This document shows, piece after piece, positions 1 through 64,000 of a DNA stretch of 64,000 bases. Where the stretch lies: positions 3,754-67,753 of the forward strand of contig CBEUCJ010000001.1 of NCBI GenBank assembly GCA_965541615.1, written 5' to 3'. The translations under genes were made by a program, and so were the position numbers. The notes under the pieces are model-generated. The model ran no database searches. It saw only the letters and a list, made by a program, of their open reading frames with translations, and had not been told where the DNA came from. The stretch comes from an uncultured bacterium (lineage in GTDB: Bacteria > Omnitrophota > Gorgyraeia > Duberdicusellales > CBEUCJ01). Each line of letters begins with the position of its first letter. Within the stretch, counting starts at the first letter, position 1.

Positions 1-2452
1 TGATCTGTGCATTTACTTTAAATTCTCTCTTTAATCTATCCACAATTATCTCTAAGTGAAGTTCACCCATTCCGCACAAAAGAGTTTGCTGAGTTTCTGT
101 ATCTATTTCTACTTTGAAAGTAGGATCTTCTTCTAAAAGTTTAGATAAAGCTTTTGCTAATCTATCTTGATCTGCCCTAGAGTTAGGTTTAATGTTTAAA
201 AAAACTACAGGTTCTGGAAATTCCATCTTTTCTAAGATTATGGGGTTTTCAAGATCACACAGAGTATCACCTGTAGAGACTGAATTCAAACCCACAGTAG
301 CAGCTATATCTCCACAGAAAACAGCTTCGATCTGTTCTCTTTGATTAGCATGCATTCTAAATAGTCTCCCAATCCTTTCTTTTTTATTCTTTGTAGCATT
401 TAAAATGTAACTGCCTGCTTTTAATACTCCTGAATAAACTCTAAAATAGATGAGTTTTCCCATATGAGGATCTGCCTGAATTTTAAATGCTAAAGCTGTA
501 AAAGGAGCAGAATCTGAGATTTCTCTTTCTATCTCTTTATTAGGATCTTTAAAATCTATTCCTTTTACAGGAGGAAGGTCCTGTGGAGAAGGCAAAAACC
601 TAACCACTCCATCTAAAAGTTGCTGAACACCTTTATTTTTTAAAGCTGAACCACAAAATACACAAAAAACTTTATTTTCAATTACAGCTTTCCTCAAAAC
701 ACTGATTATTTCCTCTTTTTTTATCTCTTTTTGTGCTAAATATTTTTCTAACAAATTCTCATCTAAACTGGCTACCTTTTCTAACATCTTTTTTCTATTT
801 TCTTGAGCTACTTTTATTAAATCTTGGGGTATCTCTTCTTCAGAAAATTTTTCTCCCAAAGAACTTTCGTCAAATACATAAGCTTTCATTTCTAAAAGAT
901 CTATTACTCCTTTAAAATTTTCTTCTGCACCTAAAGGTATCTGTAATAAGACTAAATTTGCTTTTAAATTTTCTTCTATCTCTTTTACAACTCTAAAAAA
1001 ATCTGCTCCTTTTCTGTCCATCTTATTTATAAATATTAATCTGGGCACTTTGTACCTCTCACATTGATACCATACAGCTTCACTTTGAGCTTCCACTCCT
1101 TCTACAGCTGAAAATACTATTATTGCTCCATCTAAAACTCTTAAAGACCTTCTAACTTCTGCTGTAAAGTCTACGTGACCTGGAGTATCTATTATATTTA
1201 TTTGAGTATCTTTCCAATAGCAGGTAGTAGTAGCTGAGGTAATGGTAATCCCTCTTTCTTTTTCTTGAGGCATCCAATCCATTTGAGCTTTACCTTCATG
1301 GACTTCCCCTATCTTGTGAGAGCGTCCTGTATAATAGAGTATCCTTTCTGTAAGGGTGGTCTTTCCTGCATCTATATGAGCCATTATGCCTATATTCCTT
1401 ATCCTATCTAAGCTGATTTTTCTTTCTAAAAATTCTTCTTTGGGAATTTCTTTTTTCTCCTCTGACCTTTCTGTTTTTTCTTCTACACATGTAAGCTCAG
1501 GTTCCTTATCCTGAACATCTTGAGAGCTTTCAGATAAAGTTTTTTCAGCTACCAATTCTTCAGGTTCTTTAGATTCTGGTAAACTTTCAGACTTTTCTTC
1601 TATAGGTTTTTTATCTGAAATCTCTTCTGAAGATCTCTCTTTGATTAAAACCTCATTTGAGGTTTGAGAAATTTCTTGTGGTGTTTGAGATTCTCTTTCT
1701 ACAAACTCAGATTTCTGTAATTTTTCAATTAATCTTTTGATATCTGTTTCTTTTAATTCCAATTCCCTTTTCTTTAAAGTTAGTTCTACTTTTAATTCTT
1801 CACATTTTTCTTTCAGCTTTTCATTTTCTTCTTTTAACTTGTTATACTCTTCTATAGAGACAAAAGAACTCATCTTCTCTTTTTTTCTAAGTTCATCTAT
1901 TATCTTTAATTTTTGATCTATATCTATTTGATACCTTGAAATCTTAAGTTTTAGATTTTCTATTTCTTCCTTTAATTTTTTGTTCTCATTCTCTAAATCT
2001 TTATTCTGCTCTAAGATTTCTTTCTTTTCTTTATTTAACCTTACATTTTCAGAAAAAACCTTTTCCAATTCTTTTTCCTTCTCTTCAAGAATTCTCTTTA
2101 ACTTAATATTTTGTTCTTTTAAATTCTTAGCTTTGTTTTCTGAAATTTCTATCCATTTCTTCTGTTCTTCTAATTTTGAAAGTGCTTCTTTTTCTGCAGA
2201 TTTTGCTTTTTCAAACTCTTTTTTTAATTCTGTAAATTCATTCTTTGTCTTTTCTAACTCTCTCTTTAAAGAATTCAACTTTATTTCTAATTTAAGTGTT
2301 TCATCTTGCTCATCTTTAATAAAAACTTCTTTTTCTTTTTCCTTTTCTTTTCTTTTTTTCTTTTTAAAGGGTTTAACTTTTGGAGGAGGAAAGAGAGTAA
2401 ATAAGAGTACAGTTATACCTATTGTGATTATAAAATACAAGATAATCCCCAT
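1..2452 (-). CDS. Elongation factor G-like GTPase (C-terminus beyond window) with a ~355-aa in-frame N-terminal extension (TM helix + K/E-rich coiled coil)
   Basis: Minus-strand translation from 1384 downward gives [57 protein letters not shown]...[12 protein letters not shown], the canonical EF-G G-domain. The same frame stays open upstream to ATG at 2452, where an in-frame TAG stop lies at 2524-2522. I verified by hand that codons 2452->2272 and 1500->1382 carry no stop. No separate minus ORF is listed here in the track, consistent with one ORF running off the window edge. The N-term is [21 protein letters not shown], followed by [10 protein letters not shown] and long heptad-like E/K repeats. 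Confidence 0.7.
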
Positions 2453-2502
2453 TTTTATATAAAATATACAATAAAACTTATTATTTTTTCCAGAGTAGCA
2501 AA

Positions 2503-3576
2503 TTAAATAGAAAAGTGCGAACTAAAGAGATTAGAGAAATACTTAGAGTCAGGAACGAATCCAAAGACTTCTTTCCATACTAAAGCTGTCTCCATACATA
2601 AATAGATCGGTACATCTTTAAAATACATCTTCAGATTATCTAACATAAATTTGTAAATCTCTCTTCTTATATGTCTAAAGTACCTGTATTTATTATCATT
2701 ACTTAAAATAAACTCCCCATTTAAGATTTTGGTATCAGGGAATCTTTCTTTTATTACTTGAGGAGTGCGAGGAGGAAACCTCAAAGTACCCAAAGAAATC
2801 CATGCTATTTTTTTTGGATAAAATTTTCTTAATCTCTTAATGACCTCAAGATAAATATCTTTGTAATCAGGTGAATAAATAATAGGATCAAAATGAAACC
2901 CTACATACCACCCTTTTTGTTGCAATAGGTAAGCTGATTTCAGTCTCTTGTTCAAAGAGGCTGTATACTTTTCTTCTTCTTTTACTATCTTTTGAGGATT
3001 CAAAGACCAGCTTACAACTATATTTTTTAAAGGTTTTAAATTCAGTAAAGACTTTATATTATCAGATTTTGTCTTTAACTCTAAAATTACAAAAGGAAGT
3101 TTTTTGAAATAAAAATAAAGGATATCTAATTGAGGTAAAATATCTTCTAAAGTTAAAGAATCACAAAATTCACCTGTTCCTATTCTCATAAATTTCTTCC
3201 TTTTACTTAAAAACTGTGCTACTTTTTTAATCTTTTCTTCCAAATTCAGATAAAAACTCGTTGCTCTTATATTCTGATAGATCTGCAAATAACAGTAACT
3301 ACAATCAAAAGGACAACCTACCATGGTATCTAAAACAAAGTAACCACAACTTATACTCCCTTTTGAGCAAGGGCACTTTGAAAGAATCTTTCCTCTTTGA
3401 AGAGTAAGATAAACGTTATTTTTTCCTAAATCTAATCTTTGAGATTTTATATATAAATCTTCTTTAGAATTTAAAATAACTAAAGGTGCTTTTATTTTTT
3501 TACAAATAGAAGAGATTTCTTTTGCATATCTTTTAAAAACTGATTTATCTGTAAAGATTTTTTTTATCTTTATCAT
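2503..3576 (-). CDS. splB: Spore photoproduct lyase-like radical SAM DNA repair protein (SplB family)
   Basis: [12 protein letters not shown] CxxxCxxC motif; length and overall similarity to SP lyase family. Confidence 0.6.
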
Positions 3577-4514
3577 AAAGTCTTAAAAATCTCTGAGAGC
3601 TTTTCTTTATCTATATGAGAGAGGGTATTAACTTTGGTGATGAAATCCTTGATATTTTGAACTTTAAAACTAAATATTAATTCCTTTTCTTCAAAATTCT
3701 GAGGGAACTCTACTTTTATATCTTGGAGCTTAAGATTATTGATTAAATTTTTTACTTTATCTTTTGCTGCAGAATAACGAGGGTAAGCTTTTCTAAAAAG
3801 ATATTCTCTTAAAGTCTGAAATAATTGCTTTGGAGAGGTGTGTTCTTTTTTTAGAAAAGATTGAATCTTTTTTAAGATATCTTTTTGGCTCCTTTTATTT
3901 CTTATCTTAAAATAAAAATCTAATAAATCATTAGCTTTGTTTCTTCCTAAAAAAAGTTTATTAAAAACTTCTAAAAATACTTTTCTTTCAGCTTCATTAA
4001 GTCTTAGTAACCTTAAACAGGTCTCTAAATTTATTCTTTCTTTACAGAGTAGAATTTTAGCTGAGTCTTCTAACTCATGAATGTAGTATATCTTGTTTAA
4101 GTAATGGGGATTAGAAGGTAAATTCAAACTCTGAGAAAAGTTTTCAGCTATCTGAGACCAGCTAAGTTTACAGATCTCTTTTAATCCTTTCAAAACATTT
4201 ATTTTCTCTACCAGATTTAAATCTCTCTTTGCTAAGTTATCTAAGAAACCTAAAATAAAAGCATCTTTATTTGAAATCTTTATTACCAGAGCTTCAAATT
4301 CTTTTATACCCAATTTTTTAAGAACAAAAATCCTCCTTTTACCACAGATTATTTTGAATTTATCTTTTTCTTTCTTCAGAATAGGATAAGATAGTAATCC
4401 CACTTTTTTTATAGACTCATAAAGCTTTTCTTCATATAAAGGATAGCTTATAGTAAAGCTTTCTTCTAAAAGTATCTGTTCTGTTTTTACTTTTAAGATA
4501 CCCATTTTTCTCAA
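3573..4514 (-). CDS. ParB/Srx-like N-terminal domain protein
   Basis: GLLSYPILKK..KFKIICGKRRIFVLKKLG resembles the ParB N-terminal GERRxRAAKxAG box. 4-bp overlaps with both flanking genes. Confidence 0.5.
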   Translation of the reverse strand: MRKMGILKVKTEQILLEESFTISYPLYEEKLYESIKKVGLLSYPILKKEKDKFKIICGKRRIFVLKKLGIKEFEALVIKISNKDAFILGFLDNLAKRDLNLVEKINVLKGLKEICKLSWSQIAENFSQSLNLPSNPHYLNKIYYIHELEDSAKILLCKERINLETCLRLLRLNEAERKVFLEVFNKLFLGRNKANDLLDFYFKIRNKRSQKDILKKIQSFLKKEHTSPKQLFQTLREYLFRKAYPRYSAAKDKVKNLINNLKLQDIKVEFPQNFEEKELIFSFKVQNIKDFITKVNTLSHIDKEKLSEIFKTL

Positions 4515-5023
4515 AGAAAAGTATCTAACAGGCGGGATGTAAATTTTATCTCAGCTTCTACCAATTCCAAGTTATGCTCTAATATTAAGATTAAATGCTC
4601 AGGTAAATTTGATTCTGATTTTCTTTCTTCTAACCATTTTTTTACTCTCTTTAAACCCCTTAATCTTATCTTCAGTCTCCTTTTAGCTAATTCTTTATCT
4701 ACATAAGGGAAAAAGTAAAAAGAAAGATCCACATTTATAAAAGGCCTCTGAATCAATAAAAAATTATCATTCAAGAGTTTATAGAATCTTCTTTTCCCTT
4801 TAGGAGTAATAGAATAAACATACTTTTCAGGTCTCTTTCCTTCTTTTACTATTTTTTTAGTCACCAAACCTTTCAGTTCCAACATTTTTAGAGGATAGTA
4901 AATGGAATTTGTATCTATGGAAGCAAAGACTCCTTTTATTCTTTCTATAGATTTTTTAATTTGATAACCATGTTTTGGGCCATCCATTAATAAACCTAAA
5001 AGCACTAACTCTTGATGTAACAT
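4511..5023 (-). CDS. PadR family transcriptional regulator
   Basis: N-terminal winged HTH LLGLLMDGPKHGYQIKKSIE...YYPLKMLELKGLV typical of PadR. Confidence 0.65.
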   Translation of the reverse strand: MLHQELVLLGLLMDGPKHGYQIKKSIERIKGVFASIDTNSIYYPLKMLELKGLVTKKIVKEGKRPEKYVYSITPKGKRRFYKLLNDNFLLIQRPFINVDLSFYFFPYVDKELAKRRLKIRLRGLKRVKKWLEERKSESNLPEHLILILEHNLELVEAEIKFTSRLLDTFL

Positions 5024-5026
5024 CTT

Positions 5027-5977
5027 TTAATCCTCTTCTTTAAATACACCTATTTTTCTATACTTTTTGTATCTCTGATCAATGAGTGTTTCTATATCCA
5101 TTTTCAATAACTCTGAAAGATTTCTTAAAAGAGCTTCTTTTAAATTGTTAGCTGCAGTTTGAGGATCACGATGAGCTCCTCCTAAGGGTTCAGGTATTAT
5201 CTCATCTATTATACCTAACTCTAATAACTCTTGAGCTGTTAACTTTAAAGCTTTAGCTGCTAACTCTGCTTGAGAAGAATCTCTCCATAGTATTGAAGCG
5301 CAACCTTCAGGAGAAATAACTGAATAATAAGCATTCTCTAACATTAAAATCCTATCACCTACACCTATTCCCAAAGCACCACCTGAACCTCCTTCACCTA
5401 TTACACATACCAAAATTTGAGTCTTTAAAGAACTCATAGCTCTCAGATTTTCAGCAATAGCTAAAGCTTGACCTCTTTCTTCAGCTCCTATTCCAGGATA
5501 AGCTCCTGGAGTGTCAATAAAACTCACAACAGGCAGTTTAAATTTCTCTGCTAACTTCATACACCTTAAAGCTTTTCTATAACCTTCAGGATGAGCACAT
5601 CCAAAGTTTCTATACAAATTTTCTTTAGTATCATGTCCTTTTTGATGTCCAATAAGCATTACTTTATAACTATCTATCTTACAGAATCCACATACAATAG
5701 CTTTATCATCTCTGAATAACCTATCTCCATGTAATTCTATAAAATCAGAAGTTATCATTCTTACATAATCTAAGGTAAGAGGTCTCTGAGGGTGTCTTGC
5801 TATCTGAACTTTTTGCCAGGGTGTTAAGTTTCCATAGATTTCTTTTTTTAAGTTCTCTAATTTTTGAGTCAAAGACTCAATAGTTAAAGATAAATCTACC
5901 TTTTTTTCCTCTTGGAATCTTTTTAACTCTTTTATCTTATCTTCTAATTCTATTATTGGTCTCTCAAAATCTAACAT
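5027..5977 (-). CDS. accA: Acetyl-CoA carboxylase carboxyltransferase subunit alpha
   Basis: [11 protein letters not shown]...[15 protein letters not shown]...[17 protein letters not shown], AccA signature regions. Confidence 0.9.
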
Positions 5978-5979
5978 CT

Positions 5980-6804
5980 TTAATCTATTATCTTTACAGA
6001 TGTGCCTACAGGAAGGAGAATGTAAAGTTCCTCAATATCTTTATTGTGCATTCTTATGCATCCTTGAGTAACGTGTTTGCCTATACTTTTAGGATCATTT
6101 GTACCATGGATTCCATAACCTGAAATATTTAATCCTAACCAATAGTCTCCTAATATGTTTTGAGGTGCTCCATAAGGAATCTCTTTTCCATCTTTAAACC
6201 AAGTAGGGTGCTTTATTCTATTTATTATTTTAAACTCACCTGTAGGAGTGTGATTATTTTTACCAGTAGATACTCTGTAAGTCTTTATTATTTTATCATC
6301 TGTTTTTAGAAATAAGAGATTTTGAGATTTATCTATTACTACATAGAACTTTGCTTTGCAGACTTTTAACTTTTGACCTACTCTTATAAGATCTGATTTT
6401 AAGTCATTTGCTACTTTTATGTAATCTATGGTAGTGTTAAATTTTTTGGCTATCTTTTCTAAGGTATCTCCTGGCTTTACTATATAAAAAGTGCTAAACT
6501 CATCTGGATTTTTAGAAAATAAAAGTTTGATGTTTAAATCTTCTATCTTCTTTTTAGCTATCCTCAAAAGATTTACATCTTGAGGAAACTGAGACATTAT
6601 TCTAAGATAAATTTTTTTTGCTTCTTCAAATCTCTTTTCTTTTTCTAAATTTTTGGCTAATTCTAACATCTGCATAGAAATTTCATTTTTTTTAGAAAAG
6701 GAGCTCTCTTCTTCCTTATTTAACTTATTTAAAAATGAAAAATAAGAGATAAATCCTATACAAAAGATTAAAACTACCCACAGAATAAGCCTCTTCATTT
6801 TCAA
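5980..6804 (-). CDS. LysM domain-containing L,D-transpeptidase (YkuD-like)
   Basis: N-terminal TM; Lys[23 protein letters not shown]; catalytic HGTN...GCIRMHN motif of the L,D-transpeptidase domain. Confidence 0.75.
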
Positions 6805-7280
6805 CCTCCAATAATTATTCCTATTAAAACCCCTAAAAAAGCACCAGCTATTACCTCTAAAGGAGTATGACCCAAAAATTCTCTTATCTTGTTATCTGCT
6901 ATTTTTTTGCCTTGATAAAGATCCTCTAAAATTTTATTCAAAATCTCAGCCTGCTCACCAACACTCCTTCTCATAGTTTGAGCATCGAACATTACAACCA
7001 AAGCAAAAACACAAGCTAATCCAAATAAAGGATTATTAAAACCTGCATTTAAACCAACTGATGTTGCTAAAGCTGTTACTCCTGCAGAATGTGCTGAAGG
7101 CATACCTCCTGTTTCAATTAGCCATTTAAAATCAAACTTTCTTTCCTTTAAAACTCCACAAAAAACTTTTATAATTTGAGCTGTAGCCCAACCTAAAAAA
7201 GCTGAGATCAAAAATTTATTTTTAAAAATTTCTGAAAAATTCTCCATAATGACTCTTAAAAACTCTGAGTTTGAATTCAA
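6801..7280 (-). CDS. DUF212 / divergent PAP2 (acid phosphatase/vanadium haloperoxidase-related) membrane protein
   Basis: GMPSAHSAGVTALATSVGL...VVMFDAQTMRRSVGEQAE conserved DUF212 core. Confidence 0.65.
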   Translation of the reverse strand: MNSNSEFLRVIMENFSEIFKNKFLISAFLGWATAQIIKVFCGVLKERKFDFKWLIETGGMPSAHSAGVTALATSVGLNAGFNNPLFGLACVFALVVMFDAQTMRRSVGEQAEILNKILEDLYQGKKIADNKIREFLGHTPLEVIAGAFLGVLIGIIIGG

Positions 7281-7325
7281 AAAGAAATTATAGTATAATC
7301 ACTCCAAAAAGCAAGCAATTAAAAT

Positions 7326-8858
7326 ATGCTTACAAAATTAAATAGTTTTTCAATCATAGGTATTAATGCTTTAAATGTTGAAGTCCAAGTAGATGTCTCA
7401 AAAGGTCTACCTCAGACTTTGATCGTAGGTTTAGCAGATTCTGTAGTCAAAGAAAGTAAAGAAAGAATAAAGGTAGCTATAAAAAACAGTGGATTTAAAT
7501 ACCCTTTAGGAAGGGTCACAATAAATCTTTATCCTGCAGATACAAAAAAAGAAGGTACTCAATTAGACCTTCCGATAGCTTTAGGGATTTTGGCTTCCTC
7601 TAATCAATTAAACCCTAACTTATTAAAAGACTTTGTATTCTTAGGTGAATTAGCTTTAGATGGCAGTTTAAAAAAAACTAAAGGTATCTTAATCTCAGCT
7701 TTGGAAGCTAAAGCTAAAGGATTTAAAAATCTCATAATCCCAAAAGAAAATCTAAATGAAGCTGCATTTTTAGAAGATGTAAATGTATGGGGAGCTGAGT
7801 CTTTAAATCAAGTAATATTTATTTTACAAAATTTAGAACTATTTCCTCCATCTAAAAAATCAGCCAAAGAATTTTTAGAAGTTAACTCTAACTATCTTTA
7901 TGACTTTTCAGAAGTAAAAGGACAGTTCCAAGCAAAAAGAGCAATAGAAGTAGCAGTAGCAGGTTTCCATAATATATTAATGATTGGACCACCTGGCTCT
8001 GGAAAGAGTATGCTTGCAAAAAGGATCCCTACTATTATGCCTAAGATGGAGTTAGAAGAAATATTAGAAACTTCTAAAATCTATTCTGCTTTAGGACTGC
8101 TTCCAGCTGATAAACCTTTAATAACTCAAAGACCTTTTAGAAATCCTCATCATACAGCTTCTGAAGTAGCTTTGATTGGAGGAGGTAATCCTCCTACACC
8201 TGGTGAAATAAGTTTAGCTCATAATGGAGTGCTATTCTTAGATGAATTACCTGAATTTCACAGGGATGTTTTAGAATCTTTAAGACAACCTTTAGAAGAT
8301 GGATTTGTAAACATCTCAAGAGCTAAATCCTTTTTTAGATTTCCTGCAAAGGTAATGTTGGTAGCAGCTATGAATCCTTGTCCATGTGGATATTACACTC
8401 ATCCTAAAAGGACTTGCAGGTGTTCTTCTTCTAAGATAACCAAATACTTATCTAAAATCTCTGGTCCTTTATTAGATAGAATAGATATACACATACAAAT
8501 ACCACCTGTAGAATTAAAAGACTTAGATACAAATCTGCCTCAAGAAGATTCTGAAACCATAAGAAAAAGAGTTGAAAGAGTAAGAAAGATTCAAAAAGAA
8601 AGATTTAAATCAGAAAATATCTTTTTCAATTCTCAAATGTCACCCAAACACATAAAAAAATTTTGCATAATGCAAGAGGAGGCAAAAGAATTATTAAAAA
8701 AGGCTATGAATGAATTGAAACTTTCTTTAAGAGCTTATGAAAAAATATTAAAGTTAGCTAGAACCATAGCAGATTTTGAAGAAAAAAGATTAATAGAACC
8801 CCATCATATAGCTGAAGCTATCCAGTATAGAGTCTTAGATAGAGAATTCTTTAGATGA
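7326..8858 (+). CDS. comM: YifB/ComM family Mg-chelatase-like AAA+ ATPase
   Basis: N-terminal Lon-like domain, Walker A GPPGSGKSM, typical 510-aa length. Confidence 0.85.
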   Translation: MLTKLNSFSIIGINALNVEVQVDVSKGLPQTLIVGLADSVVKESKERIKVAIKNSGFKYPLGRVTINLYPADTKKEGTQLDLPIALGILASSNQLNPNLLKDFVFLGELALDGSLKKTKGILISALEAKAKGFKNLIIPKENLNEAAFLEDVNVWGAESLNQVIFILQNLELFPPSKKSAKEFLEVNSNYLYDFSEVKGQFQAKRAIEVAVAGFHNILMIGPPGSGKSMLAKRIPTIMPKMELEEILETSKIYSALGLLPADKPLITQRPFRNPHHTASEVALIGGGNPPTPGEISLAHNGVLFLDELPEFHRDVLESLRQPLEDGFVNISRAKSFFRFPAKVMLVAAMNPCPCGYYTHPKRTCRCSSSKITKYLSKISGPLLDRIDIHIQIPPVELKDLDTNLPQEDSETIRKRVERVRKIQKERFKSENIFFNSQMSPKHIKKFCIMQEEAKELLKKAMNELKLSLRAYEKILKLARTIADFEEKRLIEPHHIAEAIQYRVLDREFFR

Positions 8859-9592
8859 AAATATATATAGGTACTTCAGGGTATAATTATTCTCATTGGA
8901 GAGAAGTTTTTTACCCTAAAGATTTACCTCAAAATAAATGGCTCTGGTTTTACTCTCAACATTTTAACTGTGTAGAGTTAAATGTAACTTTTTATAGATT
9001 GCCTTCAAAAAAGACTTTTCAAAGTTGGTATAAAAAGACTCCTAAAGATTTTAAATTCGTAGTTAAAGCTTGGAAACAGATCACTCACATAAAAAGACTC
9101 AAAAATACTTTAGAATACTTAAAGATTTTTTTTGAAAATGTTAAAGAACTAAAAGAAAAATTAACCTGCATCTTATGGCAGATGCCTCCTTCTTTAAAAA
9201 AAGATACCCAACTCTTAAAAGATTTTCTAAAAGAATTATTCAAAATAAGAATTGCTAAGAAAATATTCCATTCAATTGAATTTAGACATAAAAGTTGGTT
9301 TGTAGAAGAGGTTTATAAAGTTTTAAAAGAGTATAACGTAAATTTATGTATAGCTCATTCTCAAAAATGGCCTTTTATCAAAGTCTTAACTTCAAATTTT
9401 TTGTATTTAAGATTCCATGGAGGAAAAATTTTATATGGTAGTGAATACTCTTTAGAAGAATTATCAGAATTTAAAAAGATAGTAAAGGAATTTGAAAAAG
9501 ATATAGAAGTCTTATTCAGTTTTTTTAATAACGATGCTTATGGGTTTGCTGTAAAGAATGCTCTTCAATTTAGAAGACTTTTAGAAAAATGA
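8855..9592 (+). CDS. DUF72 (YecE-like) protein
   Basis: MKIYIGTSGYNYSHWREVFYP... matches the DUF72 N-terminus. 4-bp overlaps with neighbours. Confidence 0.7.
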   Translation: MKIYIGTSGYNYSHWREVFYPKDLPQNKWLWFYSQHFNCVELNVTFYRLPSKKTFQSWYKKTPKDFKFVVKAWKQITHIKRLKNTLEYLKIFFENVKELKEKLTCILWQMPPSLKKDTQLLKDFLKELFKIRIAKKIFHSIEFRHKSWFVEEVYKVLKEYNVNLCIAHSQKWPFIKVLTSNFLYLRFHGGKILYGSEYSLEELSEFKKIVKEFEKDIEVLFSFFNNDAYGFAVKNALQFRRLLEK

Positions 9593-11550
9593 AAAAATAC
9601 ATCTTACATAAAGAATCTGGTCTTTTATCAAAAGTAGATTATGAAAAAGAATTGAATGAACAACAATTAAAAGTAGTTTTAGAAGGAGATGGTGCTTGTT
9701 TGGTCTTAGCAGGTGCAGGAACTGGTAAAACAAGAACTCTGGTTTACAGAACAGCTTTTTTAATTGAAAAAGGGATCCCTTTGAAAAATATATTTTTAGC
9801 TACATTTACCAATAAAGCTGCTAGGGAGATGGTAAAGAGAATAGAAATTCTATTAAAAGCAGATTTAGAAAATCTATGGGCAGGAACTTTCCATCATTTA
9901 GCTAATTTAATCTTAAGAAAAGAAGCCAAAAAAATAGGATTTAATGAGAGTTTTACGATTTTAGATAGAGAAGATTCAAAGGAGATCTTATCTGAATGTA
10001 TAGAAGAATTAAAACTAAATAAAAAAGAAAAGATGTTTCCTAAAACTCAAGTAATCCAGAAGATCTTTAATTTATCTATTAATAGTTTAGAAAGCATTGA
10101 AAATATAGTAAAAGAAAACTTTGATTACCTCTTAGATTTTGTAGAAGAGTTTAGAGTCCTCTTTAAATATTTTAAAAGAAAAAAGAAAAACTCAAACTTA
10201 ATGGATTTTGATGATCTTTTATTTTATCTCTATGAGATTTTAAAAGATGATTCTGTTAGGAAAAAATATGCTTCAAAATTTCTTTATATCTTAGTAGATG
10301 AATTTCAAGATACTAACAAAATTCAATTTGAGATATTAAAAGCTCTCTCTGAGATACATAAAAACATTTTGGTAGTAGGAGATGACTGCCAATCTATTTA
10401 CTCTTTTAGAGGAGCTTACATTAAAAATATCTTAGATTTTCCTAAAGTCTTTAAAAATTGTAAAATTTTTAAATTAGAGATAAACTATAGATCTACTCCT
10501 CAGATATTAAACTTAGCGAATAACATAATTATCCATAACAAAAATCAATTTCATAAGTTTTTAAGTGCTACAAAAAAAGATGGAATAAAACCAATCATAG
10601 TCTGTTGTAGAGACATATGGCAACAGGCAAAATTCGTTACTCAAAGAATAATGGAGTTAGTTGAAACTGGCATCCCTCTAAATGAGATAGCTGTACTTTT
10701 TAGATCGAGATTTCAATCTGCAGAATTAGAATTAGAACTTTTAAAAAAACAGATACCTTATGTGGTAAGAGGTGGTTTAAGATTTTTTGAACAAGCTCAT
10801 ATAAAAGATGTCTTATCTTATCTAAAACTGATTTTAAATCCCAGAGATGAACTCTCTTTTAAAAGAGCTTTAAAACTCCATGAAGGAATAGGTACAGCTT
10901 TCTCTCAAAAAATCTGGAAAAAGTTCTCAGAATTAAATTATGACTTTTTAAAAATTTTTAAAGAGAAGATACCTTTGAATAAAAATGCTGAATTAGGATG
11001 GCAAGATTTTAAAAGATTGATCTCTAAATTAATGAATATAAGTTCTCCTTATAAAATGATAAAAGAAATCCTTGATAGTTTTTATAGAGATTACTGTTAC
11101 TTAGCTTTTGAAGATCCTAAAGAAAGGATTTTAGACTTAGAACAGTTAATGAGGATAGCTGAAAACTATGAATCTTTAAAAAAATTTATCAGTGATTTAA
11201 GTCTCTTTGAAGAATTCAAAGGAGAAATAGTTAGAGGTGCTTTTACTGAAGAGACACTTATATTAACTACTATCCATCAAGCAAAAGGCTTAGAATGGGA
11301 GGTAGTCTTTATTATAGGGTGTGTCGATGGACAATTTCCTCATCCTGAAAGTTTTGAATCTAAAACTAAATTAGAAGAAGAAAGAAGACTATTTTATGTA
11401 GCTGTGACCAGAAGTAAATCTCAGCTTTATATTACTTATCCAACTATAAGATATGATTTTAGATCAGGAGCTATCCTCACCAAAAGATCACAGTTTATTG
11501 AAGAGCTCAAAAAAGATCTATTTGAAGAGTGGGAAATAGAAGAAGTTTAA
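9589..11550 (+). CDS. UvrD/PcrA/Rep family ATP-dependent DNA helicase
   Basis: LVLAGAGTGKTRTLVYRTAFLI Walker A, DEFQDTN motif II, characteristic C-terminal helicase motifs. Confidence 0.85.
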   Translation: MKKYILHKESGLLSKVDYEKELNEQQLKVVLEGDGACLVLAGAGTGKTRTLVYRTAFLIEKGIPLKNIFLATFTNKAAREMVKRIEILLKADLENLWAGTFHHLANLILRKEAKKIGFNESFTILDREDSKEILSECIEELKLNKKEKMFPKTQVIQKIFNLSINSLESIENIVKENFDYLLDFVEEFRVLFKYFKRKKKNSNLMDFDDLLFYLYEILKDDSVRKKYASKFLYILVDEFQDTNKIQFEILKALSEIHKNILVVGDDCQSIYSFRGAYIKNILDFPKVFKNCKIFKLEINYRSTPQILNLANNIIIHNKNQFHKFLSATKKDGIKPIIVCCRDIWQQAKFVTQRIMELVETGIPLNEIAVLFRSRFQSAELELELLKKQIPYVVRGGLRFFEQAHIKDVLSYLKLILNPRDELSFKRALKLHEGIGTAFSQKIWKKFSELNYDFLKIFKEKIPLNKNAELGWQDFKRLISKLMNISSPYKMIKEILDSFYRDYCYLAFEDPKERILDLEQLMRIAENYESLKKFISDLSLFEEFKGEIVRGAFTEETLILTTIHQAKGLEWEVVFIIGCVDGQFPHPESFESKTKLEEERRLFYVAVTRSKSQLYITYPTIRYDFRSGAILTKRSQFIEELKKDLFEEWEIEEV

Positions 11551-11567
11551 TTTTTTAAATTAAAGAA

Positions 11568-12131
11568 TTAATCTCTGTTCTTTAATAAAAATAATGTCTC
11601 CTGTCTTGTCTTTTGATTCTTCCTAAATATTCCTCTCACACAACTCGTAATTATCTTTGAATCTTGAGCCTTTACTCCTCTCATACTAATGCATAAATGT
11701 TCTGCTTCGATTACGACCATTACTCCTTTAGGTTTTAATTTTTTCATTAAAACATCTGCAATTTGAGTGGTGAGTCTTTCTTGGACCTGCAATCTTTTAG
11801 AAAGGATCTCTACTACTCTTATTATCTTGCTTAAACCTGTGATTTTATTTTGAGGGATGTAAGCTATATGGCATTTACCAAAAAATGGCAACAAATGATG
11901 TTCACAGATAGAAAAAAAAGAAATATCTTTTAAAAGAATTATCTCATCATGTTCTTGAGCTAAAAATACTTCTAATTCTTTCTCAGGTGAGTATCTGTAG
12001 CCTGATAATAACTCTTCTAAACTTTGAGCTGCTCTTTTAGGGGTATCTTTTAAATCTTTCTTTTTTTTAAAATCAGGGGTTATCTCTTTTAGAATTATCT
12101 CAAATGCTTTTTCTATCTTTTTCTTATCCAT
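11568..12131 (-). CDS. folE: GTP cyclohydrolase I
   Basis: SICEHHLLPFFGKCHIAYIP active-site region. Confidence 0.85.
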   Translation of the reverse strand: MDKKKIEKAFEIILKEITPDFKKKKDLKDTPKRAAQSLEELLSGYRYSPEKELEVFLAQEHDEIILLKDISFFSICEHHLLPFFGKCHIAYIPQNKITGLSKIIRVVEILSKRLQVQERLTTQIADVLMKKLKPKGVMVVIEAEHLCISMRGVKAQDSKIITSCVRGIFRKNQKTRQETLFLLKNRD

Positions 12132-12214
12132 ATTTAAATAAGTAGCATTTCATTCCTAAATTATACTACATCATTCAAAGGCTCACTACATTAAAATTTA
12201 AAGATGTTTTATTT

Positions 12215-13591
12215 TCACTTACCTATACAAAATCTTGAAAATATATTTTCTAAAAGCTCTTCTGAATAGATTTTACCAGTAATCTTATCTATTTGAGTGA
12301 CAGCTTCTTTTAAATGTAACATTAAAAAATCTATACTAAAACCTGATTGTAAATCTTTTAAGAAATTTTCTAAAGAGATCTTGGCTTTTTCTAACAACTC
12401 TGTGTGTCTTTTATTAGAGACTATAATTTTTTCAGGTTCAACAAAATTTCCTTTGAATAAAAAATCTATCATCTTTTCTTTTAATTCTTCGATCCCTTCT
12501 TTTTTTAAACAAGATACAAAAACATGTTCTTTAAATCTTTCTTTTAAAAATTTAAGATTTGCTTTTGGAGGTAAGTCTATTTTATTTATTACCAAAATCA
12601 CAGGTAAATCTTTTAACTTTTCTATTAAAAACAAATCTTTATCTGTCAATTCTTGAGAAATATCAACGACCAATAAGATTAAATTCGCTTTTTTTATAGC
12701 TTCTTGAGTCCTTTTTAAAGCTTCTTTTTCTACTAAATCTCTTGGTGTAATTATACCTGCTGTATCAAAAAGATTTAAAGGGACTCCTTTAATGTTGGCT
12801 TCTTCTTTTAAAATGTCTCTTGTGGTACCTTCTAAAGGTGAAACGATAGCTCTTTCTGAAGCTAACAAACAATTTAAAAGAGAAGATTTTCCTACATTAG
12901 TCCTACCTGCTATTACTACATTCAGACCTTCTTTAAAAATTAAACCTTCTTCAGAAGATTTTAACACTTGGGTTATCTCAGTTAAAATCTTGTGTACATC
13001 TTCTCTAAGTTTATTAAAATCTATGGTATCTATTTCATCTTCAGGAAACTCAACTACTGCTTCTAAATGAGTAAGTATATTTAATAATTTTTCTCTTAAT
13101 GACTCTAAAAATTTTCTCTCTTTTCCTTGCAATTGATTTATACTTATCTCCAAACTCTGAGGAGTCCTCGCATAGATAACATCTAAAACAGCTTCTGCTT
13201 GAGTTAAATCTATTCTTCCATTTAGAAAAGCTCTCATAGTAAACTCACCAGGTAAAGCTAATCTAGCTCCCTCTCTTATTAGCAGAGACAAAGTTTCTTT
13301 TAAAGGCACCAAACCTCCATGGCAGGAAATTTCTACTACATCTTCAGTAGTGTAAGTGTAAGGCGCCTTCATTAAAAATACCAAAACTTCATCTATTATT
13401 TTTAAGTTTTGGGGGTCTCTAATAAATCCATAGTGAATAGTATGAGATTTTGCTTTTTTTAAGTCTTTCTTTTTTTTAGGGACAAAGATTTTACTCAAAA
13501 TATCAAAGCTTTGAGGACCTGACATTCTAACTATACCTATTCCAGATTTTCCTAAAGGAGTAGATATTGCACAGATAGTATCTTTCAGCAT
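12215..13591 (-). CDS. mnmE: tRNA modification GTPase MnmE
   Basis: N-terminal DTICAISTPLGKSGIGIVRMSG, G-domain GRTNVGKSSLLN, C-terminal CIGK tail. Confidence 0.9.
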   Translation of the reverse strand: MLKDTICAISTPLGKSGIGIVRMSGPQSFDILSKIFVPKKKKDLKKAKSHTIHYGFIRDPQNLKIIDEVLVFLMKAPYTYTTEDVVEISCHGGLVPLKETLSLLIREGARLALPGEFTMRAFLNGRIDLTQAEAVLDVIYARTPQSLEISINQLQGKERKFLESLREKLLNILTHLEAVVEFPEDEIDTIDFNKLREDVHKILTEITQVLKSSEEGLIFKEGLNVVIAGRTNVGKSSLLNCLLASERAIVSPLEGTTRDILKEEANIKGVPLNLFDTAGIITPRDLVEKEALKRTQEAIKKANLILLVVDISQELTDKDLFLIEKLKDLPVILVINKIDLPPKANLKFLKERFKEHVFVSCLKKEGIEELKEKMIDFLFKGNFVEPEKIIVSNKRHTELLEKAKISLENFLKDLQSGFSIDFLMLHLKEAVTQIDKITGKIYSEELLENIFSRFCIGK

Positions 13592-14889
13592 AAATTTTCT
13601 CTTATTTTTCCTACCAAATATACTGAACCTGTAACTAATATTAAATCTTTTTTATCACATAAATCTATTGCTTTCAAAATAGCTTTACAAGGATCTGGTA
13701 TTACTTGGGCTTTTTTAAAACTTTTCTTGATAAGATAAGGGTTTTGTGCTTTTTGGACTTCAGCTTTTGTCAAAATTATTTTTTTACACATATTGAATAA
13801 GATTTTTCCCATTTTTTTAAAATCTTTGTCTTTTGAGGTGCCAAATACCAAAATCACTCTTCTATCAGGAAAATGTCTTAATAAAGTATTTTTTAAAACC
13901 AAAATTGAAGCTGGATTATGAGCACAATCTAAAATAATTAAAGGTTCATTTTTTATTATCTCAAATCTTCCAGCTATTTTAACATTCTCTAAACCTTTTT
14001 TTATATCTTCTTCTTTAATCTTTAAACCTTCTTTTATTAGAATCTCTGTAATGCCTACTGCTACTCCTGAATTTAAAATTTGATGAAATCCTAAAAGAGG
14101 GATCTTTAAATTTTCTAATTTAAGGGCTTTACCTAAGTAAGAAAATTCTTGAAAATCTTTGTTGTAAGAAAGTTCTCTTACTTTTATCTCTTTGTTTACC
14201 TCTAAAAATTCACATTTTCTTTCTTTGCATATTTTTCTCAAAAAACTACTCACAGACTTCCTTTGAGGAAAAGAGACTACAGATTGAGCTTTTTTTATAA
14301 AACCTGCTTTTTCATAAGTTATCTCTTTTAAAGTCCTGCCCAATTTATCTTGATGGTCATAGTCTATTAAACCATAGCCTATATATTTCCCATAGCAACA
14401 ATTAGTAGCATCTAATCTGCCTCCTAAACCTGCTTCTAAAATTACAAAATCTGTTTTTTTCTTAAAAAAATAAAACAAAGCTAAAGCAGTATACACTTCA
14501 AAAAAAGAAAGATAACCTAATTTTTTAGAAAACCTATTTTTCTCCAAAACAGGTTTTAAGTGTCTGGTTAATTCTTCTAATTCAGATTCTTTTATAAAAC
14601 CTTCTTTATCTTTATTTGTCAAAACTCTTATCCTCTCTTTTAAATCAACCAAATGTGGTGAAGTAAAAAGACCTACTTTGTATTTTGTGCTCAATATAGA
14701 ACTTAAAAGATTTGAAATAGAACCTTTCCCTTTTGTACCTGCAATATGAATCACATTTAATTCTTGGTAAGGAAATCCTAAATCTTTTAATAGCTTTTTC
14801 ATCCTCTCTAACTTTAAACTTTTTTTGTAATCAAACTTTATCTTTTTCTCATAATTTATGAAAGAATCTAAATACTCTCTTACTCCCAT
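13585..14889 (-). CDS. folC: Folylpolyglutamate synthase/dihydrofolate synthase
   Basis: HIAGTKGKGS P-loop of the Mur ligase family; FolC length and layout. Confidence 0.8.
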   Translation of the reverse strand: MGVREYLDSFINYEKKIKFDYKKSLKLERMKKLLKDLGFPYQELNVIHIAGTKGKGSISNLLSSILSTKYKVGLFTSPHLVDLKERIRVLTNKDKEGFIKESELEELTRHLKPVLEKNRFSKKLGYLSFFEVYTALALFYFFKKKTDFVILEAGLGGRLDATNCCYGKYIGYGLIDYDHQDKLGRTLKEITYEKAGFIKKAQSVVSFPQRKSVSSFLRKICKERKCEFLEVNKEIKVRELSYNKDFQEFSYLGKALKLENLKIPLLGFHQILNSGVAVGITEILIKEGLKIKEEDIKKGLENVKIAGRFEIIKNEPLIILDCAHNPASILVLKNTLLRHFPDRRVILVFGTSKDKDFKKMGKILFNMCKKIILTKAEVQKAQNPYLIKKSFKKAQVIPDPCKAILKAIDLCDKKDLILVTGSVYLVGKIRENLC

Positions 14890-14922
14890 ATTTTTTCCGA
14901 AAGACTTAAAGTATTCAAAAGT

Positions 14923-16455
14923 TTAATGAAGGAAGTGTCTTATTTGAGTAAATACCATTGGAATTTTGTATTTATTGCAGGCTTTGATTACTTCTTCATC
15001 TTTAATTGAACCTCCAGGCTGAATAATAGCTTTGATTTTAGCTTTAAAGGCTTCCTCAATAGAATCAGGTTTTGGAAAAAAACCATCTGAAGCTAAAACT
15101 GCTCCTTTACAGTCACCAGCTTTTTGAATAGCTATCTTTACTGCATCTATTCTTGAAGGTTGACCTCCACATACTCCCAGAGTCCTTTTATCTTTTGCTA
15201 TACAAATTGCATTTGATTTTAAGTGTTTTACTACTTTAAAAGCAAAAATCAAATCTTCTAAAGTTTTTTTTGAAGGTTTTAAAATTGTGGGCATTTTTAA
15301 ATTTTTTTTATCTATAACTTTAGAATCTCTTTCTTGGACTAAAAAACCTAAATCTGTTCTTCTGAAATCTAAATTATCAGATTTAAATTTTAGATTTATC
15401 TTACAGACTATTAATCTTTTTCTTTGTGAAAAGATTTCTAAAGCTTTCCTTGTAAAAGAAGGAGCTAAAATTATCTCTTTAAAACCTGTTTTTAATATTT
15501 CTTTTGCTACTCTTTCTGTTACTCTTCTATTAAAACCTATAATCCCTCCAAAAGCTGATATAGGATCACCAGAATATGCTTTTAAGAATGCTTTCTTTAA
15601 ATCTTTATCACAAGCTAAACCACAAGGAGAATTATGTTTTACTATTACACAGCAACTTTCTTTAAAGTCTTTGAAGATGTTTAAAACTGCTTGGATATCT
15701 AAAAAGTTATTAAAAGACAAATCTTTGCCTTGCAGTTTTTCTATTAATTCTCTTTCTGAATCTAAAAATTTATAAAGATAGGCTTTCTGATGAGGGTTTT
15801 CTCCATACCTTAGTTTCAAATCTCTTTTTAAATGCAAAAGTAAATCTTGTGTAAATTTTTTTTCTTCTGAAAAGAATTTAAAAATTTCATAATCATATAG
15901 ACTGGTTATCTTAAATACTTCTTTAGCTAATCTCTTTCTCAAAAGTAAAGATACTTTTCCTTTATTTTCTTTTAATTCTCTTATTACTTCTTTATAAAAT
16001 TCTTTAGAAGGGACTACACATACATTTAAAAAATTCTTTGCTCCTGCTCTTAAAAGAGAGACGCCTCCAATATCTATAAATTCTAAAATTTCCTTAAAAT
16101 CTTTTAATTCTTTTAATTTCTCCTTAAATGGATAAAGATTTGTAACTACCATATCTATTGTTTCTATCCCCAAAGATTTTAAACTCTTTAAATCTTCTTT
16201 TTTTTCTTTTCTAGCTAAAATCCCTCCAAATATTTTTGGATGAAGGGTTTTTAGTCTGCCTCCCAAAATCTCAGGGAATCCTGTATAATCTTTAACTTCT
16301 ATGGTTTTAATTTGAGAATTTTTTAAAACTTGGGCAGTCTTTCCAGTAGAGATTATTTTTATCTTCAACTTTTCTAATTCTTTGCAAAACCAAACTATCT
16401 CTTCTTTATCATAAACACTAACCAAAGCTGTCTTTATCTTCAAAAATTCTCTCAT
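14923..16455 (-). CDS. purH: Bifunctional AICAR transformylase/IMP cyclohydrolase
   Basis: ALVSVYDKEEIVWFCKEL MGS-like N-term plus C-terminal AICARFT region; 510 aa. Confidence 0.9.
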   Translation of the reverse strand: MREFLKIKTALVSVYDKEEIVWFCKELEKLKIKIISTGKTAQVLKNSQIKTIEVKDYTGFPEILGGRLKTLHPKIFGGILARKEKKEDLKSLKSLGIETIDMVVTNLYPFKEKLKELKDFKEILEFIDIGGVSLLRAGAKNFLNVCVVPSKEFYKEVIRELKENKGKVSLLLRKRLAKEVFKITSLYDYEIFKFFSEEKKFTQDLLLHLKRDLKLRYGENPHQKAYLYKFLDSERELIEKLQGKDLSFNNFLDIQAVLNIFKDFKESCCVIVKHNSPCGLACDKDLKKAFLKAYSGDPISAFGGIIGFNRRVTERVAKEILKTGFKEIILAPSFTRKALEIFSQRKRLIVCKINLKFKSDNLDFRRTDLGFLVQERDSKVIDKKNLKMPTILKPSKKTLEDLIFAFKVVKHLKSNAICIAKDKRTLGVCGGQPSRIDAVKIAIQKAGDCKGAVLASDGFFPKPDSIEEAFKAKIKAIIQPGGSIKDEEVIKACNKYKIPMVFTQIRHFLH

Positions 16456-17147
16456 TTACTTACACTGAATTTAAAGGTAATAAAATCTGCATCTTGAACT
16501 ACATAATCTTTTGATTCTAATCTCACCAATCCTCTGTTTTTGGCTTCGCCTATTTTTTTACAACTTATCAAATCTTGGAAACTGATAACCTCTGCTTTTA
16601 TAAAACCTTTAGCTATATCTGAATGAATCTTACCAGCTGCTTCTATAGCTTTAGTTCCTTTCTTTATAGGCCAAGCTTTTAATTCTTTCTGATTACAGGT
16701 GAAAAAGAAAATATACCCAAAAAAATCAAAAACTTTTTTGAGTAACGAATTTAAATCTTTTAGTTCTCTGCTATCTATTTTCAAAACAGGTCTTATGCTT
16801 ATAAGAAAATTTAACTCTCCTTCTTGTTTAGAAATATCTATCTCTGAGATAAATCTTTCTTTTTCTAATTCTTCTTTAAGTCTTTCAAAAAACTTTCTTT
16901 TATTTTCAGAAGTCTCTTTCAAAATCTTTTTTTCTAAAGCATCTATATCTTCAATTATTAAATCTAAAACTTTTTCTTTAGTTACCAATACTCCTTCACA
17001 TCTTTGATAAAGAGAGCTCTCACAGAATTCAACTTGAGCATAAGTAACTTTGGGAGGATTAAAGATTTCTTTTAATCTTTCTAACCTTTGATCTAAAAAT
17101 TTATGTGTGCCTATATATTCTGTGGGTCCAAAGAAAGCTATCTTCAC
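16452..17147 (-). CDS. YchF-related TGS-domain protein lacking the N-terminal P-loop
   Basis: The C-terminal 90 aa (KAIEAAGKIHSDIAKGFIKAEVISFQDL...LESKDYVVQDADFITFKFSV) align with the YchF TGS/DUF933 tail. No GxxxxGKS Walker A is present. The upstream EF-G paralog ends only 7 bp away, so there is no room for the missing G1 region. Confidence 0.6.
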   Translation of the reverse strand: MKIAFFGPTEYIGTHKFLDQRLERLKEIFNPPKVTYAQVEFCESSLYQRCEGVLVTKEKVLDLIIEDIDALEKKILKETSENKRKFFERLKEELEKERFISEIDISKQEGELNFLISIRPVLKIDSRELKDLNSLLKKVFDFFGYIFFFTCNQKELKAWPIKKGTKAIEAAGKIHSDIAKGFIKAEVISFQDLISCKKIGEAKNRGLVRLESKDYVVQDADFITFKFSVSK

Positions 17148-17154
17148 TTAAAAA

Positions 17155-19182
17155 TTATTTCTTTGCTTCTGCTTCTTTTCTTCTTTTATATTCTTCTATT
17201 ATTTGCTGAGCTATCTGAGGAGGCACAGGTTCATAATGAGAAAATTTCATCGAATAAGAACCTCTTCCTCCTGTAATAGACCTTAAATCTGTTGCATATC
17301 TGTACATTTCTGCTAAAGGGACTTGGGCTTTTATGAGTTGATTTTTTCCTCTTGCTTCCATACCTAAGACTCTTCCTCTTCTTGAATTTATATCTCCTGT
17401 AACTTGCCCCATGAATTCTTCAGGGATTATTACCTCTACATCCATTATAGGTTCTAAAAGAATAGGACCTGCCTGTTCGACTGCCTTTTTTAAAGCCATG
17501 GAACCTGCTATCTGAAAAGCTATATCTGAAGAATCTACTGGATGATAAGAACCATCATAAAGAGTAACTCTTATATCCACTATAGGATAACCTGCCAAGA
17601 ATCCTTCTTCCATAGCTTTCCTTATACCTTTTTCTACTGAAGGAATAAAATTCCTAGGGATCTTTCCGCCTACAATTTTATCTACAAATTCAAAGAATTT
17701 TCCTCTTTCTAAAGGTTCTACTTCTATCCATACATCTCCATACTGACCACGACCTCCTGTCTGTCTTTTATATTTTCCTTGCACTTTAACTGATTTTGTT
17801 ATTGTTTCTTTGTAAGGAATTTTGGGTCTTCCTAATTCTACTTCTGCTCCAAATCTTCTCTTCATTCTTTGACAGATTACATTCAAATGGAGCTCACCTA
17901 CTCCTGAGATTATCAACTCTTTTGTTTGAGGGTCTCTTTCTACTTTAAAAGTAGGATCTTCTGTACTCAATTTTTGTAAAGCTCCTGATATTCTCTCTTC
18001 ATCCTGCTTTGTTTTAGGTTTTACAGATTGAGATATGCTAGGCGTAGGAAACTCAATTTTAGGGAATTCTACTAAAAAATTCTCTTCACCTAAGCTATCA
18101 TTAGTATGAGTATCTTTTAATTTAGCTACAGCTCCTATTTGACCTGCAAATAAACTATCTACAGTTCTCTGTTCTTTTCCAAAAAGTAAATACAACTGAC
18201 CAAATCTCTCTTTTGTCTTTGTAGTCACATTATAAAAACCTGTATTTGATTTTAAAAGGCCTGTCCAAATCCTAAAAATAGTTAGTTGACCTACATAAGG
18301 ATCGAATATAGATTTAAAGACCTGAGCTGAAAATTTAGAATCAGGTTGGGGTGTTAGTTCTTTTTCTTCTCCGTTTATTTTTACTTTTAAAGGAGGTCTT
18401 TCTTTGGGTGAAGGAAAGAATTCCAAAATTACATTTATTAATTCCTCTAATCCAATCTCATTCAAAACTGCTCCACACAATACCGGAAATATTTTTCTTT
18501 CAAGGATTCCTTTCTTTAAACCTTTCTTAATCTCTTCAGAAGATAATTCTCCTGTCTCTAAATATTTTTCTAATAAAGTGTCATCAGATTCAGCTACTAA
18601 ATCTAAAAGTTTTGAATAAAATTCTGAAACTTCTTTTACTTGTGAAGAATCTTTTTCTAAAACTGGAACTACTCCTTTGAAATTCTGTTCTTTGCCTATA
18701 GGTAAATATAAAGGGATTGCGTTCTTTGTAAGATTTTCTTTGATATCATTTAAAACTTTATAGAAATCTGCATTTTCTTTATCTAATTTATTTACAAAAA
18801 ATATACAAGGCAAGTTTCTTTTTTTAGCTTCTTCAAATGCAAATTCTGTTCCCAATTCTACCCCTGAAACTGCATCTATTACGATTAGAACACAATCAGA
18901 TACACTAAGAGGAGCTATAACTTCAGCTATAAAATCTTGGTAACCTGGAGTATCTATAAACTGAATGAAATGATCTTTGTAATTTGTGTATAAATAACTT
19001 GCATTTATAGAAGATTTTCTCTCTATTTCATCTGGTTCAAAATCAGAAACTGTCGTTCCTTGGTCTACTTTACCAAATCTATTAATCGCCTGTGTTTTAT
19101 AAAGAATTCCTTCTGCTAAAGTAGTCTTACCACTTTGAGCATGACCTGTAATACTAAAAACTCTTATCTTAGAGATATCCAT
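17155..19182 (-). CDS. Elongation factor G paralog (EF-G2-like translational GTPase)
   Basis: ITGHAQSGKTTLAEGIL P-loop, DTPGYQDF, EF-G domains II-V, 675 aa. Confidence 0.8.
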   Translation of the reverse strand: MDISKIRVFSITGHAQSGKTTLAEGILYKTQAINRFGKVDQGTTVSDFEPDEIERKSSINASYLYTNYKDHFIQFIDTPGYQDFIAEVIAPLSVSDCVLIVIDAVSGVELGTEFAFEEAKKRNLPCIFFVNKLDKENADFYKVLNDIKENLTKNAIPLYLPIGKEQNFKGVVPVLEKDSSQVKEVSEFYSKLLDLVAESDDTLLEKYLETGELSSEEIKKGLKKGILERKIFPVLCGAVLNEIGLEELINVILEFFPSPKERPPLKVKINGEEKELTPQPDSKFSAQVFKSIFDPYVGQLTIFRIWTGLLKSNTGFYNVTTKTKERFGQLYLLFGKEQRTVDSLFAGQIGAVAKLKDTHTNDSLGEENFLVEFPKIEFPTPSISQSVKPKTKQDEERISGALQKLSTEDPTFKVERDPQTKELIISGVGELHLNVICQRMKRRFGAEVELGRPKIPYKETITKSVKVQGKYKRQTGGRGQYGDVWIEVEPLERGKFFEFVDKIVGGKIPRNFIPSVEKGIRKAMEEGFLAGYPIVDIRVTLYDGSYHPVDSSDIAFQIAGSMALKKAVEQAGPILLEPIMDVEVIIPEEFMGQVTGDINSRRGRVLGMEARGKNQLIKAQVPLAEMYRYATDLRSITGGRGSYSMKFSHYEPVPPQIAQQIIEEYKRRKEAEAKK

Positions 19183-19267
19183 TCAACCACCTCCTTTATC
19201 TACAGAAAGTATTATCTAACTTTTCAATTCTATCAGAAAAAAGATTTTTTTCAAATTTGAATGATGA

Positions 19268-19987
19268 TTATTCTCTTAACTTGTGAGTGACAGGTACAAA
19301 TCTACACGGAATTATTTTTTTCTTAATCAACTTTCCTTCTCTTTTTATTCCCAAAACTAAATCTTGATAACCTTTCTTATTGTTTATGGGCGCTAAGATC
19401 CTGCCTCCTTCTTTTAGTTGCTCAATTAATTGAGGTGGAAAATCTTCTACTGCACATGTAATTATTATGGCATCAAAAGGTGAAAACTCTCTCCAGCCTA
19501 AAAGACCATTGCCCCATTTTACTTTTATATTTTTATAACCTAATCTTTTTAATCTTTCTTGAGCAGATTCAGCTAAAGATTTTATTATCTCTATAGTGTA
19601 GACTTCTTTTACAATCTCAGCTAAGACTGCAGCTTGGTATCCTGAACCTGTACCGATCTCTAAAACTTTATCGTCGGGTTCTAATTCCAATAATGAGGTC
19701 ATTAAAGCTACCATAAAAGGTTGAGATATAGTCTGACCTTTACCGATCGGTAAAGGTGTATCAGAATAAGCAAATTTTTGCCAAATCTTAGGAACAAACT
19801 CTTCTCTTTTAACTTTTAGCATAGCTCTTATTACCTTAGGATCAGTAATACCTCTATTTATAATTTGCTCTTTTACCATTTTCTCTCTTTCTTTTAAAAA
19901 AGGATCTTGTTGAGAATAAAGATTAAGAAAAAAGATTATACTGATTATAAAACTAAATACTCTTATCCAATTCTTTAAAATACTCAT
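19268..19987 (-). CDS. pcm: Protein-L-isoaspartate O-methyltransferase
   Basis: ISQPFMVALMTSLLEL...VLEIGTGSGYQAAVLA motifs. The ORF has a hydrophobic N-term, so the true start may be the internal MVKEQ (~19879) or the protein may be signal-anchored. Confidence 0.8.
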   Translation of the reverse strand: MSILKNWIRVFSFIISIIFFLNLYSQQDPFLKEREKMVKEQIINRGITDPKVIRAMLKVKREEFVPKIWQKFAYSDTPLPIGKGQTISQPFMVALMTSLLELEPDDKVLEIGTGSGYQAAVLAEIVKEVYTIEIIKSLAESAQERLKRLGYKNIKVKWGNGLLGWREFSPFDAIIITCAVEDFPPQLIEQLKEGGRILAPINNKKGYQDLVLGIKREGKLIKKKIIPCRFVPVTHKLRE

Positions 19988-21083
19988 ATAAAAGCTTTGC
20001 TCCTTTTATTAAAGAATCTTTAAAAACAAATTCATTTGCAGAATGTGCTTTAGATTTTACCCCTACCCCAAAACTAAAAGATTTTATCTTAAAATCATTT
20101 AAAATACTCATAACTGTAGCTCCTAAACTTCCTTTAAATTTGGGTTTTAAATTGCTGTCTTTTAAAACTTTAGCAAATCTTTCTATCCAGAAATTATTTT
20201 TATCTATCTCTATTGGCTTTTGAATATCTAAAATTTTGATCTTAAAGTTTTTTGTTATGCTACTCAGTATTTTTTTAATATCTTCCAAAATCTTTTTAGA
20301 ATCTAAAGAAGGTAAATACCTTATATCTAAACTGAATTTACAGTTAGGAGCTACAACATTTGGTTTTATACCACCTGAAATTGTACCTACATTCACAGTA
20401 GGAGCTCCTAAAAGAGGATGTTTTTTATGAGTAAATTTATGTTTATAAATCTTTTCTATAAATTCTGAAGCTTTTTTTATAGCATTTATTCCTTTTTCAG
20501 CAAAAGCTGCATGAATAGGTTTTCCTTTAATCTCTACTTCTATTTGCAATAAACCTTTTTGAGCAATTATTATTTCAAAATTATCTGAATCTAAAACTAA
20601 ACAAAAATCTCCTTTTAAAACTTTATTTTCTAATAAAGGAATTAAACCTTTGTGAGAACCTGCTTCTTCATCAGCAGTAGCACAAAATAAAATATCTAAG
20701 TTTTTTAATTTGTAGTTTTCTTTTAAACTGATGAGTGCTTCAAGACCTGTTGCTAAATTTCCTTTGCAGTCTGTGGTTCCCAATCCATAAATCTTGTTAT
20801 TTTTTTCTACTGCTTTCAAAGGGTCGGTATGCCAGTTGCCTGTTGCAGGGACTGTATCTAAATGAGGCATAACTATTAAGACTTTTTTTGAATTTTCAGA
20901 AGAGAGTTTAAATATCAGATTACTTCTTTTTCTAAAAAACTCTATTAATTCAGCTTTTATTTTATAGTTTTTTAAAAAATCTTTTAAGAATTTAGCTAAA
21001 GCCCTTTCATTTCCTGGAGGATTTTGGGTATCAATTTGGATACTCTTTTTTAATAAATACAAAAGCCTTTTTTGATTGATCAT
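19953..21083 (-). CDS. M20 family metallopeptidase (ArgE/DapE-like deacylase)
   Basis: HLDTVP..., GTTDCKG, ADEEAGS metal-binding motifs. Confidence 0.7.
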   Translation of the reverse strand: MINQKRLLYLLKKSIQIDTQNPPGNERALAKFLKDFLKNYKIKAELIEFFRKRSNLIFKLSSENSKKVLIVMPHLDTVPATGNWHTDPLKAVEKNNKIYGLGTTDCKGNLATGLEALISLKENYKLKNLDILFCATADEEAGSHKGLIPLLENKVLKGDFCLVLDSDNFEIIIAQKGLLQIEVEIKGKPIHAAFAEKGINAIKKASEFIEKIYKHKFTHKKHPLLGAPTVNVGTISGGIKPNVVAPNCKFSLDIRYLPSLDSKKILEDIKKILSSITKNFKIKILDIQKPIEIDKNNFWIERFAKVLKDSNLKPKFKGSLGATVMSILNDFKIKSFSFGVGVKSKAHSANEFVFKDSLIKGAKLLYEYFKELDKSI

Positions 21084-21084
21084 T

Positions 21085-22188
21085 TTACCTATATTTTAAA
21101 ATATAAACTGGTAAGTTTCCATAAATTACTCTCTTTTTTATCCTAAACTCTTTAAATAGATCTTTTAAAGGACTAAGTATTACTGCATTTTTCCATTTCC
21201 CTTTAAAAGAGAGTAATCTTTCTTTAAAATTTTCTAAGACTCTTTTTACCTTTCTTTTTGTTCCTATTCTCAATCCAAAAGGAGGATTGGTTACTATAAA
21301 ATCATAATTGAAATCTGCAGTCTGAGCATCAGCTAAAAAGAGATTTAAACTTAGATTTAAATTTTGAGCGTTTATTTTAGCTCCTTCTAAATGTTTTAAA
21401 GAATTATCAGAACCATAAATCTTTAATGCTTTTATATTCACTTTTTGTTTTAATTCTTCAGATAAAACTTTAAATTCCTTTAAAGGTAAAAATTTTAAAT
21501 TCCAAATAGCTAATTCTCTTTCTTTTAAATAGTTAGGGATCTTTAAAGCTTCTCTGTAAGCTTCGATTAGAATTGTGGCTGCTCCACAAAAAGGATCATA
21601 AAGAGAGTATTCCAGATTCCAACCAGAAAATTTAACTAAACTGTAAGCTAAACACGGATTTAACCCTGCCCGATGTATATAGGTTTTATACCTTCTTTTA
21701 TGGAGTCCTACACCTGTTGTATCTAACCCTATTAAGATTCTTTTCTCAATAACTTTACAGATTACTTTTATATCAGGCATCTCCAAATCAACTTTTAATC
21801 TTATCTTTTTCTTTTCTCTGTATCTATCTATTACTGCTTGACCTGTAATTTTGGCTATATCTTGTGAAGTGAAATTATGTGTGCCTTTTCTTTCAGATAC
21901 TATTCTAAAACTCTGATTTTTTTGTATAAATTCCTCAAAAGGTATACTTTTGGTAATGTAATAAATATCTTCTAAATCAGAAAACTCAGTATCTTTTAAA
22001 AGTATAGATACTCTTTCACAACTGTTTAATAAAAAATTTGCCTTAAATACTCCTAAAGCATCTGCTTTGCAGATTACTTTCCCATCTTCTTTTTTTTCTA
22101 TAAATACATTTAATTTTTCTTTTAATTCTGAATACAAAAAATCCTCTAAACCTCCTAAAGTAGAAAGCAACAACCTATACTCATTCAT
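21085..22188 (-). CDS. THUMP-domain class I SAM-dependent RNA methyltransferase
   Basis: THUMP region plus VTNPPFG catalytic motif. Start moved to internal MNEYRL (22188), giving an ATGA overlap with the upstream stop at 22185. The first 50 codons of the longer ORF lie inside the upstream gene. Confidence 0.7.
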   Translation of the reverse strand: MNEYRLLLSTLGGLEDFLYSELKEKLNVFIEKKEDGKVICKADALGVFKANFLLNSCERVSILLKDTEFSDLEDIYYITKSIPFEEFIQKNQSFRIVSERKGTHNFTSQDIAKITGQAVIDRYREKKKIRLKVDLEMPDIKVICKVIEKRILIGLDTTGVGLHKRRYKTYIHRAGLNPCLAYSLVKFSGWNLEYSLYDPFCGAATILIEAYREALKIPNYLKERELAIWNLKFLPLKEFKVLSEELKQKVNIKALKIYGSDNSLKHLEGAKINAQNLNLSLNLFLADAQTADFNYDFIVTNPPFGLRIGTKRKVKRVLENFKERLLSFKGKWKNAVILSPLKDLFKEFRIKKRVIYGNLPVYILKYR

Positions 22189-24215
22189 TTGAAGGCGTAT
22201 TTCTTTTCTTTTAAAAGACCATAAACTTCTTTTTTTATAGGAGGAGAAAATTTTAGGGGATTGAAATCTAACTGAGAAAATAGAAAATAACAGGTAGCAG
22301 AAACTGAACCTGTAGTTTTTCCACGAGGAGTCCTCCAACCATGACCTGTATCTACAAAGTCAGCTGAAGCATAAGGTAAACACCACTTCCCCTGACCTGT
22401 AGGTGAAGGTGAAATTATTATCATCTTTTGAAGTTCATTTAAAAAATAATTTGCTTTGTTTAAGAAATACAAAGCTTTTTCATAGTCTTTTTTTTCATAA
22501 TAATAATTACTCATGATTTTAAAAGCTAATACCATTTGAGCTGTCCATTCACAAGATATTACTCCTCCTCTTGGCAGATTCCGGTAAAGAGCAAAATCAA
22601 AACCTTCTACTTCTATATCTCTATCTTTTGTTTTGAACCTTACTTTTACTTTACAATTTTTTTCAGCAAAATCTATTATTTGAAAAGGGTCCATATTTAT
22701 TCTTTCTAATCTCTCAGGACCGATAGCAGCTATAGACCAAGCATAGGTATCAGTAGCTATAGTAGAATCTCCTTTCCCTCTATTTATAGGAATCTCAGAT
22801 TTGGTGTAAGAGTATTTCTTAAGCCACCTAAATACTTTATCTCTTATCCCTTTATAGAAATCATCTTGAGTTAATTCATAAAGCATATTAAAGAAAGCAT
22901 AACAGTCTAAGTTGTGTTCTGTACTATACCATCTGCATTTAGGACATCCTTTAAAACCTCCTTCTTCATCTTGCATTTTTAATAAGAACTCAGCTATTCT
23001 TTTGGCTAAATTTAGATAACTTCTATCTCCTGTAAATTTTATGTATTGCAAAACAGCTATTCCTATCCAGGCATTAGGTCCTGTATGAGTTATGTATTCA
23101 GCGACATTTCCTGTGTCTGAATAATAAGCATTAAAGAAAGCTCCTTCTTTTGAGGTCTTGGCTCTTTTATTATAAAAATCTAAAATCCGTTTTGCTCTAT
23201 CAAAGTCTTTAAATATTAAAAACTCACATACACACAGAGCTTGATCGTAAGTAAAAGCTATGTTTTTTAAGAAAGGGTCTCCTTCAAAACTGAATACCAA
23301 ACCTGTCCTTAAATTTTGGCGATTCTTTATCCAATTATAGAGGTAACTTATATTTATTTTCTTTAACTCAACTATCTTTTGCTTTAATCTAAAAAGATCT
23401 GCAGAGAACTTACTTTTTAAAAGAGCTATTTTACAAAGTTTATCTCTTAATTTTTCATTTTCTATTTTAAGAAGCAAAATTTTCTTTTGGAGATCTTTTA
23501 ACTTTGTTTCCTTTTCTTTTATCTTCTCTTTTATATCTTGATAACCTTTGGTATCTAATACACTGATTAACTTTTGTCTATAAAAATCGAGCTCAGATTC
23601 TAAAGCTTTGTATTTTAATTCTAATTCTTTTGCTTTCTTTATCTTTGCTTCATACATCTTTTTAAAATTCAAAAATTCATTATTTAATCTATAAAGAGAA
23701 TTTTTAAGTCTTTTTAAATTTTCAACTTTCTCTATATAGCTTTTAAGTAACTTTTTAGTCTGTAGATATGAAAGTCTAACTTTTACAAAAAGGTATCCTG
23801 AGATAAAGATTAAAAAACAGATAATAAGAACACTTAACTTAGGCAGGATTTTTTTAATTCTGGCATATCTTACTAATCTTTTCCTTTCTTTTTCAGAGAT
23901 TTCAGTAAATTCAACTCCCATTACATAAATATCTGAAGGTTTAGAAGGAATTTTCTTTGCCCATCTTACTGTGCCTCTTCCTACAATAGGAGGTCTGTTT
24001 AAAGGTATATTTATGAAAAATTTTATTTCTTTACCTAAAAGATTTCTTAAATCTTCTTTTATAAATCTGGCTTCTAAGGCTATGCCTCCAAAACTTATAT
24101 TTTTTGTAAAACCTTGTGACCAAGAAATTAAGACTTTTTCACCTTCTACAAACTCAAATTCAACAGGAAAAACACTATTTAATCTTATGTAATTTCTTTT
24201 TTCAGCTTTTTTCAT
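22185..24215 (-). CDS. PilZ domain-TM-coiled coil-(alpha/alpha)6 glycosidase-like fusion protein
   Basis: N-term RNYIRLNSVFPVEFEF...TKNISFGGIALE is a PilZ domain. It is followed by one TM helix, a ~150-aa K/E/L coiled coil, and a C-terminal domain with six-hairpin glycosidase-like features. Confidence 0.55.
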   Translation of the reverse strand: MKKAEKRNYIRLNSVFPVEFEFVEGEKVLISWSQGFTKNISFGGIALEARFIKEDLRNLLGKEIKFFINIPLNRPPIVGRGTVRWAKKIPSKPSDIYVMGVEFTEISEKERKRLVRYARIKKILPKLSVLIICFLIFISGYLFVKVRLSYLQTKKLLKSYIEKVENLKRLKNSLYRLNNEFLNFKKMYEAKIKKAKELELKYKALESELDFYRQKLISVLDTKGYQDIKEKIKEKETKLKDLQKKILLLKIENEKLRDKLCKIALLKSKFSADLFRLKQKIVELKKINISYLYNWIKNRQNLRTGLVFSFEGDPFLKNIAFTYDQALCVCEFLIFKDFDRAKRILDFYNKRAKTSKEGAFFNAYYSDTGNVAEYITHTGPNAWIGIAVLQYIKFTGDRSYLNLAKRIAEFLLKMQDEEGGFKGCPKCRWYSTEHNLDCYAFFNMLYELTQDDFYKGIRDKVFRWLKKYSYTKSEIPINRGKGDSTIATDTYAWSIAAIGPERLERINMDPFQIIDFAEKNCKVKVRFKTKDRDIEVEGFDFALYRNLPRGGVISCEWTAQMVLAFKIMSNYYYEKKDYEKALYFLNKANYFLNELQKMIIISPSPTGQGKWCLPYASADFVDTGHGWRTPRGKTTGSVSATCYFLFSQLDFNPLKFSPPIKKEVYGLLKEKKYAFK

Positions 24216-25303
24216 AATTTTATCTTCTGAGCTAATTCTATCCTTTTAGAGATTGGTGGGTGGTCAAAGAGTAAAATCTCTTTCCATAAAGGTGGGTTCT
24301 TTTCAGAAAGATTTTTTTCAGCTAATTTCTCCATTAAAGAAATAAAACTCTCTCTATCTTTTAAGGTTTTTAGAGTAAAGATATCTGCTTTTTTCTCCAA
24401 AAACCTTGAATAGGTGTTTTTTAAAGGAACAAAGATGAGATTAAAAATATAAAAAAACAATAAATATACAGGTAAAGTCTCAGGAGAATATAAAGAAGGG
24501 ATTTTAAAACCATCCAAAATAACATAAATTAAGTCTTTTAAAATAAAAAAACCTAAAAAAGATACGCATCCAGAAAAGATTATATTCTTTAAAACATCAT
24601 GGTTTTTTAAATGAGCTACTTCATGAGAGATTACTTGCAGAATTTCTTTAGGAGTGAAATCTTTTACTAAATTATCTGCTAAGATAACTTTTTGGGAGTC
24701 TCCCCATCCACATACAAAAGCATTAGACTTTGTAGTCTTTTTTGAAAAATCAGCTACGAATACTTTTTTTATATTTGTATTTAACTTTTCTAAAAGTTGT
24801 AAGATCTCTTTTTTTAACTCTGCTGATTCTAATTCTCTTACTTTATAAAATAAAGGCAATATTAAGTAAGGAAAAATTTTTGCAAAGATGATACAGAATA
24901 AAAAGAAAAATAACCAGCTGTATATCCACCAACTGTATCTGAAGTTTTTCAAGAAAAGATAAAATCCTATAACGAGTATAAGAAAAATAATGTAAGTAAC
25001 TAAATTTTGCTTTAAAAATTCTTTTGTCCAGCCTAAAAAATTGAGTTTCAAAAATTTAAATTTTTTTTCTACAAAAAAATCTATGAAAATATGTAAAGGT
25101 AAATTTATGATTAAAATAAAAAAGTAAAAAACAGAAAAGTAAAAAAATAAACTCAGCCAATAATTTTTAAAATAAATTATTCCTTTTAACTGTAAAAAAG
25201 CACCTGTCTTTAGAAAATAAATTAAGAAAAATAGGTTTAAAAAAATAGAAAAAAAGAAATTCAATGTTTTTAAAGTATGGTAAAGCTTTTCCTTATTTTG
25301 CAT
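24212..25303 (-). CDS. M48 family (Ste24/HtpX-like) zinc metallopeptidase
   Basis: Multi-TM N-term; HEVAHLKNHD HExxH motif. Confidence 0.75.
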   Translation of the reverse strand: MQNKEKLYHTLKTLNFFFSIFLNLFFLIYFLKTGAFLQLKGIIYFKNYWLSLFFYFSVFYFFILIINLPLHIFIDFFVEKKFKFLKLNFLGWTKEFLKQNLVTYIIFLILVIGFYLFLKNFRYSWWIYSWLFFFLFCIIFAKIFPYLILPLFYKVRELESAELKKEILQLLEKLNTNIKKVFVADFSKKTTKSNAFVCGWGDSQKVILADNLVKDFTPKEILQVISHEVAHLKNHDVLKNIIFSGCVSFLGFFILKDLIYVILDGFKIPSLYSPETLPVYLLFFYIFNLIFVPLKNTYSRFLEKKADIFTLKTLKDRESFISLMEKLAEKNLSEKNPPLWKEILLFDHPPISKRIELAQKIKL

Positions 25304-25310
25304 TTTGAAC

Positions 25311-25691
25311 CTATAGATTTTTTATCCTTTTTATTTTCTCTTTTAATTGAGAATAGTAAGGAGATTTCCTTAAATTTTCTAAATCTGGATCTTTTTCCAT
25401 ATAATCAAAGTCATCGTACCCTAAGATTATAGCTTTCTTCAAAGCTTTGAAAGCTTCTTTTATTTTTCCCACCAATGAATAACTACATGCTAAATTATAA
25501 AAGACTATGCTATTTTCAGGATTAATCTTAGATAGCTTTTCGTCTATCTTTAACCCTTCTTCATATAGACCTTTTTTGGTCAAAGCATCTCCTAATGCAG
25601 ATAGAGCCTGTAAAAATCTGGGTCTTTCAGAGACTATCTTTTTGTAAAATTCTATCTCAAAATCAAGTTGTGTTTTCTTTCTTTTCTTCAT
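25311..25691 (-). CDS. TPR repeat protein
   Basis: Tandem TPR-like helical repeats (ALGDALTKKGLYEEGLKIDEKLSKINPEN...). Confidence 0.55.
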   Translation of the reverse strand: MKKRKKTQLDFEIEFYKKIVSERPRFLQALSALGDALTKKGLYEEGLKIDEKLSKINPENSIVFYNLACSYSLVGKIKEAFKALKKAIILGYDDFDYMEKDPDLENLRKSPYYSQLKEKIKRIKNL

Positions 25692-27912
25692 ATTTGAATA
25701 TTACAGGTATATCTTTTAAGAACAAAAGTTCTTCAAATTTTTTCTTAAAATCTTCATATTCAGATAAAGTAACTTTCTCTTTTTTAATCTCATATAACTC
25801 TTCATAATATAATTTTCCCTCTTGAATATAGTACTTATTATAATAACTAAACCATCTAGAATTTATCTTTACTTGAGGAGGCAGAAAGTATATTTTAAAA
25901 GACTCTTTCAAAGGAATAGAAATTTTTATCCTCTTTTTTCTCAAAAATCCTAAAAACACAGGATACCTTCTTTGCTGAGCAGAAATTATTCTACCTGAAA
26001 TCTCAACCTCTGAAAGAGGAGGTAAAATCTTATATTTTCCTAAATCTTTAAAAAACATACTCCCTGAAAACTCATAATAAAGAATTAAAGGTTTATAAAA
26101 AAATTCTAAATTTTTTATCTCTACTCTCTTTAACTGGGCATCTTTGAGGATATCTTTTGCTTTCTCTAACAATTTTTCTTTAAAAATTTTAGGATGAGTG
26201 TATTTTAAAAAGTATCTTTGAGCTAAAGTAAATTCTCCTTTGGTAGTAATTTTTCTTTTAAAATTTAATTTATCCTTCTCAAAAGATACATCCATTTTTA
26301 CAAAGACCTCATTATCTTTCTTTAAAGGTGTCTTCATTATTTTGTAATTATTATCAAAAAATACCAACACAGTTCTAGCCTGATCAGAAAAAGGCAGATT
26401 ATAAATATCTGAAGTTTCTGCAGTAGGATCTAAAAAATAAAATTTATCTTTAATCTTAGCTAAAACTATACAGTGATTGAAATTTAAAGAAGGTTCTGAT
26501 TCTTTTATCTCAAAATTACCTCTTGTAGAGATTAAGACTGGCCAGGCTTTAATCTTTGCTGTTCTTAACATGGAAACTAAAAGTATACTTTGATCTTTAC
26601 AGTCACCATATTTATTTAAAAAGATATCTTTTGCATAATGAGGTGTAAAACCTGCTCTTCCGTATTCCACAGCTACATATCTTATATTCTCACAGCAAAA
26701 TTTGAATATTTCTTTTAAAGCTGAAAGCTTATCTTTTTTTGTCAATTCTCTTACCTTTTCTTTTATCTCTTGAGAAGGGGTTATTTTATCTTTGTAGAGT
26801 CTTATCCACCAATTATAAATTTCTTTCCAGTCAGAAAAACTTGTAATTAAAATATAAGGATTTATCTCTGAAATTGGAGGCATATTTGGCTCTCTTATGA
26901 TAGGAGGGATGTTTTTAAATTCCCATTTATAAATCTTTACATTTTCATCTTCCTGTACAACAGGAGCTAAATTAAAATTCTCAAAATTAAATTCTAGATT
27001 TCTTTTATAAATGTTAACTTTTCTATTTTTAGGAACAATTAACTTGAACTTTGCTATTTTTATAGGATACTTTTCTTTAAGAACATAAATTATTGAAAAA
27101 TCCTTTTTGTTTATTAATCTGGTTCTAACTATCTTTACTTTATATTCTATAACAGAACCTGGAACACATTCAGGCATAGATATTATTCTTACTCTCAAAT
27201 TACTGTACAAAGGAAATTCTAAATATTTAGATACATCTCTTATATTTTCTCTACCTACTTTTATTACTCTTTTATCTTTAGTAATAGTTTGAGCAGTCAA
27301 TTCAGCTATATACTCATAAGTAGAATCATATTCTATTTTTACTTCTCCTAACTCTTTTCCTCTTTCATTTAAGATCCTGGCTATAAAATGGACTAAACTC
27401 ACTTCTTTGTTATCAGGTGTGATTTGAACTACTTCATCTACTAACAGAATTTGAGCTCCACATTCAATATCCTGTTGAGTGACAGGTTTTGATAGTAACT
27501 CTTCTAAATATGAAGGTAACTTCTCAGAGATTTTCTTTTCAATCTTTTTTAGTAAGAGCTGAGCTTCTTTTTTATAATCAGAATTCTTTATGCTTTTTAA
27601 TATTTTTTTTGCTTCTTCAAATAAATTCTTTTTTATGAGTATTTTAGAGAATATTATCTTTGAATCTGGATCTAAATAGTCTTTTAAATCTTCATAAATT
27701 TCAAAGGCTTTCTGAAATTCAGACTTTTGATAATAGAGTCTAGCTAATAAAAGTTTTGCTCTCTTATCTTGAGGATGTTTTTTAAGATGTGCTTCTAATA
27801 AACTTTGTGCCTTTTTAAGATTTAAAATAGAATTTTCTAAAAGAAAGTGTGCTTTTTTTAAAGGAGAGCAACCTACAAAAAATAAAATCCATAATATATA
27901 GATTATCCTCAT
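25663..27912 (-). CDS. Transglutaminase-like/DUF3857-type large secreted protein with N-terminal TPRs
   Basis: Lipoprotein-like N-term (FFVGCSP). Transglutaminase core with YGDCKDQSILLVSMLR (Cys) and ...FNHCIVLA... (His). Confidence 0.6.
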   Translation of the reverse strand: MRIIYILWILFFVGCSPLKKAHFLLENSILNLKKAQSLLEAHLKKHPQDKRAKLLLARLYYQKSEFQKAFEIYEDLKDYLDPDSKIIFSKILIKKNLFEEAKKILKSIKNSDYKKEAQLLLKKIEKKISEKLPSYLEELLSKPVTQQDIECGAQILLVDEVVQITPDNKEVSLVHFIARILNERGKELGEVKIEYDSTYEYIAELTAQTITKDKRVIKVGRENIRDVSKYLEFPLYSNLRVRIISMPECVPGSVIEYKVKIVRTRLINKKDFSIIYVLKEKYPIKIAKFKLIVPKNRKVNIYKRNLEFNFENFNLAPVVQEDENVKIYKWEFKNIPPIIREPNMPPISEINPYILITSFSDWKEIYNWWIRLYKDKITPSQEIKEKVRELTKKDKLSALKEIFKFCCENIRYVAVEYGRAGFTPHYAKDIFLNKYGDCKDQSILLVSMLRTAKIKAWPVLISTRGNFEIKESEPSLNFNHCIVLAKIKDKFYFLDPTAETSDIYNLPFSDQARTVLVFFDNNYKIMKTPLKKDNEVFVKMDVSFEKDKLNFKRKITTKGEFTLAQRYFLKYTHPKIFKEKLLEKAKDILKDAQLKRVEIKNLEFFYKPLILYYEFSGSMFFKDLGKYKILPPLSEVEISGRIISAQQRRYPVFLGFLRKKRIKISIPLKESFKIYFLPPQVKINSRWFSYYNKYYIQEGKLYYEELYEIKKEKVTLSEYEDFKKKFEELLFLKDIPVIFKYEEKKENTT

Positions 27913-27929
27913 AGTTTTATTAAAAAACT

Positions 27930-29081
27930 TTAAAGAGAAGATAAAAATTCCTTAATTCTATTTAAAGCTTCTTTTAAAGTATCTATCTTTTGAGCATAAG
28001 TTATTCTTATAAAATTATCAAAATCTCCAAAAGCTATTCCTGGAACTACAGCTACTTTTTTTTCTAACAATAACCTCTTAGCAAACTCAACACTCTTTAA
28101 TCTAGATACCTCTATATTAGAAAAACAATAAAAAGCTCCGTTAGGCTTTGTTGTCTTCAAACCAATCTCATTCAAAAACTCTACTACCAGTTCTCTCCTT
28201 CTTTTATACTCTTTCTTCATAAGCTCTAATTCTTTTTCTCCTTTTTCTAAAGCTTCTAAAGCTGCCATCTGAGAAGTAATAGGTGCACATAACATTGAAT
28301 ACTGATGGATCTTGGTCATAGCTCCTATAATTTTTGAAGGAGCTGCTACAAAACCAATTCTAAAACCTGTCATTGCAAAATTCTTAGAAAACCCACTCAT
28401 ATATACAGTGCGCTTTTTTGCACTTCCAACTTTAGGAAAAGGAGTATGAATAAAATCATAAGATAACCTATCATAAATCTCATCACTGATTACCACACAA
28501 TCAAATTTTCTGATAACTCTCCATAGTTCTTTTAACTCTTCTTTGGTGTAAGATACTCCTGTAGGATTTGAAGGATAATTAAGAATTATGATTTTGGGTT
28601 TATTTTTTTTTAAAACTTCATAGAGTTTTTTAGGATTAATTTTAAAATCTGGTTCTTCTAATTTTAAGAATAAGTTTTGAGCTCCTTGCAAAAAAGATAT
28701 GGCTGGATAAGCTACATAAAAAGGTTCAAAGATTAAAACTTTATCTCTTTCATTTACAAGAGCTCTTATAGCTAAATCAAAAGCTTGACTTACTCCTACC
28801 GTGACCAAAATCTCAGTCTCAGGATCATAGCTTAAATCATAATATTTTTCAAGATATGAAGATATAGCTTTTCTTAAAGAAAATAAACCTTTGTTGGAAG
28901 TGTAAGAAGTGTAACCTTCTTCTAAAGAAAAAATAGCTCTTTCTCTTATATTCCAAGGGGTAGTAAAATCTGGTTCTCCTACTCCTAAAGAAATGACTTC
29001 TTTCATTCCTAAAACTAACTCAAAAAATTCTCTAATACCTGAAGGTTTTAATTCTTCCACTCTCTTATTAAGCACTATCAT
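27930..29081 (-). CDS. Class I/II pyridoxal-phosphate aminotransferase (aspartate/aromatic family)
   Basis: LGVGEPDFTTP, NPTGV, SGFSKNFAMTGFRIG PLP-lysine region. Confidence 0.8.
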   Translation of the reverse strand: MIVLNKRVEELKPSGIREFFELVLGMKEVISLGVGEPDFTTPWNIRERAIFSLEEGYTSYTSNKGLFSLRKAISSYLEKYYDLSYDPETEILVTVGVSQAFDLAIRALVNERDKVLIFEPFYVAYPAISFLQGAQNLFLKLEEPDFKINPKKLYEVLKKNKPKIIILNYPSNPTGVSYTKEELKELWRVIRKFDCVVISDEIYDRLSYDFIHTPFPKVGSAKKRTVYMSGFSKNFAMTGFRIGFVAAPSKIIGAMTKIHQYSMLCAPITSQMAALEALEKGEKELELMKKEYKRRRELVVEFLNEIGLKTTKPNGAFYCFSNIEVSRLKSVEFAKRLLLEKKVAVVPGIAFGDFDNFIRITYAQKIDTLKEALNRIKEFLSSL

Positions 29082-29082
29082 T

Positions 29083-29565
29083 TTAATAAGTAATAGCTAA
29101 CCTTTTATCTTCTTCTTTTTTTGTCAAAACTATGCCATCTTCTTTATATCTCTTTAACAAGAAATGGGTAACAGTGCCTTTTACTTCTTTTAAAGGAGCT
29201 AATTTCTCAGCTACAAAATCTGCAATGGTATGGAGATCTTTGCCCTCTACAATTAACAAAAGATCATATGTACCTGAGACTAAATAACAAGCTTTTACTT
29301 CTTTAAACTTATAGATTCTTTCTGCTATATGATCAAAACCCAGATTTTTTTCAGGAGTTACTTTTACTTCTATTAATGCCTCTACGATTTTATCTTCTTT
29401 TATAAGCTCTTTATTTATTACAGTTTTATATTTAAGAATTATACCTTCTTTTTCGTATTCTTTTATCTTTTTTTTAACATATTTAAGAGGTTTTTTTATT
29501 ATCTTTGAGATATCTTCTGCAGATAATTTAGAATTGTTCTCTAATAATTCTAAAATCTCATCCAT
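29083..29565 (-). CDS. Lrp/AsnC family transcriptional regulator
   Basis: N-terminal HTH plus C-terminal RAM domain layout; 160 aa. Confidence 0.75.
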   Translation of the reverse strand: MDEILELLENNSKLSAEDISKIIKKPLKYVKKKIKEYEKEGIILKYKTVINKELIKEDKIVEALIEVKVTPEKNLGFDHIAERIYKFKEVKACYLVSGTYDLLLIVEGKDLHTIADFVAEKLAPLKEVKGTVTHFLLKRYKEDGIVLTKKEEDKRLAITY

Positions 29566-29609
29566 AAAATATCCACCTCCCTTTAAGCTTTAAAAAATTA
29601 TATCATACT

Positions 29610-30161
29610 TTAAATCCTTATCCCAAAATCTTTGTAGAGAGCTTCAAAATCTCTATACCCTTTTCTCAAAAGATGTTCTATACACATAAAAAACACTCTA
29701 ACTGTAGCCCAACAGTCTTGTAAAGCCCTGTGGGAAGGCAAAGGTAAATTCAACTCTTTACACACATTTTCTAAAGAGTATTTTTTAAAATTAGGAAAAC
29801 AGAATTTAGTTATCTTTAATACATCTATTAATATCCTTTCTTTTAAAAAATGGGGAGAAAAATAGTTTTTTAAAAAAGACAGATCGAATTCTAAATTGTA
29901 ACCTAAAAGGAAACTATCTTTTATAAAATCCTCAAACTTTTTTATAACCTCTTCTATTTTTAAAGCAGATTTTACCATTTCATCTGTTATATGATGAATA
30001 AGTTTTGCTGAATCTGGAATAGAACGTTGAGGATTTACTAATTCCTGAAAAGTAAGGATTTTACCTGAACAAGTTAATTTTAAACCTGCTATCTCGATGA
30101 TTCTGTCACCTTTTTCAAAATCTAAACCTGTAGTCTCAATATCTAAAAAAACTAAATCCAT
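29610..30161 (-). CDS. DEDDh 3'-5' exonuclease (DNA Pol III epsilon-like)
   Basis: VFLDIETTGLD Exo I motif; H-x4-D near the C-terminus. Confidence 0.75.
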   Translation of the reverse strand: MDLVFLDIETTGLDFEKGDRIIEIAGLKLTCSGKILTFQELVNPQRSIPDSAKLIHHITDEMVKSALKIEEVIKKFEDFIKDSFLLGYNLEFDLSFLKNYFSPHFLKERILIDVLKITKFCFPNFKKYSLENVCKELNLPLPSHRALQDCWATVRVFFMCIEHLLRKGYRDFEALYKDFGIRI

Positions 30162-31486
30162 TTAAGTGTGTATTTTTTTATTAATTTTGGTAAAAATCTT
30201 AATTTTCTCTTTTTTAAATTCTCTATTCCTGAATCATCTCCACAGTTTAAGAATTTTTTATTTATCCTTTTTGCAAATTCTGTAAATAAGAAACTCGGTG
30301 CTCCTTTAAATTCTTTCAAAACTATTTCATATAAAATTAAAAAAGTATCTTTGTCTAAATCTTTCCCGATTGTAAAACCAACTAAATCTTTATTTACTCT
30401 TAAAACTAAGCCCTTTAAATCTAACTCTTGATAGTTATCTAAAATTTTTTCTAACATAAAAAAACTATCTAAAGCTAACTTCTTTTCATATTCATCTAAT
30501 TTTGTTTGCATCCACTTTTTGTAAACTTCTTTTATTTGTGTAAAGTCTTTCTCATTCAATTCTGAAAGCTGAAATTTATAATTTTTCTTAAAATAATTTT
30601 TTTCCCACCTTATAGTCTTAAATCTATCTCCTCTTAAAGTAGCTATATCAGAAGTCAAATACACGTATTCAGGAAAACTCTCTTTTAAAAAGAAATCTTT
30701 TTTAAATGAATTTACGTATTTAGGAGGAATATTCTCAATGGTAGCTAAGGTCTTATTCTCATTTAATTTATGCAAAAGCAAAAAAATACTTTTAATCTTA
30801 TCTAAACTGTAATCTGAACTCAGAAAAACATTGCAAAAACAATGGTCTTCAAAGAAAAAGATAACAAAATACTCACCATCTATCTTATTTTTCAAAACAT
30901 CTGATATTCCCTTATGCATAAAGTTAGGCACAAAATCAAAATAAGAATTCTCTTTAGGAGAGAAATCTTCAAAAATCTTTTTATCTTTGATCTCTAAATC
31001 TGTAAAATCTAAAGCAAAATCTAATTCTTCTATTCTCGTTAAAATTTTAATATCATCTAAAGGGTATCTATTTATAACAGAAGATTGTATTATTTCTCTT
31101 AAAACTCCAGGAGTTTTTAAAAAATCTCTAAGCTCTTTTACCTTTGATTCCAAAAAATCTTTATTTTCTTTATAAAAAGAGCAATTTTTATCTAAGCCTA
31201 AATAAACTTTATTTTCTATATTTAAAAGCAAAAAGGGGTAAAGCTTACAATCTAAAGGTCTTTGGGTATAAACTTTACATTTGTTGGTATCAATATCTAA
31301 AAGAGGACAATAAAATAAGTCTCCTTTTTTAGTTAACTTTATTTTTTTCAAATCATCTCTTTGAATATTGTGTCTTATCTCAAAACTCCTACTTACAGAG
31401 GGTCTAAAGATCGAATCTTTTGTAATAAATCTGCAACAGCCTTTACACTTTAAGCAGAAATTACTATCTATAAGCTCAAGTTGCAT
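30152..31486 (-). CDS. Hypothetical protein with YkgJ-type CxxCxxCC metal-binding N-terminus and an uncharacterized C-terminal domain
   Basis: CLKCKGCCRF near the N-term. The C-terminal half has no motif I can assign. Confidence 0.4.
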   Translation of the reverse strand: MQLELIDSNFCLKCKGCCRFITKDSIFRPSVSRSFEIRHNIQRDDLKKIKLTKKGDLFYCPLLDIDTNKCKVYTQRPLDCKLYPFLLLNIENKVYLGLDKNCSFYKENKDFLESKVKELRDFLKTPGVLREIIQSSVINRYPLDDIKILTRIEELDFALDFTDLEIKDKKIFEDFSPKENSYFDFVPNFMHKGISDVLKNKIDGEYFVIFFFEDHCFCNVFLSSDYSLDKIKSIFLLLHKLNENKTLATIENIPPKYVNSFKKDFFLKESFPEYVYLTSDIATLRGDRFKTIRWEKNYFKKNYKFQLSELNEKDFTQIKEVYKKWMQTKLDEYEKKLALDSFFMLEKILDNYQELDLKGLVLRVNKDLVGFTIGKDLDKDTFLILYEIVLKEFKGAPSFLFTEFAKRINKKFLNCGDDSGIENLKKRKLRFLPKLIKKYTLKWI

Positions 31487-31906
31487 TCAGAGACCTATGA
31501 ATTGAAGTATAAAATTTCTGATGCGAGCTCTATTATCGAAATCTATGAGGACTATCTGTTGCCAAGTACCTAGTAAAAGTTTTTTGTCTTTAAAAGGGAC
31601 CTGTAAAGAAGTCTTTAAAAATGTAGACCTTATATGAGAAAATCCATTGTCATCTCCCCAAGTAAGAGAATGATGGTATTTTTTATTTTGAGGAATAAGT
31701 CTTTCAAAAGCTTCCTTTAAATCTTTTATTAAATTGGGTTCATATTCAATAGTAGATACACCTGCTGTTGAACCTGGAATAAATATCAAAACATTTCCTT
31801 CTGAGATATCTAATTTTTTTAATTCAGCTTCTATTAAAGGAGTAATGTCTATTACATCACACACTCCTTTTGTAGAGATCTGTTTTTTTATAGTGTAAAT
31901 CTTCAT
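31487..31906 (-). CDS. yjbQ: YjbQ/UPF0047 secondary thiamine-phosphate synthase family protein
   Basis: GVCDVIDITP..., LIFIPGSTAGVSTIEYEP, HHSLTWGDDNGFSHIRS conserved blocks. Confidence 0.8.
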   Translation of the reverse strand: MKIYTIKKQISTKGVCDVIDITPLIEAELKKLDISEGNVLIFIPGSTAGVSTIEYEPNLIKDLKEAFERLIPQNKKYHHSLTWGDDNGFSHIRSTFLKTSLQVPFKDKKLLLGTWQQIVLIDFDNRARIRNFILQFIGL

Positions 31907-32229
31907 AAGACTTCAGAACCAGGAGCTACTTCTTTATCAGGTGAAATTATACTTACTATATCTTTGTTCTTATCCTGAGAAGCTAACAACATCCCTTCTG
32001 AAATTACGCCTCTCAAGTTAGCAGGAGCAAGATTTGTAACTACTACTACCTGTCTATTCATTAACTCTTTTTTAGAATAATATTTTTTTAAACCTGCTAC
32101 AAGTGTTCTTTTTTCTGTACCTAAATCTACTTTTAATACGTATAACTTTTCAGCATTTGGATGATCACTTACCTCAATGATTTTACCTACTTTTAAACCC
32201 ATATTTTTAAAATCTGAAATAGTAATCAT
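31903..32229 (-). CDS. tRNA-binding protein (CsaA/Trbp111-like OB fold)
   Basis: DFKNMGLKVGKIIEVSDHPNAEKLYVLKVDLG...RTLVAG...NLAPANLRGVISEGMLL matches the MetRS C-terminal/Trbp111 fold. Confidence 0.8.
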   Translation of the reverse strand: MITISDFKNMGLKVGKIIEVSDHPNAEKLYVLKVDLGTEKRTLVAGLKKYYSKKELMNRQVVVVTNLAPANLRGVISEGMLLASQDKNKDIVSIISPDKEVAPGSEVL

Positions 32230-32270
32230 TTTTTACCTCCTTATTATTTACTTTCCTTAAATCAATAATA

Positions 32271-32294
32271 TAATATAACTCATAATATAACTCA
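32271..32294 (+). repeat. Perfect 12-bp tandem direct repeat (TAATATAACTCA x2) abutting the nfeD start
   Basis: Copies at 32271..32282 and 32283..32294, ending 2 nt before the ATG at 32297. Overlaps the likely -10 region. Confidence 0.5.
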
Positions 32295-32296
32295 GA

Positions 32297-33565
32297 ATGC
32301 GAAAGATTCTTTTTTCTTTTTTCTTTTTATTAGCCTCTCAAGGCTTTTCTTTCCAAAAAATATTTGTTCTTAATATCAACGATTATATCATAAATCCTAT
32401 CTGTTATGAATACATCAAAGAAGGAATTGAAAAAGCTAAATCTGAATCTGCAAAGTTATTAATAATCAAATTAAATACACCTGGTGGACTATTAGAATCT
32501 ACGAGAAAAATAGTAACTGAGATTTTAAACTCTAAAGTTCCAGTATGTGTGTATGTGTATCCTAAAGGGGCAAGGGCTGCTTCAGCTGGTGTTTTTATCT
32601 TACTGAGTGCAGATATTGCTGCAATGAGTCCTCAGACTCACACAGGAGCTGCTCATCCGGTTTTAGCTAACAAATCCTGGGGGAATTTAGATGAAGAATT
32701 AAAAAAGAAGATTATAAATGATACTATCAGCTGGATAGAATCTATTGCAAAGAAAAGAAATAGAAATGTGAATTGGGCAAAAAGAGCAGTCTTAGAGAGT
32801 GAATCTATAGATGAGATTAAAGCTAAAAAGCTTAAAGTAATAGATTTTATAGCTAAAGACCTAAATGAACTTTTGAATAAGATTACAAAACAGAAAAATA
32901 TTAAGTTAAATTTGAATAATGTAAAGATAATAGAAATAAAAATGACTCTGAGACAAAAGATTCTAAATCATATAATAAACCCTCAGGTAGCTTACTTATT
33001 AATGCTTTTGGGTTTTTTTGCTCTCTTGTATGAAGTTACACATCCTGGTTTTGGATTTCCAGGGGTTTTCGGAGTAATAAGTTTGTTATTAGCTTTTTAT
33101 GCATTTCAGGTCCTGCCTATAAACTTTGTAGGTATTGTACTCACCATATTAGGAATCCTTTTTTTAATAATTGAAATCTTTACTCCTACTTTTGGAATCT
33201 TTACTCTGGGAGGAATAACTTGTTTAGCATTAGGAGCTCTTATGTTATTTAATCAACCTGCTCCTTTCTTAAAACTCTCTCTAAAGATAGTCTTTCCAGT
33301 GATTATCAGTATGGGATTAATTACTCTTTTCCTCTTAACTAAAATATTTCAAGCACACACAAAAAAACCTTTAACAGGTTTAGAAAGCTTAGTAGGTAAG
33401 ACTGGTGTAGCTTATACTAAAATAGATAAAAAAGGTAAAGTCTTTATAAAAGGTGAGATTTGGGAAGCACTTTCAGATACTGTTATAGAAAAAGATGAAG
33501 AAGTAATAGTAGAAAAAGTAGAAGGAATGAGATTGAAAGTAAAAAGGAGGGGAGAAAATGGGTAA
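32297..33565 (+). CDS. nfeD: NfeD family membrane-bound ClpP-class serine protease
   Basis: N-terminal ClpP-like domain ([22 protein letters not shown]), multi-TM middle, C-terminal OB. Overlaps the following SPFH gene. Confidence 0.8.
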
Positions 33566-34292
33566 ATGGATAATTTTAGGTTTTTTTATTCTTTACATTT
33601 TAAACTGTATTAGAGTCTTAAAAGAATATGAAAGAGGAGTAATATTTAGATTGGGTAGGGTTTTATCTACTCCTAAAGGTCCAGGGATATTTTTTATATT
33701 AAAACCTATAGACAAAATGGTCGTAGTAGACTTAAGGACTGTAACTTTGGATGTGCCTCCTCAAGATATCATTACAAAAGATAATGTGAGTGTAAAAGTT
33801 AATGCTGTAGTATACTACAGAGTAGTAGACCCTGTAAAAGCTGTAATAGAAATTGAAGATTATCACTTTGCCACTTCTCAAATCTCTCAAACTACTTTAA
33901 GAAGTGTTGTAGGTCAAGTTGAATTAGATGAACTCCTCTCACACAGAGATAAATTAAATACTTCTTTACAGGAGATAATAGATAGACAGACTGATCCTTG
34001 GGGAATAAAGGTATCTATTGTGGAGATTAAAGATGTAGACTTACCACAAGAAATGAGAAGAGCTATGGCAAGACAAGCTGAAGCAGAACGTGAAAGAAGA
34101 GCAAAAATAATCAGTGCAGAAGGTGAACTACAAGCTGCAGAAAAATTAAAAAAAGCAGCTCAAATCCTTTCTGAAAACCCTTTGACTTTCCAGTTAAGAT
34201 ACCTACAGACTCTGATTGAAATAACATCTGAAAAGAGTTCTACTGTAATTGTACCTTTACCCATTGAGTTTTTAAGAGGTTTTAAGTCTTAA
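33558..34292 (+). CDS. SPFH/band-7 (stomatin-like) protein
   Basis: [11 protein letters not shown]..., [20 protein letters not shown], and an A/E-rich C-terminal helix. Classic NfeD-stomatin pair. Confidence 0.85.
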
Positions 34293-34317
34293 AAGAATAT
34301 CAATAAGGAGGTTAAAA

Positions 34318-35961
34318 ATGAAAAAGAGATTTTTTATCTTAATAATCTTATTGTTCTTTATTTTATTTTTAACTATTTTATTCAAAAAACCTTTGATTAT
34401 AGAAAAGTACATCCCTTCAAATCCTGTCTTCTATTTGAACATAGATAACTTAGATAAACATCTTCTAAAAATAAAGAAGACTAACTTTTACAAAGCATTC
34501 TTGAAATTTATAGAAAAAGATACGCACTTATCTTCAAAAAAGACCCAAATAGAAAGATTTATTTCCCAAATAGGCAAAAAATTTATCTTTGGTGTTTATT
34601 TAACAGATCCTTCAAAGATTAAGTTTTTAGGAGCAATTGAAATTAAAAACCCTGTTTTGACAAAGACTCTTTTGTATAATTCTTCTACGAGTTATAAATA
34701 TAAAGGAGTTAACATAAGAAAGATTAAATTTAATAGCTCTCAAGAAAAATCTATAGATTTTTTATTCTTTAAAAATTACCTTCTATTTTCAAACTCTCAA
34801 AAAATAATAGAAAAATGTATAGACTTTTATAAAAATAAATCTCTCAAAACGAGCTTTTATTATTCAGATTTTTTCAAAAAACAAATCTCAAAAAAACACA
34901 AGCCAGACTTTCTTGGATACTTCAAAATACCTACCAAAATAACTAAAAGACCTGCTTGTATATCCCATTTTCCTGCTGTTGAAAGTATGTATTTTGAACT
35001 CCATAAAGCAGGAAAAGATATATTTTTTCTCAAGAGGATCTCAGTAATAAATCCTTTATTAAGATCTTTTATAAAGAAAACAGAAAGTTTTTCTTCCTTA
35101 GAATTTATTCCTGAAAATGCTACCTATCTTGATATTGAACTCTTTAATTTTGAAACTTTAAAACCTTTTTTGCAAATGTTTACTTTTAGAAAAAAATCAA
35201 AAAAGATACAAACTTTCTTAAAAAAACTCTTAAATAATTTAGAAAATGAATTTGGAATTCTCTTTTTAAAATTAGCAAGATCGAATAAAATGCCTTTTAT
35301 CTTTCAGGGGTGTATTTTCTTCCAAGTAAAAGATAAAGAAAAATTAAAGAATATCTTAAATAACATACTGAATTCTGGTGTTGAAAAAGAAAAAAATACT
35401 TTTAAAGTTGAAAGTAATCCTTTTTCTTACAAAGGATTCATTATCTACAAATTGAAAGTGACTCCTAACATTAACAAACCAGAAAACTTTTTTGAAGTAA
35501 ATTACTTCTTCATCAAAAATTTTTTAATAATAGGAGTAGGAGACATCTATTCTGAAATAATAAAAACTTTTAAAAAAACCAATCCAAATATTTTAAATAA
35601 TTTTTATTTCAAAAAGTTTTTTAAAAAAGGAAACAAAACAGGTTTAATTTACATTAATTACCAAAACCTTAGAAGAACTGTCAAAACTTTTTTTAAAAAT
35701 TTAAAGGAGTTAGCCCCATTCTTAGAAGAAAATCTCTTAAAAAATTTGGAAATATTTTTTGCTACACCTTTAAAGATTTCTCAGTTCTCCTTTGATCAAA
35801 GATATTTTGAAGATGGTAAAATAATCTCTGTTAATTATTTTAATTTAAAAGACTTACCTTACAAAGATTGGCAAAACTTTTTCAAAGCTGCAAAAGAAAC
35901 TTTTTTACTTTTAGAAAAATATAAAAAATTTATCCTGCGTAGTAAGTTAAGGAAATTTTGA
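34318..35961 (+). CDS. Hypothetical membrane-anchored protein (N-terminal TM, K/F/N-rich)
   Basis: Long ORF with a single N-terminal hydrophobic helix. No recognizable motif. Confidence 0.4.
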   Translation: MKKRFFILIILLFFILFLTILFKKPLIIEKYIPSNPVFYLNIDNLDKHLLKIKKTNFYKAFLKFIEKDTHLSSKKTQIERFISQIGKKFIFGVYLTDPSKIKFLGAIEIKNPVLTKTLLYNSSTSYKYKGVNIRKIKFNSSQEKSIDFLFFKNYLLFSNSQKIIEKCIDFYKNKSLKTSFYYSDFFKKQISKKHKPDFLGYFKIPTKITKRPACISHFPAVESMYFELHKAGKDIFFLKRISVINPLLRSFIKKTESFSSLEFIPENATYLDIELFNFETLKPFLQMFTFRKKSKKIQTFLKKLLNNLENEFGILFLKLARSNKMPFIFQGCIFFQVKDKEKLKNILNNILNSGVEKEKNTFKVESNPFSYKGFIIYKLKVTPNINKPENFFEVNYFFIKNFLIIGVGDIYSEIIKTFKKTNPNILNNFYFKKFFKKGNKTGLIYINYQNLRRTVKTFFKNLKELAPFLEENLLKNLEIFFATPLKISQFSFDQRYFEDGKIISVNYFNLKDLPYKDWQNFFKAAKETFLLLEKYKKFILRSKLRKF

Positions 35962-36006
35962 ACTTGTTATTCTATTAGATTAATATACAAAAATACTCAT
36001 TCCTTT

Positions 36007-36738
36007 ATGAAGGAGAAAGTTTTCCTTCATAAAACAAGAAAGCAGACTAACATTTTTATCTATCTCAAAGGCAAAAATAAGTATATTTTAAAATCAAAAC
36101 TCTTAGGAATTGATAAAGAATATAAAAATTTAAATTTTCTAAAAAAAGAGAATTTCTCTTTTATACCTAAAACTTCTCTTAAAAAAATTAAGGGAGCAAA
36201 ATTCTTAGTTCAAGATTTCATAAAATCTTCTCAATTTAAATATACTTCTGAAAAACTTTCTCTCTTAGCCAAAACAATAGGGCTCTTCATAATATTTAGG
36301 AAATATTTTAAAGAATATTTATATTTTAGAAAATGCAAAAAATTTTTAAAATCTCTTCTGCAAAAAGAGATTTTTAAAAAAAAGATAAAATACTCCTTTA
36401 TCTGTGGAAATCTTTCTAAGGATAATATCCTGTTCGAAAAAAGAAAATTATACATTATAGATTGGGAAAAAACAGAATTTGGAAACCCTGCTTACGATTT
36501 AACAAGTCTTTTTGAAAACAAAGACTTTTCTGAAATCTTATTTTTAAAATTTTATAAAAAATATGTAAATATTGATGAAGAATTCTTAGAAAGAGTAAGA
36601 TTCTATAAAATTCTACAACTTAGTGTTATTACTTCCTATTACAGATTTAACTTCTTAAATGAAATTATCCCCTTTTACTTACATGCATTTCTGATAAGAA
36701 GATTAAATAGAATTGAGAAGAATGATAGATGGAATTAA
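36007..36738 (+). CDS. APH/CotS/choline-kinase-like phosphotransferase
   Basis: LYIIDWEKTEFGNPAYDLTSLFEN matches the IDWE..G.P..DLA motif of aminoglycoside-phosphotransferase-fold kinases. Brenner-like ...SKDNILF. Confidence 0.55.
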   Translation: MKEKVFLHKTRKQTNIFIYLKGKNKYILKSKLLGIDKEYKNLNFLKKENFSFIPKTSLKKIKGAKFLVQDFIKSSQFKYTSEKLSLLAKTIGLFIIFRKYFKEYLYFRKCKKFLKSLLQKEIFKKKIKYSFICGNLSKDNILFEKRKLYIIDWEKTEFGNPAYDLTSLFENKDFSEILFLKFYKKYVNIDEEFLERVRFYKILQLSVITSYYRFNFLNEIIPFYLHAFLIRRLNRIEKNDRWN

Positions 36739-37970
36739 AACTTAAACTGAAAGACTTTTCAATAAAATATATATACTCAAAAAAAATATTCTTCTCTAAA
36801 AAAATCATAGTTGCTTTAGAAGGTTATGTTTGGAGAAGTAATTTCAAAAAACTCTCTCCTCAAGAAATAGTTAGGATTTACAAAAAAAGAAAAAAAGAGC
36901 TACTAGAGTTAGAAGGAAACTATTTAATCTGTATAGTAGACCTTAAAAATAAACTTTTAGAATTTTATTCAGATGTATGTGCAAGCATTCCTCTTTATTA
37001 TACAATAGATAAAAGTTGTTTAATTTGCTCTTCAAGAATAAAAACCCTTATCAGAAAAACAAAGACTAAAGTAAACAAAAGTGCTCTTTCTTTTTATGAT
37101 AAATTAAGCTACATACCTCCTCCTTATACTATCTTTGATAAGGTAAAAAAATTAAAACCGCATTATAACTATTTTGATTTTAAAAGATTATCCTTTATAA
37201 ATAGAGAATACAAAAGCAAAAAGATGAGTCTATCTACTTGTATAAAATCTTTACAAGAAAATATTAAAAATTATTGTAGTTATTATAAAAAAATTGGAGT
37301 TCTTGCAACAGGAGGTTTAGATTCAAGTTTTTTAATATATTTGGCAAAAGATTTTAAACCTCATCTTTTCTTTGCAGCTATTTTGGATAAATCTCTTAAA
37401 GAATATAATACTTATTCAATTAAAAGATGTAAAGCACTGGCAGATAAATTTAATTTAAAATTTGATGTTATCCCTATTAAGAAAGAAGAATATGTAAAAA
37501 GATTATTTTTAGTAGTAAAATTAATGGATGAACCAATTTATGATGAGGATTTGGCTGCTGTATATACTTTGTTTTATAAAATTAGTAAATTTTATAAAAG
37601 AGAAGGACTTATTTTAAGTGGTATGGGTAACAATGAATTGTTTGATTTTCCAAAAAGAAACTTGAAGGAGTTTTTATTCAAAAAGATACCTGAAGAAATA
37701 AATATACATAAAAAAATAGCTAAATCTTTTAATCTTGATTTTTATGCTCCTTATTTAAACAGAAATTTAATAAATTATGCGCTTACTACTGATTTTAAAA
37801 AAAGAAAAAATAAAAGATCTCTCAAAAGATTTTTAAAAATAAAGAAGATATTAAATTCTGAAATTGTAACTCAACCTTCTCAACACACACTGATTCCTCC
37901 AAATTTTATACCTTTATTGTTTAACAAAGATAGTTTTTTAAAATTTTGGAGGAGATACAATAATGCTTAA
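36729..37970 (+). CDS. Asparagine synthetase B-like PP-loop ATP pyrophosphatase lacking the N-terminal Cys nucleophile
   Basis: IGVLATGGLDSSFLIYLA is the SGGxDS PP-loop. The N-terminal ~190 aa resemble a class-II amidotransferase fold, but residue 2 is Glu (MELK...), not Cys. Confidence 0.6.
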   Translation: MELKLKLKDFSIKYIYSKKIFFSKKIIVALEGYVWRSNFKKLSPQEIVRIYKKRKKELLELEGNYLICIVDLKNKLLEFYSDVCASIPLYYTIDKSCLICSSRIKTLIRKTKTKVNKSALSFYDKLSYIPPPYTIFDKVKKLKPHYNYFDFKRLSFINREYKSKKMSLSTCIKSLQENIKNYCSYYKKIGVLATGGLDSSFLIYLAKDFKPHLFFAAILDKSLKEYNTYSIKRCKALADKFNLKFDVIPIKKEEYVKRLFLVVKLMDEPIYDEDLAAVYTLFYKISKFYKREGLILSGMGNNELFDFPKRNLKEFLFKKIPEEINIHKKIAKSFNLDFYAPYLNRNLINYALTTDFKKRKNKRSLKRFLKIKKILNSEIVTQPSQHTLIPPNFIPLLFNKDSFLKFWRRYNNA

Positions 37971-39030
37971 CAATGACAAGCTAAGAATCTTAGGGATAAT
38001 TAAGAACAAGGCTATCATAGGACCAAAGACTTTAGATATTCTGATAACTTCTCAATGCAATTTAAACTGTCTATTCTGCACAATACATTCTCCTTACAAT
38101 TCTGAAAAAATAAAAAAAGAACATCTTCCTTTTACTATCCTCAAAAAAGTAATAGATGATGCTTATAAACTGAAGGTAGAGAACATAACTTTAAGTGGAG
38201 ATGGAGAGCCTAGTTTACATCCTGAGATCTGTAAAATAATAGATTACATCAAGAAAAAAAAGTTTTTTCTTAATATAAATACAAACTTAGTATTCTCAAA
38301 AGACATCCTTAAATGTTTTCTCAAAGCAGATAAACTTTCTATAAACCTAAGTGCTTATGATGAGAAAACTTATTCTCATATTCATAGAGGGAATTCTTTA
38401 TCCTTTTCTCAACTTATTAATAACTTAAAAATAGCCTCTGAAATTTACAAAAAAAGGGGTAAACCTTCCATTGTAATAGTCTATGTAGTAAATAGCCTCA
38501 ATTATAAACACATATTAAAATTTGTGAAATTTATAAAAAACTTTCATATAAGCCACATAGACTTTAATCCTTTAGAAGTTAGACCATTTATTAAGAGATT
38601 TGCTTTATCCAAGAGAAAAATAATAAACTTTTGTAAATTAATCAATAAAGTTAAAAATGAAATTAATTTCTACAACAATCTCATTGAGCAAGAAGATCTT
38701 AGTATAAGTATAAATAAATGTTACATTCCTTTCTTTCATAGCAGAATAGAAGTAAATGGAACTGTTGCTTTTTGCTGCAAAAATGAGAATCTTATTATTG
38801 GCAACGTATATAAAGATAGCTTCTTAAACATTTGGAAATCTAAAAGAGCAGAGGAAATTAGAAAATCAGCTATATTTGAGTTTGATCTTTCTAAAAGAAA
38901 ATGGAAAGTATGTCAATCCTGTGAGAAGTATCTAAAAGAACGTAATCTCCTAATTCAAAAGGAAGTAGAATTTTTAATGAACAAATATGGAAAAAGCTTT
39001 ATTGAGATTAATTGGAATCAAAAAAGATAA
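37963..39030 (+). CDS. Radical SAM protein, family A (SPASM/twitch-like C-terminal Cys cluster)
   Basis: ILITSQCNLNCLFC CxxxCxxC at residues 31-38. C-terminal ...CYIPFF...GTVAFCCKNENLIIGN...CQSCEKY. Confidence 0.75.
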   Translation: MLNNDKLRILGIIKNKAIIGPKTLDILITSQCNLNCLFCTIHSPYNSEKIKKEHLPFTILKKVIDDAYKLKVENITLSGDGEPSLHPEICKIIDYIKKKKFFLNINTNLVFSKDILKCFLKADKLSINLSAYDEKTYSHIHRGNSLSFSQLINNLKIASEIYKKRGKPSIVIVYVVNSLNYKHILKFVKFIKNFHISHIDFNPLEVRPFIKRFALSKRKIINFCKLINKVKNEINFYNNLIEQEDLSISINKCYIPFFHSRIEVNGTVAFCCKNENLIIGNVYKDSFLNIWKSKRAEEIRKSAIFEFDLSKRKWKVCQSCEKYLKERNLLIQKEVEFLMNKYGKSFIEINWNQKR

Positions 39031-40012
39031 AGTTCTAACTGGCCCAGAAAGATTAGAAATTGAAATAATTAACTACTGCAACATAAATTGTCTTACTTGT
39101 TGGTTTTTTTCTCCCTTGGGTTCTTTTTATAAAGAAAAACCTTGGAAGATGGAACTGGAAGTATTTAAAAGAATAATTAATGAAGCTAAAATTTTAGGAG
39201 TGGAATCTATATGTATTCCTGGAATTGGAGAGCCTACCTTACATCCAAATCTTCCTGAAATGATATTAGAAACAAAAAAAGCAAGACTTCCTCTCCATAT
39301 AGCTACTAATCTGACTGTTACTTCTAAAAGAATCTTAAAATCTCTTTGCCTCTGCGATAGAATAGATATTACTTTATTAGCGCCTACAAAAGAGCTTTAT
39401 AAAGAATTGCAATCTCCTTCTTGCCCTGAATATTTTGACCAAGTATTGGAAAACATTACTTACTTAAAATCCTCTCAAAATCCTAACAAAAAACAGAAAA
39501 TATATATTATGTTTATATTAAATAAACTTAATTTTAAATATTTTAAAGATATACTAGAGTTAGCCAAAAAATTAAATTTAGATGGAATAGAAATACAACC
39601 TTTTGATACGACTCCTTTTAATAAAAATCTTTCTTTAGATTATTCAGAAATTAAAAGTTTTATTAAAGAAAAAAATAAGTTAAAGAAAAAGTATCCCTTT
39701 ATTGAAGATACTTTTTTTGAAGAATACTATAAAAATAAATTTGAGAATCAAAAACTTAAAAGATGTTATATGGGATACTTTACACTCTTAGTAGGAATAA
39801 AAGGTAAAGTAAAGGTAGGTTGCTTTTCTCCTCAATCTCCATCTGCAGGGAATATATATAAAAGAAGTCTTACTGAAATCTGGTATTCTCCTAAAGCACA
39901 AGAGATAAGAAATGAATATAAATATAACCTTGATAAAATTCATAAATCAGAATCTCATTGCCCTTTTTTGACAAGAAATCGTAAAATATCAAAAATAATT
40001 CAATTTTTTTAA
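38987..40012 (+). CDS. Radical SAM protein, family A (paralog)
   Basis: IEIINYCNINCLTC. Its N-terminal LLRLIGIKKDKVLTGPERLEIEI parallels LRILGIIKNKAIIGPKTLDILI of the upstream paralog. C-terminal Cys cluster is partly degenerate (GCFSPQ). Confidence 0.7.
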   Translation: MEKALLRLIGIKKDKVLTGPERLEIEIINYCNINCLTCWFFSPLGSFYKEKPWKMELEVFKRIINEAKILGVESICIPGIGEPTLHPNLPEMILETKKARLPLHIATNLTVTSKRILKSLCLCDRIDITLLAPTKELYKELQSPSCPEYFDQVLENITYLKSSQNPNKKQKIYIMFILNKLNFKYFKDILELAKKLNLDGIEIQPFDTTPFNKNLSLDYSEIKSFIKEKNKLKKKYPFIEDTFFEEYYKNKFENQKLKRCYMGYFTLLVGIKGKVKVGCFSPQSPSAGNIYKRSLTEIWYSPKAQEIRNEYKYNLDKIHKSESHCPFLTRNRKISKIIQFF

Positions 40013-41013
40013 GTTAATATGCTCTTTAGATGGATCTTTTTAAGGAAGTTTTGGAAGAAAATAGTCTCTTTAAAATCCAAATCTTTATCTACAAATTTTG
40101 AAATCATTTTAAATCCCCAAGATACATAATCTCTATAACTTAATGGAGTTTTTAAGGAATCAAAATATTCTCTGGTTTTTTTTATGAAAAAATAAAAAAT
40201 CTTCTCATTTACTTTAATGCGTCCATTATCGAGCTTAAGAAAAGACCATTTTTTTCGCATATTTTCTGACAAACACAAAAAGACATCTCCAAAAAAGACA
40301 TAAAAAGGAGGATGTAAACTTAAATCTAATAAATTTTTCTTTAGACAAGGAAAATCTTCTTCCATAAAGATATGTTTAAGAAACTTCTTATTCTTAACGA
40401 TCTTGATATATTCTTTTTTAAAACATTCTATGCTCTTAACATCCCACTCTATTAAGGCAGAGGGGGTAACATCTATATTCCTTAAACCTAAATTAATCAA
40501 AAAAGAAAAGTTCTCACTAAGCCTACAGCTTTCTTGAGGATGGACGGTCATTGTGCAAGAGATATCGATTCCTTTTTCTTTGCACTTCTTAATATTTTTT
40601 ATTAACTTCTCAAAGGAATCTCTATCTATTCCTCTCCTATGTTTAGAAGTAGTAAAAAAATCTCCATCTATTCCAATCTCTAAAGAGATTTTATTATCTT
40701 TCAAAAAGGAAATTATTTCCTCATTTAAAAGTAAACCATTAGTTTGAATTCCTATATTAATCTTAGGAAATTTTTTCTTTATATAATTTACTGTCTTTTT
40801 CACTAAAGGGAAAAAGAGAAATGGTTCTCCTCCACTAATCTCAAAATTACAAGGAGTAGCTAAATTAGTTTTTAAAAAGTCTATAAATCTTTTAATAGCA
40901 GAAAAATCTAAAGTTCTGCCTCTTTTGTCCTTAAAATAGCAATAATCACAATTCAAATTACATTTCTCAGTTATGTATATAAAAACATTATAAACAAACA
41001 GGTTATCGAACAT
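40009..41013 (-). CDS. Radical SAM protein, family B (no obvious C-terminal SPASM cluster)
   Basis: YITEKCNLNCDYCYF...ISGGEPFL. Paralogous to 51939..52988, which has ITEKCNLNCDYCFF...ISGGEPLL. Confidence 0.75.
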   Translation of the reverse strand: MFDNLFVYNVFIYITEKCNLNCDYCYFKDKRGRTLDFSAIKRFIDFLKTNLATPCNFEISGGEPFLFFPLVKKTVNYIKKKFPKINIGIQTNGLLLNEEIISFLKDNKISLEIGIDGDFFTTSKHRRGIDRDSFEKLIKNIKKCKEKGIDISCTMTVHPQESCRLSENFSFLINLGLRNIDVTPSALIEWDVKSIECFKKEYIKIVKNKKFLKHIFMEEDFPCLKKNLLDLSLHPPFYVFFGDVFLCLSENMRKKWSFLKLDNGRIKVNEKIFYFFIKKTREYFDSLKTPLSYRDYVSWGFKMISKFVDKDLDFKETIFFQNFLKKIHLKSILT

Positions 41014-42184
41014 TCTTTCTCAAATCAATAATGTGTCTAAATTTTCCTGTAGAAGTTTTTGGCACAGAACCTTTATAAATATTAAATTCAAATATGTCCA
41101 AAATCCTCAGTCTTTCAGAAATGGCTTTTTTTATCTTTTCAATTTTATCTTTATCAGAAGGAGAAAGATTTATCAAAACCTTATCTTTATAAGTGTAAGG
41201 ATTTTTATTTATCAGAAGGAAAAAATGAGGATGTTTTAAAATGCCTTGAATAGTCTCTATTATCTCCTGTTTAGAAAAAACTTCTCCATCAAGAAGAATA
41301 GAATCATCTGCTCTTCCTAAAACTTTTATATATTTTCTCCTACCCCTTTTTATTATCTCCACTATATCTCCTAAAATATATCTTATAAAAGGCATACAGA
41401 AATTTTCTAAATCAGTAATAACTATTTTCCCCTTTCCTAATTCAGAGACACTTCCATCGTCTTTTAAAATTTCTATATACAAACCATCTTCAAACAGTCT
41501 CATATATTCATCTTCAGGATCATCAGAAATAGCAAATCCTGAGAATTCCATAGATCCGTAATTATTAAATATCTCTACACCTCCTATTTTACATATAATC
41601 TCTTTAAAATCATTGGATAAATACTCACCAGTAACGATGCATTTTTTTATACTATGTTTTTTACCAATTCTGCTAAATACCTCATATATCTCATTCACAT
41701 AACCTTCAATAACTGTAGGATGTAAATCCTGAATAACTTTAATAACAAAATGTAAATGTTGTCTTGTTTTAATCGAACCTACAGGAATTCGACAAACACC
41801 TATCTTCCCTAAAGCCTCATCGATTATTCGTGCTGCTCCACTTATAGAATAAGATAACAAATTTAAGAAACGATCTTTTTTACTGAGACCGGCAGTCTTG
41901 TATATTTTTACTTGTCTTTTTATGTGTGCATCAAAACTTTTTTTGTTTCGGAGAATGAAAAAAGAATTAGTTGTACTCCCTGAAGTCATAGTAACAAAGT
42001 ATTCTTTCCCACTTCTTAAAAATTGAGAAATATCATTAAAATCCTCTCGTTTTAAAAAAGGAATATCTTCGATTTTTTTTATTTTAGAAACATCTACCCC
42101 TTTTTTTTGATGATAAAACTCTCTAAAATTTTTAAGTAGAGTTTTAATCTTTGAAAAAATTTTACTATTGTAATCATAGGACAT
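41003..42184 (-). CDS. PaaK/CapK/F390-synthetase-like adenylate-forming ligase
   Basis: VTMTSGSTTNSFFILRNKKSF carries the T-S-G-S-T P-loop of acyl-adenylating enzymes. The layout is the ~390-aa short-form adenylating ligase. Confidence 0.65.
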   Translation of the reverse strand: MSYDYNSKIFSKIKTLLKNFREFYHQKKGVDVSKIKKIEDIPFLKREDFNDISQFLRSGKEYFVTMTSGSTTNSFFILRNKKSFDAHIKRQVKIYKTAGLSKKDRFLNLLSYSISGAARIIDEALGKIGVCRIPVGSIKTRQHLHFVIKVIQDLHPTVIEGYVNEIYEVFSRIGKKHSIKKCIVTGEYLSNDFKEIICKIGGVEIFNNYGSMEFSGFAISDDPEDEYMRLFEDGLYIEILKDDGSVSELGKGKIVITDLENFCMPFIRYILGDIVEIIKRGRRKYIKVLGRADDSILLDGEVFSKQEIIETIQGILKHPHFFLLINKNPYTYKDKVLINLSPSDKDKIEKIKKAISERLRILDIFEFNIYKGSVPKTSTGKFRHIIDLRKNVR

Positions 42185-43145
42185 AATTTAAAGCTCCCAT
42201 CGTAGATAAACATCCCTTGCAACCATGATAATTAATTTTCTTTATCATTTTAATACGGTTCTTAGTAAATTCATCCCAATTAAAATTCTCAATATTCCCT
42301 AAAGGAGCTGCATGCGGACAAGAATAAATCTCTCCTGTTGCTCTTATAAAGATTAACTTCGAAGGAGTGCAGCATTTTTTTGCTATCTCTTTTTTAACCT
42401 GTCCATTAGATAAATATTCATATAATACTTTTAGCTGATTAATGTTGCAGATAGGTTGTTTATCTTCAAATATTTTTTCTATCTCTTCTTTACATATTTC
42501 TTTCCAATTAGGATCTTTCTCTTTAATATTTATTTTTGAGTTATAATGATAGTAAGAAGGAGTATTCTCTGAAAATATTTCAAACTCAACATTACAACCA
42601 ATTTTTTTAGAAAGTGTATAAACAGAATAAATATCAGAAGCATTAAAAGGATTTATAACAAAATTAACAGTTGTATCTATTCCTCTTTTAACTAAAATTC
42701 TAATCGTTTCTAACACTTTCCAAAAAACTGGTTTACCCCGTAAGTAATTATGCGTACTTTCTAATCCATCTAGACTTACATTGAATGACATTCTTTCTAA
42801 GAATTCATCTGATAAAGAATATACAAATCTTTTAACCTGCAAAGGTAATGTTCCATTAGTAGTTATATTAAAATGTTTTATTTTGCCTCGCAAAATGTAG
42901 AGATAAAGAGATTTAAAAAAATTATTTAATAATTCCTCTTTAATAAATGGCTCTCCACCTGTAATACCAAGACAAGAAATACACTGTAAATTTTGAAGTA
43001 TAAGAGAAATAACTTTGTATAACTTTAAAAGATTAATATCTTTTTCCTTCTCTTTCCAAATATTACACAATTTACATTGCAAATTGCATTTATTAGTTAG
43101 CATTACTAAAACCCAAGGTTCAAATATACTATTTTTTCCGTGCAT
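42174..43145 (-). CDS. Radical SAM protein, family C (SPASM-like C-terminus)
   Basis: MLTNKCNLQCKLCNIWKEKEK...ITGGEPF; C-terminal CCTPSKLIFIRATGEIYSCPH...CKGC. Paralogous to 49915..50865 (ITNQCNLRCKICSIWKEKEK). Confidence 0.75.
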   Translation of the reverse strand: MHGKNSIFEPWVLVMLTNKCNLQCKLCNIWKEKEKDINLLKLYKVISLILQNLQCISCLGITGGEPFIKEELLNNFFKSLYLYILRGKIKHFNITTNGTLPLQVKRFVYSLSDEFLERMSFNVSLDGLESTHNYLRGKPVFWKVLETIRILVKRGIDTTVNFVINPFNASDIYSVYTLSKKIGCNVEFEIFSENTPSYYHYNSKINIKEKDPNWKEICKEEIEKIFEDKQPICNINQLKVLYEYLSNGQVKKEIAKKCCTPSKLIFIRATGEIYSCPHAAPLGNIENFNWDEFTKNRIKMIKKINYHGCKGCLSTMGALNYVL

Positions 43146-44244
43146 AAAAATTTTTTATCTCTTTACACACCCTAACTGCTTCTCCAGGTTCCATATAAGA
43201 AAACAACGGTAATCTTAATCCCATTTTCCAGCATTTAAATGCCACATTAAATTCATTATAATTGAACTTTCCAAATTTTTTAAATACCACCAAAGGAGGA
43301 TAAGAAGATTCACAAACTATGCCTTTTCTGTAAAGATATTTAATGAGAGAATCTCTCTTCTCAGCAAGAATAAAAAAGCAAGGTCTCACTGTTACACTAT
43401 CATCTGAATCAGGAAAAATAGTGACTTCATTTACCTCTCTAAGCTCTTTCTCATAAATCTTTCTTAATAGAATCTTTTTCTCTTCTATCTCATTGAAATG
43501 TTTCAGTTTAACATAAACAGTCAAAGCATCTAAGAAACTAATGTTATGAAACTTTCTATCCAGTTTGAATAGTCCATTTCTACCTTTAAAGATATCTAAA
43601 AAGTTCTCTCTTATCCTTTCTTTATCATTTTTATTTTTCAATAATACTGCTCCTCCATTGCCAGAAAAAGAAGAAATCGTTTTAGCGTAACTGAAACTAA
43701 GTGTTCCTATATCTCCAAAGCTACCAACTCTTTTATTTTTATATTTTGTCCCTATAGCCTGACATGCATTATCAATAATTTTTATATTATACTCCTTAGC
43801 AATATTAACTATCTCATCTATTTTACAACTATGCCCAAACATATGTACCATAATTATCACCTTTGTCTTTGGAGTAATTTTTCTTTTCAACTTTCCAGCA
43901 TCTATTAGCATATCTTCTTCAGAGATATCCACAGGAACAACCTTTGCTCCTGTATACCAAATTGCCAATGCTACAGAAATGTAAGTCGTTGCCGGTATGA
44001 TAACTTCATCTCCTTTCTTTACATTAAGAGATAATAAAGAAAGTTGAATAGCATCTGTCCCAGAATTTACCAAAAGAGTATCTTCTACTCCCATAAATTC
44101 TGCAATACTTTTCTCACATTTTCTCAAAAAATTAATATAACCGTCTACCTCCTCAATATTCTTAACTTCTTTAATTAAATACTTTATGTATTCTTTAAGC
44201 AACAATTTATCTGCCCTATTAGCTGTAATAGAAATCTTATCCAT
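43129..44244 (-). CDS. DegT/DnrJ/EryC1/StrS family PLP-dependent sugar aminotransferase
   Basis: LLVNSGTDAIQLSLLSLNVKKGDEVIIPATTY...VHMFGH...IIDNACQAIGTKYKNKRVGSFGDIGTLSFSYAKTI (Schiff-base Lys). Confidence 0.8.
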   Translation of the reverse strand: MDKISITANRADKLLLKEYIKYLIKEVKNIEEVDGYINFLRKCEKSIAEFMGVEDTLLVNSGTDAIQLSLLSLNVKKGDEVIIPATTYISVALAIWYTGAKVVPVDISEEDMLIDAGKLKRKITPKTKVIIMVHMFGHSCKIDEIVNIAKEYNIKIIDNACQAIGTKYKNKRVGSFGDIGTLSFSYAKTISSFSGNGGAVLLKNKNDKERIRENFLDIFKGRNGLFKLDRKFHNISFLDALTVYVKLKHFNEIEEKKILLRKIYEKELREVNEVTIFPDSDDSVTVRPCFFILAEKRDSLIKYLYRKGIVCESSYPPLVVFKKFGKFNYNEFNVAFKCWKMGLRLPLFSYMEPGEAVRVCKEIKNFYARKK

Positions 44245-44260
44245 ATCTATAATTTCATAT

Positions 44261-45112
44261 CTATAATTTTATGTTTAAGTTTATTTGAATTAATCTTTCA
44301 TCTTTTATGACATAAGAAAACCATCCAATGTTTAAATAAAAATTATATTCACATTTACAATAAGAATTTAATATTTCAATCAAAGATTTTTTCCATTTTA
44401 TATCCTCTAAAAATATTCTAAAGATGTCAGCACATCTAACAATAGGTTTATCTACCATCCAGCCTATCTGTTCAAAAACTTCGTTTGAACACTCTACAAT
44501 ATAAGACTGTTCTCCTCGAAAAGGTTTTGCTTTAACTTTTTCAAATAAAGAAAAGAAATCTTTTCTTAAAATTTTAGAAATAAAATAATCTTCTCTTAAG
44601 TTAAAAGAAAAAGTTACTTTTTTAACCTTCTTGTTATTGCAACAGAATCCTATCATATAGTAATTATCTTCATCTAAAAAATGCACAATTCTTTTCATTT
44701 TCTTTATTATTATACGGCAATCTATTTTAAATTCTTTCTTAATGCAAGAAATAATCTTAGGGATTAAATCTACCTTATTGTTTTTAAATTCTAAATAAAA
44801 TTCATCAATTACTGTCTTTTCATTAATGCCTACTATAAAAATATCTACTAAATGTAAATAATAAGATAACAATTTTTTCAAAAACACTGCTTCAGGGAAT
44901 AAAAGTATATCTTCAGGAGAATATAAATCAAACCAGAGAGTAACAGTATCTTTATAATTATCTGATCTAATTATTAAGGTAATATCAGGGACATATTTTT
45001 TGTTCTCAAGAAGATTTTTAAAAATATATTTTTTTATCTTAGCAGGATAATTTTTAATTAGAGAATTGTATAATATTATCTTTCTAATCTTATCTTTCTT
45101 TTGAATATCCAT
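44261..45112 (-). CDS. Hypothetical protein
   Basis: 283-aa ORF in operon context with no assignable motif. Confidence 0.4.
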   Translation of the reverse strand: MDIQKKDKIRKIILYNSLIKNYPAKIKKYIFKNLLENKKYVPDITLIIRSDNYKDTVTLWFDLYSPEDILLFPEAVFLKKLLSYYLHLVDIFIVGINEKTVIDEFYLEFKNNKVDLIPKIISCIKKEFKIDCRIIIKKMKRIVHFLDEDNYYMIGFCCNNKKVKKVTFSFNLREDYFISKILRKDFFSLFEKVKAKPFRGEQSYIVECSNEVFEQIGWMVDKPIVRCADIFRIFLEDIKWKKSLIEILNSYCKCEYNFYLNIGWFSYVIKDERLIQINLNIKL

Positions 45113-45180
45113 TTTGTCTTTGCTACTTTTTTACATTCTTTTCTTATTCTCTAAAAATCTTTTCTTTTTAAAACAATTTA

Positions 45181-46383
45181 TTACACTAAAGAATTTAGAA
45201 GTTTTATAGTATTAGCTATCCCAGAAAACCAGTCTTTATTAATTTTTATATTCTCATTTTTCGCCTCTAACAATTCTTTAACTTCTTTTTCAAATAAAGA
45301 AAAGGTAAAATCATTTTTCTCAATCACTCGTGAACACAAATACTTTTCTACTTCTTTCGCTCTCCATCTTTGCTCAGTAGTATAGTAAGGTAAAATTAAA
45401 GACTTTTTTTTATAATATAACAATCTTACTATTGTATTGTAACCTGCCATATTTATGCTCAAATCACATTCTTTAAGATGGGCATCGAAAAAAGAGTGAG
45501 GTAAAAATTTTATCAATCTAACATTTTTTAAGTTTTTGGAAAACTTTTTATACTCCTTTAACTCTTCTGAAGATGTAGCAGGTCCACAGCAAATAACAAA
45601 AGAAAGATCTTTATTATTTTTCGCAAGGAGTAGAGAAGCCAAAATTATTTTTTTATTTACTATTCCTCCACCTCTACTCACCAATATTAATCTCTTTTTT
45701 TTCTTTTTTAGAAATGGAAATTTCAAATCTTTTTTATTGTATTTTTCTTTAGGGAAAGTATCTAATATAAAACCAGTAAAAAAAATCTTTTTTGAAAATT
45801 CCTTAAAAACTTTTGAAATCTCCTCTACTCCTTTAGGATGTAAATATTTATAATATCTGAGGCAAAATTCTGCTGGAGAGTGAATAAGTATTAAATCATA
45901 AAAATCTTTAACATATTCGTAAAGATTCTCACTCCAACTTAGATATCCACAACTGCTAACTATTTTGCAATTAGTTTTCTTTTTTAAATATTCAAGTATG
46001 TAAGGAATTTCAAAAGACCAAAATTCCTTTCCAAAAGGAAAATATTCAGTAATGAAAACATCAGGCTTTTGCTTTGCTACTATCTTTTTCATAAGCGAAA
46101 GTCTTTCTTTCAACATCTCTTCCATCTTCTTATGAATTACCATCTTTTCATAAATCTTTCTACTTTCTTCTATAAAAAGACCTCTTTTATCCAAAGAATA
46201 AGGAAGTAAATACACTTTAGCAAAATTCGACAAAGGTATAAATCTTTGCTTTTTCCCACCCTGCAATATAGTAATCTCTATTCTCCTTCCATAAAATTCT
46301 TTTAGAGCTTTCACTATAGAGAATATCCGAGTAGAATGTCCTAAAGTATTGTAATGATTAAAATAAAAAATTACCCTGAACAT
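45181..46383 (-). CDS. PseG/SpsG/MurG-like GT-B fold glycosyltransferase or sugar-nucleotide hydrolase
   Basis: N-terminal MFRVIFYFNHYNTLGHSTR resembles the G-x-G-H-x-x-R loop of PseG/SpsG/MurG enzymes. C-terminal Rossmann half ends in the GT28 C-terminal-style ...AGYNT motif. Paralog of the next gene. Confidence 0.5.
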   Translation of the reverse strand: MFRVIFYFNHYNTLGHSTRIFSIVKALKEFYGRRIEITILQGGKKQRFIPLSNFAKVYLLPYSLDKRGLFIEESRKIYEKMVIHKKMEEMLKERLSLMKKIVAKQKPDVFITEYFPFGKEFWSFEIPYILEYLKKKTNCKIVSSCGYLSWSENLYEYVKDFYDLILIHSPAEFCLRYYKYLHPKGVEEISKVFKEFSKKIFFTGFILDTFPKEKYNKKDLKFPFLKKKKKRLILVSRGGGIVNKKIILASLLLAKNNKDLSFVICCGPATSSEELKEYKKFSKNLKNVRLIKFLPHSFFDAHLKECDLSINMAGYNTIVRLLYYKKKSLILPYYTTEQRWRAKEVEKYLCSRVIEKNDFTFSLFEKEVKELLEAKNENIKINKDWFSGIANTIKLLNSLV

Positions 46384-46406
46384 CTAAGACTCAAAATAAA
46401 ATTACT

Positions 46407-47615
46407 TTATTTTAATAAATCTTTGTCAAGAAAAGATAAAAACTCTTTTAAAAATAATTCTTCATCACAAAACCATTCTTTGTTTATACTTACAGCTTTT
46501 TCACTCATTGAATAGATTAAACTTTTTTCTATCTCTTTTTTTAACTTCAAAGGTGTAAGCAAAAAATAATCTAAAACACTTACTCCCATAATATCTCTAA
46601 GTAATTTTGCTCTTGCTATTTGTTCTTTATAGTCTCCGTTTTTTTTATATCCTTTAAAAGGGATTAATATGGCTCTCTTTTTAAAATATATAATAGCAAC
46701 ACAAGTATTATAAGAGCCTGTAGATATACACACATGAGATTCTCTGAGCAAATCTTTTAGATTAGATGCGTATTTTACTAAAGAAGCATTTTTAACAACC
46801 TTTTTACTAAATAAACTGCAAAAATACCTCCACTCTTTTTGAGAAGTAGAAGGACCTGCTACGATTATAAAATGAAATTTCTCATTTAACAAATCACTTG
46901 CTTTTATAGCGCACGAAATTATTTTAGGATAATAAGCACCTCCTCCCCTAGTAACTAACACTTTGATCTTATTTTGTTTGAAATTTAATTTAACAGGCTC
47001 TTTAAATTTTAACTTTGAGGGGAGTAGATACCCTGTAAACACAATTTTATGAGAGTACTTTTCAAATATATTTAAATATTTTTCTCTTTCAATTTTATTC
47101 TTATAAAGTTCAGAAATATAAAACATCTCTTCTTTGGGAGAGTGAATGAAAATTTTCTTATAAAAATGAACAAAAGTCTCAAAATCAGCAATAGATTTTT
47201 TAGAAATAACAGGGTATCCTGCACTAGAGAATATCGGTTTCCCTTTTTTCTTAAAATCAGATAAAACAGGTAACAACTCATATTTACATAGATTTCTTCC
47301 TAAAGGAAAAAACTCAGTAATAAATACAGAAAAATCAAATTTTTTCATAAGATTAAAAAGGAAGATAGCTCTTTTTAATAATACCTCTTTATTTATTTCA
47401 TAGTTTCCATAAAAAGATCGACGAGTAAATAGAGAAAATGGAAGAGGAAGAATTTTAACATACGAAGGAAACCTTAAATAAGAATGTGGTAGACTTGCTT
47501 GGATAAAATAAAAATCACTTGAAATCCTTTTTTTTAATACTCTTAATAGGGATAGTAATCTACTTGTGTGTCCTAAACACTCATAATGAGCATAATAAAA
47601 ACCTATTCTACCCAA
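46407..47615 (-). CDS. PseG/SpsG/MurG-like GT-B fold enzyme (paralog)
   Basis: MGRIGFYYAHYECLGHTSR; same architecture as 45181..46383, with ...TGSYNT near the C-term. Confidence 0.5.
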   Translation of the reverse strand: MGRIGFYYAHYECLGHTSRLLSLLRVLKKRISSDFYFIQASLPHSYLRFPSYVKILPLPFSLFTRRSFYGNYEINKEVLLKRAIFLFNLMKKFDFSVFITEFFPLGRNLCKYELLPVLSDFKKKGKPIFSSAGYPVISKKSIADFETFVHFYKKIFIHSPKEEMFYISELYKNKIEREKYLNIFEKYSHKIVFTGYLLPSKLKFKEPVKLNFKQNKIKVLVTRGGGAYYPKIISCAIKASDLLNEKFHFIIVAGPSTSQKEWRYFCSLFSKKVVKNASLVKYASNLKDLLRESHVCISTGSYNTCVAIIYFKKRAILIPFKGYKKNGDYKEQIARAKLLRDIMGVSVLDYFLLTPLKLKKEIEKSLIYSMSEKAVSINKEWFCDEELFLKEFLSFLDKDLLK

Positions 47616-47832
47616 AAGAATCTATCAGAAATTTTTTAATAAAATCTCTCTCCTTTTTACCCTTCCTTAGAACTACAACTACTTTTCTTTCTCATTTTTC
47701 TAAACCATTGTATCTCTCAAGATGAGAATCGTCAACATTGAGAGTTGTAAGACTAACAGTCAAATGCAACTTGAAAAAATTAAAGAACTTGAATTCGCTA
47801 ATCATTAAATTAAAATGGTAACAGGAATAATT

Positions 47833-48870
47833 ATGAAAAATAAACTCATATTAGACATTTTGCAAAATAAAGTAAATTATGGACCACAAATAGCAAATAT
47901 CTATATCAATTCTCAATGTAATTTGAAATGTGAATACTGCTGGTTTCATTCTTTTCTTAATAAAAAAAAGATGCCAAATAGAATTATTCCTTTTTCAGCT
48001 ATTCAGAAAAATATAAATGAACTAAAAGAATTAGGAACAAAATACATAGTATTAAGCTCTCATGGCGAACCATGGCTTCATCCTCAGATTCAGAGTATAA
48101 TATCCTATATAAAAAATCAAGGACTTTATTTAAGAATAACCACTAATCTTACTTTTAAAGAGAAAAAATTACGCTTACTCTTTGCCCGAGCAGATTTTTT
48201 AGCTGTAAACTTTTCTGCTCCTGAAAAAGAATTATATAAAAAAATTCATTCCCCCTCTAATTCTTCTACTTTTGAAACAGTAGTAGAAAATCTTAGTCTC
48301 TATTCTAGTTTGTATAGAAAAAGGAAAAAACCCTTTGTAGAAGTAAGGTATATAATTACCAAAAATAATTACAGGTATATAGACAAGATGCTTAAATTAG
48401 CCAAAAAATTAAGAATACCTCAAATAAGATTCAGAATTTTTGATCCTACTCCTTCTACAAGAACCCTTCTTTTAAGTAAAGAAGACTACTTATCTTTAAA
48501 AAATATGATTAAAAGAATTCTTAAAAAATATTCTAATTGCAAAACCAATTTAGAAAAACTTTATGAACATATTGGAAATGAAGGAAAGGTAAACTTCCAA
48601 CTCAATAGATGCTTTGTAGGATGGTTAAGAATCTCTTTAGAGTTAAATGGAAAGATTGGTTTTTGCTGTCAAAATGATAAACTTATAATTGGAAATTGGA
48701 AAAAAGACTCTATAAAAAAAGCTTGGTTTAGTGACATTGCAAATAAATTAAGGAAAAAATTAAAATACGATTTTAATTTCAAAAAAAGAGAATGGAAAAA
48801 TTGTCTTTTTTGTTTCATGGAAGAAGAAAATCTTTATATAGATTCAATATTAAAAAAATTTGGTGAATGA
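47833..48870 (+). CDS. Radical SAM protein, family A (paralog)
   Basis: IYINSQCNLKCEYC; C-terminal CFVGWL...GKIGFCCQNDKLIIGN...CLFC. I prefer the start at the internal ATG 47833 (MKNKLILDIL) because AGGAA sits 6 nt upstream and the N-termini of the other paralogs match it. The ORF track start is 47815. Confidence 0.7.
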   Translation: MKNKLILDILQNKVNYGPQIANIYINSQCNLKCEYCWFHSFLNKKKMPNRIIPFSAIQKNINELKELGTKYIVLSSHGEPWLHPQIQSIISYIKNQGLYLRITTNLTFKEKKLRLLFARADFLAVNFSAPEKELYKKIHSPSNSSTFETVVENLSLYSSLYRKRKKPFVEVRYIITKNNYRYIDKMLKLAKKLRIPQIRFRIFDPTPSTRTLLLSKEDYLSLKNMIKRILKKYSNCKTNLEKLYEHIGNEGKVNFQLNRCFVGWLRISLELNGKIGFCCQNDKLIIGNWKKDSIKKAWFSDIANKLRKKLKYDFNFKKREWKNCLFCFMEEENLYIDSILKKFGE

Positions 48871-49946
48871 ATTTATTAGACCAATTAAGAATAATCAGTA
48901 TCCATAAAGATAAATTACTGGTTGGTCCAAAATCTATATATATAGATATAAATACAGAATGCAATCTAAATTGTAACTTTTGTTGGATACATTCTCCTTT
49001 AAATAAAAAACCTCTTTATAAAAAACCTCTTTTACTTAGTTTTGAAGATATTAAAAAAATTATAGACAAAGCTTATGAATGGCGCTGTGAAGAGTTAATT
49101 ATCTCTGGAGATGGAGAACCTACACTCCATCCTGAATTTAAAGAAATAGTAAGATACATAATCAAAAAAAATTTCAGAGTATTTCTCACTACAAACGCTA
49201 CCTTTAACAAAGAATTACTAAACTCAATATTGAATATAGATTATCTTTACATTACTTTTTCTGCTCCCCAAAAAGATTTATATTTCAAAATTCAATCACC
49301 TAAAAATCCTTATATGTATGAAAAGGTATTGAGAAATATCAAAATATTAAGCAAATTTAAAGAAAAATATAAAAGACCTTATCTAAATATAGCTTTCATT
49401 ATAAATAAAACTAATTATAAAACCATTCCAGATATGCTTAAATTAGGAGAAAAATTAAAAATAGACAAAATAACTTTCAGAATTATGGAAACTACCCCTT
49501 ATACAAAGAAACTCTCTCTCAGTAAGCAAGAAAAACAAGAGTTAATAAAAATAATAACAAAAACATTAAAATATAAAACAAATCTCATCCATAATTTAAA
49601 AGAAATAAAAGAGGGGATTTTAAAATACAATAAGAGTCCTTTCAAATTAAAAAGCTGTTTTACTGGATGGTTTAACCTATTCATAGATTTTAATAAAAAT
49701 GTGGGATTGTGCTGCCACAATGAAAAGTTAATAGTTGGGAATTTAAAAAAGAAATCTTTAGAAGAAATATGGAAAAGTAAATTAGCCCATAAGAAAAGAT
49801 TAATGTGTAAGTATGAATTTAATTTAAAAAAAGAACCTTTTAAAGGGGAATGTCAATGGTGCCATTGGTATAGAGAAAATAGAGAAATTATGGAAAAGTT
49901 ACAAAATCTTCAAAATGATAGAAGAATTAAAAGAAATAACTTTTGA
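48867..49946 (+). CDS. Radical SAM protein, family A (paralog)
   Basis: IDINTECNLNCNFC; C-terminal CFTGWF...VGLCCHNEKLIVGN...CQWCHWY. Confidence 0.75.
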   Translation: MNLLDQLRIISIHKDKLLVGPKSIYIDINTECNLNCNFCWIHSPLNKKPLYKKPLLLSFEDIKKIIDKAYEWRCEELIISGDGEPTLHPEFKEIVRYIIKKNFRVFLTTNATFNKELLNSILNIDYLYITFSAPQKDLYFKIQSPKNPYMYEKVLRNIKILSKFKEKYKRPYLNIAFIINKTNYKTIPDMLKLGEKLKIDKITFRIMETTPYTKKLSLSKQEKQELIKIITKTLKYKTNLIHNLKEIKEGILKYNKSPFKLKSCFTGWFNLFIDFNKNVGLCCHNEKLIVGNLKKKSLEEIWKSKLAHKKRLMCKYEFNLKKEPFKGECQWCHWYRENREIMEKLQNLQNDRRIKRNNF

Positions 49947-50865
49947 GATAACTAACCAATGTAACTTAAGATGTAAAATCTGCAGTATATGGAAAGAGAA
50001 AGAAAAAAGAATCTTGCATCTTGACCAAATAAAAAAAGTCTTAGAATCTATTCATAATCCTGTAACAGTATCTTTAACAGGTGGAGAACCTTTTCTGCAT
50101 CCACAAATAAATCAAATATACAGGTATCTATTCAAACTCTTCCTCAAAAAAAAGGTAAAAAACATAGATATTTCCACTAATGGATACTCAACAAAAATAC
50201 TTCAATTCATAAAGATTAATCAAAATTACCTTCAACCTTTATCTTTCTCAATAAGCTTAGATGGAGTTAAAGAAACCCACGATCTTCAAAGAGGCAAAAA
50301 GGGTGCTTTTGAAAATACATTGAAAAACATCTTAGATATAAAAAAATACAACATTCCCATAACTTTAAAATTTGTAATTTCTAAAATAAATTATCGTGAC
50401 TTAATGAAGATATATAAGTTATCAAAAAAAATAAATATACCTTTAGCAGTAAAACTCGTAGAAAGAGTTCCTAATTATTACCATCGTAGCGAAAAAAGAA
50501 AAAAAATTTTGTGGAATAAAAAAGAAATTGAGTTCATAAAAAAAACTTTTGAAGATATTTTAAAAGATTTAAAAAATATAAGAAATAAATTTTTAATCTT
50601 TGTTTTTTTGAACATAAAACACTTCATAGAAGAAAACAATCTTAATTTTATAAAAAGATGTTTAACCCCCAAATATTCTTTATTCATTACTTCTTACGGA
50701 AAAATATACAATTGTCTTTATCAGGAAAGTATAGGAAATATCAAAGACTGGCCAAATTTAAAATGGGAAAAAGCTCACAAAATTTCAAAAAATGCACTTA
50801 AAGGGATCTGCCCTAAGTGCCTTTCTTACCACGGATATTTAAAAGAGTTTAATGTCAAGCATTAA
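49915..50865 (+). CDS. Radical SAM protein, family C (paralog)
   Basis: ITNQCNLRCKICSIWKEKEK...LTGGEPFLHP; C-terminal CLTPKYSLFITSYGKIYNC...CPKC. Confidence 0.75.
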   Translation: MIEELKEITFEITNQCNLRCKICSIWKEKEKRILHLDQIKKVLESIHNPVTVSLTGGEPFLHPQINQIYRYLFKLFLKKKVKNIDISTNGYSTKILQFIKINQNYLQPLSFSISLDGVKETHDLQRGKKGAFENTLKNILDIKKYNIPITLKFVISKINYRDLMKIYKLSKKINIPLAVKLVERVPNYYHRSEKRKKILWNKKEIEFIKKTFEDILKDLKNIRNKFLIFVFLNIKHFIEENNLNFIKRCLTPKYSLFITSYGKIYNCLYQESIGNIKDWPNLKWEKAHKISKNALKGICPKCLSYHGYLKEFNVKH

Positions 50866-51955
50866 AAAATGCAATTATACTTTCTATGATATATTCTGCC
50901 TCTTGCTCTTTCATAAATGAAAATAAAGGTAGATGTATTGCTTTATGATAGTATCTTTCACTGTTAGGAAACTTCCCCTTAGAAAATCTTTTGAAAATAG
51001 ACATCAAATGCAAAGGACAATAAGGCTCCTGCCAAATGATTCCTTTTTCTTTTAAGTACTTACCTAAACTATCTCTTTCCTTAGAAAAAATTACAAAATT
51101 TTGAGGAACAGAAACACTATCTTTTCTATCTTTAAAGATTTTTATACTTTTAATTTTCCCTAATCTCTCTTCATATATTTTTTTTATCTTTAAACGTGAT
51201 TTTATTATTTCCTTCAAATATTTAAATTTAACTTTAATAGAAATCAAATCCAAAAAATACATACGTGAAAATCTTTTTCCAGCATTAAGTAAAACTTCAT
51301 CGTCTTTCCAGATTCTTGTATAATCAAGCAATTTTTTATATCTCTCATTGTTGAAACAAACCATCCCCCCTCCCCCTCCACAACTTGAAAGGGGTTTATA
51401 ATAAGAAAATGAAAAACATGAAATATCTCCAAAAGAACCTAATTTTTTACCTTTATATTCTGAGCTCTCTGCTTGGCAACAATCCTCAATCACATATAAG
51501 TTGTATTCTTTGGCAATCTCTAAAATCTTTTCAATGTTACATGGTCTTGCAAACATATGGACTGCAATGATTGCTTTTGTATTTTTTTTAATATTTTTTT
51601 TGATTAAATTCTCATCTATCTCTAAATCTTCTTCTTTTATATCTACAAAAATAGGCTCTGCTCCTGTATAAATCACACTCAAAGGAACAGCTGGATAAGT
51701 TACATTAGGAAGAATAACACTATCACCTTTGCCTATCCCTAAGGTGAGTAAGCTTAAACACAGAGCATCTGTTCCTGAATTGACTGCAATAGCATATTTT
51801 GTGCCGATATATTTAGCAAAAGTAATCTCAAATTCTTTTAAAAGAAGCTCTATATCATTAATTCCTCTGATTTTTTTTAAATCTTTCTCTAATTGTTGCT
51901 GATACTCTTTGATAAGGGCTCGATCTATTCTATTATCTTCATATCTTATTACCAT
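50855..51955 (-). CDS. DegT/DnrJ/EryC1/StrS family PLP-dependent aminotransferase (paralog)
   Basis: AIAVNSGTDALCLSLLTLGIGKGDSVILPNVTY...VHMFARP...VIEDCCQAESSEYKGKKLGSFGDISCFSFSYYKPLSSCGGGGG. Confidence 0.8.
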   Translation of the reverse strand: MVIRYEDNRIDRALIKEYQQQLEKDLKKIRGINDIELLLKEFEITFAKYIGTKYAIAVNSGTDALCLSLLTLGIGKGDSVILPNVTYPAVPLSVIYTGAEPIFVDIKEEDLEIDENLIKKNIKKNTKAIIAVHMFARPCNIEKILEIAKEYNLYVIEDCCQAESSEYKGKKLGSFGDISCFSFSYYKPLSSCGGGGGMVCFNNERYKKLLDYTRIWKDDEVLLNAGKRFSRMYFLDLISIKVKFKYLKEIIKSRLKIKKIYEERLGKIKSIKIFKDRKDSVSVPQNFVIFSKERDSLGKYLKEKGIIWQEPYCPLHLMSIFKRFSKGKFPNSERYYHKAIHLPLFSFMKEQEAEYIIESIIAFFNA

Positions 51956-52988
51956 TGTTTTTACAAAAAAATAAATCTAATTTCTGAATCTCCTCACATA
52001 AATTTTGATAAACTTTAAATCTCTTCTCTAAATGAGCATCCTTACTTTTATTTAAAATAAGTCCAGCATTAAAATTGCTAAATTCTCTGTAACTTTTCTT
52101 TTCTTTGAAGAAAAATTTAATTTTCTCAAGATACTCTTTAAGATTCTTCTCAAAAATATAGATTTCTTTATTTGTCAATTTCATTATAAAAAAATCTTTC
52201 TGTAGTTCATAAGGGAAAGGTAAATAAGTCCAATTAGGAAGGACAAATCCATCTGGCCTTATAACCAAATCTAAAAAGAAATCGATTTTAAAACTATAGT
52301 CTTTACATACCAAATATTTATGCTCATTTTTTTCATATTCAAGGATTCTAACATATTGCTTAATAAATTCAGAAGCTTCTTTTTCCTTCCACTCTGCTAA
52401 AAAAGCTGGATGGACCTCTATAGCACTTAACCCCAGGGAAACTAATTCTCTAAAATTATTAAACATATACTTTGTCTCCTGAGGATGAACAGTCATTGTA
52501 GGAGTTAAAGTTAATTTATATTTTATCAGTAATTCTAAATTTTTTATACATTTATTAAAGCTTTCTCTATCAAGACCTTTTCTATGTCTAAAATTAGTCA
52601 AGAAACCTCCGTCTATACCTGGTTCTATAATCACATTATTCTCTTTTAAAAATTTTATTTTTTGAACACTCAAAAAATATAAATTTGTCTGTAAAGTAAT
52701 TTTGCTCTCTGAATGATAAATACGAACGTATTCTATTAAATCTTTCACAAAATTCCAACATAATAAAGGTTCTCCTCCAGAGATTACGAAATCATAATTT
52801 TTATTCGCAGGTAACATTCTTAATAAAGATAGTGCCTGTGAAAACTTAAGATTCTTTTTCCCTTCTCTTTTAAAAAAACAGTAATCACAATTTAAATTAC
52901 ATTTTTCTGTAATAAAGAGCCAAATGTTTCCTATTTTGAGTTTTTTAAAAATCTGATCGTTTTCTAAAATTTTTAAGACACCTTTCAT
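51939..52988 (-). CDS. Radical SAM protein, family B (paralog)
   Basis: ITEKCNLNCDYCFFKREGKKN...ISGGEPLL. Confidence 0.75.
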   Translation of the reverse strand: MKGVLKILENDQIFKKLKIGNIWLFITEKCNLNCDYCFFKREGKKNLKFSQALSLLRMLPANKNYDFVISGGEPLLCWNFVKDLIEYVRIYHSESKITLQTNLYFLSVQKIKFLKENNVIIEPGIDGGFLTNFRHRKGLDRESFNKCIKNLELLIKYKLTLTPTMTVHPQETKYMFNNFRELVSLGLSAIEVHPAFLAEWKEKEASEFIKQYVRILEYEKNEHKYLVCKDYSFKIDFFLDLVIRPDGFVLPNWTYLPFPYELQKDFFIMKLTNKEIYIFEKNLKEYLEKIKFFFKEKKSYREFSNFNAGLILNKSKDAHLEKRFKVYQNLCEEIQKLDLFFCKNNGNKI

Positions 52989-53055
52989 TTAAAATTAAAA
53001 AATACTCTTGCAGAATAATTCAAAATGTTATAATAAAATATCATCTTCATCTTGA

Positions 53056-53919
53056 ATGCTGTGGTTTTACATTTTAATCATTTTTACAGGCATTTTAACT
53101 ACAATCACAGATATAACCGAGCATAAAATAAAGAATAAACATCTTCTTTTTATAAGTCTTGTAGGAATCTTTTTATATATTATACTCTTCATAAAAAAGG
53201 AATTAAAGTTTTCCCTCAATATGTTACTCAATCCATTTGTAAGTTTAATCATTGGATTTATTCTTTACAAAAATAACTTGTGGCGTGCAGGTGATGGAAA
53301 ATTATTTTTTATTTACTCTCTGCTCTTACCTTTAAACAAGTATTCCTCAATACTTCCTTTTTCTTGTTTTACTTTATTTTTAAACACCTTCTTAATAGCT
53401 TTTTTATTTATATTACCAAGTGTTATTAAAAATTTTTTAAAAAACAAAGAAATTTTTAAAAAATTAATCTCCAAAAAAACTTTTTTATATTTTGGAAGAA
53501 TCTTTTTAATAACCTTTTGCCTTTCTTGGATGATAAGACCTCTCTTATATAAACTCCATTTAGAAAAAAATATTTTTTTTAATTTTATTCTCTTGTATAC
53601 AGGATACTCTTTTATTCGTTCTTCTTTTAAGAAAATTAAAAATAAATTTATTAGTTTTTACATCATACTTATAGCTTTAATCTTAAGATACCTTCTTTTC
53701 CCAGAGAGTCTTTCTATTACAAGCATAATAAATTATTTAAAATATTTATTTTCTTACTCTTTGATCATTTATCTTTTAAAGGATAAATCCATTTTAGACA
53801 AAACTTTTCAAAAAAGAGTCCCTTTTGCACCTTTTATGTTCATAGGTGCTTTACTTACTAATACAGATTTTTTGAAATGGGTCTTAAAAACTTTAGCTTA
53901 CCTGAAACGGTTAATTTAA
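53056..53919 (+). CDS. A24 family (prepilin peptidase/TadV/FlaK-like) membrane aspartyl protease
   Basis: Polytopic membrane protein. First Asp block TITDITEHKIKNKHLLF. Second block NNLWRAGDGKLFFIYSLLLPL matches the G-x-G-D-x-K-L active-site motif. No pilin gene is nearby. Confidence 0.5.
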   Translation: MLWFYILIIFTGILTTITDITEHKIKNKHLLFISLVGIFLYIILFIKKELKFSLNMLLNPFVSLIIGFILYKNNLWRAGDGKLFFIYSLLLPLNKYSSILPFSCFTLFLNTFLIAFLFILPSVIKNFLKNKEIFKKLISKKTFLYFGRIFLITFCLSWMIRPLLYKLHLEKNIFFNFILLYTGYSFIRSSFKKIKNKFISFYIILIALILRYLLFPESLSITSIINYLKYLFSYSLIIYLLKDKSILDKTFQKRVPFAPFMFIGALLTNTDFLKWVLKTLAYLKRLI

Positions 53920-55205
53920 ATAAGATTCTAATTTCTATAGAAAATTACATAGGAAAAGTTAAAAAAGAAGATTTTATTATACACATTCACATAGATGAAA
54001 AGAAAATTACTCTATCAGCAATAAAACTATTATATCTACTCTTAAACAATTATGAAGATAATTATTTTATTATCATTAAAAACCTTCCTTACTGTCTTAT
54101 GCCAGATGCTTTAGAACACATTGTTTACGAAAAGATTCCGAAGAATAAATATCATTATGATGAAATTTGTGAAAAATGTTACTTAAAGAACATTTGTCCT
54201 GGATGGAATGAATCTTTAAACATTGAGAGGAATAAAGTAAACTTACCTAAAGACATTCCTAAAGAAATAGTGATGGAAATAACTACTAAATGTAATCTTA
54301 ATTGTAGGTGTTGTAATTTAGATAAAAGCAACCCTATAAATGCTGAATTTAAAATAGTAAAAAATATAATAGATGAGTGCAAAACTTTAGGAATAAGAGC
54401 TGTAAGATTTACAGGAGGAGAACCTTTATTAAATCCTGATTTAGAAAAGATGCTCTCTTATGCAAAAAGAAATGGATTTTATGTATTACTCAATACTAAT
54501 GCTACTCTTTTAAATTCTCATCTATTAAAGATTTTAGAAAAAAATGTAGATAATGTCCTAATTTCTTTGCAAGGTTACAATCAAACTTCAGAAAGAAGAT
54601 TAACAAATTCTCACATAGATTTCAACAAAAAGCTTACTAACGTAATTAAATTGAATTTTAGAATCCCTATAGTAAGAATTGGTAGTGTAATATCTAAAAC
54701 TTTAATTGAAAATTTTAATAGATATTATTATCTATTAAAAAAGATTGGGATAAAACATTGGGAATTATACAGGCCTATTCTCAAAGATGATGAAGAATTT
54801 GAAATATCTAAAAAGGATTTGATAAAAATCATGTGTCTCTTAATTGAAATAAAAAAAACAGGAATGAAAACAAAAATTGCAAATCCTCTTCCTTTCTGTA
54901 TAGTAAAAAACAAAAAAATTTCTTTAATGAGCCTTTTGGGAGGAATAGCTGATGATGGACACTCAAGAATTGTGTGGGATGCAAAAGGATATTTTAAGCC
55001 AAGTTATTTTATAAATGTGTATTTAGGAAAAACTATTGAGGAATCTTGGCAGGCTCCTTTTTTAAAAAAGTTAAGATCCTTAGACTATCTACCTCAAAAA
55101 TGTAAAGAGTGTTATTATTTGAAATGGTGTAAAGGTGGAAGTAGAGCTTTAGCAAAAATTTTCAATAAGAATTATTTTTCTTCTGATCCTCTTTTTAAAA
55201 CTTAA
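53877..55205 (+). CDS. Radical SAM/SPASM-type protein with ~115-aa Cys-containing N-terminal extension
   Basis: MEITTKCNLNCRCCNLDKS CxxxCxxC at ~residue 130, TGGEPLLNPD, C-terminal CKECYYLKWCKGGS. N-terminal CEKCYLKNICPGW could bind metal or serve as a recognition domain. Confidence 0.7.
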   Translation: MGLKNFSLPETVNLNKILISIENYIGKVKKEDFIIHIHIDEKKITLSAIKLLYLLLNNYEDNYFIIIKNLPYCLMPDALEHIVYEKIPKNKYHYDEICEKCYLKNICPGWNESLNIERNKVNLPKDIPKEIVMEITTKCNLNCRCCNLDKSNPINAEFKIVKNIIDECKTLGIRAVRFTGGEPLLNPDLEKMLSYAKRNGFYVLLNTNATLLNSHLLKILEKNVDNVLISLQGYNQTSERRLTNSHIDFNKKLTNVIKLNFRIPIVRIGSVISKTLIENFNRYYYLLKKIGIKHWELYRPILKDDEEFEISKKDLIKIMCLLIEIKKTGMKTKIANPLPFCIVKNKKISLMSLLGGIADDGHSRIVWDAKGYFKPSYFINVYLGKTIEESWQAPFLKKLRSLDYLPQKCKECYYLKWCKGGSRALAKIFNKNYFSSDPLFKT

Positions 55206-55207
55206 TC

Positions 55208-56020
55208 TTACCAAATTTCTCCAAGAGTCTTTATATAAGAATTTAAACAAGCTTTCTTAATCTTTGAATTTTCTATAAGCTCACAAAGATTCTTATCTTT
55301 TTCTTTTCTTGAAAGATTAAAAATAGCTATATCTCTTGTTATTTTTTCTATCTTTTCTTTTGGATCTGAAGAAAATATTATCTCACAGGCAAACTGCTTA
55401 CATAAAGGAAGTTCTTCTCCTTTCAAATATCTTTCACAAGCTAAACAACTATATTTTTTAAAACCCCAAAATACAGCTATCATTTCTATAATATCATACC
55501 TATCTACACCGCTATTCTCAAAAGGAGAAAAAGAAATTGCTTTCAAAACTAAATCTGCATCACCATTAAAAACTCCTTCACAAAAAATTTTCTCCCAACC
55601 ACTTAAAATACTACAATTACCATTCTTAAAAGCAATGCAAACTTTTTCTGGATCCTTAAAAACTTCTTCATTTTCTTCAACAAAATCTCTGCATCTTCCT
55701 TCCCCTAAGTACCTCATAGATAACATACCATTCGCTGAGCTTCTACAATCTTCTGTCTCACATACATTTAAATCATCTTCTCTTACAGCAATATATTTTT
55801 GAAAGCACTCATAATATTTACTATTCTTTATAAATTCCATCTCTTTCTTTATTTTCTCTTCTATATCTTCTTTTTCTTCAGTTTTTTCTACAGAAAGTTT
55901 TTTAGGTAAAAAAATTACAACTTTTTTTTGCTGAGAAAAAGTCAATTGGAATATAAAAATAAAGGAAAAAACAAACAAGATTTTCTTCAACATTGATTTT
56001 AAAAATTTAATAAGAAGCAT
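55208..56020 (-). CDS. Cys-rich secreted/lipoprotein-like hypothetical protein
   Basis: N-terminal signal/TM (ILFVFSFIFIFQLTFSQQ); 14 Cys in the mature region. Overlaps the upstream small ORF by 14 bp. Confidence 0.5.
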   Translation of the reverse strand: MLLIKFLKSMLKKILFVFSFIFIFQLTFSQQKKVVIFLPKKLSVEKTEEKEDIEEKIKKEMEFIKNSKYYECFQKYIAVREDDLNVCETEDCRSSANGMLSMRYLGEGRCRDFVEENEEVFKDPEKVCIAFKNGNCSILSGWEKIFCEGVFNGDADLVLKAISFSPFENSGVDRYDIIEMIAVFWGFKKYSCLACERYLKGEELPLCKQFACEIIFSSDPKEKIEKITRDIAIFNLSRKEKDKNLCELIENSKIKKACLNSYIKTLGEIW

Positions 56021-56300
56021 GATTAGTATGAATAGAAGAATTTGTATGTGTAAAATGCACTTTTACGCAACAACCAGATGCAGAAGTACTACATTGAGGA
56101 GAGCAAACATTTTTATGACTTGAGTGCGAAGTATGACCTGCAAAAGAATGAGTTAAAGAACTCATTATTCCTAATGCAGAAATCGTTCCCAAACCTATTT
56201 TTAAAATATTTTCTTTAGAAACAAAACCTTTCTCATCTTTTATAAAATCTTTAATGTCTTTTTTAAGATTATTAAATTTATTTTTTTTACTTTTTTTCAT
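56007..56300 (-). CDS. Small precursor-like protein with charged leader, hydrophobic segment and a His/Ser/Thr/Cys-rich C-terminal tail (His-Xaa-Ser-like)
   Basis: Strong SD AAGGAGGTG 6 nt upstream of the ATG. Sequence: MKKSKKNKFNNLKKDIKDFIKDEKGFVSKENILKIGLGTISALGIMSSL-THSFAGHTSHSSHKNVCSPQCSTSASGCCVKVHFTHTNSSIHTNHASY. It starts 4 bp downstream of a SPASM maturase-type rSAM. Confidence 0.6.
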   Translation of the reverse strand: MKKSKKNKFNNLKKDIKDFIKDEKGFVSKENILKIGLGTISALGIMSSLTHSFAGHTSHSSHKNVCSPQCSTSASGCCVKVHFTHTNSSIHTNHASY

Positions 56301-56304
56301 TTTT

Positions 56305-57690
56305 TCACCTCCTTCTTATCCATGATTTAAATATTTTAACATTTTCTTCGTCTTCTAAAATTTTTTCAAAAATACACCTAAATTGGTAATTATAAATTTT
56401 GTAAATAAAAGAACACCAAATTTTAGGAACAAAATTTCTCTGTGTATAATAGTTTAACACAGGACACGTTCCTATCCAAGGCAAAAATGCAGAATTATAA
56501 TCCCACATGTTTACTACAGAAGTATACAAAAGATAAAGGAGCCTTTCTTTTTTAATTATATCCTCATAATTTTCTTTTAAAATATTTCCTAACTTAAATG
56601 TATCTTCATCTACCATCCTTGCTTCATCACAGGGAAAACAACTCCCATCAGGCATATAAGTTATCACATTTCTTCCTGCTCCACATGGATTCATCAAATC
56701 TACATACCCAGCATCCATTTTATTAAAAACTTTCTCTAAAATTACTCTTGCTATTCTTTCTTTTATATAAATCCCTTTTTTATTCAATTCCAAAATGTAA
56801 TCTAATGATTTTTTATAAAACTCACCAAACTCTTCAGCAGTGTATCCTAAATTCAACCAATTTCTGCATGCTACTCCTAATCTATTTACAGGTCTAAGAG
56901 AAATCTCCTCTTGCCCCCATCTTACATATTCATCTATTATCTCCTTATAATACTTTAAAGAATGTTTAGTAATTGTAGGTAATAAATGCACTTTCATCTT
57001 AAATTTCTTTCTAATTTTCTCAATCTTTTTTGCCACAATATCATAACTTCCTTTCCCATTTTTAAATATTCTATTTTTATCATGAAGAAACTTAGGACCA
57101 TCTAAAGAAGTACATATTTCAACATTAAATTTTTTTAAAAATTCCATTTTCTCTTCTGTAAGTAGTGTTAGGTTACTTACTAAAGCGATCCTTAAATTTA
57201 CCTCTTTTCTTTGAAACTTCTTAGCATTTTCTACTAAAAAAGAAACTATCTCCCAGTTAAGTAAAGGTTCTCCTCCTTGAAATTCTAAAGTTACATACGG
57301 ATTTCTCACATCAAAAATGAATTTTAAAACTCGTGTTGCAACCTCATAATTCATATTCTCTTTTTTAAAAGACCTTGTTTGACAGTATCTGCAACTTAAA
57401 TTACAAGCTGTGGTTACTACTGCAATATGAAGAGAAGTATCACTAAAAAGATGCCCATTCAGATTTCTATATTCATTAATCAAATTTTTCAAATTATTCT
57501 CATCTACAATTAAACCTTTTTCATATAATCTTTTAAATAAGGGAGTATTTTCTTTGACTTTTAATGAATTTAATTCTTTAAATTCTTCTTTTGTTAAAAA
57601 ATCCCAACCTCCTAAAAAATTGGATACAAGATATCTATCCTTAATAATAGTTGAATTAAAAGGTAAAATTGCAAATCTTCTATTCTCCAT
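56305..57690 (-). CDS. Radical SAM/SPASM domain peptide-maturase-type enzyme with N-terminal ~85-aa extension
   Basis: VVTTACNLSCRYCQ CxxxCxxC at ~residue 95 and ...FQGGEPLL. SPASM signature CGAGRNVITYMPDGSCFPCDE. The N-terminal extension is RRE/PqqD-like in length. Confidence 0.75.
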   Translation of the reverse strand: MENRRFAILPFNSTIIKDRYLVSNFLGGWDFLTKEEFKELNSLKVKENTPLFKRLYEKGLIVDENNLKNLINEYRNLNGHLFSDTSLHIAVVTTACNLSCRYCQTRSFKKENMNYEVATRVLKFIFDVRNPYVTLEFQGGEPLLNWEIVSFLVENAKKFQRKEVNLRIALVSNLTLLTEEKMEFLKKFNVEICTSLDGPKFLHDKNRIFKNGKGSYDIVAKKIEKIRKKFKMKVHLLPTITKHSLKYYKEIIDEYVRWGQEEISLRPVNRLGVACRNWLNLGYTAEEFGEFYKKSLDYILELNKKGIYIKERIARVILEKVFNKMDAGYVDLMNPCGAGRNVITYMPDGSCFPCDEARMVDEDTFKLGNILKENYEDIIKKERLLYLLYTSVVNMWDYNSAFLPWIGTCPVLNYYTQRNFVPKIWCSFIYKIYNYQFRCIFEKILEDEENVKIFKSWIRRR

Positions 57691-57711
57691 AACTTTAATT
57701 TATCACAGGTT

Positions 57712-58097
57712 TAAACTCATCTATTCCATCAATATCATGCAAAGCAGGAGCAAATTCATTCATTCCTGCTAACAGTATTTTTTGCAAAAATCGAGTGAAG
57801 AAAACATCCTTCCATTAGTTTGAATCTGTATGAGAAGATAACCTAACTTTTTAGCAAATCTAACTATTTCAAAAACATCTTTTCTAATAGTCACTTCTCC
57901 TTCTGTAAATACTACTTCTCTGCACCTTTTAAATAAGCTTCTTCTAATTCTTGTTTTATTTCTTGCGTTGTCTTATCAGGATATATACGTTTATCTGCAA
58001 CTACACAAAATTTACAATCATTTATACAAGAATGACCTACAAAGAGGACTAATCTTTTAACTTGAGGGGGGATTTTATAAAGAAGTTTTTGTTTCAC
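57712..58097 (-). pseudogene. Frameshifted, truncated radical SAM gene remnant
   Basis: Frame 1 (58097->57912): MKQKLLYKIPPQVKRLVLFVGHSCINDCKFC...YLKGAEK*. A second frame continues VFTEGEVTIRKDVFEIVRFAKKLGYLLIQIQTNGRMF...KKYC*. A third gives ILLAGMNEFAPALHDIDGIDEFKPVIN*. Together ~128 aa of an rSAM N-terminal half split over three frames. Confidence 0.6.
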
Positions 58098-58344
58098 TCC
58101 TCAAAAGGTAAATTAAATAATTTAAAAAATCAAAACAATTTTGTAGATTAAACTTATTCAATTTTAAAAAATAATATTTATTTTTTTCTTTAATAGAAAG
58201 AATAAACTCTGCATTCTCTTTTTGTAATCTTTCAAGTATCTCTTTTGAATAAAGATCTCTATGCAATTTTAAAAAAATATTGTTTCTGTTTATTTTTAAA
58301 AAAGGCAAGTTACTTTTTTGCAGATTTCTTTTCCTCTTCTTCAA
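58075..58344 (-). CDS. Hypothetical small protein (89 aa)
   Basis: ORF overlapping both neighbours; K-rich; no motif. May be a spurious overlap. Confidence 0.25.
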   Translation of the reverse strand: MKKRKRNLQKSNLPFLKINRNNIFLKLHRDLYSKEILERLQKENAEFILSIKEKNKYYFLKLNKFNLQNCFDFLNYLIYLLRSETKTSL

Positions 58345-58705
58345 GTTCTTTAATCAACTCTTCTATTTCTCTTTCTTCAGCTTCTTGCACCAAAGAAGGA
58401 GCAGCTGAAAATAAAGCTCTTTGTAGTAAAGTCTTAACTACCTCACCATTAACTTTAAGACTTTCAAAATAATGGGCGTAGTTAATTAATTCATTATAAA
58501 ATTCCATTCCTAATTTATCTAAATTTTCTTTTTTGTCTTTAGGAAACAGCCAAATTTCTACAGTTTTATTCTTTTTTTTATCCAAATAAATATACGCTCT
58601 ATCTAAAAATACATAACTAGCAGAATATACAGTTGAAAGAGGATAAACATCTAAATCTGTAGTCAATCTTACCCAATTTTTCCCTTTTTTTATAACCTTC
58701 TCCAT
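58310..58705 (-). CDS. Hypothetical small protein (131 aa) with acidic C-terminal tail
   Basis: MEKVIKKGKNWVRLTTDLDVYPLSTVYSASYVFLDRAYIYLD... followed by a polyglutamate-rich tail. Tightly coupled to the next gene (stop/start adjacent). Confidence 0.45.
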   Translation of the reverse strand: MEKVIKKGKNWVRLTTDLDVYPLSTVYSASYVFLDRAYIYLDKKKNKTVEIWLFPKDKKENLDKLGMEFYNELINYAHYFESLKVNGEVVKTLLQRALFSAAPSLVQEAEEREIEELIKELEEEEKKSAKK

Positions 58706-59158
58706 CTAATCCCAACAATTGCAGAACCAAATTTCTTTAACTTTCAAGACTCCAGGATTACCAGTTGATGTTGTTACTCTAGTGTGATTACTTTTTAATA
58801 CTGTTTTTCCTCCAGTGTAAAGATAGATATCTTTACCTCCATATGTAAAGATCGTAAAATCATCTCCATCTCCATAAGTAGGCGAATTTCTATTCCACAT
58901 TATTCCTGCAATATAATTACCACTAGCATCAGCTGCTCCTACACTTGGACCTTTTGAAATTCTTAAGTAATGGTAAGAACTTCCCTCAAAATTTAATTGC
59001 AAATATTTCATTCTTGTAATATAGCTTTCTAACTCTTTATATACTCCGTAAGGAGCAGGATAATAAGTAGTAATTGTGATCTTCTCTTGAGAATAAACTA
59101 CTATACTTCCACACAATAATACAACACTTATCCCTAAAATAATTATTTTTCTTATCAT
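58706..59158 (-). CDS. Secreted hypothetical protein (signal peptide; C-terminal CNCW)
   Basis: N-term MIRKIIILGISVVLLCGSIVVYSQE is signal-peptide-like. Gly/Thr/Tyr-rich beta-type sequence. Confidence 0.45.
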   Translation of the reverse strand: MIRKIIILGISVVLLCGSIVVYSQEKITITTYYPAPYGVYKELESYITRMKYLQLNFEGSSYHYLRISKGPSVGAADASGNYIAGIMWNRNSPTYGDGDDFTIFTYGGKDIYLYTGGKTVLKSNHTRVTTSTGNPGVLKVKEIWFCNCWD

Positions 59159-59262
59159 TATTTCATATTATCTCTCTCAAAGTAGATAATGTCAATAATA
59201 TTATTTTATTAAAACTTGATCTAACTTCTATTGCGCTTAGAATAAAATTTATAAAAACTTTT

Positions 59263-59988
59263 ATGAAGTTTACATTTATAAGAGACGACGATGTTTATAA
59301 AGATAGCTTAAAATTTAGGTATATCTTTTTTTTCTTAAAAAAAATCAAAATACCTACTATATATGGAGTAATACCTCAAAAAGTAGAAAAAAAACTAGTC
59401 GAATTCCTAAAAAAAGAAAAAAAGAAAGACCCAAATTTAATAGATATAGTTCAACATGGATGGAAGCATAAAAATTACAGTAAAGACATTAATAACAAAT
59501 ATGAATTTGGACCTACACGTTCATATATCCAGCAAAAAAAAGATATTCTAAAAGGCTATAAAAAAATGCAAAAATTATTCGGAGAATATTTTACTCCTGC
59601 TTTTGTACCTCCTTATCATGGATACAATTCAACTACTTTAAATATTATCGAAGAACTCAAAATCCCTTTATTTTCTGGAGAGAAAATAAATACAAGAAAA
59701 AATTTTTTAAATTTACCTATTAAAATTTCCTTAAATGACTATAGTGATAAAAAAATGAAGATTTTGGATCCAAAAATTTCAATAAAAAAATTTTTATTTT
59801 ATTTAAATTCAAATAGTGAAAAGACCATAGGAATTGTATTCCACCACTCTGGAATACTCTCCAAAAATGATCTTAATAATTTCAAAATCTTCTGTTTTTT
59901 TCTAAAAAAATTAGAAAAAGAAAAAAAGATAAAGTTTATCCTTTTTTCTTCTCTTTTGAAAAGAAAATTTTCAAATTTTTCAAGTTAA
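59263..59988 (+). CDS. Polysaccharide deacetylase (CE4)-like / DUF2334-like protein
   Basis: DVVQHGWKHKNYSK...FVPPYHGYNSTT resembles the His-containing motifs of CE4-type deacetylases. Weak assignment. Confidence 0.4.
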   Translation: MKFTFIRDDDVYKDSLKFRYIFFFLKKIKIPTIYGVIPQKVEKKLVEFLKKEKKKDPNLIDIVQHGWKHKNYSKDINNKYEFGPTRSYIQQKKDILKGYKKMQKLFGEYFTPAFVPPYHGYNSTTLNIIEELKIPLFSGEKINTRKNFLNLPIKISLNDYSDKKMKILDPKISIKKFLFYLNSNSEKTIGIVFHHSGILSKNDLNNFKIFCFFLKKLEKEKKIKFILFSSLLKRKFSNFSS

Positions 59989-60220
59989 CTTTCTTTTTCT
60001 TAAAATGCTCAACACATCTATCGAAATTAAATAAAATTTCCTTTCCTAAAGTATGCTTCTCATCGTCCTGATGGTATAAAGCGAACGCTAAGTCGAACCA
60101 ATTATCTAAATTTTGAGGATTTCTATTTATTGCTTTTAGAAAATATTTCTCTGCTTGTGAGAATTCTTCTGCAAAATAATAAAGATATCCAGCTAAACAA
60201 TAGGCAAACTCATCTTTATT
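59940..60220 (-). pseudogene. TPR-like ORF remnant without a canonical start codon
   Basis: Minus frame gives KWVKKNKDEFAYCLAGYLYYFAEEFSQAEKYFLKAINRNPQNLDNWFDLAFALYHQDDEKHTLGKEILFNFDRCVEHFKKKKVNLKNLKIFFSKEKKKG*. It has a TPR consensus but no ATG/GTG/TTG start after the upstream stop, and it overlaps the 3' end of 59263..59988. Confidence 0.3.
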
Positions 60221-60424
60221 CTTTTTTACCCATTTTCAAATTTTAGATCTCAACAAAGATAATAATTTAGGATTATCAAATATTTTTTCTGCTAATGTAT
60301 TGAAAATTACATCCTTGCGAGTACATCTATCTTCTAATTTATTCGTTGGATGCAAAGGAAGAATATTGGTATATTTTAAAAATTCTAATTTGACTTTATT
60401 CATCAAAAATATTTTATTAAAAAT

Positions 60425-60452
60425 TTGACTTTTTGGAAAGAATTGTTAAAAT
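60425..60452 (+). promoter_or_regulatory. Candidate sigma70-type promoter of rpmH (TTGACT-16-TAAAAT)
   Basis: TTGACT at 60425-60430 and TAAAAT at 60447-60452 with a 16-nt spacer. Only 9 nt to the rpmH ATG, so a near-leaderless transcript. Confidence 0.35.
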
Positions 60453-60461
60453 CAGAGAGCT

Positions 60462-60602
60462 ATGAAAAAGAGGTTAACTACTCCTACAAAATTAAAAGGA
60501 AAAAGGACTCATGGGTTTTTAAAAAGAATGAGCACAAGAGCTGGTAGAAAAGTTTTGAAAAGAAGAAGGAAAAAGGGACGCTGGAGACTTGTACCTGTAT
60601 AG
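60462..60602 (+). CDS. rpmH: 50S ribosomal protein L34
   Basis: [46 protein letters not shown] (46 aa), missed by the ORF track because it is under 60 aa. Confidence 0.9.
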
Positions 60603-60816
60603 AAGATTTTTACTTTTTTTAATATTTTTAATAGAATCTTTTAAAAAAATAAAAAGTTTCTTATTTCCATCTACTTGTAAATATATTCCTTCCTGTTCAG
60701 AATATTTGAAAATAGCTATAATAAAAAAGGGTATATTAAAAGGGTTTTTAAAGTTTCTTATAAGAATTTTGAAATGTAATCCTTTTTCAAAAGGTGGCTA
60801 CGATCCTGTAACTTAA
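60589..60816 (+). CDS. yidD: Membrane protein insertion efficiency factor YidD
   Basis: [26 protein letters not shown]...[14 protein letters not shown] matches the YidD consensus. Overlaps the rpmH 3' end by 14 bp. Confidence 0.85.
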
Positions 60817-60838
60817 AGTTTTCACGTGAAAACTTTAA
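60813..60838. promoter_or_regulatory. parS-like perfect palindrome (TTAAAGTTTTCACGTGAAAACTTTAA)
   Basis: 26-bp perfect palindrome centred on CACGTG. Its 16-bp core differs from canonical parS TGTTTCACGTGAAACA only at the two symmetric outer positions. Lies between the yidD stop and the yidC start. Confidence 0.6.
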
Positions 60839-60845
60839 TAATAAA

Positions 60846-62204
60846 ATGAAAGAAGTAAGATTGCTCTTAGCTTTTACTCTTTCTTTATTAGTCCTTTTCA
60901 TATTTAATCTTTTCTTTTATACACCTCCTTCTAAATTTGAAGAAAAAAAAGTAAATAAAACTCTTACTATACCTACTTCCAAAGATCTATACTTTGAAAA
61001 CGAATCTTTAAAAATAACCTTTTCAAAAGAATATGGTTTTATAAAAGAAATATATTTAAAAAAATTCTCAGAAACTCTCACTTACAAGAATCTTTTTTTC
61101 TTACCAAAGTTTAAAAGTAAAGATATTATAACAACCAGTAATTCAGTAATTTTTAAAGGTGAATTTGGTGAGATAAGATACAAAATAAAAAAATATTTTT
61201 TGACTGTCTCATTTAAAAATTTAAAGGATTCCTTAAAAGAATTTCTGATCTTTGAAAAGTATCCTGACAAAGAAAAGATCAATCAAAGATTTGTAGAAGT
61301 ATTTTATTACAAAAATAATAAGCTTTATAGAAAAAGAGGAAAAACTCAGATAGACAATTTTTCATGGGGAGGTATTAGAGGAAGATACTTTTGCCTAATT
61401 TTTGAACCAGATAAACCAATAAAATGGAAACATAAAAGAAAAAATGGAAAATTCATCTCTACAATTTTGGCAAATTCTGATTCTTTAACCATAAATTGCT
61501 TTATAGGACCTCAAATTAAGGAACTACTCAAAGATGAATGGCAACAGATACTTTATTATGGATTCTTTAGTGGAATTTCCAAATTTATATTAAAAATATT
61601 GAGTTTTTTACACAGTATATTTAAAAATTGGGGGCTCAGTATTATTGTCTTAACTGTCTTAATTTATATAATCCTCTTTCCTTTTACGATTCAAACCACA
61701 AAATCTACGTTAAAGATGCAAGAAATTCAACCAGAAATAGAAAGATTGAAAAAACAATATAAAGATAATCTCCAAAAGTTAAATAAGGAACTCTTAGAAC
61801 TTTACAGAAAACATAAAATAAACCCTCTAAGTGGGTGCTTACCTCTATTTTTTCAAATCCCTGTATTTATTGGATTATATCAAGCTTTAATGCGAGCTAT
61901 AGAATTAAAAGGAGCAAAATTTTTATGGATAAAGGATTTATCTCTTCCTGACAGAACTATAACTATAGGGAATGTAAATATAAATGTACTCCCTATATTA
62001 ACAGCTCTATTATTCTTTTTTCAACAAAAATTTTACTCAACACAAACTTCATCTGAACAGAAAAAATTTTTTGAAATTTTCTTCCCTTTATTTTTCGCAG
62101 TTATCTTTTATTCTTTTCCTTCAGGTTTTCTTTTATATTGGTTGTCTAACTCTATACTGACTCTTCTGTATTATTTAAGATTAAAAACTCTCAAAAATTT
62201 ATGA
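60846..62204 (+). CDS. yidC: Membrane protein insertase YidC
   Basis: N-terminal TM, periplasmic domain, conserved C-terminal 5-TM core (...PLFFQIPVFIGLYQAL..., FLWIKDLSLPD). Confidence 0.85.
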   Translation: MKEVRLLLAFTLSLLVLFIFNLFFYTPPSKFEEKKVNKTLTIPTSKDLYFENESLKITFSKEYGFIKEIYLKKFSETLTYKNLFFLPKFKSKDIITTSNSVIFKGEFGEIRYKIKKYFLTVSFKNLKDSLKEFLIFEKYPDKEKINQRFVEVFYYKNNKLYRKRGKTQIDNFSWGGIRGRYFCLIFEPDKPIKWKHKRKNGKFISTILANSDSLTINCFIGPQIKELLKDEWQQILYYGFFSGISKFILKILSFLHSIFKNWGLSIIVLTVLIYIILFPFTIQTTKSTLKMQEIQPEIERLKKQYKDNLQKLNKELLELYRKHKINPLSGCLPLFFQIPVFIGLYQALMRAIELKGAKFLWIKDLSLPDRTITIGNVNINVLPILTALLFFFQQKFYSTQTSSEQKKFFEIFFPLFFAVIFYSFPSGFLLYWLSNSILTLLYYLRLKTLKNL

Positions 62205-62210
62205 TATAAT
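62202..62210 (+). promoter_or_regulatory. Extended -10 promoter element (TGaTATAAT) for parAB
   Basis: TGnTATAAT at 62202-62210, 29 nt upstream of the parA ATG, immediately followed by the parS-like palindrome. Confidence 0.4.
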
Positions 62211-62217
62211 ATTTTTT

Positions 62218-62237
62218 AAGTTTTCACGTGAAAACTT
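62218..62237. promoter_or_regulatory. parS-like palindrome (AAGTTTTCACGTGAAAACTT), second copy
   Basis: Identical 20-mer to 60816..60835. Sits between the -10 element and the parA start codon (ATG 62239). Confidence 0.6.
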
Positions 62238-62238
62238 T

Positions 62239-63051
62239 ATGGGAAAAGTAATAGGAATTTGTAATCAAAAAGGAGGAACAGGCAAAACTACTACTGCAGT
62301 AAATTTATCTGCTTTTTTGGGATTAGCTGGAAAAAAAGTTTTATTAATAGATATGGACCCTCAAGCAAATGCTACGAGTGGTGTAGGAGTAGAAAAAAGA
62401 AACCCTAATATTTATGAATGCTTAATAGAAAATTTGGATTTTAGAGAGGTTATAACTAAAACAGAATTTCCAAATCTTTGGATTATACCTGCAAATGAGA
62501 GTTTATCTGGTGCAAGGGTGGAATTAATAGAGGTTGAAAATAGAGAGTTCAGGTTAAAAATGATTACTCAAACCTTAAAAGAAGATTTTGATTTTTTAAT
62601 AATAGATGCTCCTCCTTCTTTAGGGATTCTAACTATAAATGTTTTGACTTGTGCAGATTCTGTACTCATTCCTCTTCAATGTGAATATTACTCATTAGAA
62701 GGAATAGGACAATTAATGAATACTATAAATTTAGTCAAAAAAAATCTAAACCCTGATTTAGAAATTGAAGGAGTAATAATGACTATGGCAGATTTCAGGA
62801 CTACTCTCACTCAAGAAGTAATTTTAGAAGTTAGAAAATTTTTTAAAGAAAAGGTATTTAAAACCATCATCCCTAGGAATGTAAAATTAGCTGAAGCTCC
62901 GAGTTTTGGAAAACCTGTTTATTTTTATGATAAAAACTCTACAGGTTCTAAAGCTTATTTTAAATTGACTAAAGAGTTATTAAATGAAGAAATAGAAGGA
63001 GTATATAATGAAGAGAAAATTGGGCAAAGGGTTGCAGGCTTTAATACCTGA
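62239..63051 (+). CDS. parA: Chromosome partitioning ATPase ParA/Soj
   Basis: Deviant Walker A CNQKGGTGKTTTAVNL, DMDPQANAT, IIDAPPSLG. Confidence 0.9.
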   Translation: MGKVIGICNQKGGTGKTTTAVNLSAFLGLAGKKVLLIDMDPQANATSGVGVEKRNPNIYECLIENLDFREVITKTEFPNLWIIPANESLSGARVELIEVENREFRLKMITQTLKEDFDFLIIDAPPSLGILTINVLTCADSVLIPLQCEYYSLEGIGQLMNTINLVKKNLNPDLEIEGVIMTMADFRTTLTQEVILEVRKFFKEKVFKTIIPRNVKLAEAPSFGKPVYFYDKNSTGSKAYFKLTKELLNEEIEGVYNEEKIGQRVAGFNT

Positions 63052-63841
63052 GATAAAGACTTTTCCTAAAGAAGTTCAAAAAGTCAAAATAGAAGAGATT
63101 AAACCGTCTCCTTATCAACCAAGATTAAAAACAGATGAAAAAAGGATCTTAGAATTGATGAATTCTATACGAGAAAAAGGGATCCTGCAACCTTTAATTG
63201 TAAGAAAAAAAGAAACAGGCTTTGAGTTAGTAGCTGGGCACAGACGTTATGAAGCAGCTAAAAGATTGAATTTAAAAGAAGTCCCTGTAATTACAAAAGA
63301 ACTTACAGATAAAGAAGTATTAGAAATCTCTCTTATAGAAAATCTTCATAGAGAAAATCTTAATCCTATTGAAGAAGCTAAAGCTTTCAAAAGATTAATA
63401 GAAGAATTCAATTACACTTTAGAAGATATAGCTCATTTCTTAAGTAAAGACAAAAGCACAATCTCAAATACACTCAGACTTCTAAAACTACCTTCAATTA
63501 TCCAAAAATCTTTAGAAGAAAACAAAATCACACCAGGACACGCAAGAGCTTTATTATCCTGTGAAGACCCTAAAAAACAGATAATTATTTTTGAAAAAAT
63601 TTTAAATGAAAATCTGAGTGTAAGAGAAACAGAGAATTTAGTCCAAAAAGAAAGTCTCACAAAAACTAAAAAGTTTAAAAAAGATTTTAAAATCTTAGCA
63701 TATGAAGATGAATTGAGAAAAGATTTAGGGATAAAAGTAAAGATTACTCAAAGTAAGAAAAATATAAAAGTTATCCTTGAATTTTGTGATAAAGAAGAGT
63801 TAGAAAGATTTATAAGAAAAATAAAAAATGCCATCTTTTGA
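63008..63841 (+). CDS. parB: Chromosome partitioning protein ParB/Spo0J
   Basis: KRKLGKGLQALIP N-term, GILQPLIVRKKETGFELVAGHRRYEAAKRLNLKEVPVI ParB box, HTH (TLEDIAHFLSKDKSTISNTLRLLKLP). Confidence 0.9.
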   Translation: MKRKLGKGLQALIPEIKTFPKEVQKVKIEEIKPSPYQPRLKTDEKRILELMNSIREKGILQPLIVRKKETGFELVAGHRRYEAAKRLNLKEVPVITKELTDKEVLEISLIENLHRENLNPIEEAKAFKRLIEEFNYTLEDIAHFLSKDKSTISNTLRLLKLPSIIQKSLEENKITPGHARALLSCEDPKKQIIIFEKILNENLSVRETENLVQKESLTKTKKFKKDFKILAYEDELRKDLGIKVKITQSKKNIKVILEFCDKEELERFIRKIKNAIF

Positions 63842-64000
63842 AGATCTTCCAGATAATAAATCTAATCAAGCAACTTTAGTAATAATAAAACCTGATGGTT
63901 TAAAAAAATCACTGACAGGGAATATTTTGACTAGATTATCTGAGACAAGACTTAAAATAATAGGGGCTAAAGTCGTGAGAGTAACAAGAGAATTAGCAGA
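63838..64000 (+). CDS. ndk: Nucleoside diphosphate kinase (N-terminal part; continues beyond window)
   Basis: MPSFEDLPDNKSNQATLVIIKPDGLKKSLTGNILTRLSETRLKIIGAKVVRV matches the NDK N-terminus (TLVIIKPDG...). ATGA overlap with the parB stop. Confidence 0.75.

Follow-up and report, generated by a model that had tools for sequence, protein, structure and literature searches.

Textbooks and kinetic models of translation describe EF-G as a factor that diffuses freely through the cytoplasm. At one end of the DNA from an uncultured member of the Omnitrophota analyzed here (the window, 64,000 nucleotides in all), the reading frame of an EF-G continues upstream into a long extension beginning with a predicted transmembrane (TM) helix, which raises the question whether this translation factor is made as a membrane-anchored protein. 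The preliminary description of the locus had called a membrane-tethered translational GTPase unusual and, indeed, no description of a membrane-anchored EF-G was found in the literature searched. Our preferred reading, to which we give a probability of about 0.6, is that a canonical, catalytically complete EF-G is made as a single polypeptide with a membrane tether and is active near the inner membrane.

Reading frame and canonical identity of the long EF-G

The long EF-G gene occupies positions 1–2452 on the minus strand. Translation of 1–2458 yields 817 sense codons from the ATG at 2452–2450, uninterrupted by stops, before the frame exits the window at base 1; these are codons 1–817 of 1039, the remaining 222 lying beyond base 1. 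The complete gene is found at L001 11125–14244 and in three further assemblies. Across four independent assemblies the full-length protein comprises 1039 residues, except for 1036 in one, of which residues 1–343 constitute the extension and residues 344–1039 the canonical EF-G. The same intact ORF in all four excludes the frameshift or stop that the preliminary description had wished to see checked, and bears out its uninterrupted EF-G frame. At the GC content of 27.7% (stop frequency of about 0.083 per codon), we calculate the chance of some 350 extra open codons as about 5e-14. The length of the extension, previously put at about 355 residues, is revised to 343–351, EF-G homology beginning at residues 343–346 and the RNIGI motif occupying residues 352–356.

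The initiating ATG (2450–2452) is the earliest start codon downstream of an in-frame TAG (2522–2524), with no ATG, GTG or TTG between them. This TAG had been reported to precede the ATG; it does so in frame, 24 codons upstream rather than adjacent to it. No Shine-Dalgarno motif is found before the ATG, as is the case for 43 of the 53 ORFs in the window, the other 10 having one. An AT-rich spacer of 50 bp (2453–2502, minus strand) lies between the gene and the upstream SPL-like radical-SAM gene (2503–3576). It contains a single promoter-like match (TGGAAA-18-TATATT, 2492–2463), which is a hint only, such matches being no commoner in the spacer than in shuffled sequence. Rfam gave no match anywhere in the window.

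The EF-G body within the window corresponds to positions 1–1423 of the minus strand (residues 344–817) and contains, as delimited by Pfam, the G domain (587–1405), domain II (254–505) and domain III (5–220); domains IV and V are encoded outside. On the full-length protein all five EF-G domains are found (GTP_EFTU, EF-G_D2/GTP_EFTU_D2, EFG_III, EFG_IV and EFG_C), and the canonical EF-G equivalog TIGR00484 is matched with 1053.1 bits (cut-off 659.4), with residues 343–1034 aligned to positions 2–691 of the 691-position model. The GTPase motifs are all present in the window protein and invariant in 97 members of the family: G1 AHIDAGKT (the P-loop, residues 358–365, positions 1358–1381), the switch II motif DTPGH with its catalytic histidine, and G4 NKMD. 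The same invariance is seen for a stretch of 20 residues and for HEVDSS. The domain IV tip loops GGRGQYGH and SYHEVDSS are present in the part of the protein encoded outside the window, residues G843–H850 and H914–S919 being invariant. Two other assignments were tried and rejected: the EFG-II/EF-G2 model NF009377 reaches 538 bits (cut-off 890), the long protein having AHIDAGKT and DTPGH, and the model NF012153 for ribosomal protection proteins of the Tet(M)/Tet(O) class reaches 436.9 bits (cut-off 775).

Residues 344–1039 align end to end with Thermus thermophilus EF-G (PDB 1DAR/4V5F; 871 bits). Canonical EF-G (FusA) has the same five domains and the same full set of GTPase and domain IV motifs as the long form, but lacks the 343-residue extension made up of TM helix, coiled coil and linker. 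A genome-collection scan with the full protein matched only EF-Gs of other phyla (80 genomes), no Omnitrophota locus being among the hits; as a negative control for the extension, these EF-Gs match the long form only from residue 305–344 onward. A position in the str operon (rpsL-rpsG-fusA-tuf) is usual for EF-G but does not define it. Neither rpsL, rpsG nor tuf is found in the window or its flanks, and the long EF-G lies outside the str operon, among unrelated neighbors, in each of five lineages, its gene context differing in every one of them. A 2026 preprint describes S12-S7-EF-G-EF-Tu operons in some Omnitrophota chromosomes, with an EF-G that may be long or short.

Predicted membrane anchor, stalk and linker of the extension

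The extension opens with a predicted TM helix of signal-anchor type (residues 2–21, positions 2390–2449), in agreement with the preliminary description. Its mean Kyte-Doolittle hydropathy is 2.68, the predicted structures place a helix at residues 2–20, and a comparable segment is found at residues 1–8 in 105 of 120 homologues. Lysine and arginine together number 0.03 before the helix and 5.3 over the 20 residues that follow, so that an N-out/C-in topology is predicted. Directly after the TM stretch comes a basic patch of 22 residues, part of a proline-rich polybasic juxtamembrane segment (residues 22–44, positions 2321–2389, net charge +7, pLDDT below 50) that had likewise been correctly recognized.

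The following stalk is built from two predicted helices separated by a kink. Coiled-coil helix 1 (residues ~45–194, positions 1871–2320) appears as a single helix spanning residues 47–194 or 35–194 in two models; W100, K125, F133 and V137 are conserved in the family, and F133 is invariant in 97 sequences. The kink motif SSFVS (residues 195–199, positions 1856–1870) coincides with a helix break at residues 195–199 in both models. In most relatives it reads S-x-W-V, with S195 and W197 conserved at 90% or more, the window protein having phenylalanine instead of tryptophan at 197. Coiled-coil helix 2 (residues 200–247, positions 1712–1855) is defined from the predicted structures. Hydrophobic residues recur with a period of 3.52 residues over the whole coiled coil (36 times the median power). 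A heptad coiled coil is thus present as first described, its length being about 200 residues (about 45–247) and not 250. An acidic linker rich in Ser, Glu and Pro follows (residues 248–343, positions 1424–1711), for which disorder is predicted (pLDDT 27–33); the acidic Ser/Glu character noted earlier is reflected in a net charge of −14. Across the family the linker varies from 53 to 172 residues (median 90), with a median net charge of −14, and it ends in a conserved junction, P-x-P-(K/R)-(I/F)-x-L-x-K.

Residues 1–250 matched no family above cut-off in Pfam and NCBIfam. Profile comparison of the extension with the PDB returned generic coiled coils only (myosin rod, tropomyosin, SMC, Lpp) with marginal E-values, and a Foldseek search of the PDB gave no match. 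On the other hand, a profile built from 20 extensions matched, with E-values of 1e-19 to 1e-30, stand-alone TM-coiled-coil proteins of about 205–242 residues and TM-coiled-coil-MshEN-PilZ proteins, one PilZ fusion being annotated as Omnitrophota. The matches cover profile positions 1–225, including the motif S-x-W-V-x-K-x-E-Y, and the kink motif also ends the stand-alone family. These proteins, which lack EF-G and form an unnamed family with no Pfam model, are homologous to residues 1–225 of the extension, TM helix included. Judged from these matches, the anchor and stalk are a reusable membrane tether, occurring alone (about 225 residues) or fused to the c-di-GMP-binding MshEN-PilZ unit.

Conservation in the Omnitrophota and relation to other EF-G genes

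Homologues with an extension longer than 250 residues number 146, and every named member of this long form is labelled Omnitrophota or Omnitrophica. We define the Omnitrophota long EF-G family by the succession, in one ORF, of a TM helix, a basic patch, a heptad stalk with W100, F133 and S195-x-W197, an acidic linker and EF-G. The window protein has every one of these elements (W100, F133 and S195-x-197 in the stalk). A single uninterrupted ORF encodes both parts in every orthologue examined, which answers the earlier question whether relatives encode two separate genes. Comparison with an orthologue of 77% identity gives dN/dS values of 0.05 for the TM helix, 0.11 for the coiled coil, 0.38 for the linker and 0.08 for EF-G; by this measure the extension is under purifying selection. 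Moreover, indels between orthologues preserve the frame. Stalk length varies by multiples of seven residues: among 97 members, 78 have a stalk of 194, 201, 208 or 215 residues. The alignment shows stalk indels of 7 or 14 residues, the heptad register being kept across the family.

There is no start codon at the normal EF-G position, as had been reported: the 40 codons before RNIGI contain no ATG, GTG or TTG here, and the same region lacks all three in four of the five lineages with DNA. L005 has one GTG 30 codons upstream of RNIGI, well upstream of a normal EF-G start. A methionine at positions −25 to −4 occurs in 6 of 120 proteins, and no start-type residue is conserved among the 120. Taken together, the four agreeing assemblies, a conserved extension under purifying selection and the absence of a nearby internal start support the proposed translation of EF-G as a fusion. 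A few NCBI records begin with "MPxP..." exactly at the junction, which would imply a start-capable codon there in some lineages, and in other records an internal start was placed within the extension (797 residues for an ORF of 1051, for example). In several records NCBI annotation has trimmed off the extension, so that public databases partly conceal this architecture.

The second EF-G paralogue announced in the preliminary description as one of conventional length is a real gene (17155–19182, minus strand, 675 residues) preceded by a strong Shine-Dalgarno motif, with a YchF C-terminal-domain gene (16452–17147) 7 bases after it. Its product is not a conventional EF-G, however, but a divergent protein 41% identical to the long form. 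Its P-loop reads GHAQSGKT, and DTPGY replaces the catalytic-histidine motif DTPGH; these features identify it as EFG-II type. It is therefore this gene, and not the long EF-G, that corresponds to EF-G-2 of T. thermophilus (PDB 1WDT). A paralogue of this type accompanies the long form in the same Omnitrophota genomes, all of which carry one.

A short soluble EF-G (about 697 residues, e.g. P0287 and P0343), with an ordinary M-[AS]-R... N-terminus and no tether, is found in only some of the sampled genomes; in at least two it occurs together with the long form, in one of them directly upstream of the long gene. Short and long paralogues of the same genome are 71.5–72% identical, with only two differentially conserved positions. 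Set against 30 outgroups, long and short forms group in a single EF-G clade specific to the phylum, with a bootstrap of 100/100. In this poorly resolved neighbor-joining tree the short forms make up one cluster nested among the long ones; monophyly of the long forms was not recovered, the internal branches being too short to order long versus short. Amino-acid composition did not discriminate whether the short EF-G records belong to the same AT-rich genome. Given these relatives, the tethered form would not necessarily be the sole canonical EF-G of the cell, and the occurrence of a soluble EF-G with a near-identical body in at least two genomes suggests that tethering may be specialized rather than general.

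A proposed membrane-tethered EF-G and its alternatives

In the proposed mechanism, the signal-anchor helix would keep all that follows it in the cytoplasm, with only the N-terminus facing the outside. The strict-heptad coiled coil of about 200 residues would form a stalk of about 30 nm, most likely paired with that of a second copy, because an amphipathic helix of 150 residues would be unstable alone. The disordered acidic linker of about 95 residues would let the EF-G head move freely, and the head would act on ribosomes like an ordinary EF-G, in translocation and probably in recycling. It would be confined to roughly 40–60 nm from the inner membrane, a zone that would take up most of the cytoplasm in very small cells, and would make more EF-G available locally to ribosomes near the membrane. 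An engineered L9-EF-G chimera (PDB 4WPO and related) also carries a foreign domain (chain residues 1–74) ahead of EF-G, which starts at residue 75, but this is an artificial construct, short, soluble and lacking any membrane anchor. Its structures were reportedly solved on the ribosome, so that an N-terminal fusion need not prevent ribosome binding. FtsY, whose N-terminal region is acidic, and membrane-associated LepA/EF4 are translation or targeting GTPases acting or held at the membrane; neither is an integral-membrane EF-G, and no homology to the extension was detected in Pfam/NCBIfam. The architectural logic is also that of the membrane-anchored endoribonuclease RNase Y of Bacillus subtilis, with an N-terminal TM helix, a coiled-coil or disordered region and a cytoplasmic enzyme of the RNA machinery in a membrane pseudo-compartment (PMC7029143, PMC11313650). 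RNase Y is unrelated in sequence to the long EF-G and carries a nuclease instead of a translation factor, so the likeness is one of design and not of descent.

Other explanations of the fusion have to be weighed against this tethered, active EF-G. The long protein could be a precursor cut near the proline-rich junction into a soluble EF-G and a membrane coiled-coil protein resembling the stand-alone family of about 225 residues, the fusion serving only co-expression or release at the membrane. The stand-alone module does exist as complete genes ending just after the S-x-W-V-x-K-x-E-Y helix, the linker is predicted to be disordered and accessible, and conservation extends to the junction P-x-P-(K/R)-(I/F)-x-L-x-K, with proline at −8 in 91 and at −10 in 67 of the 120 proteins. 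Residues −8 to −1, however, are also part of an ordinary EF-G N-terminus (M-[AS]-R-x-[IV]-x-L-x-K-V-RNIG in the short forms), so that this conservation needs no cleavage site. Neither a conserved protease motif nor a neighboring protease gene was found, gene contexts differing in every lineage. Moreover, the long form is kept in genomes that already have a soluble EF-G, and the tight conservation of stalk length is hard to reconcile with a stalk that is discarded. We regard cleavage as unlikely. Internal initiation near the junction, giving free EF-G besides the full-length fusion, could draw on the purine-rich linker, in which GAGGAG lies nine bases before an ATT codon (residue 337), and on the NCBI records of some relatives that begin at the junction (MPxPxF...) or within the extension (again 797 of 1051 residues). 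These shortened starts are annotation choices and not evidence, and GAGGAG with ATT was rejected, since Glu codons give rise to this sequence by themselves and Shine-Dalgarno motifs are rare in the genome (10 of 53 ORFs). As no ATG, GTG or TTG lies within 40 codons of RNIGI here or in three of four other lineages (L005 having its GTG at −30), and no start-type residue is conserved among the 120 proteins, a second product is very improbable.

Tethering might also set aside an inactive or rarely used pool of EF-G, routine translocation being left to a soluble EF-G, which in genomes that have it would be the short paralogue. A similar proposal exists for membrane-held LepA/EF4 in E. coli. Some genomes do have short soluble paralogues, in one case immediately upstream of the long gene, and with catalytic bodies so nearly identical, location would be the main difference between the two forms. 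Against this, the lineage of the window, which is the deepest-branching one, and most sampled lineages show the long form only in the data analyzed, the EF-G body has the dN/dS (0.08) of a housekeeping protein in heavy use, and a reach of 40–60 nm would be no real sequestration in small cells. A regulatory reserve therefore seems quite unlikely to us. Finally, an artefact in which faulty sequencing or assembly, or else a pseudo-fusion of recent date, joined a coiled-coil gene to fusA is refuted, with practically no chance left to it, by the four agreeing assemblies, the 146 diverged homologues with the fusion, the frame-keeping indels and the selection on the extension; no point in its favor was found.

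Returning to the tethered, active EF-G, a stronger version would hold that lineages like this one have no canonical EF-G besides the membrane-anchored protein, which, probably as a dimer with two heads, would drive all translocation and ribosome recycling. We consider this version doubtful. If it were true, these very small cells would have their translation organized around the membrane, possibly as an adaptation to the giant, mostly membrane-inserted proteins of the phylum (described in a preprint), which would occupy membrane-bound ribosomes for long. Any such benefit of tethering is conjectural. The anchor-stalk module, for its part, may be a phylum-wide device for setting cytoplasmic proteins at a fixed distance from the membrane. 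An integral-membrane canonical EF-G on a stalk of fixed length, present throughout a phylum, would constitute a natural experiment in spatially restricted elongation, bearing on the supply of factors to membrane-bound ribosomes, on the layout of translation in ultra-small cells and perhaps on the completion of proteins of 10,000–147,000 residues.

Reading frame and start of the long EF-G

The open reading frame holding the EF-G N-terminus (window 1–2452, minus strand) comprises 817 stop-free codons from the ATG at 2452–2450 to the window edge, in agreement with the preliminary description, according to which the frame stays open for about 355 codons upstream of the canonical EF-G N-terminus. 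The in-frame TAG reported to precede this ATG is present and can be placed exactly, at 2524–2522; it is the closest upstream in-frame stop, 24 codons away, and no further ATG, GTG or TTG lies between the two. The chance probability of some 350 additional stop-free codons at 27.7% GC is, by our own arithmetic, about 5e-14. The absence of a Shine-Dalgarno motif 5' of the ATG is normal here, since such a motif is seen in only 10 of the 53 long ORFs of the window. As the gene runs past the window end, it was traced in full via the neighbouring SPL-like radical-SAM gene (2503–3576). The identical, uninterrupted gene occurs in four independent assemblies (ENA ERZ27248082, Logan SRR7051073 and SRR7051072, JGI 3300021502), which excludes a stop or frameshift introduced by sequencing error. 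It is called as 1039 aa in two of these loci (L001 and L003) and 1036 aa in another (L002), and the contig of the remaining one (L004) stops inside the gene (919 residues).

The earlier remark that no Met, GTG or TTG is found where an EF-G would usually start also holds: there is no in-frame ATG, GTG or TTG within the 40 codons before RNIGI, a motif near the start of the EF-G body, in four of the five lineages with readable DNA, and the fifth (L005) has a single GTG at −30 relative to the motif. Only 6 of 120 proteins carry a Met at −25 to −4, and the junction between linker and EF-G follows the consensus P-x-P-(K/R)-(I/F)-x-L-x-K-x-RNIGI. As judged from the coding DNA, the long EF-G is one chain.

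Anatomy and conservation of the anchor and stalk

The Pfam domains GTP_EFTU, domain II and domain III are found in the window part, with EFG_IV and EFG_C in addition in the full protein. Against NCBIfam TIGR00484 (cut-off 659), the EF-G part reaches 1053 bits over model positions 2–691 of 691, and it aligns end to end with T. thermophilus EF-G at 871 bits; as a canonical EF-G the head is complete. No Pfam family was found on residues 1–349. AlphaFold2, run on a 97-sequence alignment, predicts a helix at residues 2–20, a low-confidence segment (23–48), a single helix (47–194), a break (195–199), a further helix (200–247), a second low-confidence segment (248–338) and an EF-G body modelled with confidence (mean pLDDT 80). 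Within residues 46–250, hydrophobic columns recur with a period of 3.52 residues, at 36 times the median power, as compared with 3.6 for a plain amphipathic helix. Net charge is +7 for residues 24–44 and −14 for the linker.

Whether relatives share the extension had been left to be checked, and they do. Each of the best 120 database matches to the full protein is 985–1156 aa long, and 105 of them have a strongly hydrophobic 19-mer beginning at residue 1–8; the others look like truncated start calls. Among 97 aligned members, the EF-G part measures 685–693 aa and the extension 292–464 aa, with F133 invariant and W100, K125, V137, S195, W197 and L206 conserved in at least 90%. The stalk region is 194, 201, 208 or 215 residues long in 78 of the 97, in steps of one heptad, and the linker varies from 53 to 172 residues with a median net charge of −14. 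On average, K and R number 0.03 before the TM helix and 5.3 in the 20 residues after it, an asymmetry from which the EF-G side is predicted to be cytoplasmic. Anchor and stalk are under selection; comparison with the 77%-identical orthologue at L008 gives Nei-Gojobori dN/dS values of 0.05 (TM helix), 0.11 (coiled coil), 0.38 (linker) and 0.08 (EF-G), which are rough because synonymous sites are near saturation. All named long or start-truncated members are labelled Candidatus Omnitrophota or Omnitrophica, and EF-Gs of other phyla (80 genomes) align to the query only from residue 305–344 onwards.

A profile built from 20 extensions (residues 1–250) and searched against 1.84 billion representative proteins matched 812 proteins at E ≤ 1e-3, of which 280 reach E ≤ 1e-10, fragments of long EF-Gs included. 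Some are complete stand-alone proteins of 205–242 aa, ending just past the S-x-W-V-x-K-x-E-Y helix; one such gene is wholly contained in an 881-bp contig, and two others (about 227 aa; L009 8001–8684 and L011 6810–7499) show conserved synteny, each being flanked by a TPR-repeat gene and an aminotransferase gene. In proteins of 567–724 aa (P0191, P0202, P0218, P0219, P0231 and P0267, for example), the same N-terminal module precedes the c-di-GMP-binding domains MshEN and PilZ, and one such protein is annotated as Omnitrophota (genome of 1.82 Mb). Since it occurs both alone and fused to MshEN-PilZ, the anchor-stalk is a reusable module for which Pfam has no model. Separately, the window encodes at 22185–24215 (minus strand) a 676-aa protein in which an N-terminal PilZ domain is followed by a hydrophobic segment and then by a coiled-coil stretch rich in K and E; it also has a weak alpha-alpha-toroid match. 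This is a further design in this genome that combines membrane, coiled-coil and c-di-GMP elements.

Short EF-Gs and the EFG-II-type gene

The EF-G part used as query also recovers 41 shorter Omnitrophota EF-Gs (681–721 aa, mostly about 697; 62–65% identity), interleaved with the long ones in the match list. In GCA_964629785.1 (L092 7001–12665), a 697-aa short gene lies 329 bp upstream of a 1080-aa long gene, in tandem on the same strand, possibly reflecting tandem duplication and gene conversion. In the complete genome CP070797.1, a 1051-aa ORF that begins with a TM helix (L093 10692–13847) and is annotated by NCBI as 797 aa has a 698-aa gene two genes upstream of it. NCBI records of 756–881 aa, and records of about 700 aa beginning 'MPxPxF', look like truncated start calls too. 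S12-S7-EF-G-EF-Tu operons are described in some Omnitrophota chromosomes (2026 preprint); none of the four short EF-G genes examined lies in a str operon.

By neighbour joining (NJ), the long forms group with the short ones in one clade (100/100 bootstrap against 30 outgroup EF-Gs). The short forms proper, those beginning M-[AS]-R..., make up a single cluster nested among long forms, and the lineage of the window branches deepest; the branches inside the clade are very short and do not order the events. The EF-G body of one long form (P0025, 1029 aa) groups inside the short-form cluster in the NJ tree, which may point to recombined paralogues or to a contig that is a chimera. A short EF-G of the clade (P0339) bears the label 'Candidatus Aureabacteria bacterium', which means either a clade reaching past Omnitrophota or a mislabelled bin. 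Short and long copies from the same genome are 71.5–72% identical, and with only two differentially conserved positions the catalytic bodies give no sign of divergent function. The difference between the two forms is the tether.

The paralog described at 17155–19182 (minus strand) exists and encodes 675 aa, 41% identical to the long EF-G, and yet it is not conventional, being of EFG-II type with GHAQSGKT and DTPGY replacing AHIDAGKT and DTPGH. Its family (651–717 aa, mostly 651–687) is found throughout Omnitrophota, and all named relatives are labelled Candidatus Omnitrophota or Omnitrophica. Together with the labels of the long-form members, this assigns the window to an Omnitrophota bacterium. 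A 1,516,639-bp contig carries such a gene; assuming that this contig is CP070797.1, that genome would hold three EF-G-family genes. The window's copy has a very strong Shine-Dalgarno motif (AAAGGAGGTG) and is probably co-transcribed with a gene starting 7 bases downstream (16452–17147, minus strand), whose 231-aa product carries the YchF C-terminal (DUF933/TGS) domain alone, with no YchF G domain. No Rfam family reached gathering score in window 1–64000. The genes that immediately follow the long EF-G, just past base 1 of the window, are a nucleotidyltransferase (63 aa), an AbiEii-family and a DUF6922 gene (L001 14297–15425), and they look like a toxin-antitoxin or abortive-infection cassette.

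A possible role for the tether

A full-text search of the literature yielded no account of an EF-G anchored in the membrane. In public databases the long proteins are entered simply as "elongation factor G", and for some of them annotation has cut off the extension. The TM helix would insert with its N-terminus outside the cell and two stalks would pair, each about 30 nm long (some 200 residues at 0.15 nm each); the linker may contribute a further 8 nm or so on average, and as much as about 35 nm at full stretch, giving EF-G a working radius of roughly 40–60 nm. Omnitrophota nanobacteria are about 0.2 µm across, and if this size applies, a 38-nm shell would take up about three quarters of the cell's volume. 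The PDB contains an engineered chimera with L9 fused to the N-terminus of EF-G, which suggests that this terminus is unobstructed in ribosome-bound EF-G.

Three other explanations may be weighed. The most plausible of them is that cleavage frees EF-G from the fusion; that the tethered protein is a reserve pool comes second, and internal initiation yielding EF-G is the least plausible. We conjecture instead that the tether could serve to keep EF-G locally available to membrane-bound ribosomes, and that there may be a link to the giant membrane proteins of the phylum.

What the first reader, a model, noticed from the sequence alone, without database searches (positions are those of the whole stretch)
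36007..59158. ~23-kb accessory island saturated with radical SAM enzymes plus aminosugar-tailoring genes
Eleven rSAM genes lie in 23 kb: ten intact and one decayed, each with a CxxxCxxC motif. Interleaved are two DegT-type aminotransferases and two paralogous PseG/SpsG-like GT-B enzymes. A Cys-less AsnB-like PP-loop amidotransferase, a PaaK/CapK-like adenylating ligase and an APH-fold kinase are also present. So are an A24 membrane protease, a Cys-rich secreted protein and a His/Ser/Cys-rich small ORF. The flanks are ordinary housekeeping genes: nfeD/SPFH on the left, rpmH-yidC-parAB on the right. The DegT, PseG-like, AsnB-like (PseA/WbuX-like amidino-forming) and CapK-like ligase set is the toolkit of nonulosonic-acid or amidino-aminosugar glycan pathways. 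Here the oxidoreductive steps appear replaced or expanded by rSAM chemistry (compare BtrN, DesII, AprD4). One SPASM peptide-maturase operon is appended. I know of no characterized cluster with this gene content. It may be an anaerobe-specific rSAM-driven pathway for a heavily modified sugar, glycolipid or glycosylated peptide.
Basis: partly seen in the sequence, partly recalled or inferred. Interest (0 to 1): 0.9.

Follow-up and report, generated by a model that had tools for sequence, protein, structure and literature searches.

The report
Radical-SAM-rich His-Xaa-Ser peptide glycosylation cluster
A 24-kb gene cluster in an uncultured Omnitrophota bacterium appears to be one machine that cuts, chemically cross-links and decorates with amino sugars a small histidine/serine-rich exported peptide; it is an undescribed, greatly expanded relative of the HXS system that blocks phage DNA entry in E. 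coli.

Summary
The gene inventory is real: ten intact radical SAM (rSAM) genes and one decayed one, two DegT aminotransferases, two GT28-type glycosyltransferases, an AsnB-like protein, a PaaK-like ligase, an APH-fold protein, an A24 peptidase, a Cys-rich secreted protein and a His/Ser-rich peptide. The interpretation needs turning round. The right end is a His-Xaa-Ser (Hxs) peptide-maturation system: HxsD, a small positionally conserved ORF, an HxsC pseudogene, HxsB and an HxsA3-type precursor. It is not appended. In about 30 related metagenomic and Omnitrophota loci, the Hxs genes recur with the 442-aa rSAM, the A24 peptidase, GT28 and a DUF2334 deacetylase, in shuffled orders. Relatives also fuse rSAM, glycosyltransferase and deacetylase domains into single proteins. 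The Omnitrophota loci found through the ligase gene add DegT, ligase, AsnB-like and extra rSAM families. No nonulosonic-acid, NDP-sugar or 2-deoxystreptamine core enzyme is present. None of the nine non-Hxs rSAMs reaches any curated family cut-off. Composition matches the flanks and no mobility marks were found. Best reading (about 0.55): an expanded HxsA3 system making an rSAM-modified, aminoglycosylated periplasmic peptide. Its biological role is unproven; anti-phage defence is argued by analogy only. This is a new variant of a known kind. I found no description of it in the searchable literature.

The parts
36007..36738 (+). APH/fructosamine-kinase-fold protein with a degenerate catalytic loop (CGN in place of HxD)
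   Evidence: Pfam PF03881 26.3 bits and PF01636 24.2 bits, just above the cut-offs. Alignment with orthologues shows that only L001 keeps HxD. Homologues lie in L003 and L005 by BLAST; APH-annotated genes lie in L001 and L087.
36729..37970 (+). AsnB-like PP-loop adenylating amidotransferase without the N-terminal catalytic Cys
   Evidence: PF00733 E 5e-12; TIGR01536 91 bits, below the cut-off. The TGGLDS motif is visible in the sequence. Present in most ligase-anchored loci.
37963..39030 (+). rSAM with partial SPASM/twitch domain, S family, member 1
   Evidence: PF04055 and PF13186. 32-38% identical to the other three S-family members. Best NCBIfam hit 92 bits against a cut-off of 380.
38987..40012 (+). 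rSAM-SPASM, S family, member 2, overlapping the preceding gene
40009..41013 (-). rSAM, P family (PapB/anSME-like core, no SPASM domain); next to the ligase in 15 of 17 ligase-anchored loci
   Evidence: PF04055 81 bits; NF047865 125 bits against a cut-off of 340. Ligase and P-family rSAM are adjacent in L001, L003, L005-L011, L013, L015, L016 and L086-L088; L012 and L014 end at or just after the ligase.
41003..42184 (-). PaaK-type adenylate-forming ligase of a rare Omnitrophota-centred family
   Evidence: TIGR02155 E 3e-20. Profile against PDB PaaK E 3e-37. Only 28 proteins with E below 1e-30 among 5.8 billion sequences; the named ones are Candidatus Omnitrophica.
42174..43145 (-). rSAM, T family (distant PTO1314/HxsC-like), member 1
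   Evidence: PF04055. 34% identical to 49915-50865.
43129..44244 (-). DegT/DnrJ/EryC1 PLP aminotransferase 1
   Evidence: PF01041 E 9e-69. Below every NCBIfam equivalog cut-off. The SFSYAK lysine is present.
44261..45112 (-). Hypothetical 283-aa protein of unknown fold
   Evidence: No Pfam, NCBIfam or PADLOC hit. Clear homologue only in L003/L004. The AF2 single-sequence model failed, pLDDT 36.
45181..46383 (-). GT-B glycosyltransferase a (GT28 C-terminal domain, MurG/MJ1255-like)
   Evidence: PF04101 E 1e-10; TIGR00661 E 6e-10. No PDB sequence hit.
46407..47615 (-). GT-B glycosyltransferase b; the paralogue that most often sits next to the Hxs core in relatives
   Evidence: PF04101 E 1e-10. 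The GT28b-type gene is adjacent to the rS9/HxsA3 module in L005, L092-L094 and L096-L098. A GT28-rSAM fusion occurs in L109.
47815..48870 (+). rSAM-SPASM, S family, member 3
48867..49946 (+). rSAM-SPASM, S family, member 4
   Evidence: Best PDB sequence hit E 5e-8, to an uncharacterised 'radical SAM enzyme' entry.
49915..50865 (+). rSAM, T family, member 2
   Evidence: TIGR03961 87 bits against a cut-off of 306; TIGR03977 (HxsC) 83 bits against 268.
50855..51955 (-). DegT aminotransferase 2, overlapping the upstream P-family rSAM gene by 17 nt
   Evidence: PF01041 E 2e-77. The unit P-family rSAM then DegT2 recurs in L003, L008, L010, L011, L015 and L016.
51939..52988 (-). rSAM, P family, member 2, the partner of DegT2
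53056..53919 (+). A24-family (prepilin-peptidase-type) intramembrane aspartyl peptidase without a methyltransferase domain
   Evidence: PF01478 24.6 bits against a cut-off of 26.5. D19 and W76-x-x-G-D80-x-K-L are invariant in 13 orthologues of 24-56% identity.
53877..55205 (+). 442-aa rSAM ('rS9') with an N-terminal Cys-rich domain and a C-terminal CxxCx5C motif; overlaps the A24 gene; the signature partner of HxsB/HxsD/HxsA3
   Evidence: Alignment A2. 12 of 13 related metagenome loci of at least 6 kb carry HxsB within 10 kb. The family is rare: 180 representatives with E of 1e-30 or better among 1.84 billion.
55208..56020 (-). Secreted Cys-rich (13 Cys) all-alpha protein, usually adjacent to the precursor gene
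   Evidence: Signal peptide visible in the sequence. Homologues lie beside HxsA3 in L005, L008, L089, L091 and L093. AF2 pLDDT 83.7; no PDB fold match with E below 0.5.
56007..56300 (-). HxsA3-type precursor peptide: Lys-rich leader, DEKG|FVSKE motif, hydrophobic segment, His/Ser/Thr/Cys-rich tail ending in Tyr
   Evidence: NF038309 49.4 bits against a cut-off of 65. Family of 17 sequences: C-terminal Tyr in 17 of 17; Gly followed by an acidic residue at +5 in 13 of 17; invariant H-x-N.
56305..57690 (-). HxsB, rSAM/SPASM maturase of the His-Xaa-Ser system
   Evidence: TIGR03978 398 bits, above the cut-off of 370.
57700..58067 (-). HxsC/HxsC4-like rSAM pseudogene: one frameshift and about 190 codons deleted (borders approximate)
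   Evidence: tblastn with the intact L091 gene: residues 2-52 and 34-98 align in two different frames. The L091 gene scores 160 bits on NF038332 and 102 bits on TIGR03977. The translation shows stop codons.
58075..58344 (-). Positionally conserved small ORF (89 aa); its shape loosely recalls HxsD (inference only)
   Evidence: ORFs of 72-89 aa occupy the same position in L087, L091, L093 and L101, with a shared pattern but low identity. No BLAST-level similarity among them, so this assignment is tentative.
58310..58705 (-). HxsD, small partner protein of the Hxs maturases
   Evidence: TIGR03976 44 bits against a cut-off of 50. The L087 homologue carries PF27806 HxsD. 41-61% identical orthologues sit next to HxsB in L091, L093, L097, L098 and L101.
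58706..59158 (-). Secreted 150-aa protein with a YPAPYGVY motif; first gene of the Hxs operon
   Evidence: Homologue in L091 after HxsD, and a protein with a similar motif in L101. The best sigma-70-like match of the region (11 of 12) lies just upstream at 59195-59167; the scan as a whole is not above chance.
59263..59988 (+).
   Evidence: PF10096 and PF01522. Lies inside the cluster in L009-L011, L015, L086, L092-L094 and L101. Fused to an rSAM domain in L087. A Polysacc_deac_1 domain is fused to rSAM and GT2 in L109.

Best explanation
The stretch 36007-59988 is one integrated system. It is an expanded HxsA3-type His-Xaa-Ser peptide-maturation cluster in an Omnitrophota chromosome.

Shown:
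- An Hxs core is present: HxsD, a small positionally conserved ORF, a decayed HxsC, HxsB and an HxsA3 precursor.
- The core is genetically tied, across many divergent loci, to a 442-aa rSAM ('rS9'), an A24 aspartyl peptidase, a Cys-rich secreted protein, GT-B glycosyltransferases and a deacetylase-like protein.
- Relatives fuse rSAM, glycosyltransferase and deacetylase domains into single polypeptides.
- The Omnitrophota loci found through the ligase gene add DegT aminotransferases, a PaaK-like ligase, an AsnB-like protein, an APH-fold protein and three further rSAM families.

Inferred mechanism:
1. The 97-aa precursor is recognised through its conserved leader motif (F-x-K-D-E-x-G-F-V-S-K-E), probably by HxsD.
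2. HxsB and rS9 install radical-mediated modifications in its His/Ser/Thr/Cys-rich tail. The invariant C-terminal Tyr may be one target. HxsC is dispensable here.
3. The GT28 enzymes attach a hexosamine-type sugar.
4. The DUF2334 protein N-deacetylates it.
5. Pairs of rSAM and DegT oxidise a hydroxyl and transaminate the resulting ketone, following BtrN/BtrS logic. This would explain the absence of SDR dehydratases.
6. The PaaK-like ligase and the AsnB-like protein acylate or amidate the product.
7. The peptide is processed and exported to the periplasm or cell surface. The candidate cleavage sites are the prepilin-like G25|F26 site (A24 peptidase) and a small-x-small site just before the His-rich tail (signal peptidase I).

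Role (weakest step, by analogy only): a polycationic, His-rich aminoglycopeptide in the envelope that hinders phage DNA entry, as E. coli HxsA does. Metal binding is the alternative.
For: Hxs identity:
- HxsB scores 398 bits against a cut-off of 370.
- HxsA3 and HxsD are the best hits but fall just below their cut-offs.
- Relatives reach HxsA4 above the cut-off and carry PF27806 HxsD.

Linkage:
- 12 of 13 rS9-anchored metagenome loci of at least 6 kb carry HxsB within 10 kb; most also carry HxsD and an HxsA3/A4 peptide.
- 9 of the 13 carry GT28.
- 7 of 17 ligase-anchored loci show Hxs components even within the 10-kb flank limit.
- Gene orders differ between loci and the genes are interleaved: GT28b lies between rS9 and HxsA3, the ligase lies next to the Cys-rich protein in L012 and L093, and DUF2334 lies next to rS9.

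Fusions:
- L109 encodes rSAM-SPASM + GT2 + deacetylase in one 869-aa protein. Its gene starts 9 nt after the precursor gene.
- L109 encodes a GT28 + rSAM fusion.
- L087 encodes a DUF2334 + rSAM fusion.
- L001 encodes a GT4 + rSAM fusion.

Other points:
- Precursor family conservation is documented.
- The A24 catalytic Asp pair is invariant.
- No NDP-sugar enzymes are present.
- The island is compact: gene ends overlap and three short divergent promoter regions separate the strand blocks.
- E. coli HXS biology comes from PMC13128918.
Against: - Nothing here shows the peptide is glycosylated. The sugar enzymes could act on another acceptor.
- DegT enzymes are known only with NDP-keto-sugars or inososes. 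None is known on peptide-bound sugars.
- HxsA3, HxsD and A24 all score below their curated cut-offs.
- HxsA3 lacks the peptidoglycan-binding domain of E. coli HxsA, and the gene order differs.
- The segment after the putative G|F site is polar for six residues, unlike true type IV pilins.
- L001, L006 and L007 carry the ligase and rSAM set with no Hxs gene within 10 kb. The flank limit may hide them.
- The APH-fold protein may be catalytically dead.
- PADLOC gives no defence-specific hit.
Confidence: 0.55

Rival explanations
1. Two independent neighbours. An ordinary Hxs (defence-type) peptide system happens to lie next to a separate rSAM-driven aminosugar or glycan pathway for LPS, capsule, S-layer or glycolipid. 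This is essentially the first reader's main reading.
For: - DegT, GT-B, deacetylase, AsnB-like and CapK/PaaK-like ligase genes are typical of surface-glycan clusters (established knowledge of those families).
- L001, L006 and L007 show the ligase and rSAM set without Hxs genes within 10 kb.
- L086 carries a PMT_2/ArnT-like GT-C, which fits lipid-linked glycan transfer.
Against: - Linkage of rS9, A24, GT28 and DUF2334 with HxsB/D/A3 recurs in loci of GC 0.23-0.57 with rearranged and interleaved orders.
- rSAM + GT + deacetylase fusions lie directly downstream of the precursor gene.
- No flippase, polymerase, initiating phosphoglycosyltransferase, nucleotidyltransferase or dehydratase occurs in any locus whose genes carry Pfam annotation.
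Confidence: 0.15
2. A peptide-derived small molecule. HxsA3 is a sacrificial scaffold, as in mycofactocin, PQQ or pearlins. A few C-terminal residues around the invariant Tyr are modified by rSAM enzymes, glycosylated and aminated, then excised. The product would be a redox cofactor or an aminoglycoside-like antibiotic. An APH-fold protein such as the one here could then serve in self-resistance or as a pathway kinase.
For: - C-terminal Tyr is invariant in 17 of 17 precursors.
- The parts list (rSAM/SPASM enzyme, small chaperone-like partner, peptidase, glycosyltransferase) parallels MftA/B/C/E/F (my own knowledge of the mycofactocin pathway).
- The combination of DegT, rSAM, GT, deacetylase and an APH fold recalls 2-deoxystreptamine aminoglycoside logic (my own knowledge of the butirosin pathway).
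Against: - Tails vary greatly in length and include up to about 20 tandem H-G-S repeats. That fits a polymeric binding peptide better than a cofactor precursor.
- The hydrophobic export segment and the membrane peptidase point to an exported peptide.
- The APH catalytic loop is degenerate.
- There is no 2-deoxy-scyllo-inosose synthase and no MftD/MftE-like enzyme.
Confidence: 0.15
3. A glycosylated type IV pilin-like or pseudopilin subunit. HxsA3 is cleaved at G|F by the A24 peptidase and assembled into a short filament. The sugar genes make a pilin O-glycan.
For: - Gly at -1 and Glu or Asp at +5 in 13 of 17 precursors, followed by a hydrophobic helix.
- The A24 peptidase with its invariant Asp pair is gene-coupled to rS9.
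- L097 and L098 place T2SSF and two T2SSE ATPases directly downstream of the Hxs module.
Against: - Pilus assembly genes occur only in those two closely related loci and not in the window.
- Residues +1 to +6 are polar.
- The mature part is very short and has no pilin globular domain.
- A small-x-small cleavage site follows the hydrophobic segment.
Confidence: 0.07

Closest known systems
HXS anti-phage system of E. coli/Klebsiella (HxsA-HxsB-HxsC-HxsD; TIGR03976-03979; Li et al., Nat Commun 2026, PMC13128918)
   Same: - HxsB orthologue above the curated cut-off.
- HxsD-like small partner.
- A second, HxsC-type rSAM, here a pseudogene.
- A precursor with His-Xaa-Ser/Thr motifs and an export signal.
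- In E. coli, maturation in the cytoplasm is followed by N-terminal processing and export.
   Different: - The precursor is the small HxsA3 type: 97 aa, no peptidoglycan-binding domain, a long charged leader and an invariant C-terminal Tyr.
- The order is D-(small ORF)-C*-B-A rather than D-B-C-A.
- HxsC is decayed or absent.
- The system gains a 442-aa rSAM, an A24 peptidase, a Cys-rich secreted protein, glycosyltransferases, a deacetylase, DegT, a ligase, an AsnB-like protein and seven or more further rSAMs.
- The host is Omnitrophota, whereas 99.7% of described HXS systems are in Pseudomonadota.
- An anti-phage role is untested here.
Mycofactocin pathway (MftA-F)
   Same: - Small precursor ending in Tyr.
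- rSAM/SPASM maturase.
- Small partner protein.
- Peptidase.
- Glycosyltransferase decorating a peptide-derived product.
   Different: - No sequence membership: TIGR03962 gives only weak hits.
- No MftD- or MftE-type enzymes.
- The precursor has an export segment and long His/Ser repeats.
- The glycosyltransferase is GT28-like, not GT2 (MftF).
- Many more rSAM enzymes are present.
2-Deoxystreptamine aminoglycoside logic (butirosin BtrN rSAM dehydrogenase + BtrS DegT-family aminotransferase + BtrM glycosyltransferase + BtrD deacetylase)
   Same: The enzyme classes match: twitch/SPASM-type rSAM next to a DegT aminotransferase, a glycosyltransferase, an N-deacetylase and an APH-fold protein. The logic 'oxidise a hydroxyl by rSAM chemistry, then transaminate' would explain the lack of SDR enzymes.
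   Different: - No 2-deoxy-scyllo-inosose synthase.
- No rSAM here reaches any BtrN-like or other curated family score.
- The context is a ribosomal peptide system.
- The resemblance is recalled from knowledge of the pathway and was not tested by sequence here.
Pseudaminic/legionaminic-acid and acetamidino-sugar pathways (PseB/C/H/G/I/F, PseA)
   Same: A DegT-family aminotransferase with PseC/LegC as distant hits, a weak PseG-like GT-B hit and an AsnB-like Cys-less amidotransferase.
   Different: - No PseB/PglF dehydratase, PseH acetyltransferase, PseI/NeuB synthase or PseF CMP-transferase.
- The DegT scores are far below the PseC cut-off (153-190 bits against 423).
- The PseG hit has E 3e-4.

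Membership tests
His-Xaa-Ser (HXS/Hxs) system | HxsB rSAM/SPASM maturase (TIGR03978) | tested here: met
   398.3 bits against a cut-off of 370, full-length match.
His-Xaa-Ser (HXS/Hxs) system | HxsC second rSAM (TIGR03977 or NF038332 HxsC4), intact | tested here: not met
   Only a frameshifted, internally deleted remnant remains at about 57700-58067. The intact counterpart in L091 scores 160 bits on HxsC4 and 102 bits on HxsC, below both cut-offs. Many relatives lack the gene.
His-Xaa-Ser (HXS/Hxs) system | HxsD small partner (TIGR03976 / PF27806) | tested here: inconclusive
   44 bits against a cut-off of 50, and it is the only hit. The L087 orthologue is annotated PF27806 HxsD.
His-Xaa-Ser (HXS/Hxs) system | Precursor with His-Xaa-Ser repeats (HxsA, A2, A3 or A4 models) | tested here: inconclusive
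   NF038309 HxsA3 49.4 bits against a cut-off of 65. The window peptide has four H-x-S/T motifs. The relative in L102 reaches HxsA4 at 73.9 bits against a cut-off of 55.
His-Xaa-Ser (HXS/Hxs) system | [quoted passage not shown] | tested here: not met
   The 97-aa peptide contains no such domain. The phenotype is not testable with these tools. PADLOC gives no specific hit.
Nonulosonic-acid (Pse/Leg) or acetamidino-sugar pathway | NeuB/PseI-type synthase, CMP-transferase, PseB/PglF 4,6-dehydratase, PseH acetyltransferase | tested here: not met
   None was found among the Pfam or NCBIfam hits of the island genes or of the 24 flank ORFs scanned with Pfam.
Nonulosonic-acid (Pse/Leg) or acetamidino-sugar pathway | PseC/LegC-equivalog aminotransferase and PseG hydrolase | tested here: not met
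   PseC model 153 and 190 bits against a cut-off of 423.5. PseG model 20.6 bits against 153.6.
2-Deoxystreptamine aminoglycoside cluster | 2-deoxy-scyllo-inosose synthase (DHQS-like) and a BtrN-type rSAM dehydrogenase | tested here: not met
   There is no DHQS-like gene. The rSAMs match only generic twitch/SPASM models below the cut-off (NF033640 48-70 bits against 170).
Type IV pilin / class III signal peptide substrate | Gly at -1, hydrophobic residue at +1, Glu at +5, a hydrophobic helix starting at +1, and a cognate A24 peptidase | tested here: inconclusive
   G25|F26 with E30 is present and is conserved in 13 of 17 relatives. An A24 peptidase with an invariant Asp pair is encoded in the cluster. 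However, residues +2 to +6 are polar, and no assembly ATPase or platform protein is encoded in the window.
Mycofactocin-type peptide-derived cofactor | MftC-family rSAM, MftB, MftD, MftE, MftF | tested here: not met
   TIGR03962 gives only 25-51 bits against a cut-off of 265. No MftD/E/F families were hit.
   For the nine non-Hxs rSAMs, the best hits are 57-108 bits against cut-offs of 170-650. PDB sequence hits are no better than E 2e-13.

The most novel reading that the evidence does not exclude
The cluster makes a new class of natural product. It would be a ribosomal His/Ser-rich peptide carrying rSAM-built cross-links and O-linked, aminoglycoside-like polyamino sugars. The sugars would be assembled on the peptide by rSAM dehydrogenase/DegT pairs, without any NDP-keto-sugar intermediate. 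The product would be displayed in the periplasm as a polycationic nucleic-acid trap against phage DNA entry. That would join two known anti-phage principles: the HxsA effector (PMC13128918) and aminoglycosides (PMC9239200). A still bolder variant is that the anSME-like P-family rSAMs oxidise peptide Ser residues to formylglycine and DegT converts these to 2,3-diaminopropionate residues.
Probability: 0.15. Interest if true: 0.9.

Novelty: new variant of a known kind. Interest (0 to 1): 0.68.

Why it matters
- The chemistry of His-Xaa-Ser systems is unsolved. Even in E. coli only a +8 Da change is known.
- This variant couples the Hxs core to glycosyltransferases, a deacetylase, aminotransferases, a ligase and at least nine unclassified rSAM enzymes. 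It therefore points to a much richer modification repertoire and offers many new rSAM activities to characterise.
- If the sugars are built on the peptide by rSAM/DegT pairs, that would be an oxygen- and NAD-independent route to amino sugars, and a new hybrid class of ribosomal peptide (RiPP) and glycan.
- It also gives a concrete, testable envelope or defence function in Omnitrophota, a phylum with almost no experimental biology.

Tried and rejected
- **Source contig.** Exact look-up failed for DegT2 and for the 100%-identical Cys-rich protein P0033. The cluster table shows only an unnamed 339-kb NCBI contig.
- **Host taxon.** I took this instead from EF-G, whose named best hits are all Candidatus Omnitrophota/Omnitrophica.
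- **PDB sequence searches.** The S, P and T rSAM families, GT28a, DUF2334 and the AsnB-like protein gave nothing closer than generic rSAM cores.
- **PADLOC.** Only generic viperin-like rSAM similarity.
- **Structure of the 283-aa hypothetical protein.** The single-sequence AF2 model was unusable, pLDDT 36.
- **Structure of the Cys-rich protein.** The model was confident (pLDDT 84) but had no PDB fold match. The AFDB library was unavailable.
- **Mobile-element signs.** Rfam gave no hit, there is no tRNA gene, and the repeats found only reflect paralogous rSAM motifs.
- **Promoter and terminator scan.** Not above shuffled expectation.
- **Pilus link.** Pilus genes occur only in L097 and L098, so I demoted the pilin reading.
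- **L001 284-aa protein.** It is not a true homologue of the 283-aa protein.
- **Literature.** Searches for Omnitrophota + radical SAM, HxsA/HxsB, prepilin peptidase + rSAM + precursor, and DegT + RiPP found no description of this cluster.

Full report
**1. What is there**

The window has about 27% G+C. Between 36007 and 59988 lie 25 tightly packed intact ORFs and one pseudogene, in seven alternating strand blocks. Many gene ends overlap, and no intergenic gap exceeds 200 bp.

- Ten intact radical SAM (rSAM) proteins, all above the PF04055 gathering score and all with CxxxCxxC.
- Two DegT aminotransferases.
- Two GT28-C-domain glycosyltransferases of the GT-B fold.
- An AsnB-like PP-loop protein without Cys2.
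- A PaaK-type ligase.
- An APH-fold protein.
- An A24 peptidase.
- A secreted protein with 13 Cys.
- A 97-aa His/Ser/Cys-rich peptide.

The eleventh, decayed rSAM is real. It aligns in two frames to an intact HxsC/HxsC4-like gene that sits at the same position in locus L091, and it lacks about 190 codons.

rSAM genes make up 10 of 25 island ORFs, against 1 of 24 scanned ORFs elsewhere in the window (p = 0.005).

The flanks are housekeeping genes: nfeD/SPFH on the left and rpmH-yidD-yidC-parA-parB on the right.

All named best EF-G hits are Candidatus Omnitrophota, so the host is an Omnitrophota bacterium.

**2. Internal structure**

All-against-all BLAST sorts the rSAMs into families:
- **S family**, four members: rSAM with a partial SPASM domain, arranged as two tandem pairs.
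- **P family**, two members: PapB/anSME-like core without SPASM.
- **T family**, two members: distantly PTO1314/HxsC-like.
- **rS9**: the unique 442-aa rSAM.
- **HxsB**.

DegT and GT28 are also ancient paralogue pairs (41% and 32% identity). Only HxsB reaches a curated family cut-off. The other nine score 57-108 bits against cut-offs of 170-650, and PDB sequence searches give only generic rSAM cores.

**3. The right end is a His-Xaa-Ser system**
- 56305-57690 is HxsB (398 bits against a cut-off of 370).
- 58310-58705 is HxsD-like (44 against 50).
- 56007-56300 is HxsA3-like (49 against 65).
It has positional counterparts in four other loci.

HXS systems were recently shown to be an anti-phage defence in E. 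coli. There, HxsB, HxsC and HxsD mature HxsA, which involves N-terminal processing and a +8 Da change in an SHRSS motif. The product acts in the periplasm against phage DNA entry. 99.7% of known HXS systems are in Pseudomonadota, mostly in the order D-B-C-A (PMC13128918).

**4. Comparative genomics turns the interpretation round**

*Ligase-anchored loci.* The PaaK-like ligase has only 28 relatives with E below 1e-30 among 5.8 billion proteins, and the named ones are Omnitrophica. I collected 17 loci containing it, from metagenomes and from GTDB genomes. BLAST annotation against the window proteins shows a conserved cluster with recurrent units:
- ligase followed by a P-family rSAM, in 15 of the 17 loci; the other two contigs end at or just after the ligase;
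- P-family rSAM followed by DegT, often with a T-family rSAM next;
- A24 paired with rS9;
- GT28, the AsnB-like protein, S-family rSAMs, and often DUF2334.

Seven of these loci also show HxsB, HxsA3 or the Cys-rich protein within the 10-kb flank limit.

*rS9-anchored loci.* I then anchored a metagenome scan on rS9. Of 13 orthologue-bearing loci of at least 6 kb, 12 carry HxsB within 10 kb. Most also carry HxsD and an HxsA3/A4 peptide, and nine carry GT28. Their G+C ranges from 0.23 to 0.57 and the gene orders differ.

A recurrent minimal module is HxsD-HxsB-HxsA3-(secreted protein)-GT28-rS9-A24, as in L096-L098. L093 packs A24, rS9, DUF2334, two T-family rSAMs, DegT, GT28, the ligase, a Cys-rich protein, HxsA3, HxsB, a small ORF and HxsD into about 11 kb.

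The rS9 family is rare: 180 representatives at E of 1e-30 or better among 1.84 billion.

**5. Fusion proteins**

In L109 the precursor gene is followed after 9 nt by a single 869-aa protein combining an rS9-like rSAM/SPASM domain, a GT2 glycosyltransferase and a polysaccharide deacetylase. The next gene fuses GT28 with an rSAM/SPASM domain.

L087 fuses DUF2334 to an rSAM domain, and L001 fuses GT4 to an rSAM domain. Other relatives chain three or four rSAM domains, with or without a B12-binding domain, in one polypeptide.

Together with the linkage data, these fusions are the main evidence that the rSAM, glycosyltransferase and deacetylase functions belong to the same pathway as the Hxs peptide.

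**6. The precursor and its processing**

Seventeen HxsA3/A4-like peptides share these features:
- a Lys-rich leader;
- the motif F-[LI]-K-D-E-x-G-[FHLYK]-[VIM]-S-K-E, with Gly followed by an acidic residue at +5 in 13 of 17;
- a hydrophobic segment of about 18 residues;
- a small-x-small site;
- an invariant H-x-N;
- a His/Ser/Thr-rich tail of very variable length, with up to about 20 H-G-S repeats;
- an invariant C-terminal Tyr (17 of 17).

The cluster's A24 peptidase keeps D19 and G-D80-x-K-L in all 13 orthologues aligned, which is the prepilin-peptidase catalytic pair.

Two processing sites are therefore plausible: G25|F26 by the A24 peptidase, and a signal-peptidase-I-type site just before the His-rich tail. 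Which is used is unknown. The segment after G|F is more polar than in true pilins. Pilus assembly genes accompany the module only in L097 and L098, so I rank the pilin reading low.

**7. What the sugar-type genes imply**

No nucleotidyltransferase, SDR 4,6-dehydratase or epimerase, NeuB/PseI synthase, CMP-transferase, flippase or polymerase is found. This holds for the island, for the rest of the window, and for the precomputed Pfam annotations of the related loci. The nonulosonic-acid reading is therefore not supported, and there is no 2-deoxy-scyllo-inosose synthase.

The conserved coupling of rSAM genes with DegT, and of GT with deacetylase, fits a particular logic. It runs: transfer a HexNAc, deacetylate it, oxidise a hydroxyl by rSAM chemistry, transaminate, then acylate or amidate. 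This is known from mycothiol, bacillithiol and neamine/butirosin biosynthesis. That comparison rests on my own knowledge of those pathways and was not tested here. Whether this chemistry happens on the peptide is inference.

The APH-fold protein has CGN in place of the catalytic HxD motif, and L003 has HKG. It may not be a kinase.

**8. Is it an island?**
- GC3 is 0.202 in the island and 0.200 in the flanks.
- RSCU correlates at r = 0.98, and tetranucleotide usage at r = 0.98.
- There is no tRNA gene, Rfam hit or flanking repeat, and no integrase among the Pfam hits in or next to the island.
- In other genomes the cluster has different neighbours, for example PGK-TIM-SecG in L001.

So the cluster is patchily distributed but fully ameliorated in composition. 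It is not recent foreign DNA.

**9. Unknown members**

The Cys-rich protein models confidently as an all-alpha protein (pLDDT 84) but has no PDB fold match. The 283-aa protein could not be modelled.

**10. Verdict**
- The best explanation (about 0.55) is one integrated, expanded HxsA3-type system. It would produce an rSAM-modified, aminoglycosylated, exported His-rich peptide.
- Its biological role is conjecture. Phage-DNA barrier is argued by analogy with HXS, and by the known anti-phage effect of aminoglycosides (PMC9239200). Metal binding is the alternative.
- I found no description of this architecture in the searchable literature.
- NCBIfam curators have named the peptide and rSAM variants (HxsA3, HxsA4, HxsC4). 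The finding is therefore a new variant of a known kind rather than categorically new.

Noticed in passing
window 2503-4514 (-): An SPL-like radical SAM protein (PF20903, 79 bits) overlaps by 4 nt the end of a ParB_N-domain protein gene upstream of it. This could be a DNA-modification or defence pair unrelated to the island.
   Followed up: no
window 60462-60846: rpmH (60462-60602) is followed directly by yidD (60589-60816) and yidC. No rnpA-sized ORF lies between them.
   Followed up: no
window 59000-61000: Cumulative GC skew reaches its minimum here, next to rpmH-yidC-parAB. A 470-bp non-coding stretch lies at 59989-60461. The cluster probably abuts the replication origin.
   Followed up: no
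L097 16110-20935 and L098 16946-20894: A T2SS-F platform protein, two T2SS-E ATPases and an MshEN-domain protein lie directly downstream of the Hxs module. They occur only in these two closely related loci.
   Followed up: partly
L102 6703-10056; L109 12915-15413; proteins P0201, P0236: Giant fusion proteins carry three or four radical SAM domains, sometimes with a B12-binding domain, inside Hxs-type loci.
   Followed up: partly
L003 6672-7106; L005 9600-10028; L086 560-928: A free-standing tRNA-Thr_ED (archaeal ThrRS editing-domain-like) protein sits just upstream of the ligase, or of the 283-aa protein homologue in L003. U32 'peptidase' genes, ApbA-type reductases and B12-rSAMs also occur in related clusters but not in the window.
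   Followed up: no
window 36007-36738: The catalytic loop of the APH-fold protein reads CGN instead of HxD, and the L003 orthologue has HKG. Only the distant L001 homologue keeps H-A-D. The protein may be a pseudokinase.
   Followed up: partly
window 30152-31486 (-) and 22185-24215 (-): Two unusual domain combinations occur in the left flank: CxxCxxCC with the MprF C-terminal (LPG_synthase_C) domain, and PilZ with a prenyltransferase-like toroid.
   Followed up: no

What the first reader, a model, noticed from the sequence alone, without database searches (positions are those of the whole stretch)
37963..52988. Modular segmental duplication: rSAM families A, B, C and DegT occur twice in rearranged order
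Family A has four members: 37963, 38987, 47833 and 48867. They share the N-terminal L..L.I..K....GP..L.I.I...CNLNC.FC block and the C-terminal C(F/Y).G...G.V..CC.N..L.(I/V)GN block. Family B has two members, 40009(-) and 51939(-), both with ITEKCNLNCDYC(Y/F)F...ISGGEP. Family C has two members, 42174(-) and 49915(+), both with CNL.CK.C.IWKEKEK. Each B/C pair sits next to a DegT paralog (43129 and 50855). Module 1 is A-A | B-ligase-C-DegT. Module 2 is A-A-C | DegT-B. This suggests an ancient duplication followed by inversion. The two copies may now build two related but distinct modified units.
Basis: seen in the sequence. Interest (0 to 1): 0.6.

Follow-up and report, generated by a model that had tools for sequence, protein, structure and literature searches.

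The report
Old enzyme paralogs in one rearranged gene cluster
The repeated radical-SAM and aminotransferase genes are real but ancient paralogs that belong to a single conserved, uncharacterised biosynthetic locus of uncultured Omnitrophota bacteria, and this genome has reshuffled that locus rather than copied a block of it.

Summary
All-against-all BLASTP gives full-length matches within each family. The A family scores 32-40% identity, B 35%, C 34% and DegT 41%, with E-values from 1e-41 to 1e-87. Matches between different radical-SAM (rSAM) families never exceed 66 bits.

The window comes from a Candidatus Omnitrophota genome. Other Omnitrophota MAGs carry one-to-one orthologs of both copies of each pair. 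In two of them the genes of both "modules" sit in one co-directional operon:
- GT1-B2-D2-ThrED-X-D1-C1-ligase-B1
- GT-B2-DegT-C1-ligase-B1

So every split predates these lineages. The two modules share no gene order. The window layout is that single operon interrupted by the universally linked A-C2 unit, with the glycosyltransferases moved. An en bloc duplication at the very base cannot be excluded, but nothing supports it.

My best guess at function has low confidence. I read the locus as an anaerobic pathway that tailors an amino sugar or glycoconjugate:
- twitch-type rSAM enzymes
- two Lys-bearing DegT transaminases
- a PaaK-like ligase
- an AsnS-like enzyme
- a kinase
- GT28 transferases

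The locus is repeatedly linked to an HxsA/HxsB/HxsD set that lacks an intact HxsC. Interest is moderate.

The parts
36007..36738 (+). K: APH/choline-kinase-like small kinase
   Evidence: Pfam Fructosamin_kin and APH hits. Kinase homologs sit in the cluster in L001, L013, L098 and L099.
36729..37970 (+). Asparagine-synthase-like amidotransferase/adenylating enzyme
   Evidence: Pfam Asn_synthase 46.5 bits. It is adjacent to A2-type or A1-A2 genes in L097, L098, L013 and L100.
37963..39030 (+). A1: rSAM with a twitch/SPASM-type C-terminal domain
   Evidence: Pfam Radical_SAM and SPASM above cut-off. Ortholog in L100 at 44% identity, clade bootstrap 83.
38987..40012 (+). A2: rSAM/SPASM paralog with a reduced set of C-terminal Cys
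   Evidence: Pfam. Only 3 of the 5 family Cys are kept. The A2-type clade has bootstrap 74-89 and orthologs in 6 MAGs.
40009..41013 (-). B1: rSAM without conserved auxiliary-cluster cysteines
   Evidence: Pfam Radical_SAM 81 bits and no SPASM. Only the CX3CX2C Cys are conserved in family B. B1 clade bootstrap 94.
41003..42184 (-). PaaK-like adenylate-forming ligase
   Evidence: NCBIfam PaaK 72 bits, far below the cut-off. PDB phenylacetate-CoA ligases at 71 and 65 bits. It is always next to B1 in relatives.
42174..43145 (-). C1: rSAM with a 4-Cys twitch-like C-terminus
   Evidence: Pfam Radical_SAM. Four conserved C-terminal Cys. C1 clade bootstrap 98.
43129..44244 (-). D1: DegT-family PLP aminotransferase (accessory type)
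   Evidence: Pfam DegT 233 bits. The Lys aligns to the QdtB active-site Lys. Own orthologs at 46-66% identity.
44261..45112 (-). X: protein with no family hit, always directly upstream of D1
   Evidence: No Pfam or NCBIfam family. The X-D1 pair is also present in L100 and L101. The structure model failed.
45181..46383 (-). GT1: GT28-like glycosyltransferase (core type)
   Evidence: Pfam Glyco_tran_28_C 42 bits. GT1 clade bootstrap 98. It is adjacent to B2 in L001, L097, L099, L100 and L031.
46407..47615 (-). GT2: GT28-like glycosyltransferase paralog
   Evidence: Pfam 42 bits. It is 32% identical to GT1. GT2 clade bootstrap 98. In L100 it is co-directional with HxsB-HxsA-Y.
47815..48870 (+). 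A3: rSAM/SPASM, a lineage-restricted tandem copy (alternative start 47833)
   Evidence: Pfam. It groups with L001_8955 at bootstrap 99-100 and is also present in L015.
48867..49946 (+). A4: rSAM/SPASM, the core A type, always followed by C2
   Evidence: Pfam. Orthologs in every related locus that holds an A gene. AF2 model pLDDT 92, best PDB folds SuiB, DesII, BlsE and anSME.
49915..50865 (+). C2: rSAM with a 4-Cys twitch-like C-terminus (core type)
   Evidence: Pfam. A4-C2 adjacency in the window and 8 distinct relative loci. Also present in the minimal locus L031.
50855..51955 (-). D2: DegT-family PLP aminotransferase (core type)
   Evidence: Pfam DegT 261 bits. Best PDB hit 7b0d, Gln--scyllo-inositol transaminase, 199 bits, with the Lys aligned. 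Orthologs at 58-71% identity.
51939..52988 (-). B2: rSAM without auxiliary Cys (core type)
   Evidence: Pfam. B2-type monophyly bootstrap 90-92, including L031. It is adjacent to the DegT gene in most relatives.
53056..53919 (+). M: polytopic membrane protein, weakly Peptidase_A24-like
   Evidence: Pfam A24 24.6 bits, below the cut-off. The M-R pair is conserved in L097, L100, L016 and L031, and M alone is present in L001.
53877..55205 (+). R: rSAM with a 130-aa Cys-rich N-terminal extension
   Evidence: Pfam. Orthologs at 40-63% identity, always paired with M.
55208..56020 (-). Y: Cys-rich protein with a hydrophobic N-terminus, no family
   Evidence: No family hit. Homologs in L100 (41%), L097 and L031.
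56007..56300 (-). HxsA3-like His-Xaa-Ser repeat peptide
   Evidence: NCBIfam HxsA3 49.4 bits, below the cut-off of 65. HxS repeats and a conserved H-x-S-(x)-Y end.
56305..57690 (-). HxsB rSAM maturase
   Evidence: NCBIfam TIGR03978 398 bits, above the cut-off of 370.
57769..58097 (-). Remnant of an rSAM gene (HxsC position), about 110 codons with an in-frame stop
   Evidence: Two ORF fragments carry CX3CX2C and the next core motif. Weak HxsC4 and HxsC hits.
58310..58705 (-). HxsD-like protein
   Evidence: NCBIfam TIGR03976 44 bits, below the cut-off of 50. Precomputed Pfam HxsD hit on the near-identical gene.
58706..59158 (-). Z: small protein with a hydrophobic N-terminus, no family
   Evidence: No family hit. 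Weak homologs flank the Hxs genes in L031.
59263..59988 (+). Polysaccharide-deacetylase/DUF2334-like protein
   Evidence: Precomputed Pfam hits on the near-identical gene. It lies next to the A genes in L001 and L098 and inside the cluster in L097, L031 and L101.

Best explanation
SHOWN. The region from about 36.0 to 60.0 kb is one conserved locus of Candidatus Omnitrophota. It is packed with paralogous enzyme genes:
- four A-type and two C-type twitch/SPASM rSAM enzymes
- two B-type rSAM enzymes without an auxiliary cluster
- two DegT aminotransferases
- two GT28-like glycosyltransferases

Each paralog has its own ortholog in distant MAGs, so the duplications are older than those lineages. 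In relatives the genes of both "modules" form one operon, GT1-B2-D2-(ThrED)-X-D1-C1-ligase-B1.

INFERRED. The window layout is that operon after rearrangement. The universally linked, oppositely oriented A(3)-A4-C2 unit and the two GT genes now lie between B2-D2 and X-D1-C1-ligase-B1. A3 is a lineage-restricted tandem copy. One copy of each pair (A4, B2, C2, D2, GT1) is the slowly evolving core set, which is also found alone in the minimal locus L031. The other copy (A2/A1, B1, C1, D1, GT2) is a faster-evolving accessory set.

INFERRED, LOW CONFIDENCE (function). The locus makes an acylated or amidated amino-sugar or aminocyclitol-type glycoconjugate under anoxic conditions. The proposed steps are:
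1. Twitch-type rSAM enzymes oxidise or rearrange sugar or cyclitol carbons, as BtrN does.
2. The two Lys-bearing DegT enzymes transaminate the resulting keto groups.
3. The PaaK-like ligase and the AsnS-like enzyme form amide bonds.
4. The kinase phosphorylates.
5. The DUF2334 deacetylase unmasks an amine.
6. The GT28 enzymes transfer the unit to an acceptor at the membrane, where the M-R pair sits.

The paralogs would then act on successive, chemically similar positions of one product rather than in two separate pathways.
For: Paralogy: with within-family against between-family scores.

Source organism and relatives.

Orthologs of both copies in one locus: L002, L005, L013, L014; L097-L099; L100, L101.

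Single-operon layouts:
- L097 11760-18294(-).
- L100 5419-14231(+), with overlaps or gaps of 6 nt or less.

Clade bootstraps: B1 94, C1 98, D1 100, GT1 98, GT2 98, A2-type 74-89, A3+L001 99-100.

Minimal single-copy locus L031.

Rate asymmetry. Identity to L097 orthologs is 45-46% for A4, B2 and C2 but 38%, 39% and 30% for A2, B1 and C1. Identity to L100 orthologs is 71% for D2 against 57% for D1, and 56% for GT1 against 49% for GT2.

All genes are intact and under purifying selection against a strain 98.6-99.1% identical in DNA over the aligned blocks. Pooled pN/pS is 0.15.

Function:
- Pfam and NCBIfam assignments.
- Catalytic Lys retained in D1 and D2. Best solved relatives are Gln--scyllo-inositol transaminase, QdtB and the BtrR-type transaminases.
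- Families A and C keep four C-terminal Cys at twitch-like spacing. The A profile aligns to BtrN over both the core and residues 169-243.
- A, B and C have no N-terminal peptide-recognition extension, because CX3CX2C begins at residue 16-35.
- Relatives swap in small-molecule tailoring genes: KS-ACP-KS, short-chain reductase, ApbA, B12-rSAM and U32.
- The BtrN reaction and the twitch definition come from PMC9012708.
Against: No rSAM family here reaches any curated equivalog cut-off. The A4 model matches peptide-modifying enzymes (SuiB, CteB, SkfB, anSME) about as well as sugar- or nucleotide-modifying ones (DesII, BlsE, viperin), with TM about 0.6. The substrate class is therefore open.

The locus is repeatedly adjacent to HxsA/HxsB/HxsD, and in L100 GT2 is co-directional with HxsB-HxsA-Y. 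This could mean that a peptide or protein is the substrate.

The trees are neighbour-joining trees on saturated distances with few taxa. Several deep nodes have low support, and the position of A1 is unresolved.

The direction of the rearrangement is inferred from only two operon-type relatives.

Differential loss from a fully duplicated ancestor cannot be separated from stepwise gain.
Confidence: 0.55

Rival explanations
1. One ancestral module (A-A, B, C, DegT) was duplicated en bloc and one copy was inverted. The two copies now run two parallel pathways that build two related units.
For: Every family has two or more members. Paralog identities fall in a similar range, 32-41%. A single-copy version of B, C, DegT and GT exists in L031. 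For D1, the D2-type proteins are the nearest non-orthologous relatives.
Against: There is no shared gene order between the modules. Both copies are present in one operon in L097 and L100. L097 runs B1, C1, B2 and C2 with a single DegT in the 21 kb seen. The accessory genes have a nested distribution across MAGs. The ligase and X have no counterpart in module 2. DNA similarity is limited to short motif-coding patches.
Confidence: 0.12
2. The whole 24-kb region is an expanded HXS-type system. HXS is an rSAM-matured periplasmic effector system shown to be antiphage in E. coli. In this model the A, B, C and R rSAM enzymes mature the HxsA3-type HxS-repeat peptide and/or the Y and Z proteins, which have hydrophobic N-termini. 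The DegT and GT28 enzymes build and attach a sugar to it. The C-type enzymes may have replaced the decayed HxsC.
For: HxsB scores above its cut-off, and HxsA3-like and HxsD-like genes lie next to the cluster. The same neighbourhood is seen in L100, L031 and L016. In L100, HxsB-HxsA-Y-GT2 are co-directional and overlapping. HxsC is only a remnant here. HxsC is the second-best NCBIfam hit of C2 at 82.7 bits, and B hits HxsB at 62-86 bits. The function of HXS is described in PMC13128918.
Against: The matches of C to HxsC and of B to HxsB cover only the rSAM core, lie far below the cut-offs, and are no better than matches to other families. A, B and C lack N-terminal peptide-recognition extensions. 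L001, L002, L014, L097 and L099 show the cluster without Hxs genes in the 20 kb seen. PADLOC gives only weak generic pVip hits. DegT, ligase, kinase and KS-ACP genes are typical of small-molecule pathways.
Confidence: 0.18
3. There was no local duplication. The second copies were recruited independently by horizontal transfer from other rSAM, DegT and GT families.
For: The long branches of D1, C1 and A1. L031 is labelled Dehalococcoidia, which hints that the cluster moves between phyla.
Against: Within each family the paralogs are each other's best non-orthologous matches. For D1, D2-type proteins score 247-259 bits against 193 or less for the rest of a 5.8-billion-protein search. For A4, the word-indexed search falls from E 1e-70 for cluster proteins to 1e-11 for the next hit. 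Outside the cluster loci the best B and C matches are 74 bits or less.
Confidence: 0.08
4. The shared blocks are only generic rSAM motifs, so there is no real paralogy.
For: All these proteins share CX3CX2C and the GGEP motif.
Against: Alignments are full length, with E-values from 1e-41 to 1e-87. Within-family scores are 144-236 bits against 65.9 bits or less between families.
Confidence: 0.01

Closest known systems
BtrN / BtrS(BtrR) step of 2-deoxystreptamine biosynthesis (twitch-domain rSAM dehydrogenase plus DegT-family transaminase)
   Same: Small rSAM enzymes with one four-Cys C-terminal cluster domain sit next to DegT-family transaminases. The A profile aligns to BtrN over the core and over residues 169-243. 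D1 and D2 hit the BtrR-type 2-deoxy-scyllo-inosose transaminases at 112-136 bits and a Gln--scyllo-inositol transaminase at 151-199 bits. The reaction logic is anaerobic oxidation of a secondary alcohol followed by transamination (PMC9012708).
   Different: Sequence similarity to BtrN is weak, at 36 bits. BtrN is not among the 50 Foldseek matches listed. There is no 2-deoxy-scyllo-inosose synthase here. This locus has eight such rSAM genes, not one. The substrate is unknown.
Desosamine pathway DesI - DesII - DesV (two DegT paralogs flanking an rSAM lyase)
   Same: Two DegT paralogs and rSAM enzymes are encoded in one operon in L100 (B2-D2 ... D1-C1). DesII is among the top structural matches of the A4 model, with TM 0.64.
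   Different: DesII is about 490 aa and belongs to another rSAM subfamily, with 12-14% identity in the structural alignments. The sequence hit of the A profile is marginal at 21 bits. No NDP-hexose 4,6-dehydratase or other deoxysugar gene was seen in the locus.
HXS antiphage system (HxsA, HxsB, HxsC, HxsD; PMC13128918)
   Same: HxsB scores above its curated cut-off. An HxS-repeat peptide and an HxsD-like protein are adjacent. This neighbourhood is conserved in four related loci.
   Different: HxsC is only a remnant of about 110 codons. HxsA is the short HxsA3 type and shows no detectable peptidoglycan-binding domain. It is embedded among at least 18 further conserved genes that are absent from the described four-gene system.
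Hopanoid side-chain tailoring genes hpnH/hpnI/hpnJ/hpnK/hpnO (rSAM enzymes, glycosyltransferase, deacetylase, aminotransferase). I recall this comparison from general knowledge.
   Same: The enzyme classes are the same combination: rSAM, GT, deacetylase and aminotransferase. C2 hits HpnH at 63 bits.
   Different: All scores are far below the cut-offs (HpnH cut-off 225). The aminotransferase is of the DegT type, not the class-III HpnO type. No squalene-hopene cyclase was seen. This is a resemblance in logic only.

Membership tests
Segmental (en bloc) duplication within this genome | Paralog pairs significantly more similar than unrelated family members | tested here: met
   Within-family scores are 144-259 bits against 65.9 bits or less between rSAM families. 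D1 scores 247-259 bits to D2-type proteins against 193 or less to other DegTs.
Segmental (en bloc) duplication within this genome | Collinear (or mirror-image) gene order between the two copies | tested here: not met
   The window orders are A1-A2|B1-Lig-C1-D1-X-GT1-GT2 and A3-A4-C2|D2-B2. No adjacency is shared apart from the A-A tandem.
Segmental (en bloc) duplication within this genome | Copies arose in this lineage, so that relatives carry one copy | tested here: not met
   One-to-one orthologs of both copies are present in L100, L097, L002, L014, L098 and L101. Clade bootstraps are 83-100 apart from the A2-type clade at 74.
Segmental (en bloc) duplication within this genome | All duplication nodes of the same age | tested here: inconclusive
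   Paralog identities are 32-41% and saturated. The nested presence pattern (B1 most widespread, then C1, then D1) suggests different ages, but loss cannot be excluded.
Radical SAM superfamily (PF04055) | CX3CX2C cluster motif and a Pfam score above the gathering cut-off | tested here: met
   All eight A, B and C proteins score 54-81 bits against a cut-off of 29.5. The motif lies at residues 16-35.
SPASM/twitch subfamily of rSAM | C-terminal Cys-rich domain binding one (twitch) or two (SPASM, seven Cys) auxiliary clusters | tested here: met
   Family A: Pfam SPASM 29-47 bits against a cut-off of 21.5. Only 4-5 Cys are present, which is twitch-like, and A2 keeps 3. Family C: four invariant Cys, although Pfam SPASM scores 18.8, below the cut-off. 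Family B: no conserved C-terminal Cys, so it is not a member.
DegT/DnrJ/EryC1/StrS aminotransferases | Pfam PF01041 above cut-off and the PLP-binding Lys retained | tested here: met
   D1 scores 233 bits and D2 261 bits against a cut-off of 19.8. The Lys in SFSYaK and SFSYyK aligns with the Lys of QdtB and 7b0d. No NCBIfam equivalog is reached (best 204 against 375 for D1, and 190 against 423 for D2).
HXS system (HxsABCD) | HxsB rSAM maturase | tested here: met
   TIGR03978 scores 398 bits against a cut-off of 370.
HXS system (HxsABCD) | HxsC rSAM maturase | tested here: not met
   Only two ORF fragments remain (57769-58097), about 110 codons with an in-frame stop. C1 and C2 score 47 and 83 bits against a cut-off of 268.
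HXS system (HxsABCD) | HxsA repeat protein and HxsD | tested here: inconclusive
   HxsA3 scores 49.4 against 65, and HxsD scores 44 against 50. Both are below their cut-offs. HxS repeats are visible, and a precomputed Pfam HxsD hit is recorded.
BtrN-type rSAM dehydrogenases | Sequence or structure membership and a 2-deoxy-scyllo-inosamine substrate | tested here: not met
   The A profile scores 36 bits to BtrN. BtrN is absent from the 50 Foldseek matches listed for the A4 model. The substrate cannot be tested with these tools. Only the working analogy is kept.
Phenylacetate-CoA ligase PaaK (equivalog) | NCBIfam TIGR02155 score above cut-off | tested here: not met
   It scores 72 bits against a cut-off of 646. 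It is a PaaK-like adenylate-forming enzyme only.
GT28 (MurG-like) glycosyltransferases | Pfam Glyco_tran_28_C above cut-off | tested here: met
   GT1 scores 42.0 and GT2 42.3 bits against a cut-off of 22. MurG, PseG and MJ1255 equivalogs are not reached. GT1 has no PDB sequence match.

The most novel reading that the evidence does not exclude
The entire region from 36 to 60 kb, with ten intact rSAM genes, would be one functional system: an elaborated HXS-type periplasmic effector system that has lost canonical HxsC. In it, HxS-repeat peptides or the Cys-rich Y and Z proteins are matured by a battery of paralogous rSAM enzymes and decorated with a purpose-built amino sugar. The result would be a glycosylated, rSAM-crosslinked envelope effector, possibly antiphage, in ultra-small Omnitrophota.
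Probability: 0.15. Interest if true: 0.8.

Novelty: new variant of a known kind. Interest (0 to 1): 0.45.

Why it matters
On its own the duplication is ordinary. Biosynthetic loci often carry old paralogs, and here they did not arise by a recent block copy.

What is worth keeping is the locus itself. It spans about 24 kb and is conserved, though shuffled, in at least ten distinct loci, almost all from uncultured Omnitrophota. It holds ten intact rSAM genes from families that reach no curated functional model. Two sugar-type transaminases, two GT28 transferases and a ligase sit with them. The locus is repeatedly linked to an HxsA/HxsB/HxsD set.

If the product is an envelope glycoconjugate, it would be a lineage marker made entirely by oxygen-independent radical chemistry. 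If the locus is tied to HXS, it would extend a newly described defence mechanism.

The series from a minimal locus (L031) to an expanded one (L100 and the window) also gives a natural experiment on how paralogous radical enzymes are added to a pathway.

Tried and rejected
1. Exact look-up of A4 in the contig index found nothing. The near-identical P0001 had to be used instead.

2. A 17-sequence A alignment was too diverse for the locus scan. The scan with a narrower alignment returned only a few true relatives among about 90 loci. Most hits were generic rSAM genes.

3. A Biopython bootstrap run timed out. I replaced it with my own numpy neighbour-joining code.

4. I first read the DegT tree as placing D1 with DegTs of other phyla. 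I rejected that reading. The tree is an unrooted three-clade tree and carries no information on the question, and the bit scores point the other way.

5. The count of 1091 A-like proteins at E<=1e-30 is inflated by multi-domain fusions that are only 22-35% identical to A1-A4. It does not measure the size of the A family proper.

The single-sequence model was unusable, with pLDDT 36.

7. A PDB search with the A4 C-terminal domain alone found nothing useful.

8. PADLOC gave only generic viperin-like rSAM hits.

9. I computed pN/pS against the close strain instead.

10. The literature search on Omnitrophota and radical SAM found no description of this locus.

Full report
OBSERVATION

A3 starts at 47815.

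All-against-all BLASTP gives full-length alignments within each family:
- A1-A4: 32-40% identity, E 4e-43 to 1e-78.
- B1/B2: 35%, E 9e-55.
- C1/C2: 34%, E 8e-41.
- D1/D2: 41%, E 4e-87.

Within-family rSAM scores are 144-236 bits. The 37 between-family pairs, which include two further rSAM genes of the window, reach at most 65.9 bits with a median of 38.

Three corrections apply.
- A2 lacks the CC doublet and half of the terminal CxxC.
- The two GT28-like genes at 45181-46383(-) and 46407-47615(-) form a fifth paralog pair at 32% identity, E 1.5e-34.
- DNA-level similarity between the modules is confined to short motif-coding patches.

WHAT THE GENES ARE

Pfam and NCBIfam give the following:
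- A is rSAM plus SPASM.
- B is rSAM only.
- C is rSAM plus a sub-threshold SPASM match.
- D1 and D2 are DegT-family aminotransferases.
- 41003-42184(-) is a PaaK-like ligase.
- 36729-37970 is asparagine-synthase-like.
- 36007-36738 is an APH-like kinase.
- 44261-45112(-), called X here, has no family.

None of the rSAM proteins reaches any curated equivalog. The exception is 56305-57690(-), which is HxsB at 398 bits against a cut-off of 370.

Families A and C keep four C-terminal Cys at twitch-like spacing. Family B keeps only the CX3CX2C Cys.

D1 and D2 keep the PLP lysine. Their best solved relatives are a Gln--scyllo-inositol transaminase, QdtB and the 2-deoxy-scyllo-inosose transaminases.

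A confident AlphaFold model of A4 (pLDDT 92) matches SuiB, DesII, BlsE, anSME, SkfB and viperin about equally, with TM about 0.6. Family A is thus a distinct branch of the SPASM/twitch group with no close characterised member.

SOURCE AND RELATIVES

A4 homologs come from Candidatus Omnitrophota MAGs. A strain whose DNA is 98.6-99.1% identical over the aligned blocks carries the same genes in the same order. Pooled pN/pS over 23 genes is 0.15, so all paralogs are intact and constrained.

I collected eleven distinct related loci:
- L001
- L002
- L005, which is the same locus as L097
- L013
- L014
- L015
- L016
- L098
- L099
- L100
- L101

I also collected the minimal locus L031. I assigned every ORF by BLASTP against the window proteins and built neighbour-joining trees with 300-500 bootstraps.

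KEY RESULT

Both copies of each pair have their own orthologs elsewhere. L100 carries one-to-one orthologs at these identities:

| Gene | Identity |
|---|---|
| A1 | 44% |
| A2 | 56% |
| B1 | 52% |
| B2 | 56% |
| C1 | 52% |
| D1 | 57% |
| D2 | 71% |
| GT1 | 56% |
| GT2 | 49% |

X, the ligase, M, R, Y, HxsA and HxsB also have orthologs in L100.

L097 carries A2-, A4-, B1-, B2-, C1- and C2-type genes with one DegT and one GT.

Clade supports are B1 94, B2-type 90-92, C1 98, D1 100, GT1 98, GT2 98, A2-type 74-89 and A3+L001 99-100.

D1 has its own orthologs at 46-66% identity. After those, D2-type proteins are its closest relatives, at 259 and 247 bits against 193 or less. I first read the DegT tree as separating D1 from D2. 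I withdrew that reading because an unrooted three-clade tree cannot show it.

GENE ORDER

In L100 the genes GT1-B2-D2-ThrED-X-D1-C1-ligase-B1 form one co-directional string with overlaps or gaps of 6 nt or less. In L097 the string is GT-B2-DegT-C1-ligase-B1.

A4-C2 are adjacent in the window and in eight distinct relative loci. In L015 two genes lie between them. A2-type genes pair with the AsnS-like gene. M-R lie next to a GT.

Read along the minus strand, the window is B2-D2-[A3-A4-C2 on the other strand]-GT2-GT1-X-D1-C1-ligase-B1. The two "modules" are therefore the two ends of one ancestral operon. The A-C2 unit and the relocated GT genes now lie between them. The modules themselves share no collinear order.

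The accessory genes are nested in distribution. B1 with the ligase occurs in six or seven loci. C1 occurs in four. X with D1 occurs in three.

L031 holds only C2, D2, B2, GT1, M, R, the deacetylase, Y, HxsA, HxsB and HxsD.

The core-type copies are consistently more conserved than the accessory-type copies.

All this fits old duplications, probably stepwise, followed by shuffling. An en bloc event at the base of the lineage cannot be excluded, but no positive evidence supports it.

FUNCTION (INFERRED)

The enzyme set includes the following:
- BtrN-like twitch rSAM enzymes without peptide-recognition extensions
- two Lys-bearing sugar or inosose transaminases
- an adenylating ligase
- an AsnS-like enzyme
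- a kinase
- a DUF2334 deacetylase
- GT28 transferases

Relatives swap in variable tailoring genes: KS-ACP-KS, a short-chain reductase, ApbA, B12-rSAM and U32.

Together these point to an oxygen-independent pathway for an acylated or amidated amino-sugar or aminocyclitol glycoconjugate. The BtrN/BtrS logic of rSAM oxidation followed by transamination is the closest working analogy (PMC9012708).

The main rival comes from the neighbourhood. An HxsA3-like peptide, HxsB, an HxsD-like protein and a decayed HxsC lie beside the cluster here and in L100, L031 and L016. In L100, GT2 is in line with HxsB-HxsA-Y. HXS is a recently described antiphage system in which HxsB and HxsC mature a periplasmic HxS-repeat effector (PMC13128918). 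The rSAM battery could therefore act on a peptide or protein. Five related loci show no Hxs genes within the 20 kb seen, and PADLOC gives nothing specific.

VERDICT

The paralogy is real and well above chance. The reading as a segmental duplication followed by inversion is only partly right. The duplications are ancient and belong to the history of a conserved Omnitrophota locus, and the present layout is a rearranged single operon.

The locus itself is uncharacterised and unusually rich in radical enzymes. That, together with its link to Hxs genes, is what merits follow-up. Interest is moderate at 0.45. I rate the novelty as a new variant of a known kind.

Noticed in passing
window 39935-40125; L095 11973-15142: A closely related strain (99.1% and 98.6% DNA identity over the two aligned blocks) carries an extra 2.8 kb between A2 and B1, holding a weakly DUF483-like gene and a second APH/choline-kinase-like gene. 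The insert is flanked by a 191-bp direct repeat that is single-copy in the window. This is an indel polymorphism, probably produced by recombination between the repeats.
   Followed up: partly
window 57769-58097 (-): A remnant of an rSAM gene lies in the position where HxsC is expected. It consists of two fragments of 61 and 41 codons in one frame, separated by a stop, followed directly by HxsB. The near-identical strain has the same state.
   Followed up: partly
window 56007-56300 (-); L100 967-1263; L016 13739-14286; L031 about 14100-14440 (-): These are short HxsA3-type peptides with a basic N-terminus, one hydrophobic segment and C-terminal His-Xaa-Ser repeats. All of them end in H-x-S-(x)-Y. 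L016 has two in tandem.
   Followed up: partly
proteins P0168-P0170, P0174, P0176, P0183, P0185 (not in the window): Distant relatives of family A, 22-35% identical, occur as proteins of 790-1950 aa that carry two to four rSAM-SPASM domains in tandem. Some have an N-terminal B12-binding domain. Stacking of paralogous rSAM units is therefore recurrent in this group.
   Followed up: partly
L031 (Ga0208325_1000130), 3890-5008: The minimal single-copy version of the cluster lies on a contig of 37.6% GC. Its DegT is 100% identical to TRZ51845.1, which is labelled 'MAG: Dehalococcoidia bacterium'. Either the cluster exists outside Omnitrophota or that bin is contaminated.
   Followed up: partly
window 60462-63841: From their translations these ORFs look like rpmH, yidD, yidC, parA and parB in a row (not family-searched). 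If so, the locus lies close to the chromosomal replication origin region.
   Followed up: no
window 53056-55205: The gene for a weakly prepilin-peptidase-like (A24) membrane protein overlaps by 43 nt the gene for an rSAM enzyme with a 130-aa Cys-rich N-terminal extension. The pair is conserved in L097, L100, L016 and L031, and its role is unknown.
   Followed up: partly
window 32297-35961: An NfeD-like gene, an SPFH/Band-7 gene and a DUF3352 gene lie directly upstream of the cluster. They are conserved in the close strain and appear unrelated to the finding.
   Followed up: no
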